64,000 bases of DNA, taken from assembly GCA_964472075.1 (NCBI GenBank), contig CAYYIY010000001.1:150670-214669 (forward strand), given 5' to 3'. Below are positions 1 through 64,000 of this stretch, one piece after another. Made by a program: the position numbers and the translations under genes. Source of the stretch: an uncultured bacterium. GTDB lineage: Bacteria; Muiribacteriota; Ozemobacteria; Ozemobacterales; Ozemobacteraceae. The notes below the pieces were generated by a model, which saw only the letters and a list, made by a program, of their open reading frames with translations, had not been told where the DNA came from and made no database searches. Positions within the stretch are counted from its first letter, which is position 1, and every line of letters begins with the position of its first letter.

Positions 1-1469
1 ACGCGCTTCCCAAAGACCCCAAGCGAGCGCTCGAGATCGTCGATCGATTCATTCGCAATGGTCTGTTTCGCACGAAACCCGGTCCGGACGGCAAGCCCGT
101 ACCCGATCCGATGCGCGTGGCTCTGATCATCGATTACGCGCAATTTCTGATTCCGCGTACCGACCCGGGCTACACCAGCGCCGAGATCGTCGAAACGCTG
201 ATCAAGATTCTGGACTGGGCCTCAGATCCGATGATCGGCAAGGCGATGGTCGTTACCTGTCTGATCGCGGAAACGCTGGCGGATCTCAGCAAGCAGGTCG
301 TCGAAAACCCGCGCTCGGCCAAACTGCGCATCGACCTGCCGAATGCCGCTGAGGTTCGTGATTTCATCGGTTCGATCACCGCTGACATCGCGGACTTCTC
401 GAGTGTCTGCGATGTCGATCGCGAGTCGCTCAGCCAGAAGCTCGAAGGCTTGTCACGCGTCGATCTGCAGAACCTGATCCGGCGAGCCGTCAAGAACCGG
501 CAGCGCATCAGCATGGAGTATCTGCGATCGGTCAAGAAGGAACTCATCGAAAAGTCCGCGGGCGGTCGCATGGAATTCGTCGAATCCACCAAAACCCTCG
601 ATCACGTTGCCGGCCACGTCGCGGTCAAGCAGTGGCTGCGCCAGGACGCGCTGCTGATGAAGCGCGGCAAGCTCAAGGCACTGCCGATGGGGTATCTGAT
701 TACCGGCCGCATCGGCACCGGCAAGACCTATCTCGTCGAGTGTTTTGCGGGGGAATGCGGCATTCCGTGCGTCGAGCTGAAAAATTTCCGCGACAAGTGG
801 GTTGGCGCTTCTGAAGGCAACCTCGAAGCCATCTTCAAGATTCTGCACGCCATGGGTCAGGTCATCGTGTTTGTCGACGAGGCTGACCAGTGGGCGGGCA
901 AACGCAGCAGCGAGGGCGGCGATTCCGGGTTGAGCGGAAGGCTCTATGCCATGCTGGCCCGAGAAATGGCCGACACCCGCAATCGCGGTCGCATCTTCTG
1001 GATGTTCGCCACCTCGCGCCCGGATCTGCTCGAGATCGATCTCAAACGCGTCGGTCGCCTGGACGTTCACATTCCTCTGTTTTCACCGCAGACCGCCGAA
1101 GAACGCAAGGAGTTGTTCGCGGCACTGGCGAAGAAAAACAAGGTGAAACTGGCGGAAGAGGATTATCCAACCTTCCCGGACGATCTCGATATCGGTGGCA
1201 ACGAGATGGAAGGCATTCTGATCCGAGCCTCCCGTTTGTACGAGTTACAGGAAGACACCCCCGACAAGAAACCGATCGGATCGTTCATTCGTGACGTCAT
1301 GAAGGGATACAAACCCATGGCTCACACGGAACGACTCGAGTACATGGATCTCGTCGCCACGCTCGAGTGCACCGACGAACGGTTCCTGCCCGAGAAGTTC
1401 GCGAAGATCCCGCTCGATCAGATCGAACAGCGCATGGCCATATTGAAAGGAAGCCTCGGCGAAGGCTGA
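1..1469 (+). CDS. AAA+ ATPase (classic AAA family), 5'-truncated at window edge
   Basis: Track ORF 111..1469 stays open in-frame back to nt 3 with no stop, so the gene begins upstream of the window. Walker A GRIGTGKT, Walker B VFVDEAD, SRH-like ATSRPDLL..GRLD. Confidence 0.75.
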   Translation, partial: ALPKDPKRALEIVDRFIRNGLFRTKPGPDGKPVPDPMRVALIIDYAQFLIPRTDPGYTSAEIVETLIKILDWASDPMIGKAMVVTCLIAETLADLSKQVVENPRSAKLRIDLPNAAEVRDFIGSITADIADFSSVCDVDRESLSQKLEGLSRVDLQNLIRRAVKNRQRISMEYLRSVKKELIEKSAGGRMEFVESTKTLDHVAGHVAVKQWLRQDALLMKRGKLKALPMGYLITGRIGTGKTYLVECFAGECGIPCVELKNFRDKWVGASEGNLEAIFKILHAMGQVIVFVDEADQWAGKRSSEGGDSGLSGRLYAMLAREMADTRNRGRIFWMFATSRPDLLEIDLKRVGRLDVHIPLFSPQTAEERKELFAALAKKNKVKLAEEDYPTFPDDLDIGGNEMEGILIRASRLYELQEDTPDKKPIGSFIRDVMKGYKPMAHTERLEYMDLVATLECTDERFLPEKFAKIPLDQIEQRMAILKGSLGEG

Positions 1470-1574
1470 TATTCACCCATTCACTCTTCGCTCAGTCTCA
1501 CTCACAGCGCTGGTCGAGTCAGGCCTCCTCATACGCACGCTCAGATCATACTCAGCATAAAGGCGGTGTGCGAT

Positions 1575-3341
1575 TCAGCGCACCGATCCGGAAATGATCG
1601 TGACGTTCGATAAACCAGATCGCGGGCCTTCCGCCGTTCGTTCATCACTCGCAGGGACTTCCGGAAGGGTTTCACAGATTTCCTTGCACAAGAAGCCCAG
1701 AAGATCGGTGATTCGCATTTCAAAAGGCGTCCTGGGTTCGCTTCCGGGAGGTTGCTGAACGGAGTACCGCACCCAGACCGGCATGGCAATACGCTCGACG
1801 ACGATTTCTTCAGGACGGGGAATCATGTAGTAACGATCATGTCCGGAAAAATGAAAATGCCCGGCGGGATCGACCGCGCCGCGGGCGATGGCTTCAGGGG
1901 CGATTCCTTCTTTCGGCTGCAGGGGCAGAGTGACACGCAGAATGGTCTCGTGCATCTCGCCGACTGACTGGCACAGGGCGACTGTCGACGGTTTCGGTTC
2001 TCCGATGGGGTTTTGTCTCAGAAACCAGTTCAGATATGGCTTGATACCCAACATTTCAGGCGCAGATGCCAGGGTTGTTTGTCCAGTCTCGATTTCGATG
2101 AGCACATCACGCTCCTGCATGGCGCTCAGAAAATCCAGAGCTTCATGAATGTCGGGGCGCAACTGACGCTGAACAGCCTCTGGATAAACCAGGACATTGA
2201 CCTGCGGCATCGCGATTGCCGCATTCCACGGATTGAAGCGCTCAAGACGACGCAGCAACAGATCGTTGTCCGAGACAGAATTCGCCGCCGCGGCGGCAAT
2301 GACGGCAGCAAGCTCCTGGCGCAATCGTACGAGATTCAGCCGAGGCGGTTGCCTTTTCAGCAGCGACAGCAGAGTCTTTTCCTGTTCGAGCATCGCCACG
2401 GCTGTCGGTCGATGTTCGAGCCGCTCAACAGCGGTAGCGCGATGCAGCGCACATCTGTCAGCTTTATGGGCAAGATTGAAAGCGGCAACAGTATCGGGAG
2501 CGTGGAGATGCACGTCAACCAGCCTCTTCAGGGTCGTCGGTGCCAGACGTGGAAACGGGACGCGCGCCACCGACAACAGGGCAGCCCCGCTGCATACCAC
2601 CTGTTTCTCACGCACGAAAACCTGCCGCACAACTCCCTGGTAACCGGCCGTCACGGAAAGACGTACCAATTGTCCATGGCTGTCCGTCCGTTCGATCTCA
2701 GCGACAATATCCGTTTCTGCCACCGTATCACCGACGCGCCTTCTCAAAGCGGCCACTCGCCAGGTCGTCGGCACGGCACTCGATTGCCCATGCACCTCAG
2801 GAACTACCACGGTCGGCTCGTCTCCGAGATCGAGAATGTCGTCGAGAACGCCCTCGGTTTCATCCGAATTCAGAAGCGGTTCAGGGCTGAAAATCATCGA
2901 TCCGGAAAACAGACACTGTTCCTTGTCCGAGCTGCCTAACGCAAAGATCCTGATTCGATCGAGCAGAGGATGTCGCACCCCGGCAACTTCAATGGTTCGC
3001 GTCGACGCCTGCTCATCGAGAAACACATCGACGCTCATTCCAGAATCGGGTGGAAACAGGTCTGGAGCTGCATGCGCCGACCAGGCCCATCTGGTTCCCT
3101 TGCCGTCGGTCGCCAGAGATGCACGCGGGGGCTGATACCATCTTCCTTTCAGATTGCGCGCGAGGCGCGCCGCCGCCCAGTTCAGCCCTGATCGTGCCGC
3201 CGCTTCTGCTTTGCGTCGGGCAAGCATTTTCTGAACGGCCCGGGTCTCCTGGCTCGAATAGTTCGACAGGGCAATCAGGCACAGCAACAAAGCCCCACCG
3301 AACACGATGACCAGGGAGAGAGAAAAACCGTGACGTTTCAT
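1575..3341 (-). CDS. GspK-like large minor pseudopilin (type II secretion / type IV pilus)
   Basis: N-terminus MKRHGFSLSLVIVFGGALLL is a prepilin-like leader lacking the +5 Glu, as in GspK. Its start overlaps the upstream pseudopilin stop in an ATGA arrangement. Size is 588 aa if the internal Met is used. Confidence 0.5.
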   Translation of the reverse strand: MKRHGFSLSLVIVFGGALLLCLIALSNYSSQETRAVQKMLARRKAEAAARSGLNWAAARLARNLKGRWYQPPRASLATDGKGTRWAWSAHAAPDLFPPDSGMSVDVFLDEQASTRTIEVAGVRHPLLDRIRIFALGSSDKEQCLFSGSMIFSPEPLLNSDETEGVLDDILDLGDEPTVVVPEVHGQSSAVPTTWRVAALRRRVGDTVAETDIVAEIERTDSHGQLVRLSVTAGYQGVVRQVFVREKQVVCSGAALLSVARVPFPRLAPTTLKRLVDVHLHAPDTVAAFNLAHKADRCALHRATAVERLEHRPTAVAMLEQEKTLLSLLKRQPPRLNLVRLRQELAAVIAAAAANSVSDNDLLLRRLERFNPWNAAIAMPQVNVLVYPEAVQRQLRPDIHEALDFLSAMQERDVLIEIETGQTTLASAPEMLGIKPYLNWFLRQNPIGEPKPSTVALCQSVGEMHETILRVTLPLQPKEGIAPEAIARGAVDPAGHFHFSGHDRYYMIPRPEEIVVERIAMPVWVRYSVQQPPGSEPRTPFEMRITDLLGFLCKEICETLPEVPASDERTAEGPRSGLSNVTIISGSVR

Positions 3342-3844
3342 GGTTCCTCCGGGCACCGAATCTCGTGGCGACAGAACTCACGACGACCACGAGCATCGAT
3401 GACTGAGAACCCGAACGAAATGAATCCGGGCATGGAGCGTTGAACCGAGAACTCGGACAACGGGCCGCCAAGGATTTTCGACCCACTCATGTCAGCGGAA
3501 TTCATTCGCGACAGGTCAGTCAGCTTCAGCATTCCCGTCTCATCGAGAAAGACCAGCTGCAAACGATACTGACTGTCAAGAAACACGGTCATCGAAGCGG
3601 GTGCATCGTCCTGGTTCGGAAAGACGACTTGCCGGCAATCAGCAATGGTTTCAGCAAATCTCAGATGAGTAAACCGCAGTCGATGGCCCGCTTCCATCCG
3701 CTCCGTGCCCGTCTGCAGCCATCTGTGGTAATGGACAAACACGAAGAAGGTCACGCCCACGACCACGACAAACAGAACAATCCCGATCAGCAGTTCCACC
3801 AGAGTGAAACCGTACTGAGTTCGCGGACGGGAATTCAGACTCAT
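3338..3844 (-). CDS. Prepilin-type N-terminal cleavage/methylation domain protein (minor pseudopilin)
   Basis: Internal start gives MSLNSRPRTQYGFTLVELLIGIVLFVVVVG, the canonical G-F-T-L-x-E prepilin motif followed by a hydrophobic helix. There is a 4-nt ATGA overlap with the upstream gene. Confidence 0.7.
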   Translation of the reverse strand: MSLNSRPRTQYGFTLVELLIGIVLFVVVVGVTFFVFVHYHRWLQTGTERMEAGHRLRFTHLRFAETIADCRQVVFPNQDDAPASMTVFLDSQYRLQLVFLDETGMLKLTDLSRMNSADMSGSKILGGPLSEFSVQRSMPGFISFGFSVIDARGRREFCRHEIRCPEEP

Positions 3845-4353
3845 GGAATCGGAACAACCAAACCCTGTGTCAAACGGTGCAGAGGCCGGCCGCCCCATTC
3901 AAGTCTGACAAACAGTCTGACAATCGATCCGTCTACTCCGGAAATGTCCGAGCCGGCTCGGTCTGATACGCTCTTCCCAAGCATGTATCGTACCTGCAAT
4001 AAAGCACGAAAGGGAAGGCGAAGGTTCGGTTCGGCAAACGTCGTGCCCGGAACCAGAGCACCGAGGTCTTCCTGCAGAAGCCGGTTTTCCACGATGGCTT
4101 CGGTCATGTCGGTTTCTCCCTCTCCGTAGGCGAGTCTTCCAGCGCTTGCTTCGTCGGCCAGGCGAAGGAGGATTTTTTCCGCCAGACGCATGGCCGCCGG
4201 GTATTGCCTGATCAGGGTCTGCTGCGGAAGACTCGATTCAGACAAAAACCGACTTACCGTTGTCACCAGCAGAAAAAGCAGACCTACAGAGATCAGCAGT
4301 TCGACAAAGGTAGTACCCTTCGGTTTTTCGCCTGTCATGGGTTGTTCCCGCAT
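3841..4353 (-). CDS. Prepilin-type pseudopilin (GspG/H-like)
   Basis: N-terminus ...KPKGTTFVELLISVGLLFLLV is a prepilin cleavage/methylation motif. It is the first gene of the minus-strand pseudopilin operon. Confidence 0.7.
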   Translation of the reverse strand: MREQPMTGEKPKGTTFVELLISVGLLFLLVTTVSRFLSESSLPQQTLIRQYPAAMRLAEKILLRLADEASAGRLAYGEGETDMTEAIVENRLLQEDLGALVPGTTFAEPNLRLPFRALLQVRYMLGKSVSDRAGSDISGVDGSIVRLFVRLEWGGRPLHRLTQGLVVPIP

Positions 4354-4456
4354 TTGCCCCTCATGATAGCACAGGCATCAGGGGCGGCTCCATGATGGTT
4401 GGTATGCTATACTTGCATTGTTGTAAAGCTCGCATACGTCTTCAGGAGGCACTGTC

Positions 4457-5281
4457 ATGAGAATGCTGGTCGTGATTCTGGCGCTTGTTCTTTGCTGTGG
4501 ACCGGTTTGTGCCGGAGCTCTCGAGGGATACGACAACCAGAAACTGAGCAACCCCGACCACAAGACCCCGAAGTATCTTTTCGGGCGCGTTGCCCAGAAC
4601 TATTCGCTCGACTCCGTGAAGGACAAAGCCTCTGCCGAAGAGCTGCTGAAGAAAATGCTCCCCGATCTTGTCGCGGCGGGCATGATCATTGAAGAGGTGA
4701 AGGGTGACAAGATCAAGGTAAAAACCGAAATCGGCTGGGAATGGGTCGATGTCATCAGAGGCGCCGGGGCCCCGAACCCGGGCTTTTGGTGGGGTTCCGA
4801 AGGCAAGCCGATTGACGGCACCACCACCGGAGGAACTTCGAACGAGCCGGGCAGCGGAACAACCGGTGAGAGCACCACTTCTTCCCCCGGATCGTCTGCC
4901 GGCGGATTGAGCACGGTTCCCGATCGGCCGGAATATGGTCAGGCATCGATTGACACCAGCAGCGATGAACGTGCCATCATCAGTGCAGCCACCTGGGTGA
5001 AAGAGAAACACCCTGATCTGTTTCCCGAAGGTGACGATCGCGACAAAGCCTACGTCATGATGACACACGTCATCGGCATTTTACGAGCCAAGGGATTCGA
5101 CGTGCATCGGGTGGTCAATCATCCGTCACGTCCGGTCGGACATCCGCTGCGATATGGTTCCGACGCCCTCGTTCTGAAGGGAAAGATCTACGACTGCTAT
5201 GCGGCGCTCGGCGACCCCAATCGCTCGACCCCACAGGCCCTCTACGTCGGCCCGTATGCCGCCGGACGCGCCAAAGAATAA
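4457..5281 (+). CDS. Secreted hypothetical protein
   Basis: Signal peptide MRMLVVILALVLCCGPVCAGA. A Gly/Thr/Ser-rich linker (TTTGGTSNEPGSGTTGESTTSSPGSSAGG) separates two domains. No family recognised. Confidence 0.5.
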   Translation: MRMLVVILALVLCCGPVCAGALEGYDNQKLSNPDHKTPKYLFGRVAQNYSLDSVKDKASAEELLKKMLPDLVAAGMIIEEVKGDKIKVKTEIGWEWVDVIRGAGAPNPGFWWGSEGKPIDGTTTGGTSNEPGSGTTGESTTSSPGSSAGGLSTVPDRPEYGQASIDTSSDERAIISAATWVKEKHPDLFPEGDDRDKAYVMMTHVIGILRAKGFDVHRVVNHPSRPVGHPLRYGSDALVLKGKIYDCYAALGDPNRSTPQALYVGPYAAGRAKE

Positions 5282-5310
5282 ACTTTCGAAGACAGGCTGC
5301 GGAAACGCCC

Positions 5311-5793
5311 TCAGGCAAATCGCCGGTCGGCTCGCGTCACGGCGGCTTCGCCGACCTTTCCCTCAAACCAGCCGATCCGGACTTCGGCGGCGCTGTCGAA
5401 AGCCGGAACATACGGTTTGATATCGAGCAGCGGGGTCTCATCGAGGACATCGATGTTTTCCACGGTCAACACCCGTCCTTTTCGTTCGACCAGTCGCACC
5501 AATGATAACCCGATCGGATTCGGCCGGGCCGGCGAGCGTGTGGCAAAAATGCCGTGTTCAACCGTATCGAGAAACGGCTTCACTCGCAGGCGTGCCTGAC
5601 GACTGCCATGCAGATGATAGATCAGCCACAAGTGCGAAAATCCTTCCAGATCGATCAATCCTTCCTCGAATTCCCGATGAATTTCTATTGTACCGGTTAT
5701 CTTTTCCGCCCCGCAAGGCTGAACGGGCATTCCCTCGACCTGAATATACGGAGTGCGAATAATCCCTATCGCTTGCAGATTGATGTGTTCCAT
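5311..5793 (-). CDS. tsaA: tRNA (adenine37-N6)-methyltransferase TrmO/TsaA family
   Basis: IGIIRTPY...PNPIGLSLVRL...DETPLLDIKPY motifs are typical of the YaeB/TsaA SAM-dependent methyltransferase fold. Length is 160 aa. Confidence 0.8.
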   Translation of the reverse strand: MEHINLQAIGIIRTPYIQVEGMPVQPCGAEKITGTIEIHREFEEGLIDLEGFSHLWLIYHLHGSRQARLRVKPFLDTVEHGIFATRSPARPNPIGLSLVRLVERKGRVLTVENIDVLDETPLLDIKPYVPAFDSAAEVRIGWFEGKVGEAAVTRADRRFA

Positions 5794-5984
5794 TCGTTCC
5801 TCCAGGGGCTGACCACCCGAGCACGCATTGAGATGTGCATATAGTAGCGCATTTCAGGCAAACAGCACAGCCCGCTTCGTGAGTCGAAAAGCAGATAGCG
5901 AATCCCGCGTCGAGTTTTGCGGACCTTTTCTTCCTGGGCGAAAAGGATTACACTTGGTAGCATACAGTATGCCCGGAGGCCCCT

Positions 5985-6596
5985 ATGTGTGATCCACAAA
6001 AACTCTTGACCATCAAGGATGCTGCAGAACTGCTGAGCGTCAATCAGGAAGTCCTGCGCCGCTGGCTTCGCCAGGGCCAGATGACCGGGGTCAAAATCGG
6101 CAGCGACTGGCGTATCCGCATGTCTGATCTTGAACGTTATCTGGCTCCAGAAGCGGATGAGAAAGGTCCGGCCGTGCAGCAGGGTCCGAAGATGTGCATT
6201 AAGATTCCGAAGTGGCTGGAGTTTTCGGGCTTGCCCGGCAAGCTGTATCAAGACTATGGGCCGGAAGCCTGGCCGGTGTTCAAGAAACTCGTCGAACTCG
6301 ACTACGAAAAGGAAGAACGCGAAGATCGCCGTGTCTTCTGGTGCGATTCTCTTCTTTCAGAGCGAGTCGGATACCCGGATGACGTGGTCCGCAACACCTT
6401 GAAACAACTCGAAAAATCAGGGTTGATCAAGCAGGGACACGATCGCGCCAAGGGCGACTTTATTCGTATCGTCACCCCTATTCGCACCCCTCGCTTGATT
6501 CTCGACATTCCCTTCGCTCAGGGCGGCATCCGCGGCGCTCCGGAACAGGCATGCGAAAATCGTTGTTTAAGACGCTATCTCGAGCCTGAAAACTGA
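5985..6596 (+). CDS. Excisionase-family HTH DNA-binding protein with a C-terminal winged-helix-like domain
   Basis: LLTIKDAAELLSVNQEVLRRWLRQGQMTGVKIGSDWRI matches the excisionase/AlpA-type HTH. GGAGG lies 9 nt upstream of the ATG. The C-terminus ...ERVGYPDDVVRNTLKQLEKSGLIKQ looks like a winged HTH. Confidence 0.6.
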   Translation: MCDPQKLLTIKDAAELLSVNQEVLRRWLRQGQMTGVKIGSDWRIRMSDLERYLAPEADEKGPAVQQGPKMCIKIPKWLEFSGLPGKLYQDYGPEAWPVFKKLVELDYEKEEREDRRVFWCDSLLSERVGYPDDVVRNTLKQLEKSGLIKQGHDRAKGDFIRIVTPIRTPRLILDIPFAQGGIRGAPEQACENRCLRRYLEPEN

Positions 6597-6603
6597 TGTT
6601 TCA

Positions 6604-6637
6604 CGATACCCGACCCGGACATTCCGAGTCGGGTATC
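6604..6637. terminator. Bidirectional hairpin between convergent genes
   Basis: Perfect 10-bp inverted repeat GATACCCGAC ... GTCGGGTATC with a 14-nt loop, located between the stops of the HTH gene (+) and the ytfJ-like gene (-). Confidence 0.45.
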
Positions 6638-6656
6638 GGAGAGCGATCAATTTCTT

Positions 6657-7175
6657 TCAGCGTTTCACGGCGCTTTCCGGCCCGTCCTTCTTTTCTTCCA
6701 GCTGCATCTTGCGCATCTCGAAGCGTTTGTTGATCATATTCTGAAACACCGGAACCAGCGTCGATACCGCCTGTGAGATCCAGCTTTCCGGTTGCAGGCG
6801 ATGCAGTTGCACCTGACCGTCCTTTTTCAGAATCAGAATGGCGATCGGGCGGGCCATGCCTCCCGCTCCGCAGCCGATGCCCTTGTTCCCTTTCTCGCCT
6901 TCTTTCGAGGCTTTGTCATGTGATTTGACTTCGGTCTCAGAACGCACACGCTCTCCCATGCCGAAGCCGAAGCCGCGCACAATGATGGGGATGATGGTGA
7001 CATCGCCGGCCGTGACGGGGGTTCCGAGAACGGCGTTGGCATCAAGGTTCGACTTGAGCAAATCGCCAACCTGATGAAACGTCAGGTTGAGATCAGCCGA
7101 AACCGCCGCCGGCTCTTCGGCCTGAGCCAGACACGCGACACACAACAACGCGATCAGTACCAGTACCTTCTTCAT
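6657..7175 (-). CDS. YtfJ/GerW family protein (secreted)
   Basis: Signal peptide MKKVLVLIALLCVACLAQA. GDVTIIPIIVRGFGFGMG ... GCGAGGMARPIAILIL matches the conserved Gly-rich core of the YtfJ/GerW (spore-associated) family. Confidence 0.65.
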   Translation of the reverse strand: MKKVLVLIALLCVACLAQAEEPAAVSADLNLTFHQVGDLLKSNLDANAVLGTPVTAGDVTIIPIIVRGFGFGMGERVRSETEVKSHDKASKEGEKGNKGIGCGAGGMARPIAILILKKDGQVQLHRLQPESWISQAVSTLVPVFQNMINKRFEMRKMQLEEKKDGPESAVKR

Positions 7176-8242
7176 GAAACAACCTCCGGTGGATTGATTT
7201 CGGACACACGAACAGAACTTTCAGATACACTTCCAGCCAGAATCAGACCGCCTGTTCCGCCCAGGAGGGCCGAAGCAAAGAACAGCGGCCCAATGGCCGG
7301 CACCAGCACCAGAAACCAGACGCACACGACAAGCAGTGCGGCCGCCAAGGGCCAGGCACGCCCCTGCACGAACTTTCCCAGACAACACTGGCCGATAGCC
7401 ATCGCCGTCACCGCCGGGGCAACGAGCAAGAGGGGAAACAGCGGAACAATCGCAAACAAAGGCACAATCAAGCCGATCTTCGACTTCCAGCCGGTCACCA
7501 CCAGAAGGGCAAAAACGACGGCTCCGATGAGTCCGTAGAGCACAGCCGCGACCGGAAACGACCGCAGAGAGCGGGCCGCCTGCGTCACCTGGGCGGACAG
7601 CAACATGCACCAGACCAGCGATGCCAGAGCCAGGCCGCCGATTGCCCGTGCCTTCAGCTTCTGCACCGTCGGCGATGCCGACCATTCACGACCAACACGA
7701 TGCACCGTCTCCGACAACGACTCCTGTTCCGGCGGCGGCGTCTGAAGAGCGATGCCACTCTCACGGTTAGCGCTGTCTGCAGCGGAAAACTCCGCCAGCA
7801 GCTCTCGGACAAATGAATAGGGTGATTGCGACGACAAGGGAACGACCGCCGGCTGAGTGGCTGCCGAAACAATCATCTGCAATGGTACAAGCCTTCCATA
7901 GCTTATAACACCATCAGATGCCAGAAATGAAGGAAGACGAAACACCAGAAACTCAGGGGCGGCCGTAACAACAATGGTATGACTGCCAATGTTCAGGGGC
8001 AACGAAGAATACGTCCAGACGTTTGATGCGACAGGCGGCACGACGCCGATAAAGGGCGGTGTCGTCACCGTCGACTCGGCAGGCTGGTCGGTCGGAGCGG
8101 CGATAACCGCACCGCAGGCACACAGCAACACCGTCAGAATGACGGCCACGGCATGGCGGATTCGAGCGTTCACCTCTCCTCCCTCCCGAGCGGCGGTCGC
8201 GCTCTCTCTCAACAGCCTAGAACAGCCTGCGCCCTTTGTCAA
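7172..8242 (-). CDS. Polytopic membrane protein (possible YtfI-like partner of YtfJ)
   Basis: Multiple hydrophobic helices. Its stop overlaps the ytfJ-like start by 4 nt, indicating an operon. Start codon is uncertain. Confidence 0.45.
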   Translation of the reverse strand: MTKGAGCSRLLRESATAAREGGEVNARIRHAVAVILTVLLCACGAVIAAPTDQPAESTVTTPPFIGVVPPVASNVWTYSSLPLNIGSHTIVVTAAPEFLVFRLPSFLASDGVISYGRLVPLQMIVSAATQPAVVPLSSQSPYSFVRELLAEFSAADSANRESGIALQTPPPEQESLSETVHRVGREWSASPTVQKLKARAIGGLALASLVWCMLLSAQVTQAARSLRSFPVAAVLYGLIGAVVFALLVVTGWKSKIGLIVPLFAIVPLFPLLLVAPAVTAMAIGQCCLGKFVQGRAWPLAAALLVVCVWFLVLVPAIGPLFFASALLGGTGGLILAGSVSESSVRVSEINPPEVVS

Positions 8243-8343
8243 ATAAGCGACTTGTACAACTCACCCATGTTTTCAGAAACCAACGTTTCTGAACGGGATA
8301 CCGACGCAGCACGCATCGTGTGAACGGCACCGCCCGGTCGAGA

Positions 8344-10113
8344 TCAACGAATGCGCAGATTGATCAGGGTGTAGTCGTCGAACGGTGGAACGCCGGTCAT
8401 GTGCGAGCTGAGAGCCCCCTGCAGGTATTCGACCACGGAAAATGCCTGCTCACGAGCTTTCGCAGAAAATGCTTCCATCAATCGTTTCTTGGTAAACGGC
8501 TTGTCAAAACGATCTCGGGCATCGATCACGCCGTCGGTATACATGAGAATCGAATCGCCCGGTTCGAGATCGACCGTTCCGAACGGGTATTCATCGAGGT
8601 CGTCATACATACCCAACGGCAGGCCGCCCTCACTGAGTTCGACGATTTCTCCCGTTTTCGAGCGCCACAACAGCATCGGCGGGTGTCCGGCCAGCGCGTA
8701 TTCGAGCTTGCGCCGATCGTGACTCAGCATCATGGCGCCCGCCGTGACATACTGAACCCCTTTCGAGAACCGGCAGATGCGGTGATGCGCGCACTTCATG
8801 AAGACGCTGAGATCAGAAGCCGACATCATGAGTTCGGCCATGTGAGTCGTCGACAGCACCATGGTCAGGGCGGCCGGAATCCCCTTTCCCGAAACGTCGC
8901 CGATAAAGAAGGCCAGACGCCCGTCATCGCGCTCGACCCAGTCGTAGAAGTCACCGCCGATCTCTTCCGCGGAACTGAGGTGCGCTCCGATCTCGACATC
9001 GGGAAGATTCGGCCGCCGATTCGGGAGATACTGAATCTGAATCTGTCGGGCAATGGCCATTTCTTCCTTGATCTGATCGCGCCGGCTGATCTCTTCGAGT
9101 AACTGCGTGTTCGCCAGCGCGACCCCCAGCTGATTGCCGAAGATCGTCATGATACGCATGTCGGTTTCGGCAAAGCCGCCCTGCCGACGTTTATCGGCGA
9201 CATTCAGAACGCCGTAGACCTCGTTCTTATGAATCAACGGCACGCAGATGAAACCGCCGGTGCGATAGCCTTCGCGTTTCAGTGAGCGAAAGCGTGGGTC
9301 GGCACTGATATCATTGATCAGCAACGGCTGCCGGTTGGCAATGACCCACTCCGACACCGGCGATGAAGACAGATAGGGCTGCTTCTCATACTCCTTGCCG
9401 ACGCCGACGGCCTCGAGAATGAACAGTTTTCCGGTGCGAATGTCGCGAATGATAATCGAGGCTCGACGCACCGAGAGAATCGCCGGCATACGTTTGAGAA
9501 TGAAGCGCGCCAGCGAGCCGAGATCCATGACGTTGTTCATGCCTCGCCACAGACGGTACAAGACTTTGATCTCGTGAAACCGCTGTTTCAGCTGACTATG
9601 CGATCTTTTCAACAGCTTTTCGTTCTTGCGCAGTCTGGCGAGCAGAAACGAGTTGCGCAGCGAGTAGGCCAGATAGTTGGTGAAGATCGTCAGCGACCGC
9701 AGATCGGTATCGGAAAACTCCCCGCCGTCCTCGCGATCGGTCAGACTGAGAACGCCGATGACCTTCTTCTGGTCGATGAGCGGCAGGCAGATGAAGGCCT
9801 TGGAAAGATAACTCTCACGCCGGCTCAGATGCCGAAAGCGTTCGTCCTCGTCGATGTTTCTGACGATCAGCGTCTCAGCGTGATCGGCCACCCAGTTGAT
9901 AATCGGCGCTTCGGCCGTATGACGAATGACGGTGGCATCCTGCGGCATGCCGATCGAAGCGGGAATATGAAACCCTTTACGATCGATCAGCACCAGACTG
10001 ACCCGCTTCACCCTGATGATGTGAGGTACTTCGCTGACAATCGCTTGTACCAGCTCCTGCGGATCATTGCTCGAACAGGCCAGCCGTCCCAGTTTTTCCA
10101 GAATGGTCATCAT
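8344..10113 (-). CDS. GAF-GAF-PP2C serine phosphatase (RsbU/SpoIIE family)
   Basis: Two GAF-like regions are followed by a PP2C domain with GGDFYD ... FFIGDVSGKGIPAALTM ... DGVIDA signature motifs. Confidence 0.8.
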   Translation of the reverse strand: MMTILEKLGRLACSSNDPQELVQAIVSEVPHIIRVKRVSLVLIDRKGFHIPASIGMPQDATVIRHTAEAPIINWVADHAETLIVRNIDEDERFRHLSRRESYLSKAFICLPLIDQKKVIGVLSLTDREDGGEFSDTDLRSLTIFTNYLAYSLRNSFLLARLRKNEKLLKRSHSQLKQRFHEIKVLYRLWRGMNNVMDLGSLARFILKRMPAILSVRRASIIIRDIRTGKLFILEAVGVGKEYEKQPYLSSSPVSEWVIANRQPLLINDISADPRFRSLKREGYRTGGFICVPLIHKNEVYGVLNVADKRRQGGFAETDMRIMTIFGNQLGVALANTQLLEEISRRDQIKEEMAIARQIQIQYLPNRRPNLPDVEIGAHLSSAEEIGGDFYDWVERDDGRLAFFIGDVSGKGIPAALTMVLSTTHMAELMMSASDLSVFMKCAHHRICRFSKGVQYVTAGAMMLSHDRRKLEYALAGHPPMLLWRSKTGEIVELSEGGLPLGMYDDLDEYPFGTVDLEPGDSILMYTDGVIDARDRFDKPFTKKRLMEAFSAKAREQAFSVVEYLQGALSSHMTGVPPFDDYTLINLRIR

Positions 10114-10114
10114 A

Positions 10115-12850
10115 TCAATTCAGCACCGCCAGCTTTCCTTGAGTTTTCCGAACATCGTCCCCACGTCTGATCGTCACTTTATAGATATAGACTCCGTTGG
10201 CCACCGTTTTACCACTTTCCGTGCGCAGATCCCAGCGGGCCGAAAAGGTCCGGTTCCCGGCATGATTGAGATCCAGCACCGCCAGTCGTTCTCCGGAAAC
10301 GTCATAGATGCGCGCCTCGACTTCCGTCCCCGGATCGTCCGAGCCGGCTCCTTCCAGAATCACAGCCAGCTGTGCAGAACCACGGCAAGGGTTCGGCCAG
10401 GCGATCGTCTGCGCCACCGTCAGCGGGCCGATCAGATTCTGCCGAATCACGGCTCGTTCACGATTATCCGCCCGATCGGCGACCTCAATGCAGAAGAGAT
10501 GTTCGCCGCGTGAAAGATGCGACACATCGGCGGCCACCACTCCGGTGTCCGCATCCAATTGAAACGGAATCGCCTGGCCGTCGGCCTCGACGCGCACCGA
10601 TTCAGGTTTTACTCCCGAACCTCCGTCGGTCAGTCTGGCCATGAGCACCGGCTGATCGTGCTTCTGTTCGACTCGCGGATCATGAATTCGGGGGGGCGAG
10701 CGGTCCGAGACGAGCATGTACAAGCCATCGCGACTCACGGCGCTGAACCAGCCGCGATCCGACCGACTGGCACGCAGCCATGGATTGTCCGAATCCTTTC
10801 GGTTCCAGATTCCGATCTGACCGTCGTTCTCAGCAGACGCATCAACGTTGAAGGTCAGCCGGGTCTCGATGACGTTGCCGCCGTTGAAGGTCAGCTCGTA
10901 CGGTCGTGACAGTATCTGCAGTTCGGTCGGCACATCGATCTCACTCATCTCAAAGAGTAACGCATGATCTTCGGCCGCCCGGGAACGCAATGCGACATCC
11001 GCTTCGCGCAGCTGCAGATGCGCGGTGACACCTTCCTTCAGCACGGAGGCATAGAAGGAAAAAGTACTGGTTTCAGTGCCGACGCGAACCGTCACCTGAC
11101 CGTCTCCCGAGCCGGGAATCGTGTAATTGCCGACAAAGACGCGTCGCGAGTCGTCGGCCGCCGACAGCTCGGCCGGTGCCTGAATGTTGCTGAAACGAAC
11201 CATGGCCTGCGGGGTGTCGGCAAGAGCCGTTTCCGATTTGACCACGATGATGAATTCTCTCGGAAACGCCGGATTCGGAATCGGAAACACGCGCATGGCC
11301 TGTCCGTCCGCGGCAAACGTATAGGCAAACGCCTGTGAAACATCAGCCTGTGTGGTAGCCACCGCGGGAATCAGCACCAGTCGCTGAAAATCGGTTAGAT
11401 CGACCTGCAGTCGGCCGACCCCGGTCTCGTCGAGCAACAGGTCCCGTGTCCAGGTCTCACCGTTCGCGCGCACGCCGGCGAGAAACGGGGTCATGGCCGG
11501 TTCTACCGCCCGAAACCCAAGGCTCAAAAGGCCATTGCCTGTTATCGACTCGTACTTTCCCGCGTTCGCGCGCGAGATTCCCTGACCGCCGAACGTGCTG
11601 CGTTGAGACGCCGAATAGACATGTGTCTTGCCGGTCAGCGGCAGACGATCGGCCTCGGGGCCGAGGCGGCGCACCTTGTCCTGATAGCCCCACAGATCGC
11701 GGTTCTGACCAAGCAGGTTGAAGTGATTCGCCGTCAGCCAGTCTTTCAGGACCCTCACAAAGTTCGTGCTCTTTTCGGCGAGCAGGGTATTCAAGCCATT
11801 GATGCCGACCGAGGCGTTGTCGACACAGGAGCGCAGAAAGGCGGCACGCTCGTCATCTGAAGCCCCACCGTATTTTTCCACCAGATAGTAGATGAAAAGA
11901 AACGAAGCGCCGTAATGACGAAACAGCGTGGCTTCCGAAAACCACTCCGTCTCCGAACTGTCGGTGAGCACGATTTCCGGTTGTTCGAGAAATCTCGAGA
12001 GATGCGGTGATGGCGGCACTCCAAACCCGCCGAGCGAAGCTGAATACAGATATTCCGCGTATCCGCTCAGCCCTTCGTCGATCCAGCGCTCTTCCTGATT
12101 GCGCGGCGACATGTGCCTCGAGAAATTCACCATGTGTTGAAACTCGTGGGCAAGCGTGCGGTAGAAATCGTTGTTCTTGTCGGCCGGATTGCCGGGAAAC
12201 CCCGGATTCACATCCATGAAGAATACGGGCATGCGATTGCCTTCATACAGGGGTTCAGGCTGCAGGTCGGCCGAGTCAAAGTATCCGGCAACATAGCCGC
12301 CGCTCATGCCATCGCGAATGTCCAGAAGTAAAATGTAGATTTTCTGGTCCGGAAGCTGAAAAGAAGCAGGGAGCTGTACGGTTCCGAACCAGCGCGACAC
12401 CATCGGGTAAATTTTCTCATCAAACGTCTTCTGCACCTGCTGAAACGTGTCGGCGGTCAAGGAACTGGAGCCACCTTCCGAATCGCGGGCCGCGAATACG
12501 TAACACGATGTTCCAATTGCTCGTAGAACCGCCCGTCTCACCTCATACTGACTTGTACCGAAGTTAAAGGCGAGAAAATCGATTTCCTTCGCATTCACAT
12601 CGGAACTCTGCAGCGGTGCTGTCAACCGTGCTCGCAGCGCGACCTCCCGGGCGAAAACCGGGTCGCGCGCCAGACGACCGGCAAACTGAGCCGTATTCTG
12701 CGGACGACGACTCCGCAGCAGAAAGGTGCCGTCGCTGATCATCGGACGTGCGCTTAATAGTCCGGCACTGGTCCCTTCAAGCCAGAGCAACAGCAGCGCC
12801 AGAAAAAAGAGCAACCGCTGAAAGGGCAAGACAGGCCGACCCGGGGTCAT
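10115..12850 (-). CDS. Secreted zinc metalloprotease (HExxH) with C-terminal T9SS-type sorting domain
   Basis: N-terminal signal/TM helix. HEFQHMVNF zincin motif. C-terminus ...NGVYIYKVTIRRGDDVRKTQGKLAVLN resembles the Por/T9SS C-terminal beta-sandwich tail. Length is 911 aa. Confidence 0.6.
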   Translation of the reverse strand: MTPGRPVLPFQRLLFFLALLLLWLEGTSAGLLSARPMISDGTFLLRSRRPQNTAQFAGRLARDPVFAREVALRARLTAPLQSSDVNAKEIDFLAFNFGTSQYEVRRAVLRAIGTSCYVFAARDSEGGSSSLTADTFQQVQKTFDEKIYPMVSRWFGTVQLPASFQLPDQKIYILLLDIRDGMSGGYVAGYFDSADLQPEPLYEGNRMPVFFMDVNPGFPGNPADKNNDFYRTLAHEFQHMVNFSRHMSPRNQEERWIDEGLSGYAEYLYSASLGGFGVPPSPHLSRFLEQPEIVLTDSSETEWFSEATLFRHYGASFLFIYYLVEKYGGASDDERAAFLRSCVDNASVGINGLNTLLAEKSTNFVRVLKDWLTANHFNLLGQNRDLWGYQDKVRRLGPEADRLPLTGKTHVYSASQRSTFGGQGISRANAGKYESITGNGLLSLGFRAVEPAMTPFLAGVRANGETWTRDLLLDETGVGRLQVDLTDFQRLVLIPAVATTQADVSQAFAYTFAADGQAMRVFPIPNPAFPREFIIVVKSETALADTPQAMVRFSNIQAPAELSAADDSRRVFVGNYTIPGSGDGQVTVRVGTETSTFSFYASVLKEGVTAHLQLREADVALRSRAAEDHALLFEMSEIDVPTELQILSRPYELTFNGGNVIETRLTFNVDASAENDGQIGIWNRKDSDNPWLRASRSDRGWFSAVSRDGLYMLVSDRSPPRIHDPRVEQKHDQPVLMARLTDGGSGVKPESVRVEADGQAIPFQLDADTGVVAADVSHLSRGEHLFCIEVADRADNRERAVIRQNLIGPLTVAQTIAWPNPCRGSAQLAVILEGAGSDDPGTEVEARIYDVSGERLAVLDLNHAGNRTFSARWDLRTESGKTVANGVYIYKVTIRRGDDVRKTQGKLAVLN

Positions 12851-12900
12851 GAACGGCTCCTGAAGCAGATGACGACAAACAACGAGACCGGCCCAGTATA

Positions 12901-14445
12901 CTACGTGCGGGCGGAATCCTCCACCTGCACCACCAGAGCCGTGATATCATCGCACTTCTCCCCCGACTTCAATTCCACCATTTCCTTGACCGTGCGGGTG
13001 AATTCCTCGGGTGACAAGTTCAAATGCGCGAGAAAAAATGCGGTCAATGCCTGATACCCATCAGACGCACCCGTGCAATCTTCGAAAAAGTCGGTCAACC
13101 CGTCGGTATAGAACAGAATGCGATCGCCCGGCTGCATCTCGATCGTTCGCGTTTGATACGTGCTTTCGCGAAACAACCCGAGAAGAGTACCAGTTGACTC
13201 AAGCGGAATAACGCTCTTTAAAGAGGCTTGATAATACAGAGGGAAGTCATGGCCCGCGTTTGCATAGGTGAACGTTCGTCGACCGGGGTTGAAAAAACCG
13301 ACAAACGCGCTGCTGTTGAAACGAGTTTCAGCACCAAGGTAGTCTTTGACCGTCAGATTGACCTCGTTCAGCAGCTGCGCCGGATCACTCACATGCGCAA
13401 TCTTCTCGCGAAAGAGACTGGTAACCACAGCCATGATCAGCGAAGCCGGAATCCCCTTGCCGCAGGCATCGCCGACCAGCAGGCCGAGCGTTTCATGCGA
13501 ACAGTGGCGACACGACTTGCTGGTGCAATCGCGGCGACTGTGCGAACAGGCGTCGAGGTAGCTGTAGTAATCGCCGCCGATAAAGCGGGCGGGGCGAAAG
13601 AACACCGAGATGGACAGCCCGGGCCAGGCCGGCGAAGACCAGGGAAGAACACCTTCCTGTACCAGTCGCGCCAGCTCGAGTTCCTTGTTCATGCGCGTAT
13701 CGCGCTGTTCCAGTTCATGTGCCTTCTCCCGTAGTTCCTGATGCAGGGTCAGGTTGTGCAGACTGATCCCGATCTGATCGATCAAGATCTGCAGCTGCAG
13801 CAGCACATCATCGGAGATCGGCGCTTCGAGATCGCTGTGAAACAGCAGCAATACCCCGATATCCTGACGGCGATGCTGAATCGGCAGACAGATCGTCTGA
13901 CTCCCGCCGGCCAGGCTCCGGATCGGTGAATCAGCGGACAAGGCCGGATCATCGGGCGGGATCAGAAGAATCTCGCCTCTCCGCAACAGCTGCCACATCA
14001 ACGACTCAGCGGGAACCGGTGACGGCAGAGCCGCGAGTTCCGCTTCCGGCACCCCGTAGCTGCGCACCGGCCGCATTTTTCCGTCTCGACGATCGATCAG
14101 CAGCAATACGGCTCGATCGAAGCCGACGATGCGAATGACCAGAGCCAGAATCGGATCAAACGGATTCTGCGTCTCCAGGGCGCGAATGTCATCAAGCGTC
14201 TGGGACAAATGGTGAAATTCGCGCAGGAAAAGCAGTTCCGCACGCGTACGCCAGAACTTGCGGGCGGTGACGAACAGAGCCGCCGACAGATAGACGCAGG
14301 CGAGATACCAGAGAAGTGAGCCGGGCCGGCCGCCGAGCACCACGCCCAGACACAACCCCCACACCAGGAAGAAGACGATCCAGCGCCAGTTGCCCAGCAC
14401 AAAAACGTTTCCCGTTCTTGGGCGAAGGGGTGAGAGAGTACGCAT
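12901..14445 (-). CDS. Membrane-anchored GAF-PP2C phosphatase with Cys/His-rich insertion
   Basis: Two N-terminal TM helices, a GAF-like region and PP2C motifs GGDYYSY ... VGDACGKGIPASL ... DGLTD. A 21-aa insert ACSHSRRDCTSKSCRHCSHET lies inside the catalytic core. Confidence 0.75.
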   Translation of the reverse strand: MRTLSPLRPRTGNVFVLGNWRWIVFFLVWGLCLGVVLGGRPGSLLWYLACVYLSAALFVTARKFWRTRAELLFLREFHHLSQTLDDIRALETQNPFDPILALVIRIVGFDRAVLLLIDRRDGKMRPVRSYGVPEAELAALPSPVPAESLMWQLLRRGEILLIPPDDPALSADSPIRSLAGGSQTICLPIQHRRQDIGVLLLFHSDLEAPISDDVLLQLQILIDQIGISLHNLTLHQELREKAHELEQRDTRMNKELELARLVQEGVLPWSSPAWPGLSISVFFRPARFIGGDYYSYLDACSHSRRDCTSKSCRHCSHETLGLLVGDACGKGIPASLIMAVVTSLFREKIAHVSDPAQLLNEVNLTVKDYLGAETRFNSSAFVGFFNPGRRTFTYANAGHDFPLYYQASLKSVIPLESTGTLLGLFRESTYQTRTIEMQPGDRILFYTDGLTDFFEDCTGASDGYQALTAFFLAHLNLSPEEFTRTVKEMVELKSGEKCDDITALVVQVEDSART

Positions 14446-14460
14446 GCGGCGGCGAGGCCC

Positions 14461-15078
14461 TCAGTCGAGGTCGACGGTCTGGTCGCCCCATTCCGTGAGC
14501 CGCAGGTAGAGCTTCTTTGGGCTTTTCGCGTCGATGACGAATCGACGATCCTTCTCGAGGTAGTTCTTGAGGCGCTGCCGAATCTTGAACAGCAGATCCT
14601 TCGTAAAGACGGTTTTGGTCTCGTTGCCGGCAATCAGCGGTGCCGATAATCGCTTCCAGATGTCCGAGAGACCCTGCGGTCTCGCACGCTTGCGAAGGTC
14701 CTGATAGATGCGTTCGATCATCGCCTCGAATAATTCGGCGCCGTTGAAAGCGAAGAAGAACGCCACCGGCGGAATAAACCCGAACTGCATCAGCACGTTA
14801 CGACCCTTCTGTACCAGCCGCTCTCCCTCGCCCTGCAGATGCACGACTTCGGAACGCATGATGCGCATCAGCATCATATCGAGATCTTTGCGCTGCAGCG
14901 TCTGAATCAACTCCCTGTCGGTCGGAAAAAACTTCTGCAGGGTGGAAAGAATCGTTTCGAGTCGCTCACCGCTGAGAAACTGGAGATTCCTCTGATAGGT
15001 CTCGGGGTTCTTGCGCTTCATTTCCCCGAGCACCTTCTCAAAGTTCAGAATAAACTCGAATTTTGAGGCGCTCGCCAT
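14461..15078 (-). CDS. Hypothetical protein, first gene of the PP2C/protease operon
   Basis: 205-aa ORF with no recognisable motifs. It has a 16-nt gap to the downstream PP2C gene, and an AT-rich promoter region lies upstream. Confidence 0.45.
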   Translation of the reverse strand: MASASKFEFILNFEKVLGEMKRKNPETYQRNLQFLSGERLETILSTLQKFFPTDRELIQTLQRKDLDMMLMRIMRSEVVHLQGEGERLVQKGRNVLMQFGFIPPVAFFFAFNGAELFEAMIERIYQDLRKRARPQGLSDIWKRLSAPLIAGNETKTVFTKDLLFKIRQRLKNYLEKDRRFVIDAKSPKKLYLRLTEWGDQTVDLD

Positions 15079-15160
15079 CTTTTGAACGATCCGTATAGAG
15101 ATAAATTTTTATTTATCCTAATGCGAAACCTTCGCCGATTCAAGCATTTTTCTCCCCGAG

Positions 15161-15189
15161 TTGATAAGAAATTCCGCCGGCGGTATGCT
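15161..15189 (+). promoter_or_regulatory. Sigma70-like promoter for the sigma-54 activator gene
   Basis: TTGATA, then a 17-nt spacer, then TATGCT, about 40 nt upstream of the ATG at 15229. It sits in the AT-rich divergent intergenic region 15079..15228. Confidence 0.35.
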
Positions 15190-15228
15190 GAACCACGTAA
15201 TTGCGATTCTTGCCACATCCGGACATCC

Positions 15229-16869
15229 ATGTATGGAGCGACATCAATGGGGGTGACATCTGCAACAATGCCGTCACGATTGCTGCTGCCCCACTTTCCC
15301 GAGCTGGTGATTCACCTGCAACCGCAGGGGCCGGTGGTGGAGCAGTTACCACCCTGGCTGGCCGATCTTCTCACCGGCCAGGAAACCGGTGAACCCAGCC
15401 AAGGGTTTCAAACGCTGGCCCAACGTCTGCCCGGCCTCTCGGAACTGGTTGAAAGCGCAGCTTCACAGGGGCAGCCGATCACCGGGTATCAAAGCGAGCT
15501 TACTGACGCCTCAGGCAATCTGCAACGACTGGTACTCGACGCGTATCCCCAGGTGCTGGCGGACGGTTCCCGCTCGGTGCGCGTCAGTGTACAGGCTTTT
15601 CCCGACCGGGTCGCGGTCGACCTTCCCGATGGCGGAGCATGGCACGGCATCGTGGGTCGCACGGCCCCCATGCGCAAGGTTTTCAACAAGATTCGCCTCT
15701 ACGGAGCCGTGACTGCCCCAGTGCTGGTGACCGGCGAAACCGGGTCCGGCAAGGAAGGCGTGGCTCAAGCGCTTCATCAGGTCAGTGCCCGGCGCTCCGG
15801 CCCGTTCGTCGCCGTCAATTGCAGTGCCATCTCGGAAAACCTCTTCGAAAGTGAACTGTTCGGGCACGAAAAGGGTTCATTCACCGGAGCCCTGCGAACG
15901 CACAAGGGGCGGTTCGAGCGAGCGCACGGCGGCACACTGTTCCTCGATGAGATCGGCGACATTCCCACCGCGTTTCAGGCCAAGCTGTTACGGGTTCTCG
16001 AGACCGGCACCCTCGACCGCGTGGGCGGCGAGCATCCAGTTCAGGTCGACGTTCGCGTGGTTGCCGCCACCAACCGGCCGCTCGAGGAAGATGCCCGCCT
16101 GAACCGTTTCCGTGCCGACTTGTACTATCGCATCAGCGCGCTGCAGATTCACCTGCCGCCATTGCGAGAGCGCGTCGAGGATATTCCCGATCTTGTTCAT
16201 CATTTCATCAGACAGCTGAACGAAAAGTACCAGCGCCGCATTGCGGCGCTTACGCCCGAAGCGCTGCACCTGCTGCAACAGTACTGGTGGCCGGGGAATG
16301 TGCGCGAACTGCGCAATCTGATGGAGCGACTGTTTGCCGAGAATCAAAGCGATGTCATCGGTCTGCGATCGCTGAAAGACTGGTATGAAGAGCGAGTGCA
16401 GGCGGTGCGCAACGGTGTGGCCTACGATCCGCGCGTCACGGCGCTGCCCTGGCAGCAGCCTATTCCTTTGGGCATGGAGATCCAGCAGGCCACGACCCCC
16501 GCCGGAACTCTCAACAGCCGAAACGGTGACGCACCGGCCAACGGCCGGAACTCATCAGGAGTTCGTACAAATACAAACAGTCGTGACTCAGCTCGAGAAA
16601 CGGTTTTGATGCCTGGAGAAGAAAACTGGGCCAGCGATCGCGCCCGGCCGATCAATGTCGTTCGTTCGTCTGACAGCGGCGCCGGCGGTTCTCGGTTGCC
16701 GCCGATGTCACCCGCGTCAAAGACGGCTGATCTGACGGTAGATCAGGTCAAGCAGGCAATCACCGCGGCTCGCGGCAACATGACGCAGGCCGCTCGGACT
16801 CTCGGCATTCACAAGGCGACTCTGTATCGCTTTCTGAAAGCTCACAACCTCACCCGCGACTCGCTTTAA
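15229..16869 (+). CDS. Sigma-54-dependent transcriptional activator (unknown N-terminal sensor, AAA+ core, Fis-type HTH)
   Basis: VLVTGETGSGKEGVAQALH, GSFTGA (GAFTGA variant), GGTLFLDEIGD, and a C-terminal HTH QAARTLGIHKATLYRFLK. There is no receiver domain. The internal ATG was chosen because nt 15082-15228 are AT-rich and non-coding in character. Confidence 0.8.
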   Translation: MYGATSMGVTSATMPSRLLLPHFPELVIHLQPQGPVVEQLPPWLADLLTGQETGEPSQGFQTLAQRLPGLSELVESAASQGQPITGYQSELTDASGNLQRLVLDAYPQVLADGSRSVRVSVQAFPDRVAVDLPDGGAWHGIVGRTAPMRKVFNKIRLYGAVTAPVLVTGETGSGKEGVAQALHQVSARRSGPFVAVNCSAISENLFESELFGHEKGSFTGALRTHKGRFERAHGGTLFLDEIGDIPTAFQAKLLRVLETGTLDRVGGEHPVQVDVRVVAATNRPLEEDARLNRFRADLYYRISALQIHLPPLRERVEDIPDLVHHFIRQLNEKYQRRIAALTPEALHLLQQYWWPGNVRELRNLMERLFAENQSDVIGLRSLKDWYEERVQAVRNGVAYDPRVTALPWQQPIPLGMEIQQATTPAGTLNSRNGDAPANGRNSSGVRTNTNSRDSARETVLMPGEENWASDRARPINVVRSSDSGAGGSRLPPMSPASKTADLTVDQVKQAITAARGNMTQAARTLGIHKATLYRFLKAHNLTRDSL

Positions 16870-17028
16870 CAGACACTGCCGCGCTTTAACCGATGCTCTC
16901 GTCGGCGGTATTCCCGTCACTTCTTCAGCCGTTCGTCAGCGACAGTCCGGTGAATGTGGAGTTGGAAAAAGAAACTCCTACCCGCAAACGATCATCAGCA
17001 ATCGATGCTCGAACAAAACGAAGATGAC

Positions 17029-19320
17029 TCAGGCTTGAACGGGCTCTGCGGCCGCTGTCGTATCGCGAACCGCGCTGCCCATGACGCGATTGCGGCCGGA
17101 GTGTTTGGCTTCGTACAAGGCTTCATCGGCGAGTTTAATCATTTCGAGCGTTGTTTCGACCGGATTGATCGGTACCGCCGACACGCCGAGGCTGATGGTC
17201 ACCTGTAACGGACCTTTCGGCCCCTGCACCACAAGCTGCTCAACCCGCTGTCGCAGACGTTCGGCAAAGAGAACGGCCCCCTCGAGATCGGTTTCAGGAA
17301 GAATAATGGCAAACTCTTCGCCGCCGTACCGCGCAGGGCTGTCGGTATCACGCACGGTCGCCCGGACGGTCCTGGCGACTTCTCTCAAGACCAGATCGCC
17401 GGTCTGATGGCCCCAGGTATCGTTGAACTTCTTGAAGTGATCGATGTCGGTCATGATCAACGACAACGGCTTTTCGTAGCGTTTTGCGCGGCGGAACTCC
17501 TCTTCGAGCTTGGACTGGAAATGGCGATGCACGATCAGACCGGTCAGACCGTCAATCGTCGCCAGATTGAAGAGACGAGCCTTCTCGATGACCACCGCGG
17601 CCTGATTGGCCATGGTCAACGCCAGCTGCAGATCTTCCTGATCGAAGGGGCCTTCGGCGCGATTGACCACATTCATAACGCCGATGGAACTGTTGCGCAC
17701 CTGCAGAGGCACACAGATGAGCGAGTGAATGTCCTGGTGATCTTCAGGATCGAGCGCCGCGAATTCCGCGGTTCCAGGCACGTGTTCGATCAATCGCGGC
17801 TCGCCTTTGGTGAACACTTCGCCGGCAATACCTTCACCTGTACGAAACAATTTCTTCAAATCGTCGCTCAGGCCGCTGCGCGTCGGGTCTGTCCGACTTG
17901 AACTGCCGATCAGCACAGATTCTTCAACCAGATTCTCGTATCGCTCATCCAGCAACAGAATCGAGCCTCGTTCGGCCGAGAGCGCCAGAATCGCGCGAGA
18001 CAGAATGGTATCCAGCGTCTTGGTAAGATCGCCCATGAAGTTCACGGCCTGGCTCACTTCATTGACCAGGCTGAGTTCGCGCACTTTTCGCGCCAGTTCA
18101 CGATTTCGCTGTTTCAGATCGTAGAATTGCTGCACCAGCCTCATCGTCGCCCACTGCACCGGAACCATCAACATGATCGGAACGACTTCGAGGATGACAT
18201 CGAGTCGAAATACCAGCCACGCGATACCCAGCCAGCCGCCCCAGACCATGGCCACTATCGAATTGGCGCGCCACCCTGCCTGCTTCCAGATCAGCCAGCC
18301 GGTGAGCAACGCCACCAGAATGATCATGATCCCCGCACGACGAGGCGGCAGACGGCGCAACACGCTCCCCTCGAGAATGTTCTGCAGCAGATTGGCGTGA
18401 ATCTCCATGCCGGCCATCGCCCCGAATGGCGAAAATTTCACATCCTCTGACAGCCCGCGAGCGCGCGTTCCGACTATGACAGCCGCGTCCCTGAAGATTC
18501 CTTTGGTGAAGCGCCCCTGCAGGACATCCAGAAAAGACACGTCACGAAAATGTGCATTCGGCCCGGCGTAATTCAAGAGATACGATGAGTAGACGGTCTG
18601 GTTGTTCGGATTCACCCTTCTGAAGTAGTACGGAAGACGAACCTGTCCCAGCCGCACTCCACTTTCATCTGCTTCTACGGGGGTTTTCATTAGCAGAGAA
18701 GCGATCGATAGCCCAAAGAGATAGTGGTTTTTACCGTCGACCGACTTCTGCAACTGAAGATTGCGAATCACGCCGTCGCGGTTAAGCGTTTCCGACTCCA
18801 TGTCGATGAAGCCTTCTCCCGCGGCCGCAGAAGCCAAAATCGGCACCGCGCGATCGACCATGAAACGCGATACCGGCTCAAGCGTTTCCGGGTCGGCCGT
18901 CAAACGCAAACTGACTGTTTGAGCCAGAATAACGTTGCCTGATTCGCGAATGGCCTGGGCGAAACTCTGATCGTCCTGGTCACCAAGCGACGATGGTTCA
19001 CTGAAAATCAGATCAAATCCGACAGCTCCGGCTCCCTCGTTTTTCAGGATCTTCAGCAGTTCCGCATATCGAGAGCGGGGCCAGGGCCACGCACCAAGCT
19101 TTTCAAGACACGCATCGGTGATGGAAACGAGTACGATCCGGGAATGTGCCGGAAGCTCTCCACGAAAGCGAAAGCGGGCATCGATCGAGTGGTTTTCGAG
19201 GTTGGTGAACAGCCCGAAGAAGAAGGCGAGGGCAAACAGAACCCCGAACAGCAGAGAGGCGAAAAGCTCCCAGCTGCGAATGAAGCGGCCCTGGCCGCGA
19301 AAAGATGCCTCGGAGGTCAT
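17029..19320 (-). CDS. CHASE2-GAF-GGDEF diguanylate cyclase
   Basis: CHASE2 signature DARFRFRG..IVLVSITDACL..GAWPWPRS..GAGAVGFDLIFSEP, TM helices, a GAF region, and GGDEF with an intact RYGGEEF active site. Confidence 0.8.
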   Translation of the reverse strand: MTSEASFRGQGRFIRSWELFASLLFGVLFALAFFFGLFTNLENHSIDARFRFRGELPAHSRIVLVSITDACLEKLGAWPWPRSRYAELLKILKNEGAGAVGFDLIFSEPSSLGDQDDQSFAQAIRESGNVILAQTVSLRLTADPETLEPVSRFMVDRAVPILASAAAGEGFIDMESETLNRDGVIRNLQLQKSVDGKNHYLFGLSIASLLMKTPVEADESGVRLGQVRLPYYFRRVNPNNQTVYSSYLLNYAGPNAHFRDVSFLDVLQGRFTKGIFRDAAVIVGTRARGLSEDVKFSPFGAMAGMEIHANLLQNILEGSVLRRLPPRRAGIMIILVALLTGWLIWKQAGWRANSIVAMVWGGWLGIAWLVFRLDVILEVVPIMLMVPVQWATMRLVQQFYDLKQRNRELARKVRELSLVNEVSQAVNFMGDLTKTLDTILSRAILALSAERGSILLLDERYENLVEESVLIGSSSRTDPTRSGLSDDLKKLFRTGEGIAGEVFTKGEPRLIEHVPGTAEFAALDPEDHQDIHSLICVPLQVRNSSIGVMNVVNRAEGPFDQEDLQLALTMANQAAVVIEKARLFNLATIDGLTGLIVHRHFQSKLEEEFRRAKRYEKPLSLIMTDIDHFKKFNDTWGHQTGDLVLREVARTVRATVRDTDSPARYGGEEFAIILPETDLEGAVLFAERLRQRVEQLVVQGPKGPLQVTISLGVSAVPINPVETTLEMIKLADEALYEAKHSGRNRVMGSAVRDTTAAAEPVQA

Positions 19321-19329
19321 GGATCGCGT

Positions 19330-19375
19330 AAAAAGAAAATGCCTCGACCCCGGGTTTCACTCCGGGGCCGAAGCA
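19330..19375 (-). terminator. Hairpin + U-tract between TPR gene and cyclase gene
   Basis: On the minus strand, cttcGGCCCCGGagtgaaaCCCGGGGtCgagg is followed one nt later by cATTTTCTTTTT, immediately upstream of the cyclase ATG. This is a possible attenuator or partial terminator. Confidence 0.35.
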
Positions 19376-19381
19376 TCGTGT

Positions 19382-20479
19382 TCAGTGAGTCTGAGCGTCG
19401 GGAGCCGGGTTCCCGATCTGCGCCCGCAGCTTGCGAATTTCAGAAAACGTCTGGTGAAACTCCTTGTCCGCGCGCGGATAGAGTTTCAACGCCTCTTTGT
19501 AATTCTTCAGCGCCTTTTCGATCTCAGCCTTATCGCGCAGTTTGTCACCGCGCTCACGATACAAGGTCGCCAGTTGCCGCCGGGCATCAAGGAACTTGTC
19601 TTCATACATATTCTGGCTCGAATACATGGGACTGAAGGGGTCAACGCGCGCACTCGACTGGTACAACGTGAGTGCCTCTTCGTAATCTTTGATCGCCACA
19701 GCCCACTTTTCGGGGGCTTCAATGTCGCTTGCCTCGTCGATATCGGCCGGCTTGAGGTGGGACATCAGCCGTTCGCCGATCTGCAGCAAAAAGGCACGAT
19801 AGGTAAAGTCATCGTCGGCCACGACGAGCAGCGCCCGCTGCAACACCTTGTAGGCCTGCAGATACTTCCCCAGATCGGCGGCCCGCTGACTGCGACGCAG
19901 ATATGAGCGCACCAGTGCCCGCTTGCATTCGCGCACCGCCTGCTTCACATACGTGACAAAGCGATGGTTTTCCGGCATGCCGCCCAGGTTCTTGAGGGCT
20001 TCCTGATACTCGAGGATCGCTTCGGCATACGCGCCGGTTTGACGCAGGTCGTCGCCGTTCTTCACGAACGGGGAAATCTGCGCGAAGATCTCCTGATCGC
20101 GCAGCAGCACCCGGGCCTTGTCGAGAAACTTCTTGGCTTCTTCAAGAAAAGCCGTTTCGGTTTCGGCCGCCAGGTTGATAGCTTCTTCCAATTCGTCGAC
20201 GGCGCGGGCGTAGTCTTTCGACTCAAGCGCGACGATTCCCTGTTCGCGATGCAGCTGGGCCAGTTGTGCGTCGGCCACCGTGATCTGGCTCTGCGCCTTC
20301 TTCTGCAGTGCCAGCTCTTCATCGGTGAACGAGGCTTCAGGATCAGCCGCGGCGATCCGGTCGAGTTCCTCGAGAACCTTGAGATATCCGGCTTTGGCGT
20401 CGGCCCAGTTCTTGTTCTCGGCCAGCGTGTCGGCATCTTCGAGATAGGATTTGATCAACTGCAGATCTTCGTTCGTCAT
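19382..20479 (-). CDS. TPR-repeat protein
   Basis: Repeated 34-aa helical units (A..Y...A, W..A..Y pattern). There is a 4-nt overlap with the upstream TPR gene. Confidence 0.55.
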   Translation of the reverse strand: MTNEDLQLIKSYLEDADTLAENKNWADAKAGYLKVLEELDRIAAADPEASFTDEELALQKKAQSQITVADAQLAQLHREQGIVALESKDYARAVDELEEAINLAAETETAFLEEAKKFLDKARVLLRDQEIFAQISPFVKNGDDLRQTGAYAEAILEYQEALKNLGGMPENHRFVTYVKQAVRECKRALVRSYLRRSQRAADLGKYLQAYKVLQRALLVVADDDFTYRAFLLQIGERLMSHLKPADIDEASDIEAPEKWAVAIKDYEEALTLYQSSARVDPFSPMYSSQNMYEDKFLDARRQLATLYRERGDKLRDKAEIEKALKNYKEALKLYPRADKEFHQTFSEIRKLRAQIGNPAPDAQTH

Positions 20480-22431
20480 GGCTCGTCTCCTTTGCGCCGG
20501 TCTGCCTGATGCAGACGCCGGGCGGCTGATTCGGAATCGAAAAATGTCAAACCTTCTTCAGGTCTTGAGCCCTTCTTCGCTTCGCGGGCTTTCTGATAAT
20601 CGCCCGCCGCTTTCTGGTACTCGCGACGTTGGTAGTGAATATACCCTAAAAGCGACCGACCTTCACTATGATTCGGGTCAATTTCGAGCAGTTTTTTTAC
20701 GTGCTTCTCGGCTTGCGGGTACAACCGCATCTGAATTTCGAGCAACGCCAACTCGTGCCACAACCGCGGGTGTGCGGCAAAACGCGTGGTCAGCCGCTGA
20801 AAGTGGTCGAGAGCCAGCGCGTATTTGCCTTCTTCGCGCAGACGATTTCCCTCTCGATAATGGGGGTCTCGGGAAAGCTCATCATCAGGTCCGGTGGCGG
20901 CCGCTCCCTGCTTTCCACCCGCCGGCCCCTTCTTGCCGCTTTGCCGAGCCGCATGATCGAGCAGTTTCTGCATGGCTTCACGCCGCGACGACTTCGGAAA
21001 CGACTTCAGAAAGGTCGCTCCCCACTGCTGCGCCGCCGCATAGGCCCGCAGGATCACACGCAGGCGAATGGCCTCGAAGTAGGCTTCCTCGACAAACCGA
21101 GAGGCAGGGTGCAGGCGCAACAACTGATCATACAAGCGGCAGGCTTCCTTCAACTCACCGAATCGAGCGGTGTTCCCAGCCAGGCGAATCAGCAGCTCCG
21201 CATCCGGAGTGCCGCCCGAGCGCAGCTGCATCTCTTCCTGATCTTTCAGAATCTCGGTCGCCAGTGATTCGCTCTCTTGCCGCGACAACTTGGGAAAGGT
21301 TAACAACGCCGCCAGACTGTCCGGCGGACGTGACGATGCGGGAGTGGAGATCGCCGGACGGGTGAACGTTTCGGGTTCAGGATCAGAAGGGGCCTGGCTC
21401 ATTTTGCCCAAAGCCGCGGAAATATCCTCAACCTCCTCGAATTTTCCTGACTTTTCTGTTGACGAATCCGCTATTTTCTTCGTCTGTGAGGGCTTCGCAG
21501 CCGCAACAACCTTCGAATCCGCCGGTTCTGAGGATTTTGAAGAGGCAGGAGACGTCACGGGTTCGCCGGAATCGCCGGAATCGCCGGCATCAGCGGAATC
21601 TGCGGGCTCAGATGCCGATGCGGGGTCTGCCGGCTTCGCGACTGCCTCTGTGTCGGAATCCGGGGTTTCCGCCTCGGGGTCTTCATCGCGCACCGGGCGG
21701 CTCGGCCCCGTGCTGCGCGCATTCATCTCCTCGAGGTCTTTGTTGGTCAGCATGACCGGTTTCCTGGTCTGGCTTTTTGCGGCCACGACAGATTCAACAC
21801 GAGAGGGGCGGACGGAATTCGCTTCAAAAGCTGCGGGTTTCCTGTTGCCGCGTTCTTCCGTGTCGCGGGCCTGGCGAACGGAACCCTGTCCCACCCGGGC
21901 CGCAGTTCCTTCCGTCGATTTCTCGGTCTTTTTTGAGCTGACCGACAATTCTGACGGTGTTCCCGCCGTTCGCACCGAACCTGGGTTCTTTGCCGGTGTT
22001 TTCGCCGAAGTCTGAACCGATTTCAGCAGATGTCCGGCCAGGCGGGCAAATTCCGTTCCGGGAAAACGTTTTTTCAGATCACGACACAGATCGTGTGCTT
22101 TCTCCGACTGCCCCAACATCAGGTATGCCTGCGCCTGTCGGAATCGAGCTTCGGCTTCTTCTTCCGATGCGGGTTTCTGGTTGATGAGCTCCTGGTAGGT
22201 GTCGATCGCCTGCTCAAAACGCTCGGCATACAGCTGGCAGTCACCCAGCATCAAAAGCGCCAGAATCTTCTGTTCCCGGCGTGCTGCCGTTTGCACAGCC
22301 TCTTCAAGCGTCTGCACAGCGCCGTCGAGATCACCCTGGGAACGAGCCTGAATCGCCTGTTCCATCAGGCGGGTCGCAGAGGGTGACGCGAGTAACATGC
22401 CCGCACCGCCGAACATCAGAGCGACCGCCAT
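20476..22431 (-). CDS. Secreted TPR-repeat protein with long acidic Ser/Pro/Asp-rich low-complexity linker
   Basis: Internal start gives signal peptide MAVALMFGGAGMLLASPSA and avoids overlap with the upstream gene that ends at 22449. TPR units lie at both ends. The central ~200 aa are low complexity. Confidence 0.55.
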   Translation of the reverse strand: MAVALMFGGAGMLLASPSATRLMEQAIQARSQGDLDGAVQTLEEAVQTAARREQKILALLMLGDCQLYAERFEQAIDTYQELINQKPASEEEAEARFRQAQAYLMLGQSEKAHDLCRDLKKRFPGTEFARLAGHLLKSVQTSAKTPAKNPGSVRTAGTPSELSVSSKKTEKSTEGTAARVGQGSVRQARDTEERGNRKPAAFEANSVRPSRVESVVAAKSQTRKPVMLTNKDLEEMNARSTGPSRPVRDEDPEAETPDSDTEAVAKPADPASASEPADSADAGDSGDSGEPVTSPASSKSSEPADSKVVAAAKPSQTKKIADSSTEKSGKFEEVEDISAALGKMSQAPSDPEPETFTRPAISTPASSRPPDSLAALLTFPKLSRQESESLATEILKDQEEMQLRSGGTPDAELLIRLAGNTARFGELKEACRLYDQLLRLHPASRFVEEAYFEAIRLRVILRAYAAAQQWGATFLKSFPKSSRREAMQKLLDHAARQSGKKGPAGGKQGAAATGPDDELSRDPHYREGNRLREEGKYALALDHFQRLTTRFAAHPRLWHELALLEIQMRLYPQAEKHVKKLLEIDPNHSEGRSLLGYIHYQRREYQKAAGDYQKAREAKKGSRPEEGLTFFDSESAARRLHQADRRKGDEP

Positions 22432-22448
22432 CGCGATTCCCAGTCGAT

Positions 22449-23816
22449 TCACACTTCCCCCTCCTCGAGCACGTCGATCACGATGCCCGCGCACCAGAAA
22501 ATCAGATACAGGGCACCGGCAATCAGCACCAGCGCGTTGGCGGCATCCCACAAGAAGGAACCGATAGCCTCGGAAAGTGGCGTCAGATAAAGTATTCCCC
22601 ACGCGGGAAGCGTCGCTGCGTCGACTTTTTTCAGCGAGCGATACGCCACGACGAACGTGGTATCGCCGAGACGCAGTTCCTGCACCCCTTCTTCGCCTCG
22701 CATGGCTTCAGCCACCGCGCGATTCGAGTGGCTGAGGTTCACCTGATTCGCCACCATCGAGGTTTTCGGATGGGCGATGACCACGCCGTCGTCGTCGACG
22801 ACCAGCAGATGCGACGTCGAGGTCAGGCGGGTCTTCTGTGCCAGATCGCCGAGAAAACCAAGGTCAACCTGTGAAGAAAGCATGGCAAAGGGCTCGCGAT
22901 CTTCATCGCGCAGCGGCACCGCGACGTTCCAGATCGGGCGGCCCAACCCTTCTTCGAACCAGACGGGGCCGGAATAGAACGAGCGAGCGGCACGGGTCGC
23001 CGACTTCACCCAGTTGGCAAGCATCTGAAAGCTGCCGGCGATCTCGGTAACCCCGATGATTTCCTGCCCGTCGAGCTGTTTGACCGACACGGAGCGAATC
23101 AGATCGCGGTCGCTGATACTCGCCCGCAGGATGTTCTCAGCGGTCAACGGGTCGGCCAGCGTCGGCAAACCAACCGGAAACAGCCGATCAATCAGGGTCA
23201 CCGACGGCACCAACGCGATGATCAGGTTTTCGACGGCAGGCAGCAGAAGTTCTGCGGTCACCGGGGTATGATACGCATCGTCGCCCTGGTATGCCGGCGC
23301 AGACGTCCCGGCGCTGCTTTCCATGTCGGGATCTTCGGGAAGAGCCGGCGACAGAGGTTCGACGGGTTCGTTCCAGAGATGCAGCGCATACAACACGCGA
23401 CGCCCCGAGGCACGTGCAGTCTCGAGATACAGCTGCAGATCTTCCTGCAGTCGTTTCTGAGCACGTTCGAAGGCGATTTCAGCCTGAACGACCCCATCAA
23501 TCGCCGCTTCGGCGCGGCCTCGTATCGATCGCAGGCGCGGCAGAACCGATCCGGCCTGAGCCGCCTGCCGAAACGCCGGCAAGCGCGCCAGCAGGCGCAG
23601 AGAATCGCGCACTCCGGCCAGCGATCGCGCCACATCGTCGACAGCCAGATCGGCTACTGTACCAACCTGTCGAAACACCTGATTCTTGCGAGCCTCGCGA
23701 TCGCGAAACAGACCGTCGGAAACAATATAGATAACCAGAACGGAAAGCGCGATCGAGATCAGGTAGACAAACGAAACCTGATCCTGCGTTTTTTCCAGCA
23801 ACTTGGTCTGCAACAT
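22449..23816 (-). CDS. Sensor-like membrane protein (TM - periplasmic domain - TM, no output domain)
   Basis: Hydrophobic helix near the N-terminus, a ~380-aa extracytoplasmic region, and a C-terminal TM (LVLIAGALYLIFWCAGIVI). It is the first gene of the TPR/cyclase operon. Confidence 0.45.
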   Translation of the reverse strand: MLQTKLLEKTQDQVSFVYLISIALSVLVIYIVSDGLFRDREARKNQVFRQVGTVADLAVDDVARSLAGVRDSLRLLARLPAFRQAAQAGSVLPRLRSIRGRAEAAIDGVVQAEIAFERAQKRLQEDLQLYLETARASGRRVLYALHLWNEPVEPLSPALPEDPDMESSAGTSAPAYQGDDAYHTPVTAELLLPAVENLIIALVPSVTLIDRLFPVGLPTLADPLTAENILRASISDRDLIRSVSVKQLDGQEIIGVTEIAGSFQMLANWVKSATRAARSFYSGPVWFEEGLGRPIWNVAVPLRDEDREPFAMLSSQVDLGFLGDLAQKTRLTSTSHLLVVDDDGVVIAHPKTSMVANQVNLSHSNRAVAEAMRGEEGVQELRLGDTTFVVAYRSLKKVDAATLPAWGILYLTPLSEAIGSFLWDAANALVLIAGALYLIFWCAGIVIDVLEEGEV

Positions 23817-23934
23817 GAGAAGAACAGGACCCTTTCAGCGCTTAGCCGTGCCGACGGCTCAAGATTCGGGGAAAAAATGCCGATATCTTTTGTAGGCGAA
23901 GAAAAAATTCGCCACTATCAAGGAGGTAACCGCC

Positions 23935-24066
23935 ATGCTGTGCCCACAATGCAACGCCCCGATGGTTCGCAAAACCCACACCGGACGCCTTTCTCCGTAT
24001 CATACATTCAACTGCACCCACTGCAAGTTCGTGATTTTCTACCGCGGGCGCATGATCGAAGAGTGA
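23935..24066 (+). CDS. Small zinc-ribbon protein (43 aa), absent from the ORF track
   Basis: MLCPQCNAPMVRKTHTGRLSPYHTFNCTHCKFVIFYRGRMIEE, with CxxC-x17-CxxC spacing. A perfect AAGGAGG lies 9 nt upstream of the ATG. Confidence 0.5.
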   Translation: MLCPQCNAPMVRKTHTGRLSPYHTFNCTHCKFVIFYRGRMIEE

Positions 24067-24068
24067 CA

Positions 24069-24434
24069 TCAGGCCTGAGTCAGCAGTTGAACGGCATTGG
24101 TCACCGACGGCTGAATGTCGAGCAATCTTTCCGCCCTGGTAATACGCAGGGTCTCAAGCACTTCCGCCGTCGGTGAGGCTACGATGAAACGCGCACTCTG
24201 AGATTTGAAATCGCGCGAAGTATTGAGCAGAAACTGCGTGGCCGTCGAATCGATGAATTCGACCTGCTCGAGGTTGAAAACCACTCTGGTGGCTCCTTTT
24301 TCACGAACCAGCGCCAGAGCCTCTTTCAGCTTGGCGACGTGATACACGCAGAACTCTCCGGTCAGATCGAACACCACCACCCCGTCACTCGTGCGAACGT
24401 TCCAACTCATCATGGCTCCATGTTCTCCAGACAT
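24069..24434 (-). CDS. STAS-domain anti-sigma-factor antagonist (SpoIIAA/RsbV-like)
   Basis: VVVFDLTGEF...LKEAL...RVVFNLEQVEFIDSTATQFLL, where the conserved Ser position corresponds to DST. An alternative start at the internal MMSWN (about nt 24413) is possible. Confidence 0.7.
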   Translation of the reverse strand: MSGEHGAMMSWNVRTSDGVVVFDLTGEFCVYHVAKLKEALALVREKGATRVVFNLEQVEFIDSTATQFLLNTSRDFKSQSARFIVASPTAEVLETLRITRAERLLDIQPSVTNAVQLLTQA

Positions 24435-24439
24435 TCTTG

Positions 24440-24820
24440 CTAGCGGGCGGGAATGGTCGGTTTTTCCGCTCCCGGTGCGCTGATGCTCGCAATCGCCTCA
24501 GCGACGGTGTTCCCAAATCGGAACAGACGATCGCTGCGGGTGACTCGAAAAATTTCAAAAACTTCAGGGCTGAGACACGACAGACAGAGCGAACCCCGAT
24601 CAGCCTTCAGGCGTCGATCGAGTTGAACCAGAAACCCGATGGCGGTCGAATCGAGGTGCACAAGGCCCGACAGGTTGAAGACGATGCTGCGCACCCCGCG
24701 TTCGATAATCATTTCCGCTGCCTGCTTCACTTTCGGCAGCGTATAGATGTCTAACTCGCCTGAAATGGAAAGCACGAATACGCCGTTTTCGCATTCCGCG
24801 GTGAATGTCATTCGTTCCAT
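24440..24820 (-). CDS. STAS-domain anti-sigma-factor antagonist (second copy)
   Basis: VFVLSISGELDIYT...SIVFNLSGLVHLDSTAIGFLV. Lies 6 nt upstream of the first STAS gene. Confidence 0.7.
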   Translation of the reverse strand: MERMTFTAECENGVFVLSISGELDIYTLPKVKQAAEMIIERGVRSIVFNLSGLVHLDSTAIGFLVQLDRRLKADRGSLCLSCLSPEVFEIFRVTRSDRLFRFGNTVAEAIASISAPGAEKPTIPAR

Positions 24821-25053
24821 GAGGACAGACCCTCTCCATCGAGATTGATTCAGCCATAAAATTTACTGCACTTTCGGTACGGAATGCAAGTATTCCAAGG
24901 GGAGGATCAAAACGACATTCCCGCCACACGTTTCAGACAACGTTCCTCGCTCCGGAAGGATTATCTGTAAACCTCTTCCGGAAAAGTCGATCTTCGCGTG
25001 TTGTATGAGCAGTGGTTTCGCGGACAGAAGGAGGGAGGTTGCCCATTCGCCGT

Positions 25054-25092
25054 AAAAACTCACCCGGGCAATGAAGTCATCACCCGGGTGAG
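25054..25092 (-). terminator. Rho-independent terminator downstream of pepF
   Basis: Perfect 10-bp GC-rich stem CTCACCCGGG / CCCGGGTGAG with a 12-nt loop. On the minus strand it is followed by TTTTT. It lies 50 nt after the pepF stop. Confidence 0.65.
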
Positions 25093-25142
25093 AACGAGCC
25101 GTTCTGTTTGACGGTTACGATCGCACGGCCGTCGGTCGTTGT

Positions 25143-27059
25143 TCAGCGACGATGTGCCGCTTTTTTCTTCGCTGTTCCGGCAGCCGGTCGAGTGCTCTTG
25201 CCCTTGCTGACCACCGTCGCGAGTTTTTCAGCTTCGGACAGCATTTCTTCAATGATGTTCATGCCTTCCTGCCAGAACGACGGTTTCGCAATGTCGAGAC
25301 CCATCTTCTTCACCAGGTTGACCGGGTTGTCCGAGCCGCCCGAAGCCAACAGGTCGAGATACTTCGGCACGAACGACTTGCCTTCCTTGCGGTAGCGGGC
25401 ATACAGCGAGAGCACCAGCAGCTCGCCGAACGAGTAGGCGTAGCAGTAGAAGGGCGTGTGAATGAAGTGCGGAATGTAGCACCACCAGTAGCTGTAGTTG
25501 TCGGTCAGATCGACGGAATCGCCGAACATGGCGCGGTTGGTTTCCATCCAGAATCTGCCGATGGTTTCCGGCGTCAGCTCGCCTTCCTTGCGACGCGCGG
25601 CATGCAACTTCTGCTCGAACCGGGTCATGCAGGCCTGGCGGAACACTGTCGCGAAGGCGTCTTCGATCTTGCTGCACAGCAAGGCCAGCTTGACCGCCGG
25701 GTTTTTCTGTTCGCCCATCAGACGATGGAACGTGAGCATCTCGCCGAACACGCTGGCCGTTTCCGCCAGAGTCAGCGGCGTATCACTCTGCAGATAGCCC
25801 TGCTTGCGCGAGAGATACTGATGCACCCCATGACCGAGTTCATGGGCCATGGTCACGGCATCACGCAGTTTGTCGCTGTAGTTGGTGAGAATGTACGGGT
25901 GCACGTCGGGCGTCGTGCCGGCGCAGAAGGCGCCGCCGCGTTTGCCGGGTCTGAGTTCCGCGTCGATCCAGTTCTTGTTGTAGAACTCTTCAACGATGCG
26001 GCCAAGCTCGGGTGAGAACTCGCGATAGGCGTCGATGATGAGCTTCTTGCTCTCCGCCCAGCTGCATGAAGGCATTTCGGCCGAAATCGGCGCGTATCGA
26101 TCGTAATCGTACAACTTCTTCAGGCCCAAAAGTTTTGCCTTGAGCTTGTAATAGCGACTGACGAGTGCCGTGTTGGCATCGCAGGTCTTCAGCAGGGCGT
26201 CGACGGTCTTCGGCTCGATGTCGTTCGCCAGGTTGCGCGAGGCCATCGGGTCTGCGTAGGCCCGCAGGCGATCGACCACCGTGTGATGATCGACCACCGT
26301 GTTGAAGATGAAGGTCAGCGGCTTGAGACCGGCCTTGAATCCTTCAGTCAATGCCTGAGCGGCCGCCTGCCGGGTTTCACGATCGGGGTTGTACAGAAGC
26401 GAGAGGGCTTCCTGCTCGCTCATGGTCTTCGTTTCGCCCTTGATCTTCACCGTGAACGTCATGGCACCGAGCAGTTCGTCAAAGAGACGGGTGAACGCGC
26501 GCGACCCGGTGTTTTCGATCTCGTCAATGACTTTTTCTTCCGCTTCGCTGAGCAGATGCGGTTTGTACCGTCGCGATGCTTCGAGATAATGGCGATACTT
26601 TTTCGTGCCGGCATCGGCCAGCAGTTTCCTGGCTTCGGCATCAGGAACGGCGCACCATTCAAGATCGACAAAGATCAGGTGTTTGGAAATCTCGGTCGAT
26701 CGGGTCTGCATCTCACGCAGTTTGCGCCCATATTCGGGGTTCTGGGTGTCAGAGGCGAACAGCAGATGGGCATAAATATGCGGCCGATCGCGCAGCATCA
26801 GAATCTCTTCATACTCCTGCACCATCTGTCCGAGTTGTTTGCCGTTGAGCTTCGGTTTCGGAGCCAGTTTTCCCTTGTATTTCTTCTCGAACTCTTTGGC
26901 GCGTTTCAGCGCGGCCTGGTAATGGCCGTCCAGATTCTTGTCCTTGAGATCTTTGTACAAGTCGCCCAGGTTCCAGCAGACGCCGTGCGCCGAACTGCGC
27001 GGCCCCTCTTTCTTGGCCGGCGCGGCCGTCTTCGCAGCCCTGGCAGAAGCTTTCTTCAT
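25143..27059 (-). CDS. pepF: Oligoendopeptidase F (M3B family)
   Basis: HELGHGVHQYLS zinc-binding motif and overall M3B architecture (638 aa). It has an N-terminal basic tail. Confidence 0.85.
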   Translation of the reverse strand: MKKASARAAKTAAPAKKEGPRSSAHGVCWNLGDLYKDLKDKNLDGHYQAALKRAKEFEKKYKGKLAPKPKLNGKQLGQMVQEYEEILMLRDRPHIYAHLLFASDTQNPEYGRKLREMQTRSTEISKHLIFVDLEWCAVPDAEARKLLADAGTKKYRHYLEASRRYKPHLLSEAEEKVIDEIENTGSRAFTRLFDELLGAMTFTVKIKGETKTMSEQEALSLLYNPDRETRQAAAQALTEGFKAGLKPLTFIFNTVVDHHTVVDRLRAYADPMASRNLANDIEPKTVDALLKTCDANTALVSRYYKLKAKLLGLKKLYDYDRYAPISAEMPSCSWAESKKLIIDAYREFSPELGRIVEEFYNKNWIDAELRPGKRGGAFCAGTTPDVHPYILTNYSDKLRDAVTMAHELGHGVHQYLSRKQGYLQSDTPLTLAETASVFGEMLTFHRLMGEQKNPAVKLALLCSKIEDAFATVFRQACMTRFEQKLHAARRKEGELTPETIGRFWMETNRAMFGDSVDLTDNYSYWWCYIPHFIHTPFYCYAYSFGELLVLSLYARYRKEGKSFVPKYLDLLASGGSDNPVNLVKKMGLDIAKPSFWQEGMNIIEEMLSEAEKLATVVSKGKSTRPAAGTAKKKAAHRR

Positions 27060-27171
27060 ATCCTATTCCTTTCGTGGTTTTAGAAGAGTGGAATGACAGA
27101 TCTTTGGGGTCATGGTGCGTGAAATTCCCTTCTCCGTCAAGGGATATCTTCCGGGGAAGGAATCTTTTTCG

Positions 27172-27177
27172 TATAAT
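27172..27177 (+). promoter_or_regulatory. Candidate -10 box (TATAAT)
   Basis: Exact TATAAT lies 45 nt upstream of the ATG at 27223, which is preceded by GGAGG. No good -35 was found. Confidence 0.3.
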
Positions 27178-27222
27178 GAGAAATACAGTGCGGTACACAA
27201 CCGCATCTCTGGAGGTATTCGC

Positions 27223-29292
27223 ATGCATAGCATCATTCGGCGGGCCGGAACTCTGATTCCGGCGTTGCTGGTTGTTCTGCCGGTCACGTTGTTCGCCTGG
27301 GGACCGATGACGCATCTCACGGTCAATCAGCGAGCGTATGAACAAGCTGTGCGCGAGTTCGGCAATCATCTGGCGATTCCGCGCGAGCTGGCCGACGATT
27401 TCATCGGCGGCGGACCCTGCCCCGACATCAAGTCGCAGAGCGGCGCGTCATTTCCGTACAAGTTTCACAACGACCCCGATACGGTCGTACGCATGATCGA
27501 GCTGGCGAAAACCGACAGCCGCTTCGGGCAGGCCGACGTGGTCATGGCGCTCGGCTGGGCCGGTCATGTGTTCGGCGAAGTCTGGACCGCCCACGCCGAC
27601 GACGGCTACGCCAACAACAAGGTGACCATTCCGGTCGCGCAGAGTACCGGCATCAACCATCAGATCAACGAATTGTGCCTTGATCTGGTCATGTATCGAC
27701 GCAACCGCGAATCGCTGGCCCGCAAACACCTCGCCATTCCCGTCAGGCTGGTCGAAGCGGCGATGGCCGGAGAACGTGAGAAAGACCCCGAATCGAAGAT
27801 CATGACGGCTGCCGAGATCAAGGGCGCGGCGAGCAAGTTCCTGCCGACCGTCGTCGGCGTGCGGGTCATCGGCGAATATCTGATGCGCGAGCGCCCCGAC
27901 CTGCTCGATGAAATGGAAGAGTTTTTCAGCGACAGTGACGAGCAGATCAACAGCAGCGTCGACAACGTGCTGCGTCTGCTCAAAGAGCACGGCATGATGA
28001 ATGCGAAGAACGTGGTCAAGAGCCTCGATTCGCGCGAAAAAGTGAAGCTCGCGCTCGAAGGCAGTCTGTCGAGCAAGTTCAAAACCTGGGCGCTGTCAGC
28101 ACTCGGACGGGTTCTGCAAAACGACGGAGCCGGCGACATCTTCACCGTGCTGGCCTATCACATGGTCAAGGGCGCCCTGTTCACTCCGGCAACCCACGAT
28201 GTCTTTCTCGACAAGGCCAAGAGCATGGGCGCGGCCAGCGTCTGGGGCAACCCGAATCACAGCCGCATCGTCACCCGCTTTACCGAAGGTTTGCTCAGCC
28301 GCGGCGATCTGACGTTTCCCGAAATCATCGCCTGGGCCATGGAAGGCTTCGAAGCCGGAAATGCGGAAAAGCAGAAACAGCTGGCTCAGTTCAAGAAAGC
28401 CGGTCTGAATGCACGCGGCCGCAAGCCGGTTTCCTCCGGGCAGGTGCTCGAAGCCCTGAAGGAGGTCGAGCGGGTGGAAGCGCTTCAGCGCGAATGGCCG
28501 TGGTTCTGGCCGTGGCGACCAAGCGAACTGCGAGTGGCCCAGGCGCGGGAACACGCCGGTCGCCTGCTCGCCTATCATATCGAAGACAGCGGCCTGGCCG
28601 GAGCCGCCGGCCTGCGCCTGCAGGCGTTCCAGCAGAAGAATCAGCAGCTGCGCAGCGCGATCTGGTCGTATCGCATGACCGCCTGGTATCAACCCTTCAA
28701 AAAATGGGACCAGAACAAAAGCCTGGCCGAAATTTCCGCGAGCTACGGAGCGGAAAAAGCCTTCTTCGCTGAGCTGATGCGCGTGAAGATGCAACTCGAC
28801 GCTCAGGGCGACGACCCGGCGAAGCTTGCCGCTCTGCAAACCGATACGCAACAACGATTACGAGAAACCGAGTATGCGCTGCAGAACGCCAGGGCGCAGC
28901 TCGACAGCCTGCCGGTCTGGAACCTGATCAAGCGCGATCAGAAGAAGGACGAGATCAAGAAGCTCGAGCAACAGCGCCAGGATCTGCGCTCAAGACTCGA
29001 CGTGTTGCAGGCTCTGGCGGCCGGAACGCCCGCCGCCGCGACAACCGAATCGGGGTCTGCTGCAGCCGCGTCCAAGGCGCCTGACGTCGATCTCGAACTC
29101 GGACGCGGGGTGACGCTCGCCGATGCTCAGAAAAAGTACGAGTCAGCGTATGCCGAATATGCCGCCATTGCTGTGCAACCGAACAGCGATACCTCGACCG
29201 TGAAAGCAGCTCTCGAGCGTCTCGAACTTGCCCGAAAGATTCGCCAGTCGGTCATCGCCCGCCTCGAAGCCGAGAAAGCCGCCGGCAACTGA
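27223..29292 (+). CDS. Zinc-dependent phospholipase C / S1-P1 nuclease superfamily domain protein with long C-terminal coiled-coil
   Basis: After the signal peptide the mature N-terminus WGPMTHLTV resembles P1-nuclease WGALGHATV. FHNDPD and LGWAGHVFGEVWTAH match the His/Asp zinc-ligand motifs of the fold. The C-terminal ~300 aa are Q/A/L/R-rich heptad-like sequence. Confidence 0.6.
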   Translation: MHSIIRRAGTLIPALLVVLPVTLFAWGPMTHLTVNQRAYEQAVREFGNHLAIPRELADDFIGGGPCPDIKSQSGASFPYKFHNDPDTVVRMIELAKTDSRFGQADVVMALGWAGHVFGEVWTAHADDGYANNKVTIPVAQSTGINHQINELCLDLVMYRRNRESLARKHLAIPVRLVEAAMAGEREKDPESKIMTAAEIKGAASKFLPTVVGVRVIGEYLMRERPDLLDEMEEFFSDSDEQINSSVDNVLRLLKEHGMMNAKNVVKSLDSREKVKLALEGSLSSKFKTWALSALGRVLQNDGAGDIFTVLAYHMVKGALFTPATHDVFLDKAKSMGAASVWGNPNHSRIVTRFTEGLLSRGDLTFPEIIAWAMEGFEAGNAEKQKQLAQFKKAGLNARGRKPVSSGQVLEALKEVERVEALQREWPWFWPWRPSELRVAQAREHAGRLLAYHIEDSGLAGAAGLRLQAFQQKNQQLRSAIWSYRMTAWYQPFKKWDQNKSLAEISASYGAEKAFFAELMRVKMQLDAQGDDPAKLAALQTDTQQRLRETEYALQNARAQLDSLPVWNLIKRDQKKDEIKKLEQQRQDLRSRLDVLQALAAGTPAAATTESGSAAAASKAPDVDLELGRGVTLADAQKKYESAYAEYAAIAVQPNSDTSTVKAALERLELARKIRQSVIARLEAEKAAGN

Positions 29293-29325
29293 CCGGCGAT
29301 TCCAGACTACAAAATTTTCAGGTGG

Positions 29326-29365
29326 TCCCCCCGAAGCTGTCGGCTTCCGGGGGGATTCGCTTTTT
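29326..29365 (+). terminator. Rho-independent terminator after the PLC-like gene
   Basis: GC-rich hairpin CCCCCCGAAGC-tgtc-GGCTTCCGGGGGG, followed 6 nt later by TTTTT. Confidence 0.5.
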
Positions 29366-29470
29366 CAGAAATAGTACAGGCTAGCTGATCTCTGAATGTA
29401 GATGAAACGAGCCGATTCAGGCGAACCGATATCGCGACGCGATGGGGAAGCCGTACGATGAGTCGGTCAA

Positions 29471-30922
29471 TCAGCCTGCGTGATTAGGGCCTGGACAGAT
29501 GACCAGAAGTTCGTCTCCGACGGCCAGAACCCGTTTCTGAGGATTGATGAGCACTTCCTGATTCTGATCGCGCACACCGACCAGAATCGCACCGTTCGAC
29601 TTGAATAGATCAGGCAGTACATCGGAGATCGCCTTTCCGACATACTGAGGCGGCAACGGAATATAGCGAAGATTGTTGCCGGTCTTGGCGGTCAGCAGAT
29701 CTTTGAAGAACGGCTGCAGCCCGCGGGTCGAAGCCAGACGCGCCAGCAGGCGGCCCGAAACATCGCCCTGCACGACGACGTCGTCAACGCCACCCATCTT
29801 GAGATGGTCGATAAACTCGGGTTGGTAGATTTCCGCGCAGGTGTGAATGCCTTTGTTGAGACGTTCGATGGTCAGCGCGGCCAGAATGGTGCGCGCGTCG
29901 ATATCGCTGTGCGAGCGGCCTTTACCGGCTTCGGAAAGGATGATCGCCGTGCGCGCATGTGCCAGGTTAGCCTTGCGCAGCGTTTCGATGCGGGTAAAGT
30001 CTTCGCGCAGTATCTGAATGCGATTCAACGGCACATTAGCGGCACGCAACTCGTCGAGATCGACATGTTCGGAAACCAGCAGAAAATCAGCGTTGCTGAA
30101 ATCGTCGCTGGCCGCGAACTCTTCGACAAGAATGGCGACCTTGCTGCTGTAGCCGCAGATGACGACATGGCCGGAAAGATCTTCGGGGTTTTCGCTCTTG
30201 AGCATGGCGTTCTCCTTGAGTTTGTCGATCATGACGGCGGAAATCGTACCGGTAATCATGGCAAAGATACCCATCGCGAACAGCGACAGAATGACAAAGA
30301 CCAGCTTTCCGCCCAGCGAGCGCGGGTAGTCGGCATACTCTCCGGTAATCAGTGAAAACAGCGCCTTCCAGAACGCGTCTGAGTGACTCTGAAGAGGCGA
30401 GTCGGGGCCGACTTCATACTCGGCCAGCCCGACCGAACCAAAGACGAGCGCGAACAGCAGAATACCGAAGATCAGCAGATACTCAACCCAGCGATGCCCG
30501 AGAGCACTGCTGTACACGGCAAGACGACGCTGCATGATGGCGCCGAGTGAAAACACCCGTACCAGTCGCACCAGCAGAAAAATACGACTGAGTCGAAAGA
30601 TGCGAAACATGGGAATAACCGCGAGAATCTCGACCCAGTGCCCCGTGATGAATCGTTTCGTCGTCGGCGTGCAAAGCCAACGCAGCACCAGTTCCACGAG
30701 AAACAATACCAGAAGGGCATCATTTACCAGATGCACCCATTCGAGTGTTTCCGGTGTCGGGTTAAAGAACGCCTCAAAGACAAGGAGTCCGATCGAAATC
30801 AGAATCAGGAGCAGAATGAACGCGCCGAACCACGGATGATCGATGAGCGCCCGAATGCGCGGATACCGGCGACGTTCCTGATGGAAGGTTCCGTGGGCGG
30901 GCGAAGGCTGAACGGATTTCAT
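29471..30922 (-). CDS. Voltage-sensor-containing cation channel with RCK (TrkA-N/TrkA-C) cytoplasmic domains
   Basis: S4-like helix RIFRLSRIFLLVRLVRVF with Arg every third residue, a pore region ALFSLITGEYADYP, and C-terminal Rossmann VVICGYSSKV (RCK) plus TrkA-C-like regions. Confidence 0.7.
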   Translation of the reverse strand: MKSVQPSPAHGTFHQERRRYPRIRALIDHPWFGAFILLLILISIGLLVFEAFFNPTPETLEWVHLVNDALLVLFLVELVLRWLCTPTTKRFITGHWVEILAVIPMFRIFRLSRIFLLVRLVRVFSLGAIMQRRLAVYSSALGHRWVEYLLIFGILLFALVFGSVGLAEYEVGPDSPLQSHSDAFWKALFSLITGEYADYPRSLGGKLVFVILSLFAMGIFAMITGTISAVMIDKLKENAMLKSENPEDLSGHVVICGYSSKVAILVEEFAASDDFSNADFLLVSEHVDLDELRAANVPLNRIQILREDFTRIETLRKANLAHARTAIILSEAGKGRSHSDIDARTILAALTIERLNKGIHTCAEIYQPEFIDHLKMGGVDDVVVQGDVSGRLLARLASTRGLQPFFKDLLTAKTGNNLRYIPLPPQYVGKAISDVLPDLFKSNGAILVGVRDQNQEVLINPQKRVLAVGDELLVICPGPNHAG

Positions 30923-31015
30923 GCCCCGATTGTAACGAAACCCTTCAGAACCTGCAAACGAAAGTCCCGCAATAACTGCCGACGAGGGTTCGCGGCTGTC
31001 GTCGTATCAGACGAA

Positions 31016-31756
31016 TCAGGGTTCGCGGCGGCCGTCGTACCAGAAGGAACAGGCTTCACGGGTGCGCACGGCGAAGGGGAGAGAGAACACCATGCGTGCC
31101 AGTTGCGGAATCATCTCGTTCCAGGAATACAGTCTGAGTTTTCGCGACGAGGTGAGTTGGCGGGGCTTGTGAATGATGACAAACTGCCGGTTCGTCTTTC
31201 TGCCGAAAAGTCCGAGTTTGATACTGAAGCGAATCTCTTCTGACGCATAGAGCGCTTCGTCAAAACCACCGATGGCTCGAAATGCCGAGGCGTCGACGAA
31301 GAGAAACGCTCCGGCGCCGAGTCGCCACAGGCGGCTGCACCAGTTCCAGAGAGTTATCGACAGATTGCCGATCGGTGTCTTGTCCGGGAAACGCATCAAG
31401 GCCCCTCCGCCGATGACCTTGCCGCTTCTGATATGACGTGCCGTCGCCTGAAAGAGTCCGGGTGGCGGCTCTGAATCAGCATCGACGAAAATGAACCAGT
31501 CGCCCCTGGCCACACGGGCACCCGCATTACGCGCCGTACTGATTCGGTTCACCGGCTCAAAAACCACACGGGCGCCAAGTTTTTCTGCCACCTCACCAGT
31601 ACGGTCGGTCGAGTTGTTGTTGCAAACGACGATTTCAGATTCCCACCCGAGTAATGAAAACTGCGCTCGGGCGGTATCAACGGCCTTGAGACAGGCAGGC
31701 AACAGCCGCTCCTCGTTAAAAGCCGGAACGATAATCGAAATGAGCATGAGGCGCAA
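31016..31756 (-). CDS. Glycosyltransferase family 2
   Basis: ISIIVPAFNEERLL...VVCNNNSTDRT...FIFVDADSEP (DxD), GT-A fold motifs. Length is 246 aa. Confidence 0.8.
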   Translation of the reverse strand: MRLMLISIIVPAFNEERLLPACLKAVDTARAQFSLLGWESEIVVCNNNSTDRTGEVAEKLGARVVFEPVNRISTARNAGARVARGDWFIFVDADSEPPPGLFQATARHIRSGKVIGGGALMRFPDKTPIGNLSITLWNWCSRLWRLGAGAFLFVDASAFRAIGGFDEALYASEEIRFSIKLGLFGRKTNRQFVIIHKPRQLTSSRKLRLYSWNEMIPQLARMVFSLPFAVRTREACSFWYDGRREP

Positions 31757-31768
31757 AAACCTGCTGAT

Positions 31769-32836
31769 TCAGCGTTTCTTGCGGCGCGGACGAGGCTGTT
31801 CCTGACGAGCTTCGAGCCAGGCCAGCACCAGGTCGCGAGTGGCGATCAATCCCTTTTCATGCGTGCGTTCCATGCCGTGCGAAGCCGAAACGCCGGGCCC
31901 GATCAGGCCGACGCGAATGTTGCGACCGGCGCGCAGAGCGGCTGATCCGTCCGAGCCGTAATACGGAAAAACATCGATCTTGTGCGGAATCTTGCCCTCT
32001 TTTGCCAAAGTCACCAGTTCGCAACGCAGCTGATAATCGTACGGGCCGGTGGAATCCTTCGGGCAGATGGAGACCGAGAGTTCGTCACCATCGACCCGGT
32101 CCCCGACCACCCCCATGTCAACCACGAGCATCTCTTCGACCGAATCGGGGAACCCGGCACTCGCGCCATGGCCGACCTCTTCATAGTTCGAGAAGAAAAA
32201 GGCGACCGGCAGTTGTTCGAGTGTTTCACGCCCAAGCGTGAGAAAGGTATCGATCATGACGGCACACCCGGCGCGATCGTCGAGGAAACGCGATTTCACG
32301 AAACCGGTGTCCACATATTCGAACCTGGTGTCGAAGCAGATGAAATCGCCGATCTCGATGCCAAGGTCTCGGACATCCTTCTTCGAGTTGACGACGGCGT
32401 CCAGTCTGATATGCATGTTTTCCGGCTTGCGCTCGGTCTTTTCGGCATCACGATTGACATGCGCCGCCGGGTTATTGAGCAGCAGCGTGCCGCGAAACGT
32501 CTTGCCGGACATGGTATGAACCGTGACGTATTCCCCTTCGAACGAAGGCAACAGCGGCCCGCCGATCTTGGTGATCGCCAGCGTGCCGTCACCGTTGATC
32601 TGGCAGACCATGGCTCCAAGCGTATCGAGGTGACCTGCGATCAAATAGCGCGGCTGCGGATGCTGACCGACAAGCAGACCGCCCTTGAGCGTGCGCTCGG
32701 CGCGAATGCCCGCTTTGCCGGCAATCTCGGCGACATGCGCGACGACTTCATCGGTAAACCCCGACGGCCCCTGAACCTTCTGCAGTTCCCGTAAAATGCT
32801 GACGATTCGATTTTCCGCTGCGCTCTTGCGACCCAT
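31769..32836 (-). CDS. M42 family aminopeptidase (FrvX/YsdC-like)
   Basis: GPSGFTDEV...IAGHLDTLGAMV...GKTFRG...NYEEVGHGAS pattern of M42 peptidases. Start was placed at the internal MGRKS to give the typical ~355-aa length. Confidence 0.75.
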   Translation of the reverse strand: MGRKSAAENRIVSILRELQKVQGPSGFTDEVVAHVAEIAGKAGIRAERTLKGGLLVGQHPQPRYLIAGHLDTLGAMVCQINGDGTLAITKIGGPLLPSFEGEYVTVHTMSGKTFRGTLLLNNPAAHVNRDAEKTERKPENMHIRLDAVVNSKKDVRDLGIEIGDFICFDTRFEYVDTGFVKSRFLDDRAGCAVMIDTFLTLGRETLEQLPVAFFFSNYEEVGHGASAGFPDSVEEMLVVDMGVVGDRVDGDELSVSICPKDSTGPYDYQLRCELVTLAKEGKIPHKIDVFPYYGSDGSAALRAGRNIRVGLIGPGVSASHGMERTHEKGLIATRDLVLAWLEARQEQPRPRRKKR

Positions 32837-32913
32837 GTGTCTCTCCTCACGCGTGATTTCCGCCATGATATCATAAGCGCAGGAAGCGAATCTCGGTTGA
32901 AAGAGCTTGAACA

Positions 32914-33249
32914 ATGTCCGTCCTCTCTTCTCCAGCCTGGACTCTGACTCTAGCACTGACGGCCATCATTGAAGGTTTGACGTGCCTGTTTCGGTTCGGA
33001 TTCAGGCTCGAGTCGACGCGGGATACGGCATCGTGGGTGGCGCCGCTGACCTTCGGCATACGCATTCATCACGGGTATGTCGGGGTGTTGCTCTGCCTGG
33101 CTTCCTGGCTTCTGATACGACGAGAACCGGCGCGCCGAGCGACGCTGATTTGCGGAGCGGCCCTCGCGCTCTCAGATCTGATTCACCATTTCGTGGTTCT
33201 CTGGCTGGTAACCGGCGACCCGCAGTTCGATCTGTTCTATCCGCGCTGA
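32914..33249 (+). CDS. Small hydrophobic protein (111 aa), hypothetical
   Basis: ATG start and three predicted hydrophobic helices. It sits in the otherwise empty interval between the M42 peptidase gene and argF. Confidence 0.3.
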
Positions 33250-33410
33250 CACCGGCAATCAGGAGCATTTTCCGCGGAGAAGGGCCTTTGAAATCCTGCT
33301 CGCCGGGAGTTGCCAAAGTGCGCGGGGAATGCTATTCAAGAAGAGCTTCCGAGTGCGTGACATTCCGCCTGACGGAAGAACATACATCTGCTGGAAAGGA
33401 AGAATCCACC

Positions 33411-34391
33411 ATGAACGGCAACCTGCACGGTCGTCACCTCCTTACGCTCGAAGATTATTCCGCTGACGAAATCACGTATCTGCTCGACCTCTCGGCTGAG
33501 CTGAAGCGGCTGAAGAGAGTCGGTATCAAGCCCCGCAACCTCGAGGGCAAGAACATCGCCCTGATCTTCGAGAAGGCCTCGACCCGCACCCGCTGCGCGT
33601 TCGTGTGCGCTTGTTATGACGAGGGCGCTCACGCCGAATACCTCGGCAAAGACGATATTCAGCTCGGCAAGAAGGAAACCGTCGCCGACACGGCCCGCGT
33701 GCTTGGGCGCATGTTCGACGGTATCCAGTTCCGCGGCTTCAAGCATGAGACCGTCGAAGAGCTGGCCAAATACGCCGGCGTGCCGGTCTGGAACGGCCTG
33801 ACCGACAAGTTCCACCCGACCCAGGTGCTCGCCGACTTCCAGACGGTGCTGGAACAGTTCGGTCGGTTGAAGGGCATCACGTTCGCCTATGTCGGCGACG
33901 GCCGCAACAACATGGCCAACACGCTGTTGATCGGTGCCGCCAAGATGGGCATGGATTTCCGCATTGTCGCCCCGAAGAGCCTGATGCCCGAAGATCAGCT
34001 GGTCGCCAAGGCCAAGGAGTTCGCCAAGCAGAGCGGCGGCAAGGTCATGCTGACCGACGACGTGAAAGAAGGCGTGAAGGGCTGCGACGTGCTCTACACG
34101 GACGTCTGGGTGAGCATGGGCGAAGAGAAGGAATTCGACAAGCGCATCAAATTGCTGACCCCGTATCAGGTCAACATGAAGATGATCAAAGCGACGGGCA
34201 AGGACGACTGTATGTTCCTGCACTGCCTGCCTGCGTTTCACAACCATGACACGACGACCTCGAAAGACATCGGCGCGATGGAAGTCACCGACGAGGTCTT
34301 CGAGAGCCAGCACAGCCGCGTGTTCGATCAGGCCGAGAATCGACTGCACACGATCAAAGCCGTGATGGTGGCCACCATCGGCCAGAAGTAA
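33411..34391 (+). CDS. argF: Ornithine carbamoyltransferase
   Basis: STRTR carbamoyl-phosphate motif and HCLPA ornithine-binding motif. Length is 326 aa. RBS is GGAAAGGAAG. The upstream part of track ORF 32982..34391 is non-coding. Confidence 0.9.
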
Positions 34392-34405
34392 GATTCACAT
34401 TCGGT

Positions 34406-34445
34406 AACCGCCGTCGAAAAGAGTTTTCGACGGCGGTTTTCTTTT
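34406..34445 (+). terminator. Rho-independent terminator of argF
   Basis: Perfect 15-bp stem AACCGCCGTCGAAAA-gag-TTTTCGACGGCGGTT, followed by TTTTCTTTT. Confidence 0.85.
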
Positions 34446-34457
34446 GGCGCGCGCGGG

Positions 34458-34465
34458 TGTACAAT
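34458..34465 (+). promoter_or_regulatory. Extended -10 element (TGTACAAT) for the M14 carboxypeptidase gene
   Basis: TGnTACAAT lies 35 nt upstream of the ATG at 34500, directly after the argF terminator. Confidence 0.4.
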
Positions 34466-34499
34466 GCAGAAGTTCCACTCTTGCTCGGGAGTTTACCTG

Positions 34500-35984
34500 A
34501 TGAAACGCCTTCATTCCCTGTTGATCCTGTTTCTCGTTGTTGCCGCAACACTGTCGGCCACGCCGCGCAGTCTCGTGCGTCTGACCGGTCTCGACCAGGT
34601 TGAGATGAAAGCCTTTCTCGAGGGTGACTTCGACGTCACTCGCACCGAACCAGGCATGATCGAAGTCGTGGTCTCGGAAAACGAGATCATGATGATCAAG
34701 AAGTCAGGAATGAAGATCAAAACGCTCATTCCCGACCTGGACGTCTATGTATCGCAACGCCTGGCTGAACAGACCGCCACGGCCAGTTATTACACCTACG
34801 ACACCATGGCCCGTCAGCTGCAGGACTGGGCGGCCCAATACCCCGAGATCACTCAGCTGAGCAGCATCGGCAAGAGCATTGAAGGGCGCGAGATCTGGGC
34901 ACTCAAGGTCAGCGACAACGCCGCCGTCGACGAAGCCGAACCCGCCTGCCTGTTGCTGGGCGGCACCCACGCGCGTGAATGGATCGGCGTCGAACTGACC
35001 ATGGCCTCATTGCGTGCCTACCTGGAAGGATACAGCAAAAAAGACGAACGCCTGACCCGCCTGATCAAAGAGCGCGAAGTGTGGTTCGTTCCCATGCTCA
35101 ACCCTGATGGAATCCATTTTTCACAGAATTCGCAGCGGTACTGGCGCAAGAACCGACGTCCGGTCGGCTCGAGCTTCGGCATCGACCTGAACCGGAACTT
35201 CGGCTACCAGTGGGGTCTGACCGGAGCCAGCGACAAGCCTTACAGCGATACCTATCATGGCGCCGAACCGTTCAGCGAACCGGAAACCCAGGCGGTGAAA
35301 GCGCTTGCCGAGCGCGAATGCTTCCAGACCAGCCTCGCGTTTCACAGTTATTCGGAACTGATTTTGTACCCGTTCGCTTATGCCTACAATGCGCCGAATC
35401 CAGATGTTGCCGTGTATAAAGACATCGGCGGGCAGATGGCGAAGTTCAACAAATACCGCGTGCAGAACTGCACCGAGCTGTACCCGGCCATGGGTATCTC
35501 TGACGACTGGCTCTACGGCGATCAGAAAACCATCGCTTTCACCTTCGAACTGGCGCGCGAATTCATTCCGCCCCCGCAGCAGATTGCCGCCATCAACGCG
35601 GTCAATGTTCCGGCCGTGCTGCTGATGATCGAAAAGACGGCGGCAATTGCCGTGAACACCCCAACGGGAAGCCCCGAGCGTTCGTTCACGCTCGATACCG
35701 TCGACGGCCTCGAAGCCCTGGCGATGGGTCAGCGCCTGATGCCTTCGGTTTCCGGCACCACTCGCGAACAGCTGGCCGCACGCCTGCAGACGACGGTTCG
35801 ACAGGTGGCCGTCGGAGCGGTCGAAGAAGCCCTGACGGGGAACCTCAACCCGCTGACACTCGTAAAACAGTCTGCGGCGTCGAGCTTGATCATGCCGCAT
35901 ATCCGCTCACGACTGCGGTTCGAAGCCTGCCATGGTCGGACAATTCCGACACCTCTTATGGAGACAATCTTCTCCAGCCGCTGA
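34500..35984 (+). CDS. Secreted M14 family zinc carboxypeptidase
   Basis: Signal peptide MKRLHSLLILFLVVAATLSA. HAREWIG zinc ligands, NPDG, HSYSELILYP and FTFEL match M14 motifs. Confidence 0.8.
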   Translation: MKRLHSLLILFLVVAATLSATPRSLVRLTGLDQVEMKAFLEGDFDVTRTEPGMIEVVVSENEIMMIKKSGMKIKTLIPDLDVYVSQRLAEQTATASYYTYDTMARQLQDWAAQYPEITQLSSIGKSIEGREIWALKVSDNAAVDEAEPACLLLGGTHAREWIGVELTMASLRAYLEGYSKKDERLTRLIKEREVWFVPMLNPDGIHFSQNSQRYWRKNRRPVGSSFGIDLNRNFGYQWGLTGASDKPYSDTYHGAEPFSEPETQAVKALAERECFQTSLAFHSYSELILYPFAYAYNAPNPDVAVYKDIGGQMAKFNKYRVQNCTELYPAMGISDDWLYGDQKTIAFTFELAREFIPPPQQIAAINAVNVPAVLLMIEKTAAIAVNTPTGSPERSFTLDTVDGLEALAMGQRLMPSVSGTTREQLAARLQTTVRQVAVGAVEEALTGNLNPLTLVKQSAASSLIMPHIRSRLRFEACHGRTIPTPLMETIFSSR

Positions 35985-36002
35985 TCAAACCCGGATGCAA
36001 GC

Positions 36003-36035
36003 AGGCGAAGTCGCACTCGGCTTCGCCTTTTTCCT
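36003..36035 (+). terminator. Rho-independent terminator after the M14 gene
   Basis: AGGCGAAG-tcgcactcgg-CTTCGCCT 8-bp stem followed by TTTTTCCTTCTC. Confidence 0.7.
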
Positions 36036-36186
36036 TCTCTGAGGCACCATGACAGCTTGAGTTTCGTTTGTCCGAGACAGGCATTCGATTTCTCACTCGT
36101 TCAACACTCATGCGCGTCAAACATCGACGGATCGATTCGCAGAGAGGCCATGCCGTGACGGTGCCGGTTTATGGTATGTTCGCCCC

Positions 36187-38415
36187 ATGAGTTCGTCGTT
36201 CACTCATCGATGCCGTTTCTGCCTGCTATGGCTGTGTCTCGCATGTTTCACGGGAAGCCTTCAGGCGCAGGAACTGCAGGTCTGGGCCATGGGTGCCGAG
36301 GGCAAGCTGATTCGCGAAATGGCCGACCGGTTCGAAGCCGCGAACCCCGGCGTGAAAGTTGTCACCCAATCGATCTCATGGGGGACAGCCCACGAAAAGC
36401 TGGTAACGTCGATTGTCGGAAACATGGAGCCTGATGTCTGCCAGCTCGGCACCACCTGGATGGCCGAGTTTCAGACGATGGGCGCTCTCGAACCAATCGC
36501 CCCATGGCTGGCTTCTTCGAGCATCAGAATGACCGAGTTCTTTCCGGCATCGCTCGATTCGAACCGTTTCAACGGCGAGTTTTTCGGAGTTCCGTGGTAT
36601 GTCGACACCCGCGTTTTCTTTTATCGTACCGATCTTGCATCGGCCGCAGGCTTTTCACGCTTCCCCGAAACCTGGACGGAACTGAAAACCCTGGCGCACA
36701 ACCTGAAACGACTCAAGGCCGAGCGCGGCATTCCCGGGTTCGTTTACGGCCCAGGCATTGGCGACTGGCAGATGCTGCTGATGTATTTCTGGCAATGCGG
36801 CGGCGAGATACAGCCTGAGTTATGGCCCGGCCCGATCATGGGCAACGATGTTCTGCGCGAAGCATTCGAACACATCGTGTCGTTCTACGACGAAGGGCTG
36901 TCACACCGCGAGCAGGGCGGCGAGCAGGAGCTGATCGCCGGTACGGAGTCGGGATATTACCCGATGTATGTTTCCGGCCCATGGCTGGTAAACGAACTCG
37001 AAAGCCGGCCGGGCTTGAAGGGGCGCTGGACAACCGCTCCTCTGCCGCGGCATCGGCGCGGCACCTCGTTTCTGGGTGGGTCGAATCTCGTGATGTTTCG
37101 CGGCTCAAAGCTCAAGCCACTCGCCTGGAAATTCATCGAGTTCATGAGCACCCCGGAACATCAAGCTCTGTGGTATGAGATCTCACGCGACCTGCCGGCT
37201 CGACAGACCGCATGGGATCTTCCCGCTTTGGCGGAACGTCCGCATCTCGATGCCTTTCGACGACAACTGCTCGATGCGCGCGCCCCGCCCGCCCTGCCGG
37301 AGTGGGAAGCCATGGCGGAGCGTATCTCACATCGGTATACCGAGATCATGCGCGGCGGACGCCCGATCGACGAGGGAATCGCGTTACTGCAGGAAGACTG
37401 CGCCGCCATCATCGAGCGCAGCGGGGTTCGCCCGGGCATTCGCTTTTCGTGGCCGCTGGCAATTGGTCTGATGCTGGTTCCCGCCGTTCTGGCCTTTCTT
37501 TATCTGCACACCGATCCGGCCCGACCTCCCTCTGAACGCCTGCGCTCGCGGGCCTGGCCGTTTCTTCTGCCGGCCCTGCTGCTGATTCTGGCTTTTCGTT
37601 TTCTGCCCGGCGCCGCCTGTCTGGTTACCAGCTTTACCAACTGGGACATTTACGGAATACAGGACCCCGGCCGCGTGCGCTTCATCGGCCTCGACAATTT
37701 TCTGGCTCTCGCCGAAGATCCCGCGTTCTGGTATAGCCTGCGCAATATTCTGGCGTTTGTCCTGGTCGGCGTCCCATTGAATATTGTCACGGCGCTGATC
37801 ATCGCCTTGGTTCTTGATCAACCGTGCCGGTCACTCAAAGGGGTTTCGCGAACCCTGTTCTTTCTCCCCACCGTCACCACGCTGGCTGCCGTTGCTCTCG
37901 TCTGGCAGCGTATCTACGCCGTTGAAGGCGGATTGTTGAACCAACTCTGCCTGTGGGTCGGGCTTCCGGTCGTCAACTGGTTGAACCATTCGTGGTTGGC
38001 CCTGCCGGCACTGATCACCATGACTGTCTGGAAAGGCTTCGGCCTGAATGCCGCGGTCTTTCTCGCCGCGCTGCAGAACGTGCCGGAAGAATTGTACGAG
38101 CAGGTCGAGATCGACGGCGGCAACTGGTGGCACAAGATACGTCACGTAACCCTGCCGTTTTTACGGGGCAGCATGGTGTTTGTCTTCGTCACGACGACGG
38201 TGGGAACCTTTCACGTGTTTACCGAACCTTACATGATGACGGGCGGCGGCCCGCTTTACGCAACGTTGACGCCGGTACTTCACTTGTACCAGAATGGGTT
38301 TCAGTTTTTCCGACTCGGGTATGCGTCGGCAATCACCTGTACTCTGAGCGTTGGGGTTATCGCGTTCAATCTGCTGCAGCAGGCCATGCGACGCCGTTGG
38401 GGAGGCACGCCTTGA
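36187..38415 (+). CDS. Fused ABC transporter: family-1 extracellular solute-binding protein joined in-frame to a MalF/UgpA-type permease
   Basis: The N-terminal ~430 aa carry a signal peptide and a sugar-binding-protein fold. The C-terminal ~300 aa contain six TM helices and the EAA loop EELYEQVEIDGGNWWHKIRHVTLP. There is no stop between the two parts. Confidence 0.7.
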   Translation: MSSSFTHRCRFCLLWLCLACFTGSLQAQELQVWAMGAEGKLIREMADRFEAANPGVKVVTQSISWGTAHEKLVTSIVGNMEPDVCQLGTTWMAEFQTMGALEPIAPWLASSSIRMTEFFPASLDSNRFNGEFFGVPWYVDTRVFFYRTDLASAAGFSRFPETWTELKTLAHNLKRLKAERGIPGFVYGPGIGDWQMLLMYFWQCGGEIQPELWPGPIMGNDVLREAFEHIVSFYDEGLSHREQGGEQELIAGTESGYYPMYVSGPWLVNELESRPGLKGRWTTAPLPRHRRGTSFLGGSNLVMFRGSKLKPLAWKFIEFMSTPEHQALWYEISRDLPARQTAWDLPALAERPHLDAFRRQLLDARAPPALPEWEAMAERISHRYTEIMRGGRPIDEGIALLQEDCAAIIERSGVRPGIRFSWPLAIGLMLVPAVLAFLYLHTDPARPPSERLRSRAWPFLLPALLLILAFRFLPGAACLVTSFTNWDIYGIQDPGRVRFIGLDNFLALAEDPAFWYSLRNILAFVLVGVPLNIVTALIIALVLDQPCRSLKGVSRTLFFLPTVTTLAAVALVWQRIYAVEGGLLNQLCLWVGLPVVNWLNHSWLALPALITMTVWKGFGLNAAVFLAALQNVPEELYEQVEIDGGNWWHKIRHVTLPFLRGSMVFVFVTTTVGTFHVFTEPYMMTGGGPLYATLTPVLHLYQNGFQFFRLGYASAITCTLSVGVIAFNLLQQAMRRRWGGTP

Positions 38416-39215
38416 CGACATCGGGACGCGCCGTCGCACCTCTGCACACCGCCGGCTGGCTGGTGTTTCTCGCGTTCAGCCTGCTCGTCACGCTGCTGCC
38501 CTTTCTGTGGATGTTTTATCATTCCTGCAGCGAGATCCAGGCAGGGTTTTCGGTCGATGCGTACCGGCGACTGTTTGCTCAAGCGACGATTCCGAGGCAT
38601 TTTGCGAACAGCATCATCTATGCCGGCGGGCTGACCGCACTTTCGCTGATTTTCAACACGCTGGCCGGGTTCGCCTTCGCCTGCCTGCAGTTTCCGCGTC
38701 GCGAGCGGCTGTTCACGCTGCTGTTGATGACCATGATGATCCCGAGTCAGATCACGCTGGTGCCGATGTTTCTGTTTCTCAAGTTTTTCGGCATGCTCAA
38801 CAGCTTTTCGGGGTTGATTATTCCAGGGTCGGCGCATGTCTTCGGCATCTTCATGGTGCGACAGTTCCTGCGCGACCTGCCGGAAGAAGTCTTCGAGGCC
38901 GCCCGCATCGACGGCTGCAGCGAGTGGCATCTGTTTCGACACATCGTGCTGCCGCTCAGTCGCCCGATTCTCGCCACTCTGGCGGTTATCAGCTTCATCG
39001 GTGCCTGGAACGAGTTTCTCTGGCCGCTCATTGTCATGCAGAAACAGGAAATGTACCCGTTACCCGTAGCCTTGACGATGTTAAACAGCCAGTATTACGA
39101 CGACATGGGCCTGATGATGGCCGGCGCCGTCGTCACCATGGTTCCCGCCCTGCTGGTCTTCGCCTTCGCCCAACGCCACTACATCAAAGGCCTCACCCGC
39201 GGCGCCGGAAAATAG
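38412..39215 (+). CDS. ABC sugar permease (MalG/UgpE-type)
   Basis: TTG start overlaps the upstream stop, with GGAGG 6 nt upstream. EAA loop EEVFEAARIDGCSEWHLFRHIVLP. Length is 268 aa. Confidence 0.75.
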   Translation: MTTSGRAVAPLHTAGWLVFLAFSLLVTLLPFLWMFYHSCSEIQAGFSVDAYRRLFAQATIPRHFANSIIYAGGLTALSLIFNTLAGFAFACLQFPRRERLFTLLLMTMMIPSQITLVPMFLFLKFFGMLNSFSGLIIPGSAHVFGIFMVRQFLRDLPEEVFEAARIDGCSEWHLFRHIVLPLSRPILATLAVISFIGAWNEFLWPLIVMQKQEMYPLPVALTMLNSQYYDDMGLMMAGAVVTMVPALLVFAFAQRHYIKGLTRGAGK

Positions 39216-39243
39216 AATACGTTCATTCCTGTAATCAAGGGCG

Positions 39244-39302
39244 ACAAATCTAAACCCAAACTTTAGATTTCGGCTACAAATCTAAAGGTCCACTTTAGAT
39301 TT
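39244..39302. repeat. Two tandem copies of a perfect AT-rich palindrome ACAAATCTAAA-N7-TTTAGATTT
   Basis: 39246-39254 pairs with 39262-39270, and 39278-39286 pairs with 39294-39302. The copies are 32 bp apart, in the AT-rich spacer between the ABC permease stop and the 5'-nucleotidase start. Confidence 0.8.
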
Positions 39303-39393
39303 TCGGTATTTCTTTGCCCATTCGCCGTTTTGGTTTTTGTTGCGAGGGCGACGGTGGGCGCGTAAACTGCGGGGGAGGAGCAGATCGAGACGT

Positions 39394-41094
39394 ATGCGTA
39401 TTCGAAATAGCCTGATCGACGTTCATGAAGCGAACTGTCGCAACGAGCATGACTCGAGCGATGACGGAACGCGCGTCGGCCGAGTGACGAAAGCACCGCG
39501 GCACCCGAAATACGGTCATTTCAAACCACTTCTGCTGACGGTCGTGTTTCTGGTGCTGGCAACGGCCTGGAGCACAGCCGGCGAGTCCCTGCGCACGCTG
39601 ACGATTCTGCATACCAACGATGTCCATTCGCACCTTCTGCCGTTCGATCAGGTCGATTACGGCAAGAATGTCGGCGGTGCCGCGCGGCTGTATGAACTGG
39701 TGAAAAAGATCGCCTCGGAAACCCCGAACTGCCTGCTTCTCGATGGCGGCGACCTGTTTCAAGGCACACCGTTCTATTCTTCGTTTTTCGGTGAAGTGGA
39801 AACCCAGGTCGCGGATCTGATCGGCTACACCGCCACCGTTCTCGGCAACCACGATCTCGATGACGGCCTGGCCAATGTGCGCAAACAGTATGCATCCTCT
39901 TCCGTTCAGCTGCTCTGCGCGAACGTTTTTGACGAAAGTACCGGTTCGCCGACGTTCACCCCATGGCTGATTGCCGATCGAGGCGATATCAAAATCGGCG
40001 TCATCGGCGCTATCGGTTCGGAAGCCTGGAGCGTCATCTCGCGCAAACGACAGCGGGGCATGGTTTTTCAGGACCACGAGCCGATCGTTGCCAGCATTGC
40101 CGCATTTCTGCGCCCACAGGTCGACCTGGTCGTCTTTCTTTCTCATGCGGGCTACGACTCCGATCTCGTCTATGCGGCGCAATCTCCCGACATCGATATC
40201 ATCGTCGGGGGTCACACGAACAACCTCACGCCGCAACCGGTTCTCGTAAAACACCTGCCAAGAGCAGACGCGAAGCAGAGCCGGAACGGCCTCAACGGCA
40301 CCATTGTCGTGCAGGCCTTCAAGTGGGGGGTGTTTCTCGGTCGACTCGATCTGATCCTGCGGCCCGATGACACCATCGCCACGTATTCCGGTCACCTGTC
40401 GAAGATCGATGCTTCCATTCCCGTTTCAGACATCAACCCGGTTGCCCGGCTCGTCGATTCATACCACGAGCGCATCAAAGCCATGACCAGCCAGCTGATC
40501 GGTCACTGCAGCACTGACATGCTCTACCCTGACGAGGAAAAGCACCTGAAAGTCTTTCCGATCGGTGTGTGGGCTTGCGAGGCCATGCGCGAGTTCGTCG
40601 GAGCCGATTTCGGCATCATCAACTCGGGAACGATCCGCGACGGCATCGCTTCCGGGCCGGTCACCATGGGAACGCTGCTCAGCGTTCTGCCCTTCGACAA
40701 TACGATCGTGACCTACCGCATGAAGGGTCGTGATATCGAAGCCATGCTTTCATACATCGCCGCCAATCATGGCAGAATCACCGGCTATCAGTATGCCGGT
40801 CTCGGGTTCACCGCCATCGTCGGGTCGGGCACCGTGCAGGGGCTGACGATTGGGGGCTTACCGGTCGACCCCGAGCGCATGTATCATGCCGCCACCATTT
40901 CGTATCTCGCTGACGGAAATCAAAACGGCCTCATCCTTTTCAAGAACGCCGTCGATCGCCACGACACCGGTTTTCTGATGCGCGATGTGGCTATTGAACG
41001 GCTTCGCAAGTCACCGCAACTAGTACCACCGTCAGCCGACGGAATCCGTTTCGTCACCACCAACACCGCCGGCCAGACAACCGGTACGCATTGA
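39394..41094 (+). CDS. Bifunctional metallophosphatase / 5'-nucleotidase (UshA family), secreted
   Basis: LTILHTNDVHSHL, GGDLFQG and GNHDLDDG calcineurin-like motifs, plus a C-terminal 5'-nucleotidase substrate domain. GGGAGGAG lies upstream of the chosen ATG. Confidence 0.8.
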   Translation: MRIRNSLIDVHEANCRNEHDSSDDGTRVGRVTKAPRHPKYGHFKPLLLTVVFLVLATAWSTAGESLRTLTILHTNDVHSHLLPFDQVDYGKNVGGAARLYELVKKIASETPNCLLLDGGDLFQGTPFYSSFFGEVETQVADLIGYTATVLGNHDLDDGLANVRKQYASSSVQLLCANVFDESTGSPTFTPWLIADRGDIKIGVIGAIGSEAWSVISRKRQRGMVFQDHEPIVASIAAFLRPQVDLVVFLSHAGYDSDLVYAAQSPDIDIIVGGHTNNLTPQPVLVKHLPRADAKQSRNGLNGTIVVQAFKWGVFLGRLDLILRPDDTIATYSGHLSKIDASIPVSDINPVARLVDSYHERIKAMTSQLIGHCSTDMLYPDEEKHLKVFPIGVWACEAMREFVGADFGIINSGTIRDGIASGPVTMGTLLSVLPFDNTIVTYRMKGRDIEAMLSYIAANHGRITGYQYAGLGFTAIVGSGTVQGLTIGGLPVDPERMYHAATISYLADGNQNGLILFKNAVDRHDTGFLMRDVAIERLRKSPQLVPPSADGIRFVTTNTAGQTTGTH

Positions 41095-41188
41095 TTTTTT
41101 CCGAGACGACGAATTCTTCGACGATTGTGCCCTGATCGTGGTAGAATAAGGTCGTTGTGATGTCGAGACGGTCTTCGGAGGTATCCTC

Positions 41189-41455
41189 ATGAATCGCCTT
41201 TCTTCTGTTCTGGTTGTCGGCTTGATCGCCGGCGGGCTGCTGGGGTGTTCTCTGCAGAAAGAGGACCAGATAGCCAAGGGCTTTCAGTCGAAAGACCCGA
41301 AAATTCGCATGGAAACCGCCGAGCAGCTCGCAGAGTGCGGCAACCCGCGTGCGTTGCAGCTGCTGGAACTGCAACGCGACGATCCGGACTTTCAGGTGCG
41401 CGACAAAGTGCGCGAAGCGATCGCAAAAATCAACAAACAGACATTCATGAAGTAA
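41189..41455 (+). CDS. Small lipoprotein with HEAT/PBS-lyase-like repeats
   Basis: Lipobox LLGCS, then ...DPKIRMETAEQLAECGNPRALQLLE...DPDFQVRDKVREAI. GGAGGT RBS. Confidence 0.5.
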   Translation: MNRLSSVLVVGLIAGGLLGCSLQKEDQIAKGFQSKDPKIRMETAEQLAECGNPRALQLLELQRDDPDFQVRDKVREAIAKINKQTFMK

Positions 41456-41479
41456 ACGCCGGCGACGATCGTCATCGTC

Positions 41480-41758
41480 CTAGCGTCTGACCGTGAAGTT
41501 TCTCGATGAGAGCTTTTCACAGCTATCATCAAGCAGAATCTGCATGTCATCCACCCGCGAAAAGCGAGGGCCGCGGCGCAGCTCCTCGAGAAATTCCGTT
41601 ATCAACGACTCGGGTCCTTCCGCATACGCCTGCACGGAACCATCATCGAGATTTTCCACCCAGCCGACCAGGCCGCGCTGCTCAGCCTGACGCACGGTAA
41701 AGTAGCGAAAGCCCACGCCCTGCACCATTCCACGCACGATAACTTGTACTTTTCTCAT
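41480..41758 (-). CDS. acyP: Acylphosphatase
   Basis: VRGMVQGVGFRYFT...GWVENLDDGSVQAYAEG matches acylphosphatase signatures. Length is 92 aa. Confidence 0.85.
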   Translation of the reverse strand: MRKVQVIVRGMVQGVGFRYFTVRQAEQRGLVGWVENLDDGSVQAYAEGPESLITEFLEELRRGPRFSRVDDMQILLDDSCEKLSSRNFTVRR

Positions 41759-41792
41759 ACATCCTCACTTCTCGTTCACGCGATCTCTCAAC

Positions 41793-42530
41793 CTAGAGAC
41801 GCCGAACACGATACTCAGCGAACATCGCGCATGCCGCCGTCAGCCGCGAGGCATGACGTTCTGCCCGCATCAGGGGTTCAAACCATGACGGCGGCAGAAA
41901 CTCTCGATGCGAGAATCCGCCGGAACACGCATACGAAAGCGGCATCAATCGTTCCACCCGTTCGACACGCAGCGCCGGAAACTCAGCCTGCAGAAGCGTT
42001 CGGTCGCGGTGAAACAGCAGATAAGCCAACGCTCCGTTCGCCCCCGAAAGCGGTCCGGTAGAGGCAAACTCCCATCTCCGCGTATGCGGACGAAACGGCT
42101 CGTGGTGCAAAAAAGAGTAAATGAACCTTGACCAGAGCGAGTTCCAGGGTTCGATCAGGTGTAACACTCCACCCGGTCTCAGGCAGCGAACGACTTCACG
42201 CAGGAATACGCGCGGCCGCGAGAGATGATGCAGCACGTTCAAACCGACGATCGCCTTGAGCGAGCCGGTCTGAAACGGCAACCCCTGGGTCGCGTGCAGA
42301 CGAACGTCGATCGAGTCGAGATCAAGCAGATCGGATCTCACCACGTCAGGCAGCAGCTCCTCAAGAAACCCGCCACCCGAGCCGACTTCGAGCACCGCCC
42401 CCGCGCCTTCCGGTATGCCGGTGAGCAAACGCCGATACCAGTCCGTGTAGATGCTCTTCAGCACCGGTCGCTGCCGAAACAGCATGCGGCGCAGGCGGGT
42501 CACGGAGGGTTGATCAAGTTCGCGGCACAT
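41793..42530 (-). CDS. Class I SAM-dependent methyltransferase
   Basis: VLEVGSGGGFL ... VGLNVLHHL ... LRPGGVL motifs. Start was placed at an internal ATG to avoid overlap with divergent wzm. Confidence 0.65.
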   Translation of the reverse strand: MCRELDQPSVTRLRRMLFRQRPVLKSIYTDWYRRLLTGIPEGAGAVLEVGSGGGFLEELLPDVVRSDLLDLDSIDVRLHATQGLPFQTGSLKAIVGLNVLHHLSRPRVFLREVVRCLRPGGVLHLIEPWNSLWSRFIYSFLHHEPFRPHTRRWEFASTGPLSGANGALAYLLFHRDRTLLQAEFPALRVERVERLMPLSYACSGGFSHREFLPPSWFEPLMRAERHASRLTAACAMFAEYRVRRL

Positions 42531-42605
42531 ACCGATACTATACCATCGGTCGCCAATCGATCGCTCGGCATTGCAGCCGCAGGCAGGCTGCCATACAATA
42601 CGCGC

Positions 42606-43394
42606 ATGTTCACCCCGTTGCTGCAGCACCGACACCTCACCTGGGAACTGGCCAAGCGAGAGTTTCAAGATCGCTTTATCGGTCACATTCTCGGCTGGGT
42701 CTGGGTTGTGCTGCAGCCAGTGTTGTTCATGAGCATACAGATTTTCGTGTTTGCCTGTATCTTTCGCGTTTCACTTGCCGCTTATCCGCATCTTCCCTAT
42801 ACCTATGCCACCTATGTTCTCGCCGGCATGATTCCCTGGTATTACACCCAGGAACTGCTGATGAAATCCTGTCAGGCCGTCTCGAGCCAGGCCGGCCTCG
42901 TCAAGCAGGTGGTGTTTCCGATCGAGGTGCTACCGCTGAAAACCGTGGTCGCCACTTTACTGCCACAGCTCATCGCCATCGGTCTCTTCATGCTGTATAC
43001 CCTGGTGACCTTCGGCGCTCTTTCCTGGACTTATCTGCTGCTGCCTCCGACCGTGCTTCTTCAGAGCCTCTTTCTGTCGGGAATCGCGTGCCTGCTTTCC
43101 GCGATCGGCGTATATGTTCGCGATATACGTGACATCATCCAATCGATGCTGATGGCGGCTCTCTATCTGCTTCCCGTTTTTTATCTTCCCGACATGGTTC
43201 CCGGCATTTTTCGCTACGTTCTCTGGCTCAACCCGTTCAGCTATATGGTCTGGGTGTATCAGGACATCCTGTATTTCGGCTCAATCGCACACCCCGAGGC
43301 ATGGCTGGTGTTCATCATCGAATCTTTCGTCTCGTTCGCCGTTGGTTCCCGGGTGTTTCACAAACTGAAAATCATGTTCGGCAGCCATCTGTAA
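42606..43394 (+). CDS. ABC-2 type polysaccharide export permease (Wzm/TagG-like)
   Basis: Six TM helices and an ABC-2 family pattern. Start is at MFTPLLQHRHL. Confidence 0.8.
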   Translation: MFTPLLQHRHLTWELAKREFQDRFIGHILGWVWVVLQPVLFMSIQIFVFACIFRVSLAAYPHLPYTYATYVLAGMIPWYYTQELLMKSCQAVSSQAGLVKQVVFPIEVLPLKTVVATLLPQLIAIGLFMLYTLVTFGALSWTYLLLPPTVLLQSLFLSGIACLLSAIGVYVRDIRDIIQSMLMAALYLLPVFYLPDMVPGIFRYVLWLNPFSYMVWVYQDILYFGSIAHPEAWLVFIIESFVSFAVGSRVFHKLKIMFGSHL

Positions 43395-44791
43395 TGAGCA
43401 CCGTTCCCATACAGGTTTCCAGCCTCGGAAAGCAGTATCGTCTGTACGAGCATCCATGGGAAATGCTCTCGGAACTGTTGTTCGGCAAAGGCAACGCCCG
43501 CGATTTCTGGGCCTTGCGCGATGTCACTTTTGAGGTACAAGCCGGCGAGGTTTTCGGTATTATCGGTCGCAATGGCGCAGGCAAGAGCACACTTCTGCGT
43601 ATTCTCGCCGGTACTCTCGACCGAACCACCGGAGAGGTCAACGTGTCCGGAAGAGTTTCGGCCATTCTCGAACTGGGCACCGGGTTCCAACCAGACTACA
43701 CCGGGCGTGACAATATTCGCATCGGCGGAATGTGCCTCGGCATGAGTCGCCGAGAGGTTGACGACAAACTTGAATCGATCATCGAGTTCAGTGAATTGCG
43801 TGAATTCATCGATCAACCGTTCCGCACCTATTCTTCCGGCATGCAGGCGCGCCTGACGTTTGCCACGGCCATCAGCGTCATTCCGGACATTCTCATCATC
43901 GACGAAGCGCTCTCTGTCGGAGATGCGCGATTCGCCCGCAAATGTTATGAACACCTCCAGGAGCTGAAGCGACAGAAACGCACGATCCTGATGGTCAGTC
44001 ATGACATGAACTCAATCAACACCTTCTGTGATCGCGCCCTGTTGCTCGAACAGGGAAGAGTGCTCGCCATCGGCGACCCGCGCGATGTCACACACCAGTA
44101 TTACGGCCTGCTCTTCGGCCCGGAATCGTCTGAGACATCTGCGCAAGCGACTCCCACTGTCGACCCGTTACCCGTGTCCTTAACTCACGACGTATCCGAC
44201 CCTCCCGTCGAAGCGCTTCGACCCGGAATACACCAGTCTTCTCGCTGGCTTCCCGAAAATATCCGCACACCAGAGAACTCGGACGAATGGATCGCCGCGG
44301 CGCGACGGCATCTTCAGCTCGAAGCGCGAGCACTGCCCGCTCGTGGATTCGTCGTCGGCGGTGGAGAGGTGCATATTCTCGATGCCGGGGTTCTCGACCT
44401 GCAGGGACAACTCCTTCATTCGCTTCATTCCGGCCAGGATTGTCTGCTCTATTTTCGCGCCATCTTTCTTCAGACTCTGCCGAGAGTCAATGCCGGAATT
44501 GTCCTGCGCAGCACTCGCGGCGTTGATCTGTTCGGCGTGACGAACGAGACGATGGGTTGGGACATTCACGATGTTCCGGAAGGCGCCATCGTCGAGTGCC
44601 GCGCCCGGGTTCGCATGTGGCTGACCAACGGAACCTACTTTCTGACCGTCGGGATCAGTCGCGCTCCCGGGCCGCAATGTGAACTGATCTATGACGCGTA
44701 TGCTTTTGATGTTCTGCCAACCCCCGGCATCTTCACGACATCACTTGTCGACCTGTGCGCACAGTTCGAGGTTGAGGTGCATCGACCATGA
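43394..44791 (+). CDS. ABC transporter ATPase with C-terminal extension (Wzt-like)
   Basis: Walker A GRNGAGKST, signature YSSGMQARL, Walker B ILIIDEALSVGD. A ~200-aa C-terminal domain beyond the NBD resembles O-antigen-terminus-binding Wzt proteins. The ATG overlaps the wzm stop. Confidence 0.8.
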   Translation: MSTVPIQVSSLGKQYRLYEHPWEMLSELLFGKGNARDFWALRDVTFEVQAGEVFGIIGRNGAGKSTLLRILAGTLDRTTGEVNVSGRVSAILELGTGFQPDYTGRDNIRIGGMCLGMSRREVDDKLESIIEFSELREFIDQPFRTYSSGMQARLTFATAISVIPDILIIDEALSVGDARFARKCYEHLQELKRQKRTILMVSHDMNSINTFCDRALLLEQGRVLAIGDPRDVTHQYYGLLFGPESSETSAQATPTVDPLPVSLTHDVSDPPVEALRPGIHQSSRWLPENIRTPENSDEWIAAARRHLQLEARALPARGFVVGGGEVHILDAGVLDLQGQLLHSLHSGQDCLLYFRAIFLQTLPRVNAGIVLRSTRGVDLFGVTNETMGWDIHDVPEGAIVECRARVRMWLTNGTYFLTVGISRAPGPQCELIYDAYAFDVLPTPGIFTTSLVDLCAQFEVEVHRP

Positions 44792-45828
44792 CCGCCTTGC
44801 CTTTCAACGGCGTGTCCGAGTCACGCAACCGAGCGGAACGGATGTTCGAGTCGGTTCCCTGCCCGTTATGCGGCCGGTCAGAAGCGCGACGATTGTTCCG
44901 CCGCCCTGATCACACCTATGAAATGTCCGAGTTTTCCTTTCCCGTAGTGCGCTGCCGATCCTGTTCGATGGTGTATGTGAATCCACGGCCGAAACCGGGA
45001 TATCTCTCTCTGTTCTATCCCAGGGAATTTTTCGGCGTGCAACGGCATCCGCGCGATGTTCTTATCGATCAGTCCGAGTCCATGCAACAGAAATGGCAGT
45101 TGCTGAAGGATCTTCCGCCGGGACGCATTCTTGATATCGGATGTCAGAAGGGGGAGTTTCTCTATTTCATGCAGTGTCGCGGCTGGCGGGGGCAAGGCAT
45201 CGAAATCTCCCCACTGTCGCCCAATCTGTTCAGGCAGGATATTCACTACGGACCTCTCGCTACGGCACCGCTGGAAACCGGGTCCTTCGACGCCGTCACG
45301 TTGTGGGCCGTTCTCGAGCATCTTCTCGAACCTCAGGAAATGCTGCAACGAATTCAACCCCTGCTGAAGCCGAACGGGCGTCTGATTGTCCTGGTCACCA
45401 ACATCTGTAGTTTGCCCGGGCGCTGGATGCGCCACGACGATATTCCGAGGCATCTGTTGCTTTTCTCCCCCCAGACGCTGAAATCCATGCTCGAACGATG
45501 CGGGTGGCAGGTGCAGCGGGTCCACTGCAACCACGTGTTGTTCGGCGGCCGGCATCGCGGCCTGTTCACGTATCTGCTCAAGTGGCTGGCCGGGGAATCC
45601 TTCGCGGACATCGTCGCCCAGAATCGAACCCCTGAGCGCTGGCTCGAGTTCACCACCCTCTTGCACGGCAAACCTTCGCGTCTGGTCGAGTGGGTGGAAT
45701 CCTGGGACAAGAAGCTCACCCCATGGCTGGACCAGCTGATGGACCGCCTCGGCTTCGGCTTCACGCTGATTGCCACCGCGACACCCCAATCGACAGAACG
45801 AATGATCTGTCACGGGAGAATTCGCTGA
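44788..45828 (+). CDS. Class I SAM-dependent methyltransferase with N-terminal CxxC...CxxC zinc ribbon
   Basis: CPLCG...CRSC, then RILDIGCQKGEFL ... TLWAVLEHL ... KPNGRLIV. Overlaps wzt by 4 nt. Confidence 0.7.
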   Translation: MTALPFNGVSESRNRAERMFESVPCPLCGRSEARRLFRRPDHTYEMSEFSFPVVRCRSCSMVYVNPRPKPGYLSLFYPREFFGVQRHPRDVLIDQSESMQQKWQLLKDLPPGRILDIGCQKGEFLYFMQCRGWRGQGIEISPLSPNLFRQDIHYGPLATAPLETGSFDAVTLWAVLEHLLEPQEMLQRIQPLLKPNGRLIVLVTNICSLPGRWMRHDDIPRHLLLFSPQTLKSMLERCGWQVQRVHCNHVLFGGRHRGLFTYLLKWLAGESFADIVAQNRTPERWLEFTTLLHGKPSRLVEWVESWDKKLTPWLDQLMDRLGFGFTLIATATPQSTERMICHGRIR

Positions 45829-47795
45829 TGTGCGGCATCTGCGGCTGGGTCAACACGGATCAGGCACAGCCGGCTCCTGTTGAGGTGCTCCGTCGCATGC
45901 TGGGTCGCCTCCGGCACCGCGGCCCGGCCTCGGGCGGCCTCTGGAAAGCGAAGCACGTGGCTCTGGGTCATGCCCGGCTGCCGATCATCGATCTGAGCTC
46001 GCAGGCCGCGCAGCCTATCGTGAGCGAAGACGGCAACTGCGTTCTCGTCTGCAACGGCGAGATCTACAACTTCGAGGATCTGCGCATCGATCTCGAGAAG
46101 CGCGGCCATCAGTTTCGGTCTCGATCCGATTCCGAAGTCATCCTGCATCTGTGGGAAGAAAAAGGTGAGAGTTGTGTTCATGATCTGATCGGCATGTTCG
46201 CGTTCGCCATCTGGGACGAACGCCGGGAGATGCTGTTTCTCGCCCGCGACCGATTCGGCAAGAAACCCCTGGTCTACGCGCGGTATCCGGATCACTTTGT
46301 CTTCGGTTCGGAGATCAAGGCTCTTCAGTGTGACCCAGGGTTTCGTCCGGCGGTCAGCGAGCGCGGTCTGTATCTGTATCTGGCCTACCAGTCGGTGCCG
46401 GCACCCTACTCGGCGTTCGATCGCGTCGAGAAGCTGCCGCCCGCCCATTGTCTGACGGTTCGCCGGGGACGGTGTGATCTGCGCGAATACTGGCGCCTGA
46501 GCCATGAACCGCGATTTTCCGATGCTCCCGAGCCGCCGGCCGCGATCGTCGCCGAACTGCAGGAGCGTCTGAAGCAGTCGGTGAAACGTCGCATTCGCGC
46601 CGACGTACCGGTCGGAGCCATGCTGTCGGGGGGAATCGACTCATCGCTGGTCGTGTCGATCATCGCCAGGCAGACCGATCAACCGCTGTCGACGTTCACC
46701 GTCGGGTTTCCGATCGCCGAGTATGACGAGCGCCCCTGGGCTCGAGAAGTCGCCGGCCAATTACACACCAATCATTTCGAGTTACTGGCCGGCCCTGAAA
46801 TCATCGATCTTCTTCCAGACATTGTCTGGTACTATAACGAACCGTTCGCCGACTCATCAGCCCTGCCGACCTGGCTTGTCTGTCGCCTGGCGCGTCAGCA
46901 CGTTACGGTGGCCCTTTCCGGAGACGGCGGCGACGAGTGTTTTGCCGGATACCCGCGCTACCAGAACATCGGTGAGCACGCGCTCGATCAGGGGTTTCCA
47001 TCAATCTGGGAGCGCTGGCACCGGCGTTTTCGTGACTGGCGGGGATTCGTCACCGGGCGTTCGTGGACCGCCGACCTGCGCCGCCTGGCGGATCTGCGGC
47101 AGGACCGACTGCTCTACTACTACCGACTGGCTCACTTCCACGAGGGATACCAGACCCGCCTTCTGACTCCCGAGTTCCGCCGCCGTCTGGGCGATCTGGT
47201 TGCGGTCGATCATCTGCTCGAGCGCTTCCGACGCAGTCGAGCGCCGACCTTTCTCGACACGCTCACTGAGATCGATCTGGGGTTGTACCTGCCCGACACC
47301 CTGATGACCAAGACGGACGTTGCCTCGATGGCGCATGCGCTCGAGGTTCGGTCTCCCTTTCTCGACCATACTCTGGTCGAGTTCTGCGCCCGATTTCCGT
47401 CTCACTGGAAGCTGAAGGACGGGTGCCAGGGCAAGTGGATTCTGCGTTGCGCCGCCGCTGATCTGTTGCCAGAGTCGATACTGAATCGAAAAAAGATGGG
47501 GTTCGGCATTCCGATGGACCACTGGTTCAGAAAGGAATGGCGGGACGTCGCTCATGACGCCCTGCTTTCCGGCCGCCTGATCGCACGCGGCTACTTCGAA
47601 CCCACCTATCTAAGATCACTCTTCGAGAGGCACCAACAGGGCGAAAGCTGGCAGTATCTGATCTGGAATCTCATCATGTTCGAGCATTGGCACCGTCGAT
47701 TCATCGATGGAGACGCCCCGCCGATGCCCGAACCGGAACTCACAATAACCGAAGTGAAAAGTGACCGCAGAGAATCCGGAGATCCTCCCCACTGA
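45828..47795 (+). CDS. Asparagine synthase (glutamine-hydrolysing) family amidotransferase
   Basis: N-terminal MCGICGW Ntn-Cys, NGEIYN and SGGIDSS PP-loop motif. Length is 655 aa. The ATG overlaps the upstream stop. Confidence 0.8.
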   Translation: MCGICGWVNTDQAQPAPVEVLRRMLGRLRHRGPASGGLWKAKHVALGHARLPIIDLSSQAAQPIVSEDGNCVLVCNGEIYNFEDLRIDLEKRGHQFRSRSDSEVILHLWEEKGESCVHDLIGMFAFAIWDERREMLFLARDRFGKKPLVYARYPDHFVFGSEIKALQCDPGFRPAVSERGLYLYLAYQSVPAPYSAFDRVEKLPPAHCLTVRRGRCDLREYWRLSHEPRFSDAPEPPAAIVAELQERLKQSVKRRIRADVPVGAMLSGGIDSSLVVSIIARQTDQPLSTFTVGFPIAEYDERPWAREVAGQLHTNHFELLAGPEIIDLLPDIVWYYNEPFADSSALPTWLVCRLARQHVTVALSGDGGDECFAGYPRYQNIGEHALDQGFPSIWERWHRRFRDWRGFVTGRSWTADLRRLADLRQDRLLYYYRLAHFHEGYQTRLLTPEFRRRLGDLVAVDHLLERFRRSRAPTFLDTLTEIDLGLYLPDTLMTKTDVASMAHALEVRSPFLDHTLVEFCARFPSHWKLKDGCQGKWILRCAAADLLPESILNRKKMGFGIPMDHWFRKEWRDVAHDALLSGRLIARGYFEPTYLRSLFERHQQGESWQYLIWNLIMFEHWHRRFIDGDAPPMPEPELTITEVKSDRRESGDPPH

Positions 47796-49161
47796 GTCGC
47801 TGAGCCAGCAACGGGTTTGCTGATTGAAAGCGCGGAATAAAGTCTTTCAGATAGGACTGTTCCGCAAAAAAGTTTGGTTCGAAACTCGTAACTTCCCATT
47901 GATGCTCGCGGAACAATTGTTCCAGTTCGCCGGCGCGGACCCGATTGCCGCATTCGCCGTTCCGCGACTCAAACTCCCCGGCAAACGACTCGGCATCGAG
48001 CAGTAGAAACTCAAGCGGTCGGTCCATGTCACGATGATCACGGAAATCGACCTGATGAAAGGCGAGCGCACCCGGCCTGGCCACCCTGGTCATCTCGCGA
48101 CAGGCAGCCCACGTATCGACACAATGTTCGAGCACCGCGTTCGAGAGAAAGAGATCGACGGAATGGTAGGGGACCGTTCGCAGGTTCTCGAGCGGGTGCG
48201 CAAACGGTTGAATCTCAGGGGCCTGCCTGTGGGCCAGAAACGTCTCGAGCACCGTGGTCGGCACACCGGGAAAAGCGCTCGGCATCGCCTGCAGCAGGGT
48301 CGCATAGAAACGCGAATGGTACTCTTCGACCCACGTGCAGAGAAACCGGTCGACCACGAACACCGTGGCCCCATGGCAGGCGAGGATCAGGGAACTGCCA
48401 AGATTGATGCCCGGCCCGATCTCCATGACCGTCTTTCCGCGAAGACCCTCGCCACCGCCCGGCAGTCGACTGAGATACTGTCGGGCCACGCGAATCGCGT
48501 GATCGACATCCTGTCTCAAGGCCTGCGGCGAGCAATCACGCTCACGCTGATTCACCGGCAAACCGGTTGCCGATAACAGGCCTGCTGACTTCATTCCAGG
48601 CGTCACCATTCTGGACATTCTCTCGGGCAGAACATTCCAGAGCCAGCGAAAGGCGCGCCGGAACGGCGGCACCAGGCAGACCACGTAGATCAGCCAGTAC
48701 AAAGCGGCCAGAAAGCGATTCCGCAGATTCCAATGGGAGACGTTGTGCAGCGGATGTTCGTCAGGCGGACGGAAGCGGTAGGAATACGTGCGCCCGTTGG
48801 TGTTGGGGTCCGAGTTGTCGCTGGTCGAAAACATGAGAAGGCGACCCCAGTGAGAGTACGAGCCACCACCATGTTGGCGAATGATCTCATGCAGACTATG
48901 AGGTGGTCCAAGTTCCACTCCATCTTCCATGAGGATCAGCGTCGACCGTTGATTGAACTCAGGCGTGTCCGCCAGCGCCGCCAGCTCGGGCATCTGCAGG
49001 CCCCAGCAGCGATCGATCTCGCGGAAGAACGGTCCCTCGAGTGGCACCGGATGGGCATGCTCCGCCCAGGTGCCCTTCTTCCAGGCTTCGAGCCACTCCT
49101 GTGCTTGCGACAGCAATTGCCTCGGCGACCAGGCAGGAGGCAGCGAATGGGGTCGTTTCAT
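47740..49161 (-). CDS. Class I methyltransferase-fold protein carrying an N-terminal unclassified ~55-aa domain
   Basis: VMEIGPGINLG ... VDLFLSNAVLEH methyltransferase motifs. The N-terminal region LMEDGVELGPPHSLHEIIRQHGGGSYSHWGRLLMFSTSDNSDPNTNGRTYSY recurs in two neighbouring genes. ATGA overlap with the upstream GT4 gene. Confidence 0.55.
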   Translation of the reverse strand: MKRPHSLPPAWSPRQLLSQAQEWLEAWKKGTWAEHAHPVPLEGPFFREIDRCWGLQMPELAALADTPEFNQRSTLILMEDGVELGPPHSLHEIIRQHGGGSYSHWGRLLMFSTSDNSDPNTNGRTYSYRFRPPDEHPLHNVSHWNLRNRFLAALYWLIYVVCLVPPFRRAFRWLWNVLPERMSRMVTPGMKSAGLLSATGLPVNQRERDCSPQALRQDVDHAIRVARQYLSRLPGGGEGLRGKTVMEIGPGINLGSSLILACHGATVFVVDRFLCTWVEEYHSRFYATLLQAMPSAFPGVPTTVLETFLAHRQAPEIQPFAHPLENLRTVPYHSVDLFLSNAVLEHCVDTWAACREMTRVARPGALAFHQVDFRDHRDMDRPLEFLLLDAESFAGEFESRNGECGNRVRAGELEQLFREHQWEVTSFEPNFFAEQSYLKDFIPRFQSANPLLAQRLSGEDLRILCGHFSLRLL

Positions 49162-50288
49162 GGCTGTTGCAGGCGCGCCAGCAAACGATCGTATAGAGCG
49201 GAATACTGGGCGGCAATATAATCCATGGAGTAGAGGCTTTCGACCGTGCGACGGGCACGCCGCCCCCATTCCTCGGCCTGCTCGGGTCGGCGCATGACAT
49301 CGACGATCGCGGTGCAAAGGGCTTCTGGGGATTCCGGCGGAATCAGGCGACCGTTCCAGCCATCGACGAGCAGATCGCTCGTGCCGCTGACCCGGGTGGC
49401 AATAATCGGCAGTTCCATGGACATCGCCTCGAGCAGCGCATTTGAAAGACCCTCGCCGCGACTGGGCAGGATGAACAGATCATGAGTGTCGAGAATGGCT
49501 CGCGGCTCATCGCGAAAGTCATGAAAGATCACTCGGTCCTCGACGCCGCATGCCGCCGAAAGGCGCCGGAAATCGTATTCCGGATAGTCCACTCCGTACA
49601 GATGCAGCTCGCAGGTCGGGATTCCCGATTCCTGCCTCAGAAGCGCCATCGCTCGGATAGCGACGTCGATGCCTTTCTGCGGATGTCGACGACCGACCAG
49701 ACACAGACGCCACGGTCGCCGCTCTTTATCAGGCTTTGCCCAACGAGCAGAGCGCTGAAACCGACTCGTGTCGATGCCGTTCGGCAGACACAGGATCCGG
49801 TCGGTTGGGAACTGCCAGGTCCGGAGTTCCTGCTCGATCTCGCGGCTGATGGCAACGATGGCGTCTGCCTGACGCAGGATCGGCAGGCCGAACGCGGAGA
49901 GCGGCAGTCGTGAAAACTGGTGCAGATCACCGTAGGTACCGGCGCAACCCAGCTTGATCAGGCAGGGTTTTCTCAGCAGTTGCGCGGCCAGCACGGCAAC
50001 GACCGCATGCCCGAACGCCTGATGGACGTGAAGAATGTCATAGGATCGGCGATATCGCACGAGAAAGGCGAACTGATTCCAGCCGCTGAAGGGCCGATAC
50101 CCAAGCGCGAACGGAACCCGCGTGATGCGGAAGCCGCTCCAGTTTTCGACCGGCAGGGCGTCGGGAGTTCTCTGCTGGGTGAGCACGTGAACGTCATGTC
50201 CGCGCTGGGCAAGCCGTTCGGCCAGGCGCTCGGCCTGCACTTCGGCTCCCCCCGGACGCCAGGGTCGAAACTGATGGATGATCATCAT
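49158..50288 (-). CDS. Glycosyltransferase family 4 (GT-B)
   Basis: N-terminal MMIIHQFRPWRPGGAEV with a C-terminal EGLSNALLEAMSMELPIIATRVSG (E-x7-E-like) motif. Confidence 0.8.
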   Translation of the reverse strand: MMIIHQFRPWRPGGAEVQAERLAERLAQRGHDVHVLTQQRTPDALPVENWSGFRITRVPFALGYRPFSGWNQFAFLVRYRRSYDILHVHQAFGHAVVAVLAAQLLRKPCLIKLGCAGTYGDLHQFSRLPLSAFGLPILRQADAIVAISREIEQELRTWQFPTDRILCLPNGIDTSRFQRSARWAKPDKERRPWRLCLVGRRHPQKGIDVAIRAMALLRQESGIPTCELHLYGVDYPEYDFRRLSAACGVEDRVIFHDFRDEPRAILDTHDLFILPSRGEGLSNALLEAMSMELPIIATRVSGTSDLLVDGWNGRLIPPESPEALCTAIVDVMRRPEQAEEWGRRARRTVESLYSMDYIAAQYSALYDRLLARLQQP

Positions 50289-50325
50289 CACCCTGGGCCT
50301 GCCTGCGCCGTTTCTCACGCCTTTC

Positions 50326-53300
50326 CTACCTCGACACTTCCTCAATCTGCGACCAGCCGCGCGGGGCATATTCTCTCACACTCTTCAGACGACAGGCAAG
50401 AAAAGCCCCGTAGTCGAAGGCACGCAGATATTCGACAATTGCAGCGCAGGTCAGACTCGGGCCGTGCGTGACTGCATCGCGCAAACGACGATTGGCTATT
50501 TCCCACGTGTATTGCAGCCAGCGGGGTTTGAGCGTGACCAGGGGCAGGCAATACGTTGTGGAAGCGGCACCGCGCAGCCAGTCAACCACGCGGCAACCAT
50601 CTGTGGACCTCAGACCGAACACCCCGAGCGACGGATCGACAAACCACCAACGATCCCCCTCACTCAGCTTGATCTCCGCAACCCAGTGCTGAGTATGACG
50701 GCTGTATTGAGCCGCTGGAGAAAGCTCGTAGTCCAGATGCAACAGTCGAATGGATAGTCCGAGATCGTTCAGGATGTCAGCCAGCAAAAAGGTCTCCTGA
50801 TAACAATACAACTCGAGAGGAGCACTCGCCTGAAACAGTCTTTCGCGAACTTGTGAACGAGCCAGATCTCCCTCGTCGTGATGAAAGATCTCATGCGTCC
50901 GGGTTCCGAAGTCGACACGACGACTGTACCAGTCACAAAACTCGAGAAGTCTCTGCATTTCAGAATTGTTTGAATTCAGAAACACACGCAGAGGAGATGG
51001 CAGACTGTCGGCGTCGATCAATCGCACATACGGATTCATTTCCTGCCGAGGTGAGCGCATCAGAGGCCGCGAGAGTTGAGTCCGGGCCTCCGTGGCCACA
51101 CTCATGACAGGGAGATAGAACCAGACAGCATTCCCGGTGGTGCTATCCATGCCGACCCCAAGCAAGGCAGGGAGCGGGGTTGATACCGACGCCGCATTGC
51201 CGACAGCCGGCAACCACGACTCAGCCGGCCAGGCATGAAACACCGACGAAGGAACCACTGGAAGCAGCGGGTCGGGTTTCAGATCATCAGGCCACGTCAC
51301 AACCTTCACGCCGGTGACGGTCGACGTCCGAAGCATGATCGGCGTCGATCGCTCGGTGACGTGCTCTCCGGCAAACAATCGGTGACCGAGCGCCGGACCG
51401 CACAGTGCAGCGAGCATGAACAGACCGAGGAAAGTGATGCCCTCCCCGCCTTTTCCATCAAGCGATCGGCGCGGGTCTCGCTGAAACGGAGAAAACATCC
51501 AGAGACTGAGCACTCCGGCCATCAAAGGCCATGTCGCGGCCAGGACACGCCACCCGCCATCGAGGAAGATGAACGGCACAAACGCCAGCATGCATCCCAG
51601 AAGCATTGTCCAGAAAACAATCTCACGTCGACACTCCCGCATCGCAAGGGCGAATCCGAACCATAGACCAGTACCAATGGCGAGCAGCAAGACAAAACGA
51701 GAAGAGATCACCTCACCGATTGGCAGTGTCGCCAGAAGAATGGTCCGCAGAAACAGAAACAGATCGCCCATGAATTCTTTTCCTGAGCGGCGCAGATACT
51801 CCAGTGCCAGATCAGGCTGTCGCCGCAGAGATTCACAGCCACGTTCCCAGAGGAATTGCGCCCGTTCTTTTTCGGAGGGTCTTTTTTCCAGTTCCGACTT
51901 GTACTTTTCACGAACCTGCACCCAGGTCAGATTTTCAGCCATACCGCAGAAGGTGTATCCAGCGTTGGAATGCGGCAGATTGTCGGCACCACCGTAAACC
52001 CGAACGAGGAGCAACGGAAACAGTAGTCCCATCATGGTTCCTGCCAGCAGGCCGAGAAGCATTCTGCGAGTCCAGTCTCCCCGCCACGTGCTCCAGACAG
52101 CGTATAGAACGGGACCGACCAGCACCGTTATCGCGCCAACGCGTGCCTGCATTGCCAACGCCAGCCCCAGACCCGCGGCGAACTGCGCCAACGTTGAAAC
52201 CGACCAGGTTCCATTCAACAGCAGGCGCAGAGCGACACACCCGAGAGTCATTCCCAGAGCCTCTGAAAGACAGGTTCCCATAAAGCACTGCGCGTACGCG
52301 AGACACAGCGCAACACATCCGATACCCGTCCAGACTCCGTACCGGCGGCGCAGCCCGTCAGCCAGCCAGAAAACGCTTACTGCCAGCAGCACCACTTGCA
52401 TCAGTGTCGCCAGTTCCAGTCTCAGACCCGTCACCGCCAGACGAGCGGCAAGAAACGCGGCATTCAGCGGCCGGCGTACGTTCCACTCGTTCAAAGTGCC
52501 CTGCGCAATCAACTGATGCGCTCCGTTCAGATAACTGCGCGCATCACTGAGGGGGATATACCCCATAAAGGCGAAAGAGTACAGATCGTACCGGTGCATC
52601 GGCTCGGCGATCCCGCTCCATTGCCGAAACAGCGGCAACAGAAACAGCAGGACAGCCAGGATCAGACCCCAGCGGGCCATGCGGCGGCTCAAACCGCGCT
52701 CAGCCTTGATCCAGGCGGCTTGCTCCGCTCGCGGGCGCAGCCACCTGATCGCCCAGGCGCACCCGACCCCGCCCATCGCCCAGAGCCACAACCACCCCGG
52801 AATCTGACTGACCGTGAGGTACAGCAGATGCCGACCTCTGATCCATGCCCAGGCCTGCGTTGGAGCACAAGGAAACACCAGCGGCACGGCCAGAAACAGC
52901 ACCAGTCCTCCGATCGCGCCTGCCGCGAAAAGTGCCGGCATCAACCGACAGAATAACGGCCCCACAAGAGGAAGCGCGGTAAAGAACGCTGCCGCCAGAC
53001 TCAGCCAAAGCCCGACCGTCGCCGTTCTTTCGCTCCAGCCCGGAAGCTGTGGGCAACTTACTTCATATACCCGACCGTTGGTGCGTGGGTCACTTCCGTC
53101 CGAGCTGGAGAAAATCAGATCCTCGTTCCAATGCGAGTATCTGCCACCTCCTTTTGAGCGGATGTCGGCATGCAGGCTGTGCGCCATCGACAGCGAACGC
53201 CCGCTCTCAAAGAGTTCCAGGCGACTCCAGCGGGGAAAGCGTGCGCTGTCTCCCGTTCCTGTCATGGATGCGATACCACGATAGATAAACGCCTGCGAAT

Positions 53301-53442
53301 CGGTGGTTTCCGGTCTTATCTGTGACACATCGAGGGTGAGTCGAACCCTCGTGACCCGCTCCGGATCATACTGAAAACGCATACAGATGGTCGCCAGCAC
53401 CAGTAACAGGACAACCAGCGCAACGCGTGTCGGAACGTTCAT
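50326..53442 (-). CDS. Large polytopic membrane protein: N-terminal unclassified domain, >12 TM helices, C-terminal transglutaminase-like domain
   Basis: The N-terminal TM is followed by ...FESGRSLSMAHSLHADIRSKGGGRYSHWNEDLIFSSSDGSDPRTNGRVYEV. A long hydrophobic core follows. The C-terminus CYQETFLLADILNDLGLSIRLLH...HTQHWVAEI...WWFVDPS fits the Cys-His-Asp transglutaminase-like pattern. Confidence 0.6.
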   Translation of the reverse strand: MNVPTRVALVVLLLVLATICMRFQYDPERVTRVRLTLDVSQIRPETTDSQAFIYRGIASMTGTGDSARFPRWSRLELFESGRSLSMAHSLHADIRSKGGGRYSHWNEDLIFSSSDGSDPRTNGRVYEVSCPQLPGWSERTATVGLWLSLAAAFFTALPLVGPLFCRLMPALFAAGAIGGLVLFLAVPLVFPCAPTQAWAWIRGRHLLYLTVSQIPGWLWLWAMGGVGCAWAIRWLRPRAEQAAWIKAERGLSRRMARWGLILAVLLFLLPLFRQWSGIAEPMHRYDLYSFAFMGYIPLSDARSYLNGAHQLIAQGTLNEWNVRRPLNAAFLAARLAVTGLRLELATLMQVVLLAVSVFWLADGLRRRYGVWTGIGCVALCLAYAQCFMGTCLSEALGMTLGCVALRLLLNGTWSVSTLAQFAAGLGLALAMQARVGAITVLVGPVLYAVWSTWRGDWTRRMLLGLLAGTMMGLLFPLLLVRVYGGADNLPHSNAGYTFCGMAENLTWVQVREKYKSELEKRPSEKERAQFLWERGCESLRRQPDLALEYLRRSGKEFMGDLFLFLRTILLATLPIGEVISSRFVLLLAIGTGLWFGFALAMRECRREIVFWTMLLGCMLAFVPFIFLDGGWRVLAATWPLMAGVLSLWMFSPFQRDPRRSLDGKGGEGITFLGLFMLAALCGPALGHRLFAGEHVTERSTPIMLRTSTVTGVKVVTWPDDLKPDPLLPVVPSSVFHAWPAESWLPAVGNAASVSTPLPALLGVGMDSTTGNAVWFYLPVMSVATEARTQLSRPLMRSPRQEMNPYVRLIDADSLPSPLRVFLNSNNSEMQRLLEFCDWYSRRVDFGTRTHEIFHHDEGDLARSQVRERLFQASAPLELYCYQETFLLADILNDLGLSIRLLHLDYELSPAAQYSRHTQHWVAEIKLSEGDRWWFVDPSLGVFGLRSTDGCRVVDWLRGAASTTYCLPLVTLKPRWLQYTWEIANRRLRDAVTHGPSLTCAAIVEYLRAFDYGAFLACRLKSVREYAPRGWSQIEEVSR

Positions 53443-55487
53443 GCGCGACGTTGCAGAAGTGTTGCAGGAACGCGGATCATGTCGACCTCAGGCCAAACCT
53501 GCACAGTATAACGACGACCGTTGCGATTCGGATCCGTGTTGTCTGAGGTCGAGAAGAACAATCGCTCGTTCCAGTGCGAAAATCGTCCGAGTCCCTGCTG
53601 CATGATATCTTGATGTACAGCGTGTGCGACACCGATCGCTCGTCCGTTTTCGAAAATCTGTAATCTCGATTGAAACGGGGCGGCCATCGAGTCACCCGAC
53701 GTCGGCAACCTGGGCAGACCGGTCACCCAGCAATGTCCGTGCTCCTGTGAGAACGGTGCCGCGAGCGTCCAGGTCGAAAGCCCCGGATCCGTCGTGAGTT
53801 CATTCGCGAACAACCTGATGCTCAGCCGCATCTCGTGACAGCCGGCAGACGACGGCAACAGGCGCGGCGGCGCAAGAAACGCCTGTTGCAGCAGATTTCG
53901 CAGATCAGCGGTCAAAACCCAATAGAGCCGACCCTCGCCGGCAGTCGCCCGCGAGAGCGGAATCGCGAGCATCTGCTCTCCGGGGGTTTTCAATGGCAGA
54001 TAAGCAACCGGCTCGGCTTCGCGCAAGAGTACCAGACCGGGTTCCGCCAGCAGAGAAAGTAATTGTTCAGGGTCTTCGCACTGAACCAGCAAAGGAACCG
54101 TCTGCGCATATTCGCTCTCTGCCTGAGTCAACAATTGTCCTATATGCTTGATCATGAAACGAGGATCAATACGCCGAACCGCCGGCACTCGTTCGTTCAC
54201 CGCACGCTCGGCAATCTGTCCGGCGCACGCGAGCGCTTCGCGCCATCCACGCGTCTCGTCGGCGAAGTGCGAAAACAGATTGATCTGTTCGGTTGGCGGA
54301 TACACGGTCACCGGGCTCCAGTTCACGGAAAGGTCCAGGTCCAGAGCCTGCTGCAGATTGTCAGGCAGTTCGCGAACGGTCGATTTCATGACCAGCGCTC
54401 CCACGGACAGACGCCGATGCGGCAGGCGCTGGCGTCTCTGCAGTGCTTGAAGGGTCTCGAGAACCTGATCGAGTTCCGCTCCTCGTCTCAGTCGGGCGTA
54501 TGTTCGCGGCTGAAAACTGTCGACCGAGATCGAGATGTTCCAGCGTGAAAACTTCTCGAGCCAATCGCGCTCGCGCTCGCGAATCAAGACCCCGTTCGAG
54601 GTGAACCCGAAGGTGAGATTCGGATTGTCGTCAGGCCGAAACCGTTCGACGAACCCAATGAACTCTGGATCAACCCAGGGTTCACCGCCATTCCAGGTGA
54701 GATGCAGTAACGTAGGAATCAGCGCCAGTATCTGTTTGCCAAGTCCGGGAACCGCTCTTTGAGAGTTCCAGCGCGCATAGTTCTGACTGCACATCGGACA
54801 GTGCAGGTTGCACTCGAGCGATGATACCCAGGCCAGGTGCGAAGGCAACCCGTCCACCGAGGTTTTCCCTTGCCGCCAGGCTGATTCGAGTTTCGCAAGG
54901 TTCACTGATGAAGCGTGACTCGGATCGCCGCGGTCGAGCACGAACGTGCGCCCGGAGACCGGCAGTGAGACGACATACTTTCGACGATTGGTCAACGGAC
55001 TGGTACCGTCTGAGGTCGAGAAGAACAGAGCCCCCGTATCACTCAGATAGAAAGCCCCGCCGTCACGTCTGATCGCTTCGATACTCTGGAGTCCGGGGCC
55101 AAGTGCTCTATCATCCTCAATCAATACAGCTTTCGACAGATCGGTTTCATCAATTTCGAAAGGTTCAGGAAGCTGGTGGAAATAGCAGTGCCCCCCGTGA
55201 TGCCGCCACCCTGCCAGACCCTCGAACGGAGGCGGTTCGCCGCCGCTCCATTGCGTCGACAGGCAGGTTGCGCATGGGTATCCGGCGAGCCGTCCGTGCG
55301 CCAGATCCTCACGCAACCGGTGCCAGGGTTCACCGTTCCAGATCTCGGCCAGAGATGCCTCTCGCGCTTGACCGAGCGGAAGAGCGTCTCCACCATAACC
55401 GCGCCAGAAGCAGCAGGGGCTGACTTCTCCGGAGAGGTCGATCACCATCTGCTGCCATGGATATGCGCATCTGGGTTGCTTGACCAT
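53439..55487 (-). CDS. Radical SAM enzyme with N-terminal SPASM/twitch-like Cys module and two copies of the unclassified domain
   Basis: ECNLHCPMC (CxxxCxxC) and WNGGEPWVD (GGEP) radical SAM core. The N-terminus VSPCCFWRGYGGDALPLGQAREASLAEIWNGEPWHRLRE...PCATC resembles the C-terminal half of SPASM domains. ATGA overlap with the downstream gene. The track ORF begins with TTG at 55715, and the internal ATG was preferred. Confidence 0.65.
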   Translation of the reverse strand: MVKQPRCAYPWQQMVIDLSGEVSPCCFWRGYGGDALPLGQAREASLAEIWNGEPWHRLREDLAHGRLAGYPCATCLSTQWSGGEPPPFEGLAGWRHHGGHCYFHQLPEPFEIDETDLSKAVLIEDDRALGPGLQSIEAIRRDGGAFYLSDTGALFFSTSDGTSPLTNRRKYVVSLPVSGRTFVLDRGDPSHASSVNLAKLESAWRQGKTSVDGLPSHLAWVSSLECNLHCPMCSQNYARWNSQRAVPGLGKQILALIPTLLHLTWNGGEPWVDPEFIGFVERFRPDDNPNLTFGFTSNGVLIRERERDWLEKFSRWNISISVDSFQPRTYARLRRGAELDQVLETLQALQRRQRLPHRRLSVGALVMKSTVRELPDNLQQALDLDLSVNWSPVTVYPPTEQINLFSHFADETRGWREALACAGQIAERAVNERVPAVRRIDPRFMIKHIGQLLTQAESEYAQTVPLLVQCEDPEQLLSLLAEPGLVLLREAEPVAYLPLKTPGEQMLAIPLSRATAGEGRLYWVLTADLRNLLQQAFLAPPRLLPSSAGCHEMRLSIRLFANELTTDPGLSTWTLAAPFSQEHGHCWVTGLPRLPTSGDSMAAPFQSRLQIFENGRAIGVAHAVHQDIMQQGLGRFSHWNERLFFSTSDNTDPNRNGRRYTVQVWPEVDMIRVPATLLQRRA

Positions 55488-55518
55488 GGCTGTTTCGAAA
55501 AGTGACCTGCCCTGTCTT

Positions 55519-57471
55519 TCAGGGTCGCGACAGTGGCAACGACGGTCCTTCCCAGAAGCGGCCGATGTCTCGCTGGTACAAAGAGAGAATGATGCGACGG
55601 GAACCCCCGCGAGCGTGCAGCAGACGCAACAACGCGTAGGTGTCCTGCCGCAGGCGCGGTCCGCTGCAGGCCTGCTGCAGTTGTTGCTCAAGTTTTTCGA
55701 CCATCGGCGGCTCAACTTTGCCGCTCGCCATGGCGATGAAACGTCGCAGGTTCAGTCGATCGGAACTCAGATGCAGGATCGTATCGACCAGCCCCTGAAA
55801 TCGTCCGAGCAGATCGAGATCCGGACCCTCGATCAGATGAGGGCGAGGCCAGGTCAGATTGCCGAAATGAGCGGAAATGAAGACGGTAAACTGCTGCGGG
55901 ATCGCCTGCTGACGCAGCTGGCCCAGATACTCAACGGTCAGATCGTCCGGGTTCATCGACTCGATGAATACGACCTTTCCAGCAGGACCGGGCGGTAGAA
56001 GTTTGAGTAACTCAACGATGTCGTCAGGGACGGTGAGTCGCACGGCACGATCACTGCCGCGCACATAGAGCGAATCGGGAAACACGCCGCAGGTCGTTTC
56101 GAGCGTCTGTTGCCACTTCTGACGAGCCGCCTGAGCTTCCGCCCCGTTGCCGACCGTGCGCATGATGTTTTCCGCCGTCGATTGTCGAGTGACCCAGGCG
56201 GTGGCCCGCAAAGTCAGCTCGGCCATTGTGTGTTCACGTGACAGGTACAATACCGGAAGACGACCAGCAGTCTGCAAGGCAAAAGCCTGCATCCAGGCCG
56301 CTTTTCCTTCTTCGCGACCCCCGACGATCAGGTGCAGGCCGCGCTGCACAAACCCACCACCTAAAGCTTTGCCGAGTTCGACGCCGGGGGCAACCACCAC
56401 GGAAGCATGTGACGGCAGTCCGGAAACGAGTTCGGGCGCTTCGAGTTTCAGGGGACGGAACTGTCGAATTTCGCGCGTCGACAGGGTGGGTAGGGGCGCG
56501 GCCGGCTGAGACAAAGGAGCCGCTGTCGAAGGAAGAGAAGCCGGAGTTGCCACGGGGGCCGGTGCTGAAGCTCGCGTTTCTCCCACGCTTGCCGCCAGAC
56601 CGGCAAACACTTCCTTCAGTTTCTGAACCGGCTCTTTGGTGGATTCGAGAAACTTGATCCAGGTGCGAACTTCCTTGAGACACTCGTCCAGAGTTCTCTT
56701 TTTGCCGCAGTAATCGGAGAAAGCGGCGGGGCCATAGGCAAAATGGGACTGGCTGACCCCCACTTTCGGGCGGTGCAGCCCAGGGTGAATACTCCCCGGC
56801 ACGAGAACGGGAGTTGTCGCACTCGCCATCTCAGGCAGGATGGTTCGGTCCGTGGTTTTCATCAGGCGGCGATCACCACGTTTGATGCCGGCGATGCGCC
56901 CGATCAACGCCCGATACATGCGTCCGAGTTGCCGATGCCCGCCGCAGCCGAACACACCCGGGTGAATCTCGATCGCAATTTCATCGGGCGTGGCCAGCAG
57001 GAACATGGCATCGTTACTGATGCCGAGCGTTTTCAGACTTTCGATGAATCGGGTCGTATCGTCGTAGACTGCCTGAAATCCGAAGACTTCCTGATTCGGA
57101 CGATAAGGCCTGCCGTCGACCACCACATGAGTGTGTTCCCTGGCAAGCAGCTGCAGAAGCTCATCCTGACCCGGCAGTTCCGGTACTCTTTTCCCCTCGA
57201 CTTCGAGATGGATCTGCAGCCCTTCATAGCCGCATTCCTCGAGTAACAGATCAGAGGCGCGACGAATCGCATGCACCACGGTCATCGGCCCGGAAAGGAC
57301 GATGCTTTCTTCGTTGAAAGCCTGTTGCAGCTGTTCCGCATTTTCGGTTTCCTCGAAAAAGTAGGCGGAACGGTACAAGCCCTCAGGAACGGCTTTCAGC
57401 GCATCGCTCAGCCCTTTCAGGGGTTTGATGCCCGAAGCAACTCCCGACGCGGAAAGTATCAGCGCATTCAT
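55519..57471 (-). CDS. Hypothetical protein with C-terminal RecA/KaiC-superfamily domain (degenerate Walker A)
   Basis: The C-terminal GLHLIVGGREEGKAAWMQAFALQ...LYLSREHTMAELTLR resembles KaiC/DnaB-C/RadA folds, but Walker A is GGREEGKA. There is a Pro/Ala-rich linker, and the N-terminal ~270 aa are unrecognised. Confidence 0.45.
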   Translation of the reverse strand: MNALILSASGVASGIKPLKGLSDALKAVPEGLYRSAYFFEETENAEQLQQAFNEESIVLSGPMTVVHAIRRASDLLLEECGYEGLQIHLEVEGKRVPELPGQDELLQLLAREHTHVVVDGRPYRPNQEVFGFQAVYDDTTRFIESLKTLGISNDAMFLLATPDEIAIEIHPGVFGCGGHRQLGRMYRALIGRIAGIKRGDRRLMKTTDRTILPEMASATTPVLVPGSIHPGLHRPKVGVSQSHFAYGPAAFSDYCGKKRTLDECLKEVRTWIKFLESTKEPVQKLKEVFAGLAASVGETRASAPAPVATPASLPSTAAPLSQPAAPLPTLSTREIRQFRPLKLEAPELVSGLPSHASVVVAPGVELGKALGGGFVQRGLHLIVGGREEGKAAWMQAFALQTAGRLPVLYLSREHTMAELTLRATAWVTRQSTAENIMRTVGNGAEAQAARQKWQQTLETTCGVFPDSLYVRGSDRAVRLTVPDDIVELLKLLPPGPAGKVVFIESMNPDDLTVEYLGQLRQQAIPQQFTVFISAHFGNLTWPRPHLIEGPDLDLLGRFQGLVDTILHLSSDRLNLRRFIAMASGKVEPPMVEKLEQQLQQACSGPRLRQDTYALLRLLHARGGSRRIILSLYQRDIGRFWEGPSLPLSRP

Positions 57472-57481
57472 GATTCACCTC

Positions 57482-58930
57482 TCAGCGAAGTTCTCCCAGC
57501 TGCAAAGCCGCTGCTATGCGACGAGGAATGTCACTCAGGTTCATGACGCCCTGAAACAGCGTCTGATGAGTCCCCATCGCGTGCAGGAACATGTCTTCAC
57601 ACCCGTGACCGTTTGTCGCCATCTCGTGCAGCGACTTGCCGGTATCGAGAAACGAGATACCCAGCTTGCCCCAGACGAGATCGCCGAGACGCATTTCGAA
57701 TTCCTCGCCCGCAGGTACAAGTTTCAGTGAAGCAATTTCAGCATCAGAAAAGGTAAGAGATGGATACGATTTTTTCAGTTCATCCGCGAGACTCGCGGGA
57801 TCGGCGGCGATGCGACGTGCCAGCATTTTGGTCGACACCGCCGACTTGCGAAACGTATCTTCCTGAAATCGCTCGGTCATGTGCAGACCGCCGGTCGAGT
57901 GGTCGGGCACCATGACGAGAAGCGTATCCGGATGCGTGCGCACGAATTCCTGCAATACCCGAACCGTGGCATCCATTTCGCGAATCTGCTCGACCAGCTC
58001 CGCAGCATCGTGAGCATGGGAGAGGGCGTCAATCTGGCCGGCTTCGACCATCAGCAGAAAACCCTTCGGATGCGCGGACAGGATTTTCAATGCTGACGCC
58101 GTCATCTCAGGAAGATCAGGCGTTGATTTGCAGTCAGGTTCGAACGTGAACGGCATGAACGAATCAGAAAACACCGCGAACACTTTCTCAACCTTGTCGG
58201 TCAGGGCCTGCACCAGATCCTGGCGTGACTGCACGACACGATACCCCTGCTGCTGCACGTCCGCGAGCAGATTCCGTCCTTTCGGCTGTTTGCCTCCCTG
58301 TTCGACGCTCTGAAACCAGGCGCGGCCACCGCTCATCAGCAGATCGATACCCGAAAACACGATCTGCTCAGCCAGCTTTGCCTCTTCATCGCGGTGATTC
58401 ACGTGACCGGCAAAGGCGGCCGGGGTCGCATGCGTCAACCGAGTGTCCGAGATGATCCCCGTCTTCATGCCCTTGTTCCGGGCCAGATCCATGATCGTGA
58501 TCAACTGATTGCCGGCGGCATCAACTGATACCTTGTTGAACAGGCCGATCTTTCCCGTAGCCAGCGTCGAAGCCGCCGCGGCCGAATCATTCACGGTCGA
58601 GTCGGCCGCAAAGCCGATGACCCGGCCGACAATGGGAAAACGATCGGTCTCGAGTTTTCCCTGGCGACCGACGATCGCGTCACGAGACAACCGCAGGGCA
58701 GGAGCGCCCAGTCCGTCGGCAATCAGCAGAATCGCATTGCGAGCCGGACGCGCCAAGACCTTGAGCCGGCGCTGCAGGGCCTCATCAAGCGTGATCGGCT
58801 TTGAATCAACCGGAGTGATCAAATCGTTCGCCGGAGGTTTTGCCGGGGTAACGACCGGGGTTTCCTGGGCTGCAAGCATTGCACAGCCCGCCATAATCAA
58901 CAGCACAGTCAGCAGGAGTCGACGCATCAT
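57482..58930 (-). CDS. Alkaline phosphatase (PhoA family), secreted
   Basis: Signal peptide MMRRLLLTVLLIMAGCAMLAA. LLIADGLG and DSAAAASTLATGKIG match the PhoA active-site Ser region. C-terminal HDAAE and PDHSTGG motifs. Confidence 0.75.
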   Translation of the reverse strand: MMRRLLLTVLLIMAGCAMLAAQETPVVTPAKPPANDLITPVDSKPITLDEALQRRLKVLARPARNAILLIADGLGAPALRLSRDAIVGRQGKLETDRFPIVGRVIGFAADSTVNDSAAAASTLATGKIGLFNKVSVDAAGNQLITIMDLARNKGMKTGIISDTRLTHATPAAFAGHVNHRDEEAKLAEQIVFSGIDLLMSGGRAWFQSVEQGGKQPKGRNLLADVQQQGYRVVQSRQDLVQALTDKVEKVFAVFSDSFMPFTFEPDCKSTPDLPEMTASALKILSAHPKGFLLMVEAGQIDALSHAHDAAELVEQIREMDATVRVLQEFVRTHPDTLLVMVPDHSTGGLHMTERFQEDTFRKSAVSTKMLARRIAADPASLADELKKSYPSLTFSDAEIASLKLVPAGEEFEMRLGDLVWGKLGISFLDTGKSLHEMATNGHGCEDMFLHAMGTHQTLFQGVMNLSDIPRRIAAALQLGELR

Positions 58931-58995
58931 TCCATCCTCCTCGGGTGTATGCCTGATTCTAGCACACCCCCTCCGCTCTTGTATCTTCGTGTGTT

Positions 58996-61224
58996 CTATC
59001 GCCGGTCCTCGGCTTGCGGTGACGGCAGACCACGGGGTTCGTCGAAGCGTGCCAGACCGCATGGTCCTTCAGAAGCAATCCCGTACTCGTCACCGCGTCG
59101 ATACAAAAGCACCGGTTGATACTCGGAAAATGCCTGCTTCAACAGAGCATTCGGACCATCGCCCAGATCAAGAGCCAGAATTCGACTGCCGGTGCCGAGA
59201 AACGGGTGATTCAGGCGCACGACTTCCATGCCGTTGATGGAAAACTCCTCAGGCCGACGGTATCGCGCCTGCTGCTCCGCCTCGTCAAGCACGGCAGCCA
59301 CCAGCCCTTCGGGCGCATCTTGGGGCAACCGGCGCAGCTGATCGAGAAGCGCATCATAGTCGACGGCATCGGTACTCACCGCACGCTGCATGAGGGGTGC
59401 GGAAACCCGCAAGGCACGCAGCTGCCTGAGCACATCCAGCCGAATACGCGCAGGGTGTCTGAGAAACACCAGCGATTGATTCGGTACCAACCGTTCGATA
59501 ACCGACGCCAGATCAGAGCGGATATGCCAGTAATCGCGTGCCAGCAGCGACCACCAGGCGTGAACCATCACGAAGAGTCCGATGGCCGCAATAAGACCCT
59601 GTGCGCGCCGCCCGGCATTCGGCCAGAGTTGATCGAGCAGGCGCAGCACGCGAGCGCCCCCCCATGCCGCCGCAGGCAACAGCGGAAACAGATAACGCGG
59701 TCCGTAGCAGAAATCCTGAAAATAGTACCAGCTGTAGCCGACGATAACCAGGATTGAATGCAGCACAAAGAATAAGTCGATGATCGTCTCGGTATTTGAA
59801 ACAGCCTCTCGCCGCTTCAGCAGGGCGAACCCCGTCCAGCCGGCCAGGCCGCCGCCAAACGCCCAGGCCGAAAAGCCGAGAAGGTTGTCGATGTTGTTCG
59901 ACCACAGCAGCCCGGGTGACAACTGAGCCAGCACCGACGCCGACACCTGTACGTGCCGAACAGCCAGCAAAGGGTCGCCGGCAATCAATTGAGCCCACTG
60001 TGATTGAGCCAGTACGGCGGGAATAACACTGCCGAGCAGCAGTCCACCCCAGATCGCCCGCCTGGCAAAAGTTGCCGGAATCAGGAACGCGGAGATAAAC
60101 AGAGACAACATCAGAGCCGCTCCCTCGACACGGCGGGTCAGCAACAGCAAGGCAATCGCCACCATGGCACCGGCAAGACCGCGGTTTCTTCCCTGCGTCA
60201 GATCGGCCAGACCGTTCACGCCGATCAACAGGCAGAGAAGTCCGAGTGAATGATTCATCTGCGATGCGCTCATCAGCAGCAGAAATGGCGAGCAAGCAAA
60301 AAGAGAGATTCCGTAGATCTCTGTCTCACGCGCCTGGGCCGTTCGAAACAGCCGAACAAAGAGCAACAGGCACAGGACACCAAGCATCGGGTTCAGCAAA
60401 GTGTCCAGGTTGACTTTCATCAATGCAGCCTTCAAAAAAGCATAAGCAGGCTGGTAGGTTGAATAGATCCAGGAACCGTTTTCATCGATGGATGGATCGG
60501 GCAGGAACGATTCGCGTATCGGCAGCGGCGGCGTATGCGCACGGCCGAGCAACAGCAGACGAGCCTGCCAGTGCTGAATGATCTCATCCTGCACGCGCGG
60601 AATACCACCCAACAGCAGCTGTTGCCCCACGACGCCGCAGCTCAGAATCAGCACGGCGAACCCCAGCAACCGCGACCGAGACAGGAGCGGCAAGTCAGGT
60701 GACGACTGTTGGGAAGCCGCGGCATCTGCCGGACGGCACGACATGACACAGCGCCGAAACCAGATCAGAGACGCGAAGGTTCTCGCCCAGTCAAGCCCGA
60801 GCAGCAGCAAGGCTGATGTCTGTTCAGGTTGAATGCAGGTATACCCGCTGTTCGTATCCATCAGGCGTTGCGGCACCAATGCCAACAGAATCAGCCACCA
60901 GAAACGATTTCCGAGATGGTGTCGAAGAGAGCCGAGAATCTCCTTCCACTGCGCCTTTTCTTCAACGGTTCCGATCGCACGGATAACGGTGAGTGCCAGA
61001 AACAGCAGCACGACCAATGACCACAGCGAGTCGTCCATGCCCGCATAGGCCACGGCATCGGTAAGACGCGCTTCCCATCGGATGGCGTCCGACTGCAGCA
61101 AAGCCGTGCCGACATGAGACAGCAGCAGAAGCAGCGTATCGACGATGATCAGCGGCACAGGCGAACTCTCGGTTGAAAGCTTGAGGAACAGAGATATCGG
61201 GGCATCATGGTATAACCTCGGCAA
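58996..61224 (-). CDS. Large polytopic membrane protein, GT-C-like (possible lipid-linked-sugar-dependent glycosyltransferase or polymerase)
   Basis: 742 aa with more than 12 hydrophobic helices and a soluble C-terminal ~180 aa. No sharp motif. It is the first gene of the minus-strand glycan operon. Confidence 0.4.
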   Translation of the reverse strand: MPRLYHDAPISLFLKLSTESSPVPLIIVDTLLLLLSHVGTALLQSDAIRWEARLTDAVAYAGMDDSLWSLVVLLFLALTVIRAIGTVEEKAQWKEILGSLRHHLGNRFWWLILLALVPQRLMDTNSGYTCIQPEQTSALLLLGLDWARTFASLIWFRRCVMSCRPADAAASQQSSPDLPLLSRSRLLGFAVLILSCGVVGQQLLLGGIPRVQDEIIQHWQARLLLLGRAHTPPLPIRESFLPDPSIDENGSWIYSTYQPAYAFLKAALMKVNLDTLLNPMLGVLCLLLFVRLFRTAQARETEIYGISLFACSPFLLLMSASQMNHSLGLLCLLIGVNGLADLTQGRNRGLAGAMVAIALLLLTRRVEGAALMLSLFISAFLIPATFARRAIWGGLLLGSVIPAVLAQSQWAQLIAGDPLLAVRHVQVSASVLAQLSPGLLWSNNIDNLLGFSAWAFGGGLAGWTGFALLKRREAVSNTETIIDLFFVLHSILVIVGYSWYYFQDFCYGPRYLFPLLPAAAWGGARVLRLLDQLWPNAGRRAQGLIAAIGLFVMVHAWWSLLARDYWHIRSDLASVIERLVPNQSLVFLRHPARIRLDVLRQLRALRVSAPLMQRAVSTDAVDYDALLDQLRRLPQDAPEGLVAAVLDEAEQQARYRRPEEFSINGMEVVRLNHPFLGTGSRILALDLGDGPNALLKQAFSEYQPVLLYRRGDEYGIASEGPCGLARFDEPRGLPSPQAEDRR

Positions 61225-61248
61225 TCTGCCGATACAGAAGAGTAAACG

Positions 61249-61908
61249 ATGAACACCTCATCTGTCACTTCGACGCGACTTTCGGGCGCAACGGCTCAAC
61301 CGCGAAACCCTCGCATCATCCGGCGAAGCGGTTGCCGGCTGCTGCTGATGCTGCTGTTCATCGCGTGCGCTCTGCCTCAGCCTGCCTCGGCGGTAGGGAA
61401 CGCCATGCCTCTGCCGAATGCGGCTCAGACTGACGTTCCCTCGATCGGCGCAGGGGGCATCACCTGGAAGTACAAGCGAGCCAGTGGCCCAATGAAGTTT
61501 GGAGGCGATCTTCAGATGATCGGGTTGCGACTTTTCGGCGGGCGCAAGGACGACCCGAAAATCGGTCTTGCCGCGAATACCGGCACGCTGAACGGTTCTT
61601 CTCTGCAGCTCGATGTTCGCATGGGCGGGCTCACACTTGAAGATTCCTTTCGCTCGGACCGCCGTCTGAAATGGCGCGCGACAATCGGCGGCGGCCATTA
61701 CGACCTGCACACCCGCCGCACCGGCTACAACATCAACTCAGGCGGTTTTGCCTACTTCGAACCCATGTTCATCGGGGTGATTCCGATGAATAAGCACATT
61801 TCCATCGAACTCGGCGGCGGCTACACATTTGCCGGAACAACCGGGGTCAAGCTCGAAGGCCCGTTCTTCGAGTTCAATCTGCTGCTGGGTCGCAATCTCG
61901 AACCCTGA
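61249..61908 (+). CDS. Secreted Gly-rich hypothetical protein
   Basis: Signal peptide ...LLLMLLFIACALPQPASA, then Gly-rich beta-strand-like segments. Confidence 0.4.
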   Translation: MNTSSVTSTRLSGATAQPRNPRIIRRSGCRLLLMLLFIACALPQPASAVGNAMPLPNAAQTDVPSIGAGGITWKYKRASGPMKFGGDLQMIGLRLFGGRKDDPKIGLAANTGTLNGSSLQLDVRMGGLTLEDSFRSDRRLKWRATIGGGHYDLHTRRTGYNINSGGFAYFEPMFIGVIPMNKHISIELGGGYTFAGTTGVKLEGPFFEFNLLLGRNLEP

Positions 61909-62580
61909 TCAGCGGCTGTCGAGATACCGCCAGAGACAGCGACAGGCCATCGAGCGCCAGGGGCGCCACGACTCACCGAGCTTCACCAGTTCTTCATTCG
62001 TCGGCAGTGCCGGCAACCCGTACGCGAGCGCGATGCTTCGTTTCAACGCGTGGTCGGAAAGCGGCAACACATCGGGTCGCTGCAGATGAAAGATCAAAAA
62101 CATATCTGCGGTCCAGACCCCGATTCCTCGCACACGGGTAAGACAGGTGCGCACTTCATCGTCGGTCATGCCCTGCAGAGTCATCATGTCAGGCAGAGTC
62201 CCGTTCAGCGTCCTGGCGGCCAGATCTTTCACCGCCGCAATCTTCGGACCCGACACTCCCGCCAGCCTCAGCTGCACCTCGGGCACGGCAAGCACATCGT
62301 CAGCATGCAGAGTGCGGCGACGCGGAAACAGCTCGTGAACGCGTTTGACAATGGTTTCAGCCGCACGAGTACTGATCTGCTGGGCGACAATCGAGTGAAA
62401 CAGGGTTTGAAACGGGTGACGAAAGCGCACCGTTTCGATCGCAAACATGCCGACTTTCTTGATCACCTTCGCCAGCCGGCGGTCGGTACGCGCCAGTCGC
62501 CTCAGAATCTCTGATGTCGACAGGTCTGCCGCGGTTTCATCGACTCGCCCGGAGCGAGAGTCTTCATGCTTCGTCATCAT
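61909..62580 (-). CDS. alkA: DNA-3-methyladenine glycosylase II (HhH-GPD family)
   Basis: HhH-GPD core LAGVSGPKIAAVKDLA ... VRGIGVWTADMFLIF with the catalytic Asp in LSDHAL. Confidence 0.8.
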   Translation of the reverse strand: MMTKHEDSRSGRVDETAADLSTSEILRRLARTDRRLAKVIKKVGMFAIETVRFRHPFQTLFHSIVAQQISTRAAETIVKRVHELFPRRRTLHADDVLAVPEVQLRLAGVSGPKIAAVKDLAARTLNGTLPDMMTLQGMTDDEVRTCLTRVRGIGVWTADMFLIFHLQRPDVLPLSDHALKRSIALAYGLPALPTNEELVKLGESWRPWRSMACRCLWRYLDSR

Positions 62581-62703
62581 GTGAAATCCATGCTACCACA
62601 CGCCCCCGCGAAATCGAATGGCTCGGGTATCGACAACGCTTCCACGTTCATGGTAAAGGTGTTGAAGAGAAGTTTTCGAGAACGTCGGTGTACACCGAGT
62701 GAG

Positions 62704-64000
62704 ATGAGTATGGATGCCAGTCTCAACATCGTCAGTCGCCTGCTTGAAAAGGGTCATCACCTCGATGATCTGAAAGCGCTGCTCTCGCCGTTCCGTGAAC
62801 GCGGGTTCGATGATTTCGCCGAGCAGATGGCCATCATGCTGAGCAAGGTCTCGGCCCTTCTCGAAATCTCCAACGAGCTTTCCGAAACCCTGTCGCTCGA
62901 CACTCTGCTCGGGCGCATCATCGAGATCGCCACCCAGGCGCTCGATGCCGATCGCGGCACTCTTTTCCTGCATGATGCCCAGCACAAGGAACTGTTTTCG
63001 CGCATTCTTCAGGGAGACAGCGTTCAGGAGATCCGCTTTCCCTGCCATCTGGGTATTGCCGGGGCGGTGTTCACCAGCGGCGAGCCGATCGTCATTCATG
63101 ACGCCTATTCCGACCCGCGATTCAACAAAGAGATCGATCGCAAGACCGGGTATCACACCCGCAACATTCTCTGTGCCCCGATCAAGACCCGTCACGGCGA
63201 AGCGGTCGGGGTGATTCAGCTGCTGAACAAGGCCGAGGCTCGCGGCCCCTTCAACCAGGACGACCTGGTTCTCCTGCGCTCGATCACCTCACAGGCCTCG
63301 GCCGCCCTGCAGAACGCCCAGCTGTTCGAACAGGTGCAGAAAGCCCGCGCCGAGCAGGAACGTCTGCTCGAACTTTCCACCGCCATCTCTTCTGAACTTC
63401 AGCTTTCCTCGCTGCTGGCCAAGATCATGGAAACCACCACGATCATTCTGAATGCCGAACGCAGCACGCTGTTTCTGCATGATCACCGCACCAACGAGTT
63501 GTGGGCGCCGGTCGCGCAAGGCATGGAAGGCAGCCGGGAAATCCGGTTTCCGTCCCACCTGGGAATTGCCGGATCCGTGTTCACGAGCGGCAATACGATC
63601 AACATTCCTGATGCCTATGCCGATCCGCGATTCAACAAGGATTTCGACCGCAAGACGGGGTTCGTGACCCGCAACATCCTCTGCATGCCGGTGATCAACA
63701 AATCGGGCAAGGTCATCGGGGTCACGCAGGTACTCAACAAACGCGGCGGGCCGTTCACCCGCTACGACGAGCAGAAGCTTGCCGCCTTCAGCGCACAAGC
63801 CAGCATCGCCATCGAGAATGCCCGTCTGTTCGAAGACGTCATGAATATGAAGAATTACAACGAGAGCATTCTGCAGAGCATGAGCAACGCCCTGATGACT
63901 CTCGACGGCAATGATCACATCGTCACGGCCAATGCCGCGGCCGGTCGCATGCTGCACTGCGAGGCACAGAGCCTGATGTCGCAAACGCCGGCCCATGTCT
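62704..64000 (+). CDS. GAF-GAF-PAS sensor protein, 3'-truncated at window edge (absent from ORF track)
   Basis: Translation from ATG 62704 is open to the window end. Two near-identical GAF units (IRFPCHLGIAGAVFTSGEPIVIHDAYSDPRFNKEIDRKTGYHTRNILCAPI and IRFPSHLGIAGSVFTSGNTINIPDAYADPRFNKDFDRKTGFVTRNILCMPV) are followed by a PAS-like segment. Confidence 0.7.
   Translation, partial: MSMDASLNIVSRLLEKGHHLDDLKALLSPFRERGFDDFAEQMAIMLSKVSALLEISNELSETLSLDTLLGRIIEIATQALDADRGTLFLHDAQHKELFSRILQGDSVQEIRFPCHLGIAGAVFTSGEPIVIHDAYSDPRFNKEIDRKTGYHTRNILCAPIKTRHGEAVGVIQLLNKAEARGPFNQDDLVLLRSITSQASAALQNAQLFEQVQKARAEQERLLELSTAISSELQLSSLLAKIMETTTIILNAERSTLFLHDHRTNELWAPVAQGMEGSREIRFPSHLGIAGSVFTSGNTINIPDAYADPRFNKDFDRKTGFVTRNILCMPVINKSGKVIGVTQVLNKRGGPFTRYDEQKLAAFSAQASIAIENARLFEDVMNMKNYNESILQSMSNALMTLDGNDHIVTANAAAGRMLHCEAQSLMSQTPAHV

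Follow-up and report, generated by a model that had tools for sequence, protein, structure and literature searches.

Within the 64-kb stretch of Ozemobacteraceae (Riflebacteria) DNA analysed here, referred to below as the window, two AT-rich palindromes lie in tandem between a sugar ABC transporter operon and a 5'-nucleotidase gene (Table 1). This placement, given in a first-pass annotation made from the DNA letters and open reading frames, agrees with the gene context assigned by Pfam. The element begins 29 nucleotides past the stop codon of the second ABC permease gene, ends 92 nucleotides upstream of the 5'-nucleotidase ATG, and reads GGCGAC AAATCTAAA CCCAAAC TTTAGATTT CGGCTAC AAATCTAAA GGTCCAC TTTAGATTT TCGG. 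The surrounding window has a measured GC content of 58%, which corrects the 62% quoted earlier. Classical transcription-factor genes are absent from the flanks of the locus, and the sole gene of this kind found in the window encodes a sigma-54 activator.

Table 1. Features of the palindrome locus and of the genes considered with it (window coordinates).
Feature	Position	Strand	Remarks
Sigma-54 activator gene	15082-16869		24 kb from dyads
Fused solute-binding protein and permease	36187-38415		Pfam
Second ABC permease (BPD_transp_1), upstream neighbour	38400..39215	+	Pfam
-35-like flank, GCGAC plus first A of arm 1 (GCGACA)	39240..39246	+	Sequence compared with oriented family alignment
Dyad 1, AAATCTAAA-CCCAAAC-TTTAGATTT	39246..39270	.	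Perfect 9-7-9 palindrome
Dyad 2, AAATCTAAA-GGTCCAC-TTTAGATTT	39278..39302	.	10-bp stem, 5-nt loop
Central everted palindrome, arm 2, linker CGGCTAC and arm 3	39262..39286	.	10-bp stem
Four arms	39246-39254, 39262-39270, 39278-39286, 39294-39302		Alternating orientation
-10-like TAGATT in arm 4	39296..39301	+	No ORF after
Promoter-like TTGCGA-N17-TAAACT of 5'-nucleotidase gene	39341..39370	+	Conserved in both syntenic relatives; separate from palindromes
5'-nucleotidase/metallophosphatase, downstream neighbour	39394..41094	+	Metallophos and 5_nucleotid_C; 566 aa as called by NCBI
Acylphosphatase	41480-41758	-	In window
PhoA	57482-59062	-	In window

The pattern AAATCTAAA-N7-TTTAGATTT does occur twice, 32 bp apart, as originally described. 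Because arms 2 and 3 also pair as an equally good palindrome (TTTAGATTT-CGGCTAC-AAATCTAAA), the element goes beyond two hairpins and is made up of four evenly spaced arms, with a dyad period of 32 bp and an arm period of exactly 16 bp. When up to three mismatches are permitted, the dyad pattern matches two sites in the window, which are the members of the tandem pair; shuffled versions of the window carry a mean of 0.01 sites, and two or more sites were obtained in none of 100 shuffles. A wider scan of the window (spacers of 3-12 nucleotides, up to four mismatches, any arm orientation) adds two matches elsewhere, at the level expected by chance. The two 32-bp dyad units differ at six positions, none of which belongs to the 18 positions of the arms (P = 0.0033), and thus a comparison of the two window units indicates constraint on the arms and freedom in the spacers. 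Other identities were considered and set aside. The flanks lack the target-site duplication of a MITE, and a resemblance to an IHF site, amounting to one mismatch to WATCAANNNNTTR, was dropped as unsupported. A blastn search of the tandem element against plasmids returned no match.

Two relatives, L122 and L121, preserve the gene order of this locus. Both have retained a promoter-like element upstream of the 5'-nucleotidase gene (TTGCGG-N17-TAAACT in L122, TTGTCA-N18-TAAACT in L121), and in both the dyad is absent upstream of this gene. The corresponding element of the window scores below the threshold of a consensus promoter scan; relative to the likely 5'-nucleotidase transcription start, the dyad centers lie approximately 87 and 119 bp upstream, and the dyads are at least 39 bp upstream of the -35 element. 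L122 is the closest relative, with a permease that is 89% identical and permease DNA that is 87% identical. Its DNA aligns with the dyad region at about 64% over one 40-nucleotide alignment, a level reached by three of 500 shuffles. Because the arms in this aligned region are degenerate, the comparison suggests that the dyad arms have been held perfect in the lineage of the window alone. L121 carries a GC-rich hairpin directly before the homologous ATTTCCTTGC tail. Three 5'-nucleotidase homologues (L123-L125, about 51% identity) are non-syntenic and were left out of the locus comparison.

The first-pass annotation had proposed that the palindromes are a cooperative operator, bound by a dimeric phosphate- or nucleoside-responsive regulator whose regulon would include the 5'-nucleotidase gene among others. 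Dyad symmetry and a 32-bp spacing on one face of the helix do suit cooperative binding, and phosphatase-type genes are close by. However, the syntenic relatives keep the promoter without the dyad, and no copy is found near phoA, the acylphosphatase gene or elsewhere in the 64 kb. The dyads, at -87 and -119, do not overlie the promoter, where repressors usually bind, and the locus has no flanking gene for a classical transcription factor. The Pho box, to which regulators of the PhoB/PhoP type bind, consists of direct repeats of about 7 bp that have an 11-bp period, overlap the -35 region and are common to several phosphate-starvation genes. In contrast, the repeats in the window are inverted, have a 16-bp arm spacing, and are well separated from the -35 element. 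Given further that the dyad is tied across phyla to genes of the PDC-S01 family, rather than to phosphate or nucleoside genes (see below), we consider regulation of this kind very improbable. The form of the earlier proposal has fared better than its content: the constrained arms, the weakness of the corresponding RNA hairpins and the recurrence of the layout in other genomes all favor a site in DNA, and in physical terms the element is most likely a double dyad to which protein binds on a single face of the helix.

Even less credible is a reading in which the activator encoded in the window binds the dyads and so activates a sigma-54 promoter from upstream. The arrangement recalls the NtrC sites at glnAp2, which are 32 bp apart and about 100 bp upstream, since here two dyads with the same spacing lie roughly 90-120 bp upstream, and a string of the GG-N10-GC form (GGGCGC-N5-CTGC) is present at about 39357-39372. 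This reading was rejected because the GG-N10-GC spacing is lost in L122 and L121, while the sigma-70-like TTGCGA-N17-TAAACT is kept. The activator gene is also 24 kb distant, and across phyla the dyad accompanies PDC-S01 genes and not sigma-54 promoters.

A scan of species-representative genomes for the 18-base pattern yielded at least 120 loci distributed across many phyla, some of them in genomes with a GC content of 60-71%. The exact dyad is far from a random pattern, as GC content is 50% or higher at 32 of the 120 loci listed, a range in which at most 0.015 chance matches are expected per Gb. Among these listed matches, a gene with AAA_14 and DUF4143 domains adjoins the same 18 bases at 34 of 120 loci, and this adjacency is seen at 1 of 29 listed loci below 35% GC, at 20 of 59 between 35 and 50%, and at 14 of 32 at 50% or above. 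The encoded proteins match PDC-S01, a candidate anti-phage system in PADLOC (E = 1e-51 to 1e-104), and PDC-S01 genes account for 17 of the 25 listed open reading frames that start within 15 nucleotides of a dyad. According to a 2026 survey (PMC12988326), PDC-S01 is the fourth commonest defence-type system in prokaryotes, without experimental validation or known mechanism. Searches of the literature on PDC-S01, DUF4143, COG1373 and the motif sequence did not uncover a description of the palindrome.

The tandem layout with its 32-bp period likewise recurs in unrelated genomes, namely upstream of PDC-S01 genes at L126/L128 and L017, and also at L060, and loci of this subtype include Legionellales-like and Bdellovibrio representatives. 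At L060 the gene behind the tandem dyads is a PDC-S01 pseudogene that has lost a large internal segment, a state which we interpret as an intermediate on the way to an orphan dyad. Other orphan dyads are situated 2-100 nucleotides past the stop codons of unrelated genes, as in the window. At L015, L016 and L187 a distal dyad is 27-30 nucleotides past the dinB stop codon. In three Draconibacterium species the orphan copies located after metH keep the palindrome, with a compensatory flank change. In Acidobacteriota (L009 and L077) the same dyad precedes Fic-family genes. Clustering of the genes beside copies not linked to PDC-S01 revealed no second recurrent family except these two Fic loci and metH of Draconibacterium. 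Among the matches listed, the copies on a contig are confined to one 8-kb block, chromosome-scale contigs included, and L046 has two copies 6 kb apart. A metagenome scan for three arms recovered 13 stretches, every one of them AT-rich and unlike Riflebacteria DNA; L126/L128 were the ones that pointed to the AAA gene. The 31 matches obtained from viral contigs are in AT-rich phage contigs, and none adjoins PDC-S01.

When loci with an adjacent PDC-S01 gene are aligned in the orientation of the gene, a common arrangement emerges: TTGAC-A, 17 nucleotides, TAGATT, 5-6 nucleotides, and ATG. At PDC-S01 loci the end of TAGATT is 7-8 nucleotides ahead of the A of the ATG. The predicted -35 hexamer TTGACA is composed of the left flank and the first base of the palindrome, and a -10-like hexamer, TAGATT or, in Bacteroidota, TAnnTTTG, is found within the right arm. 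The right arm is separated from the PDC-S01 ATG by 0-15 nucleotides, commonly 5-7, or by up to about 110 nucleotides if a second dyad is present. This short gap leaves insufficient space for a ribosome-binding site, and therefore the PDC-S01 mRNA is probably leaderless. Furthermore, symmetric double changes are found at several loci (AAATTTAAG/CTTAAATTT in L187, AAAAGTAAA/TTTACTTTT in L017 and AAATCTAAG/CTTAGATTT in L116). Such compensatory changes keep the symmetry of the dyad, which points to a symmetric DNA-binding protein that would sit on the predicted promoter.

The gene itself appears to be mobile. PDC-S01 orthologues with 75-88% identity occupy different genomic contexts, indicating that the gene comes and goes. 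Of 12 PDC-S01 genes sampled from plasmids without bias, most have a palindrome specific to their subfamily that ends 0-6 nucleotides before the ATG, and five of the 12 adjoin integrase or recombinase genes. In Akkermansia (L002/L030), Paludibacteraceae (L067/L083) and Lachnospiraceae (L026), palindrome copies of 30-45 nucleotides lie to either side of the PDC-S01 gene.

Which protein would bind the dyad where it adjoins a PDC-S01 gene? The product of that gene is the best candidate, a protein of 390 amino acids of the AAA+ / PD-(D/E)XK type with the AAA_14-DUF4143 architecture. Its middle region gives concordant, sub-threshold Pfam matches to many (winged) helix-turn-helix families, and thus a winged-helix module appears to lie between the ATPase and nuclease parts. 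For a PDC-S01 protein from Terriglobales, the AlphaFold model (pLDDT 57, below 50 in the middle third) was too poor to use, and a sequence search of the PDB gave no match. The exact dyad accompanies PDC-S01 proteins that are as little as about 22% identical, a constancy that is unusual for a self-recognised operator. Moreover, a protein other than PDC-S01 could be the binder, because in Acidobacteriota the dyad also precedes Fic-family genes.

Considering these observations together, we tentatively favor the view that the palindrome pair in the window is an orphan PDC-S01 promoter/operator module, a reading that we judge to be a serious possibility though somewhat short of probable. Dyad 1 has exactly the arms and spacing of the dyad adjoining PDC-S01 genes in many phyla, and the window arms and their 32-bp tandem period match gene-linked PDC-S01 palindromes, while the adjacent PDC-S01 gene is missing. 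A tblastn search of the 64 kb with the L126 protein found no AAA_14-DUF4143 gene (best E = 8.8), and no open reading frame directly follows either dyad. The match to the promoter-like signals of the family is partial. TAGATT is present in arm 4 and also in arm 2 (39264-39269), and by symmetry arms 1 and 3 carry it on the minus strand. The -35-like hexamers, the first of which sits where gene-linked dyads have TTGACA 17 nucleotides ahead of TAGATT, are weak, with GCGACA matching TTGACA at four of six positions and GCTACA of dyad 2 (39273-39278) at three of six; the left flanks GCGAC and GCTAC share GAC and AC alone with TTGAC. If the orphan reading is correct, then a PDC-S01 cassette would have brought in the module, or left it behind, and the module would now stand alone between the ABC permease and 5'-nucleotidase genes. 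The pair would presumably act as DNA, offering a double site for high-affinity binding and perhaps a weak promoter, and its binder is assumed to be a protein of the PDC-S01 type whose gene lies elsewhere in the genome.

An alternative, which we regard as unlikely enough to rank behind the orphan module yet deserving of attention, is that the dyads are an inert scar of a lost PDC-S01 cassette and have no present function. The deleted pseudogene behind the tandem dyads of L060 documents how such a scar could arise, as does the coming and going of the gene among orthologues of 75-88% identity. The lack of a gene after the window dyads, the absence of the dyad from L121 and its degeneracy in L122 also fit this account. 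Nevertheless, all 36 of the arm bases are perfect and at the family optimum despite a GC content of 58%, while the spacers differ. If the homology to L122 is true, then the element is older than the split between lineages whose permease DNA is 87% identical, and an unconstrained AT-rich remnant should have decayed, as it has in L122. The metH-linked orphan copies of three Draconibacterium species retain the palindrome as well. A more ambitious version of the PDC-S01 connection, which seems to us doubtful and a shade less probable than the scar, holds that AAATCTAAA-N7-TTTAGATTT is the cognate site of PDC-S01 proteins, recognised through the internal winged helix and kept near one optimum across phyla, and that orphan copies are functional targets. 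Under this model, the protein would shut off its own leaderless promoter through the dyad, and the dyad might also be a 'self' or loading site for the ATPase-nuclease activity, or might bound a mobile gene cassette, as the direct copies that flank the gene in three lineages would allow. Orphan pairs would then be decoys, landing pads or co-opted regulatory sites, and not debris.

The element might instead act as RNA, in which case two hairpins, or a long fold pairing arm 1 with arm 4 and arm 2 with arm 3, would end or stabilise the ABC-operon transcript. We consider this improbable. Its position 29 nucleotides past the permease stop codon is appropriate for such a role, most orphan copies elsewhere are also just past stop codons, and nucleotides 39216-39330 have a predicted folding energy of -27.2 kcal/mol (z = -4.0). 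Unit 2 is followed by UUUUCGGUAUUUCUUUG, and the hairpin and ATTTCCTTGC tail of L121 occupy a comparable position. As with Rho-independent terminators, the element is placed just past the last stop codon of an operon and has a T-rich stretch after unit 2. However, the earlier judgment that an AT-only stem of 9 bp is weak for a terminator is borne out by the calculated energies, because the AU-only stems reach -4.8 and -9.5 kcal/mol compared with -25.4 and -18.0 for the real terminators of the window. Those terminators are GC-rich and have clear U tracts, whereas the element has 0-1 G-C pairs per stem and an interrupted U tract with the tail UUUUCGGUAUUUC, and it is not called by a terminator scan. 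In addition, a gene-linked dyad abuts the ATG and would be untranscribed if the mRNA is leaderless. Rfam likewise offers no matching family: neither the window nor any of 17 loci with the dyad gave a match at gathering score, and a permissive threshold applied to the element produced noise alone (E = 3.6-4.9).

Several consequences follow if the orphan-module reading holds. The palindrome at the predicted promoter offers a probable DNA ligand of PDC-S01 for binding, footprinting and structural work, and PDC-S01 expression is predicted to be leaderless and self-repressed, which can be tested with reporters. Gene-linked, pseudogene-linked and orphan dyads together could mark the gain and loss of PDC-S01. 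For annotation, a double palindrome that is AT-rich and stands alone in a genome of high GC content can represent the footprint of a module belonging to a defence gene, and such palindromes need not be operators for the genes that flank them at present. At the locus described here, the proposed link to phosphate or nucleoside regulation is removed.

The arrangement has points in common with several known systems. Core sites of tyrosine recombinases, which have inverted arms of 9-13 bp and a spacer of 6-8 bp, are similar to the 9-7-9 architecture of the dyad, and both the direct copies flanking PDC-S01 in three lineages and the integrase or recombinase genes beside five of 12 plasmid genes are in keeping with this likeness. 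However, the window locus has no recombinase gene, two sites 7 bp apart cannot recombine productively, and neither signs of strand exchange nor an attL/attR pair came to light. REP and BIME elements are also palindromes located just past stop codons, sometimes as alternating pairs, and the REP/BIME and RAYT systems resemble the PDC-S01 loci in that a nuclease-type gene is flanked by palindrome copies in some genomes. They differ in being present in many copies per genome, whereas the dyad occupies a single locus in 64 kb even at four mismatches. REPs are furthermore lineage-specific and usually GC-rich, while the PDC-S01 dyad is common to many phyla, and RAYT is a Y1/HUH transposase, which the dyad-associated protein is not. 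The remaining comparison is with autoregulatory operators overlapping the promoters of mobile defence or addiction genes, among them the C-boxes of restriction-modification systems (two adjacent dyads, O_L and O_R) and the operators of toxin-antitoxin systems. C-boxes are of the GACT-N3-AGTC types, and the PDC-S01 dyad is unrelated to them in sequence and has 9-bp arms with a 7-bp gap. A C-protein is a small helix-turn-helix protein, whereas the putative dyad binder is a 390-aa AAA+ / PD-(D/E)XK protein, and the module in the window is without its regulated gene. What the PDC-S01 dyads share with C-box and toxin-antitoxin systems is the predicted use of two adjacent cooperative palindromes on the core promoter of a mobile defence-type gene, in a setting where leaderless or near-leaderless transcripts are common and the cis-element travels with the gene.

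The intergenic region between the ABC permease gene and the 5'-nucleotidase gene carries a palindrome, AAATCTAAA-N7-TTTAGATTT (the dyad), in two exact copies, precisely as the first-pass annotation had described. Pfam likewise confirms the neighbors named there, although the G+C content of the window is 58% and not the 62% that had been quoted. Window positions 39240-39310 read GGCGAC AAATCTAAA CCCAAAC TTTAGATTT CGGCTAC AAATCTAAA GGTCCAC TTTAGATTT TCGGTAT. The arms start at 39246, 39262, 39278 and 39294, and this strict 16-bp spacing means that the element is composed of four identical 9-mers in alternating orientation, wherein the central pair of arms is just as good a palindrome (10-bp stem). 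A pattern search of the 64 kb allowing up to three mismatches found no third copy, and a looser scan of the window (spacers of 3-12, up to four mismatches, any arm orientation) returned only two distant matches at chance level. Shuffled sequences contain a mean of 0.01 dyad sites, and two sites occurred in none of 100 shuffles. Comparison of the two 32-bp units shows six differences, every one of them in a loop or flank, whereas the 18 arm bases are identical (P = 0.0033). This pattern speaks for constraint on the arms rather than a simple recent duplication.

Positions of the dyads, neighboring genes and comparison features (window coordinates unless a locus is named)
Feature	Sequence or domains	Position	Strand	Evidence or value
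Dyad 1	AAATCTAAA-N7-TTTAGATTT	39246-39270		exact match
Dyad 2	AAATCTAAA-N7-TTTAGATTT	39278-39302		exact match
Promoter-like string before 5'-nucleotidase	TTGCGA-N17-TAAACT	39341-39370	+	
Promoter-like string, L122	TTGCGG-N17-TAAACT	about 1697-1726		
Promoter-like string, L121	TTGTCA-N18-TAAACT	about 1286-1316		
Intrinsic terminator after ornithine carbamoyltransferase or M14 peptidase gene (listed in that order)		34406-34438		-25.4 kcal/mol
Second intrinsic terminator of the same pair		36003-36028		-18.0 kcal/mol
Fused solute-binding protein and permease, ABC operon	SBP_bac_1/SBP_bac_8, BPD_transp_1	36187-38415		Pfam
Second ABC permease		ends 39215		Pfam
5'-nucleotidase	Metallophos + 5_nucleotid_C	called from ATG 39394		Pfam
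Acylphosphatase		41480-41758	-	Pfam
PhoA		57482-59062	-	Pfam
Signaling cluster		8344-19320		
Sigma-54 activator		15082-16869		
ORF, 1037 aa		50326-53442		no Pfam match at E <= 0.001
ORF, 726 aa		27112-29292		no Pfam match at E <= 0.001
ORF, 742 aa		58996-61224		no Pfam match at E <= 0.001
ORF, 650 aa		55519-57471		no Pfam match at E <= 0.001
Tandem dyads, L126		4325-4381		
Tandem dyads, L128		5746-5802		
Tandem dyads and pseudogene, L060		1447-1890		
Bracketing palindrome copies, L002		3099/4343		
Bracketing palindrome copies, L030		5321/6565		
Bracketing palindrome copies, L067		420/1621		
Bracketing palindrome copies, L083		3713/4914		
Bracketing palindrome copies, L026		1695/3136		
Orphan pair, L046		1610 and 7695		
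Dyad 5' of Fic-family gene, L009		1406		exact match
Dyad 5' of Fic-family gene, L077		8		exact match

The best protein matches assign the organism to Candidatus Riflebacteria/Ozemobacteraceae. The first gene of the ABC operon is one 742-aa ORF that joins a solute-binding protein (residues 38-354) to a permease (residues 574-738), and the operon has no visible ATPase gene. Such binding protein-permease fusions are unusual.

A scan of species-representative genomes for the dyad returned at least 120 loci, and the proportions given here refer to the loci listed. The G+C content is 50% or more in 32 of 120, reaching 71% in one (L011). Chance would supply at most 0.015 sites per Gb at this composition; the cross-genome matches are not noise. 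Covarying flanks frequently extend the stem outward (gtgag...ctcac, ccttga...tcaagg, ccctgc...gcaggg), and loops of the form GTnnnAC extend it inward to give AAATCTAAAGT-n3-ACTTTAGATTT. Among the stretches found by a three-arm scan of metagenomes are L126 and L128, in which the four-arm, 32-bp layout lies 5' of orthologous genes coding for AAA_14 plus DUF4143, the latter a predicted PD-(D/E)XK nuclease domain (COG1373; PMC3424549). This AAA_14-DUF4143 protein matches the PADLOC models for PDC-S01, a candidate anti-phage gene, with E = 1e-51 to 1e-104. By tblastn and a locally built HMM, a PDC-S01 family gene lies directly beside the exact dyad at 34 of the 120 listed loci (1/29 below 35% G+C, 20/59 at 35-50% and 14/32 at 50% or above). 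Gene-linked loci span Acidobacteriota, Bacteroidota, Verrucomicrobiota, Bacillota, Actinomycetota, Pseudomonadota and Bdellovibrionota, the exact-dyad proteins are spread over the entire PDC-S01 family in a neighbor-joining tree, and this gene is the sole companion of the motif across phyla.

At gene-linked copies, the right arm ends 0-15 nt, commonly 5-7 nt, before the start codon (for example TTTAGATTT-gtcat-ATG, TTTAGATTT-ctcac-ATG and TTTAGATTT-gcaggg-ATG), leaving too little space for a Shine-Dalgarno sequence, and among ORFs that start within 15 nt of a dyad and reach 100 aa or more, 17 of 25 are PDC-S01 genes. The string TAGATT (of the form TAnAnT) lies inside the right arm and ends 7-8 nt 5' of the A of the ATG, while at Bacteroidota loci TTTAGATTTG yields a -7 box, TAnnTTTG. 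Exactly 17 nt upstream, many non-Bacteroidota loci carry TTGACA, TTGAGA or TTGCCA, a -35-like hexamer made of five flank bases and the first A of the left arm. Arms in gene-linked loci drift with symmetry largely retained, as in L187 (AAATTTAAG/CTTAAATTT, a double compensatory change), L017 (AAAAGTAAA/TTTACTTTT) and L116 (AAATCTAAG/CTTAGATTT). All Terriglobales orthologues of the L016 protein, which are 75-88% identical and occupy differing genomic neighborhoods, preserve the order TTGA(C/G/T), arm, N7, arm, (g/c)tcat, ATG, with TATATT, TAAATT or TAGATT as the -10-like string. From sequence, we infer that a promoter is active here, that the transcripts start leaderless and that a protein binds, such that the dyad at PDC-S01 genes would be a leaderless-mRNA core promoter overlaid by the site of a symmetric protein. 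Twelve plasmid-borne PDC-S01 genes, sampled blind to the motif, mostly carry another palindrome, specific to their subfamily, whose end lies 0-6 nt from the ATG. The layout is therefore general, and AAATCTAAA represents one version of it that is widespread.

The PDC-S01 protein is itself a candidate binder. Over a single stretch, the N-terminal half of DUF4143 resembles several helix-turn-helix models (ArsR, GntR, MarR, HTH_11, AbiEi and Crp-type); these matches agree with one another but fall below threshold, and they hint at a DNA-binding module. The AlphaFold model is of too poor a quality for use, and a sequence search found no solved structure of a relative. A caveat to this candidate is that the exact dyad also lies 60-140 nt 5' of Fic-family genes at two Acidobacteriota loci (L009 and L077); these Fic proteins have a C-terminal helix-turn-helix region and are possibly SoFic-like. 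On plasmids, five of the 12 PDC-S01 genes adjoin a tyrosine or serine recombinase/integrase gene (L140, L143, L145, L148, L149), and another (L139) lies beside a WYL-domain gene. Neighbors of the Terriglobales orthologues in L182-L187 include Lactamase_B, DUF1223, dTDP-sugar isomerase and dinB. Because orthologues this similar sit between wholly different neighbors, the gene evidently moves within Terriglobales.

The 32-bp tandem seen in the window is found again at L126/L128, L017 and L060, three places in all. In L126 and L128, the two 7-nt loops are mutually reverse-complementary and covary between the loci (CCGCTAC/GTAGCGG and GCACTAC/GTAGTGC), so that the 57 nt form one perfect palindrome with 25-bp arms, which the window element does not. 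At L060, from a Legionellaceae MAG, dyads 32 nt apart with GTGGCAC in both loops precede a PDC-S01 pseudogene, in which roughly 48 N-terminal codons run to a stop and, after a large internal deletion, the C-terminal roughly 80 codons are left. This locus is an intermediate between the gene-linked and the orphan state, in which no PDC-S01 gene adjoins the dyad. In Akkermansia, Paludibacteraceae and Lachnospiraceae, direct copies of the palindrome, 30-45 nt long and alike or identical in their loops, lie on either side of the gene, so that it resembles a cassette whose ends are repeats. At about two thirds of the listed loci, the dyad has no PDC-S01 gene beside it, and many unlinked dyads in AT-rich genomes are ordinary AT-rich terminators. 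Orphan dyads in GC-rich genomes lie 2-100 nt past the stop codons of unrelated genes. One in Comamonas follows a DUF262-HNH gene, and one follows metH in three species of Draconibacterium, where the flank has changed in a compensatory way. At the syntenic loci L015, L016 and L187, the distal dyad lies 27-30 nt past the dinB stop, similar to the 29 nt in the window. A Cyclobacteriaceae MAG (L046) has an orphan pair 6 kb apart with identical loop and flanks, cttgaAAATCTAAAgttgaacTTTAGATTTtcaaggtt, and no PDC-S01 gene in the block, a hint that the palindrome itself may disperse to a limited extent.

The permease-nucleotidase order is kept in two contigs only, L122 and L121 (permease 2 identity to the window 89% and 80%, respectively), and the dyad is absent from the syntenic site of both; 5'-nucleotidase homologues at about 51% identity have a different gene context. 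Common to all three syntenic genomes is a promoter-like string followed by a Shine-Dalgarno sequence and ATG, of which the window version scores under the threshold of a consensus promoter scan. Conservation of this string makes a transcription start near 39377 likely, which places the dyad centers at about -87 and -119. The L122 sequence aligns to the window dyad region with about 64% identity over 40 nt, a score reached by 3 of 500 shuffles, and its arm counterparts (CCTTAATTT, AAGTCCAAC and CTGAGAACG) are not palindromic. We infer that the element may be older than the split of the window lineage from L122, and that it has remained perfect in the former only.

The window has no AAA_14-DUF4143 gene and no ORF behind either dyad, and we therefore assign the pair as an orphan of the PDC-S01 palindrome family. 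Our tentative preference is for an orphan promoter/operator module that would still serve as a double site of high affinity for a protein and might have weak promoter activity. In favor of this are arms without a mismatch, spacers that vary freely, and the comparison with L122, which implies that the element is probably old. The top strand is closer to the family consensus, with GAC or AC before each left arm and AC before each right arm, and the right flanks do not mirror the GAC/AC of the left flanks; this asymmetry fits a module that faces, or formerly faced, the plus direction. That the pair is an inert relic of such a module is possible but rather doubtful, and the pseudogene behind the tandem dyads of L060 shows a route to that state.

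A weak terminator or RNA stabilizer for the ABC operon is unlikely, for the position of the element fits this role but its energetics and tail do not. The standard for judging the dyad hairpins was the window's own pair of terminators, which are GC-rich with 15-bp and 11-bp stems and clean U tracts. As RNA, units 1 and 2 fold with -4.8 and -9.5 kcal/mol, the whole element favors one long arm1:arm4/arm2:arm3 structure (-17.1 kcal/mol), and the region 39216-39330 reaches -27.2 kcal/mol (z = -4.0). A terminator scan of the window did not call the dyads, and no Rfam family matches the element. The Pho- or nucleoside-responsive operator proposed in the first-pass annotation is highly improbable; the sugar ABC operon, 5'-nucleotidase, PhoA and acylphosphatase genes are indeed nearby, and the only DNA-binding regulator gene found in the window codes for a sigma-54 activator. 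A site for that activator, whose gene lies 24 kb from the element, is the least probable of these readings. The activator gene belongs to a signaling cluster with two GAF-SpoIIE phosphatases and a CHASE2-GAF-GGDEF protein.

In the literature searched, PDC-S01 is mentioned solely as a defense candidate that is very abundant and unvalidated and in which an ATPase is joined to a PD-(D/E)XK domain (PMC12988326, PMC13356809). Literature searches by motif sequence, DUF4143 and COG1373 found nothing on the conserved palindrome, and no Rfam model covers the dyad. Neither this cross-phylum motif nor the orphan copies of it seem to have been described before. As a kind of element, an operator that overlaps the promoter of a mobile defense gene is well known.

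Follow-up and report, generated by a model that had tools for sequence, protein, structure and literature searches.

Positions 41793-55487 of the window (the whole 64-kb stretch of DNA analyzed) probably form a nine-gene, 13.7-kb island for glycan tailoring and export, which was inserted between the P650 and acylphosphatase genes and would work by the mechanism proposed at the end of this text (Table 1). The first-pass annotation had drawn a single unit of ~19 kb; its listed genes are real and most of its family calls hold, but the unit was drawn wrongly, 55519-61224 being conserved backbone and 41793-55487 the insertion.

Table 1 Features of the island and of the gene row around it
Feature	Position	Strand	Evidence
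HEAT_2 gene	41189-41455
Acylphosphatase (backbone marker, outside island)	41480-41758	-	PF00708 E = 6e-25
MT245, class I SAM methyltransferase	41793-42530	-	Pfam Methyltransf_11/23
Wzm, ABC-2 permease	42606-43394	+	PF01061 (ABC2_membrane) E = 2e-10; Wzm/RfbD NCBIfam match
Wzt, ABC ATPase with C-terminal CBM	43394-44791	+	PF00005 (ABC_tran) E = 2e-22; PF14524
Wzt, CBM	about 44357-44755
MT346, Zn-ribbon and class I methyltransferase	44788-45828	+	Methyltransf_23 E = 1.4e-21; N-terminal CxxC...CxxC
AsnB-family glutamine amidotransferase, N-terminal Cys2	45828-47795	+	Asn_synthase E = 3e-104; GATase_7
MT473: shared domain, hydrophobic segment, class I methyltransferase	47740-49161	-
MT473, shared domain	48754-49047
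GT4 glycosyltransferase	49158-50288	-	Glyco_trans_1_4 E = 4e-32; Glyco_transf_4 E = 7e-26
P1038, 1038-aa membrane protein with TM helix	50326-53442	-
P1038, C-terminal orphan region (~390 aa)	50329-51492
P1038, GT-C-fold membrane core	about 51493-52731
P1038, shared domain	53038-53334
Radical SAM enzyme	53439-55487	-	PF13186 E = 7e-13; PF04055 E = 2.5e-11
Radical SAM, shared-domain copy 2	53478-53777
Radical SAM, core with CX3CX2C	about 54432-54815
Radical SAM, shared-domain copy 1	54948-55232
Radical SAM, N-terminal twitch/SPASM	55263-55469
P650, 650-aa DnaB_C/KaiC-like ATPase (backbone)	55519-57471	-	orthologs in relatives
PhoA (backbone)	57482-58930	-	orthologs in relatives
P742, 742-aa membrane protein (backbone)	58996-61224	-	orthologs in relatives

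Limits of the island

The gene row carrying the insertion is kept across Riflebacteria, as judged by synteny with five informative relatives (L002, L003, L004, L024, and L025). The acylphosphatase gene directly follows the P650 gene in all five, and in four it is succeeded by a HEAT_2 gene of opposite orientation; the typical order is membrane protein, PhoA, DnaB/KaiC-like ATPase, acylphosphatase, and HEAT protein, gapless and, in each of the five, with no glycan genes inserted. In the window, P650 is separated by 13.7 kb from the acylphosphatase (37-43% identical to those of L002, L003, and L004; tblastn) and HEAT_2 genes, and 41793-55487 was therefore read as an insertion, with P742, PhoA, and P650 as backbone. 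Orthologs of these three (30-48% identity) keep their order in L002, L004, L023, L024, and L025, and L003 has PhoA with no P742 ortholog immediately upstream. The relatives' P742-PhoA-P650-acylphosphatase module sits in unrelated surroundings; in L003, its PhoA-P650-acylphosphatase part adjoins lipid A and core genes. No repeats, tRNA, integrase, or att-like repeats were found at the island flanks, and the island does not deviate in composition (GC 0.589 vs. 0.577 for the rest). Synteny is the one line of evidence from which the insertion is deduced, and loss in all relatives would be its formal alternative.

It seems quite improbable that the whole stretch 41793-61224 works as a single glycan locus made up of two convergent operons, in which PhoA, the KaiC-like protein, and P742 help to make the glycan and the methyltransferase encoded after wzt is a WbdD-like terminator read by the Wzt CBM. 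Tight same-strand spacing (65 nt between P742 and PhoA, 10 nt between PhoA and P650, 31 nt between P650 and the radical SAM gene) makes read-through transcription plausible, and, as the radical SAM gene lies so close behind P650, island and backbone genes may share a transcript; a functional link between them is also conceivable. The lipid A and core genes beside the L003 module, the Wzt_C domain described below, and two weak matches of P742, one to the P1038 GT-C family (hhalign E = 1.7e-4, probability 50%) and one to a family of putative glycosyltransferases from Leptospira (NCBIfam, 31.9 bits vs. a cut-off of 200), also speak for a single locus. However, the backbone module is kept in five relatives with no adjacent tailoring or export genes (and in L003 without P742 immediately upstream), in other phyla the island genes are found with none of PhoA, P650, and P742 beside them, and MT346 does not resemble WbdD (see below). 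All three backbone proteins (PhoA, P650, and P742), earlier counted as locus members, belong in relatives to a separate conserved module with acylphosphatase. Two labels given to them are weakly backed: "KaiC-like" for P650 (KaiC E = 0.0078, and weak DnaB_C matches in orthologs) and "GT-C-like" for P742, for which the evidence is the two matches above.

Exporter and methyltransferases

The Wzm/Wzt ABC-transporter-dependent glycan system that had been proposed is supported, as Wzm, Wzt, and Wzt_C were all detected. The C-terminal extension of Wzt, which had been expected to be a glycan-binding fold, is indeed a carbohydrate-binding module: it matches Wzt_C (PF14524) well above threshold (77.6 bits vs. 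a cut-off of 30.4, E = 1.2e-21); the top PDB match of Wzt is Aquifex WzmWzt (8dku, E = 1e-74), and the C-terminal region alone has the E. coli O9a Wzt CBM (2r5o) as its sole PDB sequence match. Wzm genes 29-38% identical to that of the island adjoin radical SAM homologs in L014-L022. The annotated gene overlaps are also real, with plus-strand junctions TAATG, ATGA, and TGATG (1, 4, and 1 nt) and minus-strand ATGA overlaps for radical SAM/P1038 and GT4/MT473. The 3′ ends of MT473 and asnB overlap by 56 nt.

In characterized systems, the CBM reads a terminal moiety and export is confined to terminated chains, and a coiled coil is described as consistently present in terminators (PMC11231755). 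The WbdD-like role suggested for the methyltransferase encoded after wzt was not borne out, as MT346 has no kinase domain and no coiled coil, and WbdD structures are absent from its PDB matches. The best of these matches is a putative methyltransferase (3cc8), followed by TcaB9 (residues 29-255, E = 6e-7), which is the best one covering the Zn-ribbon. TcaB9 is a nucleotide-sugar C-methyltransferase. In no island protein does a stretch free of Pro and Gly exceed 44 aa, and the island therefore encodes no coiled-coil ruler. MT245, the left-most island gene, is divergent from wzm, and 34 nt separate it from the acylphosphatase gene of the backbone, which lies downstream; the MT245 homolog in L017 (35% identical) adjoins a P1038-like gene and a radical SAM gene. 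For the methyltransferase part of MT473, L011, L015, L020, L021, and L022 contain counterparts of 34-45% identity.

A tailoring and export cassette

The GT4 enzyme is the single soluble glycosyltransferase of the locus, and no initiating transferase, polymerizing GTs, nucleotide-sugar genes, or GtrA/GtrB-like donor-synthesis genes were found in the 64-kb window. What had been described as a glycan assembly and export locus is therefore better regarded as a tailoring/export cassette than as a complete assembly locus, and the full pathway cannot be rebuilt from the sequence of the window alone. AsnB scores above the cut-off of the asparagine synthase model TIGR01536 (479 bits). It also matches the XrtA/PEP-CTERM EPS amidotransferase TIGR03108 over its full length, with the N-terminal catalytic Cys, but below the cut-off (586 bits vs. 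817) and with no XrtA/PEP-CTERM context. AsnB-type amidotransferases of polysaccharide loci include WbpS of P. aeruginosa.

The radical SAM enzyme, which had been placed outside textbook O-antigen pathways, proved to form the conserved core of a cassette that recurs. Its best NCBIfam match is NF033640 (N_Twi_rSAM), with which it shares the order of N-terminal SPASM/twitch followed by a radical SAM core with CX3CX2C; it differs from that family in its score (98.9 bits, below the cut-off of 170) and in a ~95-aa domain between twitch and core, which is present in all 13 of its homologs (32-42% identity, several phyla). The window enzyme has a second copy of this domain at its C terminus. A matching cassette, comprising an N-terminal-twitch radical SAM enzyme, AsnB amidotransferase, Wzm/Wzt, methyltransferases, and GT4, recurs in Nitrospira, Planctomycetota, and Pseudomonadota. 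An AsnB gene lies within 10 kb of the radical SAM homolog in nine of the 13 loci, Wzm and/or Wzt in eight, and both in seven; MT473-like and GT4 genes are present in several of the loci as well. Because it recurs in this way across phyla, the enzyme is a hallmark of the cassette and not an oddity. In Methyloversatilis sp. XJ19-13, the operon reads AsnB, methyltransferase, radical SAM, GT4, Wzm, Wzt (with Wzt_C), sulfotransferase, DegT, radical SAM, methyltransferase, and WbqC. This strain is cultured. The locus of P0006, a P1038-like protein, reads Ugd, epimerase, GT2, P0006, AsnB, Wzm, Wzt (with Wzt_C), methyltransferase, GT4, and methyltransferase. Classic O-antigen genes (DegT, WbqC, sulfotransferase, and Ugd) thus lie amid related cassettes.

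SPASM/twitch radical SAM and AsnB-like (lasso cyclase) enzymes are common in RiPP pathways, and AsnB reaches 290 bits with the lasso cyclase model, so that radical SAM/twitch, AsnB-like, methyltransferase, and ABC-2 exporter proteins might together mature and export a peptide. This is highly improbable: the scores of AsnB are far higher for the EPS amidotransferase and asparagine synthase models, Wzt carries a carbohydrate-binding module, the island encodes GT4 and GT-C enzymes, related cassettes contain the O-antigen genes listed above, and no protease was seen.

The label "transglutaminase-like" for P1038 had as its sole basis a sub-threshold arylamine N-acetyltransferase match (E = 0.0032) in a region at pLDDT < 50; the protein instead has a GT-C-fold glycosyltransferase core, which matches no Pfam or NCBIfam GT-C family. 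P1038 might catalyze the last transfer, with a protein or lipid as acceptor, like PglB, PMT, and ArnT, and not be a side-chain glycosyltransferase, in which case the product would be a protein/S-layer glycan or glycolipid and not LPS O-antigen. S-layer glycan pathways dependent on ABC transporters are known, and the 64-kb window contains no WaaL ligase or O-antigen initiation genes. We nevertheless consider such a product unlikely, as the acceptor of P1038 cannot be told from its fold alone, the typical O-antigen genes WbqC, DegT, and Ugd occur in related cassettes, and enzymes for lipid A and core are encoded in Riflebacteria relatives.

A shared domain in three island enzymes

The ~95-aa domain is a β-sandwich (AF2 model, pLDDT 93) with four copies in three island enzymes (two in the radical SAM enzyme, one each in MT473 and P1038), and these are all the copies in the window. 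It is new here: no Pfam-A or NCBIfam model matched it, and it is widespread (4530 cluster representatives at E ≤ 1e-3). D79 and Y90 are invariant across phyla, and E43, H55, G62, G64, S67, W69, F75, S76, P83, N86, and R88 are at least 90% conserved. Among 65 proteins sampled, the fusion partners were radical SAM/SPASM, GT1/GT4, GT2, SGNH, methyltransferases (TylF and others), Acyl_transf_3, sulfotransferase, pectate lyase, and β-helix; most are glycan-modifying enzymes. These partners, together with weak fold neighbors, suggest that the domain binds glycans.

A role as a protein-protein docking or oligomerization module, with tailoring enzymes held in a complex (e.g., mutually or with Wzm/Wzt), or as a small metal- or ligand-binding catalytic unit, is conceivable but rather doubtful. 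It is conserved more strongly than is usual for a carbohydrate-binding module, it occurs in both cytoplasmic (radical SAM) and secreted enzymes (the pectate lyase fusion P0005), and none of the solved CBMs matches it significantly, Foldseek against PDB returning nothing. On the other hand, its tandem arrays of two to six copies in secreted proteins, and its fusions to polysaccharide-acting lyases, esterases, and transferases, are typical of substrate-binding modules. CBMs and accessory β-sandwich domains of glycoside hydrolases (GH120 XylC, 3vst; BT_1002, 5mqp) are at most 10% identical to it; unlike them, it is not represented in Pfam and is also found on radical SAM enzymes of the cytoplasm.

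Relation to known systems and proposed mechanism

The island shares with CBM-Wzt O-antigen pathways (E. coli O9a/O8, K. pneumoniae O3/O5/O12/O4/O7, and Aquifex aeolicus WzmWzt) the Wzm permease, the Wzt ATPase with its C-terminal Wzt_C module, and tightly coupled wzm-wzt followed by a methyltransferase gene. Unlike them, it has no WbdD/WbbB-type coiled-coil terminator and no polymerase-type multi-GT protein, and it adds the N-terminal-twitch radical SAM enzyme, the AsnB amidotransferase, the GT-C enzyme, and the shared unannotated domain. A second point of comparison is the periplasmic modification of O-antigen after export by GT-C enzymes such as GtrC-type side-chain glucosyltransferases, GmlC of K. 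pneumoniae O2, and ArnT. P1038 differs from all three in its extra N-terminal TM helix and β-sandwich domain and its orphan C-terminal region; unlike in Gtr-type systems, no GtrA flippase or GtrB polyprenyl-phosphate-sugar synthase was identified in the island (outside it, the scan covered ORFs of at least 200 aa, above the size of GtrA).

We propose that, at the cytoplasmic face, the island GT4 and transferases encoded elsewhere would build a polyprenyl-diphosphate-linked glycan. Tailoring would follow in the cytoplasm: AsnB would probably turn a uronic-acid carboxylate into an amide, and a UDP-glucose dehydrogenase in related loci could supply the uronic acid; up to three SAM methyltransferases would add methyl groups, and the radical SAM enzyme would carry out a radical reaction on a sugar. 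The Wzt CBM, by analogy with characterized systems, would recognize a feature of the finished chain for export by Wzm/Wzt, and in the periplasm P1038, given its GT-C fold, would add a residue from a polyprenyl-phosphate-sugar donor. The shared domain, which in P1038 and MT473 was assigned manually to a side of the membrane, most likely tethers the radical SAM enzyme, MT473, and P1038 to the same glycan.

Results

An island probably inserted into a lineage-specific module

We built gene models from an ORF listing, inspection of start codons, and scans with Pfam and NCBIfam (see the table). The gene inventory of the first-pass annotation was essentially right, and the overlaps between adjacent genes were as it gave them (junctions TAATG, ATGA, TGATG, ATGA, and ATGA). 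The same annotation had read a span of 19 kb as one convergent locus for glycan assembly and export, and on this point the relatives of the organism were informative.

Features of the locus. Genes are given in window coordinates, domains in residues of the protein named; MT245, MT346, and MT473 are methyltransferases, and P650, P742, and P1038 are proteins named by their length in amino acids.
Feature	Position	Strand	Match or remark
HEAT_2 protein	41189-41455	+	tblastn; Pfam E = 4e-7
Acylphosphatase	41480-41758	-	tblastn; Pfam E = 6e-25
MT245	41793-42530	-	
Wzm	42606-43394	+	ABC2_membrane
Wzt	43394-44791	+	ABC_tran and Wzt_C
MT346	44788-45828	+	N-terminal CxxC...CxxC and Methyltransf_23
AsnB-family amidotransferase	45828-47795	+	
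MT473	47740-49161	-	
GT4	49158-50288	-	
P1038	50326-53442	-	
Radical SAM enzyme	53439-55487	-	
P650	55519-57471	-	
PhoA	57482-58930	-	
P742	58996-61224	-	
Shared domain in MT473	residues 39-136		
Shared domain in P1038	residues 37-135		
Shared domain, copy 1 in radical SAM enzyme	residues 86-180		degenerate
Shared domain, copy 2 in radical SAM enzyme	residues 571-670		

Only 17 homologues of P650 were found, 38-47% identical over the full length, and all that carry a name belong to Riflebacteria/Ozemobacteraceae. We read the DNA around six orthologues (L002, L003, L004, L023, L024, and L025). L002, L004, L024, and L025 share a common row: a polytopic membrane protein of ~710-760 aa with no Pfam match, a secreted PhoA-family phosphatase, the P650 orthologue, an acylphosphatase of ~95 aa, and then, on the opposite strand, a gene for a small HEAT_2 protein. 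In L025 one extra gene, for a methyltransferase, separates PhoA from the membrane protein. The row in L003 consists of PhoA, P650, and the acylphosphatase, and the sequence of L023 stops just past P650. The surroundings of the row differ in every relative read, and no gene for a radical SAM enzyme, GT-C protein, GT4, methyltransferase, AsnB, or Wzm/Wzt lies between P650 and the acylphosphatase in any of them. When the relatives' neighbor genes were compared with the window by tblastn, P742, PhoA, and P650 were recovered at the expected places, together with the acylphosphatase and HEAT_2 genes. Nine genes of the window, MT245 through the radical SAM gene (41793-55487), thus occupy a site that in the relatives is a junction of 0-75 nt, which argues for an inserted island of ~13.7 kb. 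PhoA, P650, and P742 are not island genes; they are part of a separate, lineage-specific module, so that half of the proposed minus-strand operon is conserved backbone. The glycan locus itself is real, and its core is more coherent than had been thought, but it is smaller than claimed, its phosphatase, KaiC-like, and GT-C-like part being a different module.

We infer the insertion from synteny. As judged by a repeat search, the island is bounded by neither att-like direct repeats nor inverted repeats, and its GC and GC3 are no different from those of the rest of the window; the insertion is either old or from a similar genome. Because the radical SAM gene starts 31 nt after P650, cotranscription of island and backbone is possible. 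A scan for sigma-70 promoters and intrinsic terminators returned no more hits than expected from shuffled sequence and therefore gives no operon boundaries.

The genes asnB and MT473 converge and share their last 56 nt (47740-47795), and the two transcripts would be complementary across the overlap, which makes antisense interference possible. An overlap of the same length is present in a relative at least 90% identical (L005, 3613-3668). The divergent intergenic region between MT245 and wzm measures 75 nt (42531-42605) and contains an inverted repeat, ACCGAT-N8-ATCGGT, directly upstream of the MT245 start (42531-42550), and a second, GC-rich palindrome-like stretch, GCAGCC...GGCTGC; both could be operator sites.

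The remainder of the 64-kb window encodes signaling proteins, peptidases, a sugar importer, and a 5′-nucleotidase, with no further glycan genes. Directly past P742 is a gene for a predicted secreted protein of 219 aa without a family match (61249-61908, plus strand), adjoined by a gene for an AlkA-like DNA glycosylase (61909-62580). Three ORFs elsewhere have no Pfam match at E ≤ 1e-5: 1575-3356 (minus, 593 aa), 10115-12850 (minus, 911 aa), and 27112-29292 (plus, 726 aa). The 911-aa ORF is flanked by two GAF-SpoIIE phosphatase genes (8344-10113 and 12901-14445).

Among the backbone proteins, P650 orthologues are ~630-690 aa long, with a DnaB_C/KaiC-like C-terminal half and an N-terminal half without an assigned family. 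Profile matches are weak (P650: KaiC PF06745, E = 0.0078; RadA, E = 8.6e-4; orthologues: DnaB_C), a conserved G-x-R-E-[ES]-G-K-[AGSTF] stands in place of the Walker A motif in the 17 orthologues, and a PDB sequence search with P650 gave nothing useful. P742 scored 31.9 bits against NF047440, below the cut-off of 200, and aligned with the P1038 family in hhalign at a probability of 50% (E = 1.7e-4, 159 columns).

A recurrent cassette around a radical SAM enzyme

The radical SAM enzyme matches PF13186 at residues 7-75 (E = 7e-13) and PF04055 at residues 225-352, the CX3CX2C motif of the core (CNLHCPMC) following an N-terminal twitch/SPASM domain. The domain order is that of the N-terminal-twitch radical SAM family NF033640, but the score (98.9 bits) is below the cut-off of 170. 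The island AsnB passes TIGR01536 (asn_synth_AEB; 478.8 bits, cut-off 267.1) and falls below the cut-off of TIGR03108, the XrtA/PEP-CTERM amidotransferase family (585.6 bits, cut-off 816.9); no exosortase genes were found in the scanned ORFs of the window.

With the radical SAM protein as query against one genome per GTDB species, we obtained 13 homologous loci (32-42% identity) from Nitrospira, Planctomycetota, Alpha- and other Pseudomonadota, and the cultured Methyloversatilis sp. XJ19-13. By tblastn, AsnB lies within 10 kb of the radical SAM homologue in 9 of the 13, Wzm and/or Wzt are present in eight (both in seven), an MT473-type methyltransferase in five, and GT4 in most; in one locus (L017), a homologue of MT245 adjoins a P1038-like gene. 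The Methyloversatilis operon (NZ_JANINH010000004.1; L016, 7062-20569) is unmistakably an O-antigen-type cluster, with genes for AsnB, a methyltransferase, the N-twitch radical SAM enzyme, GT4, Wzm, and Wzt (Wzt_C, E = 7e-18), and after these for a sulfotransferase, a DegT aminotransferase, a second radical SAM/SPASM protein, Methyltransf_24, and WbqC. The radical SAM enzyme had been set aside as falling outside textbook O-antigen pathways; its recurrence with AsnB, Wzm/Wzt, and GT4 across phyla instead makes it a core component of a conserved cassette, whose carriers span at least four phyla and include a cultured strain of Methyloversatilis.

Related clusters were also met through P1038. That of the P1038-like protein P0006 has the order Ugd, epimerase, GT2, P0006, AsnB, Wzm, Wzt (with Wzt_C), methyltransferase, GT4, methyltransferase, and P0013, a relative of the P1038 core that lacks the domain described below, is accompanied by AsnB, GT4, a methyltransferase, and Ugd in a polysaccharide cluster from soil. 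The presence of Ugd in both would be consistent with a role of the AsnB enzyme in amidating a uronic acid. We also considered, and rejected, the possibility that the radical SAM, AsnB, and ABC-2 genes form a RiPP-type system.

Other peculiarities of these loci are extra stand-alone proteins with the shared domain in four cassettes (L011, L017, L020, and L022), three AsnB paralogues within 20 kb in L011, and an AsnB::GT4 fusion of 1318 aa at the P0006 locus.

A domain shared by three island enzymes

Reading of the translations revealed a motif common to MT473, P1038, and the radical SAM enzyme, L-x-L-F-E-x-G-x-x-L-G-x-x-H-S-x-H-x-x-I-x(3)-G-x-G-R-[YF]-S-H-W and, after a gap, F-S-[ST]-S-D-x-[ST]-D-P-x-x-N-G-R-x-Y. 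It marks a domain of ~95 aa, which matched no model in Pfam or NCBIfam and is absent from the window outside these four copies. A 50-sequence alignment (A1) was the basis of the structure and distribution analyses. The AlphaFold2 model is a small beta-sandwich (pLDDT 93.2, pTM 0.85), for which Foldseek returned no significant match in the PDB. Searched with the profile, 1.84 billion cluster representatives yielded 4,530 proteins at E ≤ 1e-3 (3,551 at E ≤ 1e-10), commonly with two to six copies. Scans of 65 carrier proteins gave no Pfam model for the domain itself, and a protein with six copies had zero Pfam matches. Fusion partners in these 65 were radical SAM plus SPASM (6), GT1/GT4 (3), SGNH/GDSL (3), Methyltransf_24 (3), TylF (2), and beta-helix (2), and further other methyltransferases, pectate lyase, Acyl_transf_3, GT2, and sulfotransferase. 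In each of the 13 radical SAM homologues, a copy of the domain follows the twitch domain and precedes the core.

The simplest reading is that the domain is a glycan-binding module for substrate recognition, by which different tailoring enzymes are directed to one polymer. The rival is a protein-docking or ligand-binding module, in favor of which are the very strong conservation of polar and aromatic residues across phyla and the presence of the domain on both sides of the membrane.

Within the radical SAM gene, the two copies have 20 nt in common, GTCTGAGGTCGAGAAGAACA (53541-53560 and 55008-55027); this stretch encodes the LFFSTSD motif of the domain and hints at internal duplication or gene conversion.

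P1038, a predicted GT-C protein

Pfam and NCBIfam recognize no family in P1038, and a PDB sequence search with it gave nothing useful. Our first search for its homologues was dominated by the shared domain, often in tandem copies. A local iterative search assigned residues ~200-655 to a family of membrane proteins, some of which carry N-terminal units of a TM segment and the shared domain and some of which do not. In an AlphaFold2 model built on 30 homologues (alignment A3), confidence is high for the N-terminal domain and for the membrane core (pLDDT 85-95) and low for the C-terminal part (about residues 650-1038; pLDDT < 50). The modeled core is a predicted GT-C membrane fold, and P1038 presumably acts at the periplasmic face with a polyprenyl-phosphate-sugar donor. 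D300, within a PxSDA motif, is invariant in the 30 homologues and lies N-terminal to the conserved core; judged from the alignment, it is a candidate for the conserved acidic residue in the first extracytoplasmic loop of GT-C enzymes (the catalytic Asp of ArnT and PglB). In P0006, whose sequence we read by hand, two TM segments with an Arg-rich loop separate the shared domain from the invariant-Asp loop, an arrangement that would place both on the same, periplasmic, side of the membrane.

P1038 had been described as transglutaminase-like. There was no Transglut_core match, and the only match bearing on that description, to the arylamine N-acetyltransferase family PF00797 at residues 879-940, was below its cut-off (17.7 vs. 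22.8 bits, E = 0.0032); this family consists of Cys-His-Asp enzymes of the papain/transglutaminase clan. The matched residues lie in a stretch, 718-1038, whose pLDDT in the AlphaFold2 model is below 50. The C-terminal ~390 aa (residues ~651-1038; window 50329-51492, minus strand) had no homologues beyond a partial C-terminal ORF in the near-identical relative (L005-L007), and searching for homologues with P1038 stripped of the N-terminal domain brought in just one further protein. The region contains a possible Cys...His...Asp arrangement (YCYQ, HWVAE, and FVDPS).

A CBM-bearing transporter and no coiled-coil terminator

Wzm passes PF01061 (40.9 bits, cut-off 26.9) and matches the Wzm/RfbD family of NCBIfam. 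The nucleotide-binding domain of Wzt matches PF00005 (E = 2e-22), and the best PDB matches of the protein are Aquifex Wzt (8dku and 7k2t, E = 1e-74). The C-terminal extension of Wzt had been proposed to be a glycan-binding fold, and at the family level it is: PF14524 (Wzt_C) is matched end to end (profile positions 6-143 of 143; 77.6 bits, cut-off 30.4; E = 1.2e-21). The only PDB sequence match of the isolated region was the carbohydrate-binding module (CBM) of E. coli O9a Wzt (2r5o), which was weak (E = 0.27). These matches support an island that works with a CBM-gated exporter.

In characterized systems the CBM of Wzt binds a terminal moiety, so that terminated chains only are exported, and the terminators consistently contain a coiled coil (PMC11231755). 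No such terminator (WbdD/WbbB type) was found in the island by a proxy test, the longest stretch free of Pro and Gly in its proteins being 44 aa and lying within the nucleotide-binding domain of Wzt. The methyltransferase directly after wzt, MT346, had been likened to WbdD. We rejected it as a WbdD-like terminator: Pfam and NCBIfam show no kinase domain, the proxy test shows no coiled coil, and WbdD is absent from its PDB matches at E ≤ 0.01, which comprise the putative methyltransferase 3cc8, TcaB9, and other generic methyltransferases. Of the matches that extend over the zinc ribbon, the best is TcaB9, a nucleotide-sugar C-methyltransferase (E = 6e-7). A PDB sequence search with MT473 gave nothing useful.

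Discussion

Assembly of O-antigen and capsule by ABC-transporter-dependent pathways is understood from a handful of enterobacterial prototypes. The cassette resembles the enterobacterial O-antigen systems in its CBM-bearing Wzt but differs from them in lacking a coiled-coil terminator. The export logic is of a known kind. What appears new, being unmatched in the libraries and papers searched, is the shared domain, the predicted GT-C enzyme with an N-terminal recognition module, and the combination of a twitch radical SAM enzyme, AsnB, and methyltransferases with a CBM-bearing Wzt in the absence of a coiled-coil terminator. No description of the cassette or of the shared domain was found in the literature searched on Wzt/O-antigen, twitch radical SAM, and Riflebacteria topics.

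We propose that a polyprenyl-linked glycan, the backbone of which would be made by genes elsewhere, receives methyl and amide groups and a radical modification while in the cytoplasm, that the CBM of Wzt would recognize it and Wzm/Wzt export it, and that P1038 may add further glycosylation in the periplasm. As a whole, this picture of an inserted cassette with glycan tailoring, CBM-read export, and periplasmic glycosylation is probable; any single chemical step is much less so. Besides a docking role for the shared domain and the RiPP-type reading, two other accounts differ from it. One keeps the 19-kb span as a single unit, against which stands the conserved backbone row of the Riflebacteria relatives; the other makes the product a non-LPS glycoconjugate with P1038 as final transferase.

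A bolder version, which we consider unlikely, is that the shared domain is a new and widespread recognition family that directs tailoring enzymes at either membrane face (radical SAM, methyltransferase, and GT-C) to one polyprenyl-linked glycan and marks an unrecognized class of ABC-transporter-dependent glycan pathways, in which the twitch radical SAM enzyme, AsnB, and a methyltransferase build a CBM-read cap that replaces the coiled-coil "molecular ruler" terminators.

The synteny result shows that an island can pass for part of a neighboring operon when a locus is read from its sequence alone. The cassette keeps the CBM-bearing transporter without a coiled-coil terminator and pairs it with a radical SAM enzyme and an amidotransferase, and the chemistry of its enzymes would extend the known modifications of glycans at the polymer or cap level. 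The shared domain, with ~4,500 clusters and a high-confidence model, offers a well-defined, inexpensive target for binding and structure work, and with it many large proteins now labeled "hypothetical" in polysaccharide loci could be better annotated.

Follow-up and report, generated by a model that had tools for sequence, protein, structure and literature searches.

Locus and Gene Cluster

The gene considered here lies on the minus strand of a 64,000-nucleotide stretch of DNA (the window) from an uncultured bacterium of the family Ozemobacteraceae (Table 1). It encodes a protein of 1038 residues, as the original prediction had described without assigning a strand, and one NCBI contig encodes an identical protein (P0001). 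The start codon (53442-53440) shares bases with the TGA (53441-53439) of the upstream radical SAM gene in the context ...gcgcATGAacg..., an overlap that bears out the earlier proposal of a single gene translationally coupled to it. The radical SAM protein itself probably starts at M77 of its long open reading frame (ORF).

Hydropathy and AF2 secondary structure place ~15 transmembrane (TM) helices in the whole protein, in keeping with the core of more than 12 described previously. A signal-anchor helix leads into a small beta module, followed by three extra helices modeled with low-to-medium pLDDT, a polytopic core with the GT-C fold, and a long soluble C-terminal domain. Searches with the full protein and its pieces against Pfam, NCBIfam, and PHROGs returned nothing except a sub-threshold match to the arylamine N-acetyltransferases (NATs), and a PDB sequence search with the full protein was empty. 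Downstream on the same strand are a GT4 glycosyltransferase and a methyltransferase-like gene, met by a convergent set of genes that includes both Wzm and Wzt. The cluster is that of an ABC-transporter-dependent (Wzm/Wzt) surface polysaccharide.

Table 1. Features of the locus, with positions in the window.
Feature	Position	Strand	Basis or remark
Whole ORF, 1038 aa + stop	50326..53442	-	Uninterrupted reading frame
ATGA start/stop overlap with upstream radical SAM ORF	53439..53442	-	
TM1, signal-anchor helix, residues 5-24	53371..53430	-	Hydropathy, AF2
N-terminal beta module, residues ~30-135 (~105 aa)	53038..53355	-	AF2 pLDDT 85-95
Three extra TM helices, residues ~136-235, between module and GT-C core	52738..53037	-	Hydropathy and AF2 helices
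GT-C-fold core, residues ~238-690, ~11 TM helices	51373..52731	-	AF2, Foldseek
D300 codon, first external loop, motif SDAxxY	52543..52545	-	Candidate catalytic acid/base
C-terminal soluble domain, residues 691-1038 (348 aa), lineage-specific	50329..51372	-	Predicted periplasmic
Putative NAT/transglutaminase-like core, residues ~858-945	50608..50871	-	Sub-threshold PF00797 match
Candidate triad C880, H919, D936	50803-50805, 50686-50688, 50635-50637	-	NAT HMM columns
Upstream radical SAM gene, N-terminal SPASM/twitch domain	53439..55487	-	SPASM and Radical_SAM domains
Module copies in radical SAM gene	54957-55142, 53496-53726	-	
Downstream GT4 glycosyltransferase	49158..50315	-	True start probably past target stop codon
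Methyltransferase-like gene	47740..49161	-	Probable start M53
Module copy in methyltransferase-like gene	48769-48987	-	
Convergent part: Wzm (ABC2_membrane), Wzt (ABC_tran + Wzt_C), methyltransferase, AsnB-like amidotransferase	42225..47795	+	

A GT-C-Fold Membrane Core

The assignment of the membrane core to the GT-C fold is well supported by structural modeling. The core is predicted with pLDDT mostly of 85-97 and exposes two external parts, the first external loop (276-341) and a region of ~100 residues (484-581). The top Foldseek matches to this model in the PDB are GT-C enzymes only, at probabilities of 0.72-1.00: STT3 (7oci_F; E 0.025, probability 1.00) is the best of them, and 6s7t_A, AglB (3waj), ALG9 (9s6s), PglB (3rce), EmbC, AftD, and ArnT are among the others, whereas MFS transporters score below 0.2. 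The E-values span only 0.025-0.1, with TM-scores of ~0.3. Residue D300, at the start of the first external loop, never varies in alignments A2 and A3 and occurs in 90% or more of A4; it belongs to a set of six residues (D300, R324, E394, R434, N493, and R632) that are invariant among 14 homologues. The fold, the invariant Asp, and the polysaccharide cluster together give substance to the earlier description of the core as glycan-type.

The core family is rare, with ~25 homologues, and appears to constitute a group of GT-C glycosyltransferases that has no curated model. The target core matches none of the curated GT-C HMMs, and a core profile finds no match among PDB sequences; weak matches to GT-C-type Pfam models occur in the homologues, one each to PMT_2 (E 0.0015) and PTPS_related (E 0.0016). 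The target shares with PglB/AglB/STT3, ArnT, ALG9, EmbC, and AftD a polytopic, N-in core whose first external loop has an acidic residue at its start. The likenesses to these enzymes, which the AF2 model matches best in structure, extend to a large C-terminal extracytoplasmic domain and a place in a glycan biosynthesis cluster. Unlike them, the target falls by sequence in no curated GT-C family, displays no WWD-type motif, and carries four extra N-terminal helices with an inserted beta module; its C-terminal domain bears no relation to those of PglB or ArnT.

The genomic surroundings of the homologues are also informative. In all five contexts examined, the core homologue belongs to a polysaccharide cluster and adjoins AsnB-like genes; one of the five includes Wzm/Wzt and another has GT2+GtrA pairs beside the homologue P0004. 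Two homologue contexts contain a MurJ-type flippase and have no Wzy-type polymerase within +/-10 kb, and the window itself contains no GT2/GtrA donor-synthesis pair. These last observations, like the modest Foldseek E-values, would suit a core that is a glycan polymerase/ligase or a transporter rather than a PglB/ArnT-type transferase, its GT-C resemblance being superficial. The target is indeed like Wzy and WaaL, which act on exported undecaprenyl-diphosphate-linked glycans, in being a polytopic protein of a surface-glycan cluster. We nevertheless consider that reading improbable: the gap in Foldseek probability between GT-C enzymes and transporters is wide, the structural matches are of the GT-C_A type and not to WaaL or SEDS-type proteins, and the invariant Asp and conserved Arg residues fit the GT-C pattern. 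In addition, neither Wzy_C (PF04932) nor another Pfam model gives a match, and the GT2+GtrA pairs do adjoin one homologue.

Membrane Topology and the N-Terminal Module

Family-consensus hydropathy yields 11 TM helices beyond the cytoplasmic loop at residues 233-257, and only under this 11-helix model are the K/R-rich loops at 361-369, 453-460, 602-607, and 651-665 all cytoplasmic. The original prediction had left the sidedness of the module and of the C-terminal domain to topology prediction, by which both are placed in the periplasm. Segment 557-575 could, by its hydrophobicity in the target alone, form a twelfth core helix, and the C-terminus would then be cytoplasmic.

The N-terminal module, noted previously as an unclassified domain, is real and recurrent, with 70 instances in 48 proteins of the hit set and the consensus LxLFEDGxxLGPAHSxHxDIRxxGxGRYSHWxxxLxFSxSDNSDPRTNGRxY. 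It has no match in Pfam, PHROG, or the PDB, the last searched with a module profile. Further copies lie close by, two in the radical SAM ORF and one in the downstream methyltransferase-like ORF, and the module is probably a recognition unit for the same glycan, common to the enzymes of the cluster. Its predicted periplasmic location comes from TM counts in homologues, five of which have the module, then exactly two TM helices, then the SDAxxY loop. A cytoplasmic module, to which Arg residues after TM1 and its copies in two other enzymes of the cluster (radical SAM, methyltransferase) had pointed, was rejected on the helix counts in homologues. A periplasmic module fits awkwardly with the copies in those presumably cytoplasmic proteins.

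A Lineage-Specific C-Terminal Domain

The C-terminal domain had been described as ~150 residues with a transglutaminase-like pattern; its soluble part in fact comprises ~348, and the Cys-His-Asp pattern is confined to ~858-945. The strings on which the pattern was based (GLSIRLLH, HTQHWVAEI, and WWFVDPS) are all found in the translation. The sole known relative of this domain is that of the orthologue P0049, at 69% identity. HMMER, run exhaustively with a profile over 1.84 billion representative proteins, gave nothing at E ≤ 0.001 beyond P0049, and a word-indexed search, a search of GTDB genomes, and one of JGI metagenomes recovered only P0049 or its contig. Other family members carry in its place a C-terminal domain of ~130 residues, to which the target region has no homology signal. 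PDB searches with the C-terminal profile and with an 88-residue fragment were empty. AF2 models the domain at pLDDT <50, or at 33.7 when it is folded alone (an unusable model), and Foldseek searches with the domain model returned only noise.

To the eye, HWVAEI...WWFVDPS is similar to HxWxE...DP(T/S), the signature of bacterial transglutaminase-like proteins. The family HMMs do not extend this likeness: the transglutaminase (PF01841) and BTLCP (PF06035) models give no match at E ≤ 10 to the full protein, to its C-terminal 352, 199, or 88 residues, or to the orthologue, and models of TgpA-type domains give none at the same threshold. NCBIfam and PHROGs give no transglutaminase-like match either, and a Smith-Waterman comparison with the human TG2 core is not significant (z = 0.9).

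The nearest family signal is instead to the NATs (PF00797), which the C-terminal 199 residues match at 19.3 bits (E 0.001), the 352-residue query at 18.0 bits (E 0.0027), and the 88-residue query at 22.0 bits (E 1.6e-4), all below the gathering cut-off of 22.8 bits. Among ten decoys, either shuffled or reversed, the best E was 0.14 and the highest score 12.8 bits. In an HMM built from five NATs (four PDB-derived chains and E. coli NhoA), the Cys, His, and Asp columns fall on C880 (context LELYCYQE), H919, and D936, and Smith-Waterman shuffle z-scores against three NATs are 5.6-6.6. The target shares with the NATs (E. coli NhoA and the Salmonella enzyme 1E2T) and the NAT-fold amide synthases (GdmF) the Cys-His-Asp order at near-equal spacing, 39/17 residues compared with 38/15 in NAT, and the local motif YC(F/Y)(E/Q)...L..LG(F/L).(V/I)R.L. 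Two AF2 runs, at pLDDT <50, concur on a helix(876-893)-strand-strand-strand order that would place the Cys near the helix start, the His in strand 2, and the Asp at the end of strand 3. The match nonetheless differs from a true NAT in covering only ~60 of the profile's ~240 positions (48-107), because of which the acetyl-CoA-binding parts are undetected, and in not reproducing the full three-domain architecture. It is not recovered with the P0049 fragment against Pfam, and hhalign of the two-sequence C-terminal profile with NhoA or the five-NAT alignment pairs 24-28 columns near the Cys at a probability of 4-6%. All three candidate residues are kept in P0049, a conservation that is little informative because this single orthologue is 69% identical; the triad blocks are no better conserved than many others in the domain.

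What stands of the transglutaminase-like assignment is thus the order, spacing, and retention in the orthologue of a Cys/His/Asp set, and what falls away is any significant match to the transglutaminase or BTLCP HMMs, the PDB, or TG2. The term is plausible in a broad superfamily sense. Acetyltransf_2 (PF00797) and Transglut_core (PF01841) are grouped under "Acetyltransferases" in a classification of the papain-like superfamily (PMC10318531). A minimal papain/transglutaminase/NAT-like core is probably formed by residues ~858-945, and the lineage-specific tail may, tentatively, carry a Cys-His-Asp enzyme core.

That the GT-C assignment is right and the tail non-catalytic, serving in acceptor binding, oligomerization, or regulation, with the triad and NAT match arising by chance or left over from a fold since inactivated, is a possibility that we rate as somewhat unlikely. 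It would account for the lack of any family match at a curated threshold, the orthologue fragment without a Pfam match, the hhalign probability of 6%, the want of homologues besides P0049, and the many blocks conserved as well as those of the triad. Such domains are also familiar: GT-C enzymes, including PglB and ArnT, commonly bear non-catalytic C-terminal periplasmic domains. It sits less well with PF00797 E-values (0.001-0.003) far outside the decoy range, with the placement of all three NAT catalytic columns on C880, H919, and D936, and with a predicted order of secondary structure that fits a papain-like core.

NAT-fold enzymes normally take thioester donors, which are absent from the periplasm, and a periplasmic NAT-fold domain is at odds with this usage. 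A different arrangement has the C-terminal domain in the cytoplasm, with a 12-helix core. As a true NAT-type acyltransferase, it would N- or O-acylate the glycan while this is still lipid-linked and not yet exported, with acetyl-CoA or some other thioester as donor. The NAT rather than transglutaminase signal and the thioester donors of the fold agree with such an arrangement, as do the hydrophobicity of 557-575 in the target (Kyte-Doolittle 1.9), a long AF2 helix at 543-572, and the fact that Wzm/Wzt polymers are made and tailored in the cytoplasm. We give it little credence, however, since the same segment is hydrophilic in homologues and a 12-helix model would put the RECRRE and QRDPRRSLDGK loops outside and the conserved DGGxR inside, contrary to the positive-inside rule; the partial coverage of the NAT profile, with the acetyl-CoA-binding parts undetected, argues in the same direction. 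NATs are soluble, cytoplasmic acetyl-CoA enzymes, whereas the target domain forms part of a membrane protein, with a predicted location in the periplasm.

A membrane setting for a domain of this kind has a parallel. The transglutaminase domain of TgpA faces the periplasm, and the membrane part of that protein is not known as a GT-C core. The inner-membrane protein TgpA of P. aeruginosa (PDB 6G49) establishes that bacteria can carry a Cys-His-Asp domain on the inner membrane (PMC10318531). As far as could be found, the fusion of a GT-C core to a papain-like domain has not been described before.

Proposed Function

The reading that we favor, and rate slightly above an even chance, is that the protein is a periplasm-facing glycosyltransferase of the GT-C_A type, from a rare family, with accessory modules that include a papain/transglutaminase/NAT-like C-terminal core. 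Gene structure, domain layout, similarity to the GT-C fold, genomic context, and rarity are observed; topology, the catalytic residues, and whatever activity the tail may have are inferred. By analogy with other GT-C enzymes, the membrane core would work on the outer side of the inner membrane, accepting a sugar or glycan linked to polyprenyl phosphate and passing it to an acceptor, with Asp300 of the first external loop and the conserved R324, R434, and R632 acting at the active site. The GT2+GtrA pairs beside P0004 lend the sole indirect support to the use of a polyprenyl-phosphate donor. Two accessory parts, the N-terminal beta module and the 348-residue C-terminal domain, would flank the core on the periplasmic side. 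If the C-terminal core is both active and periplasmic, it would not use acetyl-CoA; hydrolysis or transamidation of an amide or ester would instead proceed by way of an acyl-cysteine intermediate.

A bolder version of this proposal, to which only a small probability attaches, is a bifunctional periplasmic machine in which glycan transfer by the GT-C core precedes energy-independent transamidation by the Cys-His-Asp domain. The AsnB-like amidotransferase could, for example, provide the acyl donor in the form of a carboxamide added in the cytoplasm, and the polysaccharide would become covalently linked to an envelope amine on a protein, peptidoglycan, or another chain. The beta module would, in such a machine, direct all the pathway's enzymes, cytoplasmic and periplasmic alike, to one common glycan.

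Significance

The present value of this analysis is that of a hypothesis open to test rather than a finding, with a putative catalytic tail carried by two known sequences only. If it holds true, a rare GT-C glycosyltransferase family will have been defined outside every curated model, and one small uncharacterized module will prove to be shared within a single pathway by its membrane glycosyltransferase, its radical SAM enzyme, and one methyltransferase. A cysteine-dependent step, acyl transfer or amidase cleavage, would possibly be added at the periplasmic end of a polysaccharide pathway that depends on an ABC transporter, in a candidate lineage that has been little studied.

Domain architecture and genomic context

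The 1038-residue membrane protein is encoded by a gene whose ATG (53442-53440) shares bases with the TGA of the upstream radical SAM gene (gcgcATGAacg), an overlap that was part of the original prediction and is borne out by the window sequence, with the correction that it lies on the minus strand. Hydropathy and an AlphaFold2 model computed from a 30-sequence alignment (mean pLDDT 65, pTM 0.61) divide the protein into the segments listed in the table. GC and GC3 are alike across all of its parts, and nothing suggests recent foreign insertion.

Protein segments (residue numbers) and genes or gene parts (window positions) considered here
Feature	Position	Strand	Basis or remark
Target ORF, 1038 codons, uninterrupted	50326-53442	-	Window translation
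TM1	residues 5-24		Hydropathy, AlphaFold2 model
Beta-rich module	residues ~30-135		pLDDT 85-95 (AlphaFold2)
Three helices, poorly modelled	residues 136-235		Hydropathy, AlphaFold2 model
Amphipathic stretch, positively charged	residues 238-256		Hydropathy, AlphaFold2 model
Polytopic core, well modelled	residues 257-690		pLDDT mostly 85-97
C-terminal region	residues 691-1038		pLDDT below 50
Module, target copy	53038-53355	-	One copy, ~70-105 aa
Module, radical SAM protein copies	53496-53726, 54957-55142	-	Two copies
Module, methyltransferase-like protein copy	48769-48987	-	One copy
742-aa polytopic protein	58996-61224	-	First gene of operon; about 9 hydrophobic segments
650-aa ORF	55519-57471	-	Operon member without Pfam family
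Radical SAM ORF	53439-55715	-	SPASM/twitch N-terminal to radical SAM core
GT4 glycosyltransferase, longest ORF	49158-50369	-	Overlaps target by 44 nt
AsnB-like glutamine amidotransferase	45690-47795	+	Window
911-aa ORF	10115-12850	-	Away from glycan cluster
726-aa ORF	27112-29292	+	Away from glycan cluster
593-aa ORF	1575-3356	-	Away from glycan cluster

The minus-strand operon runs from the 742-aa polytopic protein through an alkaline phosphatase, the 650-aa protein, the radical SAM protein and the target to the GT4 glycosyltransferase and a methyltransferase-like protein, and its convergent neighbours are Wzm, Wzt (which has a Wzt_C domain), a methyltransferase and the AsnB-like amidotransferase. 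The cluster is an ABC-transporter-dependent surface-glycan cluster. Elsewhere, homologues of the target's core are also housed in polysaccharide clusters, with Wzm/Wzt in one context, MurJ-type flippases in two, and GT2+GtrA pairs, which usually supply periplasmic GT-C enzymes with polyprenyl-phosphate sugars, in one. An AsnB-like gene adjoins a core family member in all five contexts examined (contigs L001, L006, L008 and L012 and that of the homologue P0006), and the two may form a conserved functional pairing.

In the radical SAM ORF the SPASM domain (6.7e-13) precedes the Radical_SAM domain (2.5e-11); the protein is similar to radical SAM proteins with an N-terminal twitch and scores 98 bits with the N_Twi_rSAM-like model (cut-off 170). 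Translation probably begins at M77 (ATG at 55487), 31 nt past the stop of the preceding ORF. In the contigs of the orthologue, GT4 begins 8-40 nt past the stop of the target orthologue, which makes the GTG near 50315 or the ATG near 50288 the probable start here. The 742-aa protein is unrelated to the target by phmmer and has only a weak match to the Leptospira LA_3751/LA_3752 putative glycosyltransferase family. The 650-aa ORF shows a faint RadA/Sms-like match only (E 8.6e-4), located around residues 364-425, where the sequence resembles a degenerate P-loop, and at E<=1e-4 Pfam matches none of the three ORFs of 911, 726 and 593 aa.

A GT-C-like core

Neither the full protein nor the isolated core matches a Pfam or NCBIfam model, and PDB sequence and profile searches with both return no match. 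The conservation pattern of the core fits a GT-C fold: D300, which the first external loop carries in the motif SDAxxY (then RRPL), is invariant across 14 homologues, as are R324, E394, R434, N493 and R632. An acidic residue where the first external loop begins is an active-site hallmark of GT-C enzymes such as PglB, ArnT and PMT. Additionally, two core homologues weakly match the GT-C models PMT_2 and PTPS_related (E about 0.0015). It is improbable that the core is something other than a GT-C transferase. The family is rare, with about 25 proteins among 5.8 billion clusters, and is a new one, of known fold, without a curated model.

Topology and affinity of the C-terminal domain

Counted from the first core helix, the hydropathy of the family consensus shows 11 helices; segment 557-575 is hydrophobic in the target only and hydrophilic in homologues. 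With 11 helices, the short K/R-rich loops (233-257, 361-369, 453-460, 602-607 and 651-665) are all cytoplasmic and the conserved DGGxR motif is external, whereas a 12-helix model flips loops 602-607 and 651-665. Because 11 helices fit the loop charges, the C-terminal domain is predicted, with good likelihood, to be periplasmic. The alternative, a 12-helix core carrying a cytoplasmic, thioester-using domain like arylamine N-acetyltransferase (NAT), could draw on the target-specific hydrophobic segment, but the loop charges make it an outside chance. The homologues carry a different C-terminal domain (~130 aa, with two near-invariant cysteines), to which no relation of the target's tail was detected.

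The original prediction assigned the last ~150 residues to a transglutaminase-like domain. The strings it quoted are present in the translation, with a candidate triad of C880 (LELYCYQE), H919 (QHWVAEI) and D936 (FVDPS), but this Cys-His-Asp pattern takes up only ~90 aa of a soluble part of ~348 aa. Transglutaminase, BTLCP and other cysteine-peptidase models do not match the domain even at E<=10, comparison with the core of human transglutaminase TG2 is not significant, and PDB searches with the domain are empty. The single family signal is to NAT (Pfam PF00797), below its cut-off of 22.8 bits: E 0.001 (19.3 bits) for the last 199 aa, 0.0027 (18.0 bits) for the whole 352-aa tail and 1.6e-4 (22.0 bits) for an 88-aa core, all spanning profile positions 48-107. 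The best E among ten decoys, reversed or shuffled, was 0.14. In an HMM built from four PDB-derived NAT sequences and E. coli NhoA, the columns of the catalytic Cys, His and Asp coincide exactly with C880, H919 and D936. Local alignments with three NATs reach z = 5.6-6.6 (score attained by 0, 0 and 1 of 2000 shuffles, respectively), and those of the orthologue z 3.1-3.7. Both AlphaFold2 runs, at low confidence, give a helix at 876-893 leading into strands at 897-906, 916-927 and 930-935, a predicted order that is papain-like, with the Cys near the helix start. Against the NAT signal, hhalign spans 24 columns only, at 6% probability; a Pfam search with the orthologue fragment alone gives no match. 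The TG2 comparison and the empty PDB searches also count against it.

NAT and Transglut_core (PF01841), the latter including the inner-membrane protein TgpA, are handled together under the heading 'Acetyltransferases' in a classification of the papain-like superfamily (PMC10318531). Taken at the level of the whole superfamily, the transglutaminase-like assignment would thus be correct provided that the NAT signal is real, toward which the balance tilts slightly.

The domain is essentially an orphan. A word-indexed search returned one relative, P0049, a partial sequence labelled Candidatus Ozemobacteraceae and 69% identical; neither HMMER, run exhaustively with a profile over 1.84 billion representatives, nor the scanned GTDB genomes and JGI metagenomes yielded another. 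P0049 begins within the final TM helix, and downstream of it come the same genes (GT4, methyltransferase, AsnB), which indicates that the fusion is conserved in this relative. Five independent assemblies of this orthologue (L001-L005; ENA, NCBI, JGI) break at that one point (contig position 1), suggesting a repeat or strain-variable region just upstream.

A shared module and a possible mechanism

The N-terminal module (consensus LxLFEDGxxLGPAHSxHxDIRxxGxGRYSHWxxxLxFSxSDNSDPRTNGRxY) is uncharacterised, with no match in Pfam, PHROG or PDB. In other proteins the copy number ranges from one to five, with up to five in tandem, and the fusion partners are other polytopic cores and domains of the radical SAM, pectate lyase, GDSL and He_PIG types. 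In five homologues exactly two TM helices separate a module from the SDAxxY loop, which would place it in the periplasm, like the active-site loop, in these membrane proteins. The radical SAM and methyltransferase-like carriers are presumably cytoplasmic, and the module thus seems to be in use on either face of the membrane.

Going beyond the evidence of fold and context, we infer that the core most likely works on the periplasmic side and uses a polyprenyl-phosphate-linked donor of the Wzm/Wzt pathway, with D300 as its key acidic residue and the module and tail as periplasmic accessory domains. Were the tail an active Cys-His-Asp enzyme there, acetyl-CoA would be unusable, and its substrates would be pre-existing amide or ester bonds, hydrolysed or transamidated through an acyl-cysteine. 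Such catalysis is proposed from sub-threshold sequence matches; a non-catalytic tail, at odds with the aligned triad, seems the less likely case. The literature searched for a fusion of GT-C core and papain-like domain describes none. The tail is a lineage-restricted domain with a possible papain-like core, and the module may be a shared glycan-recognition part serving both sides of the membrane.
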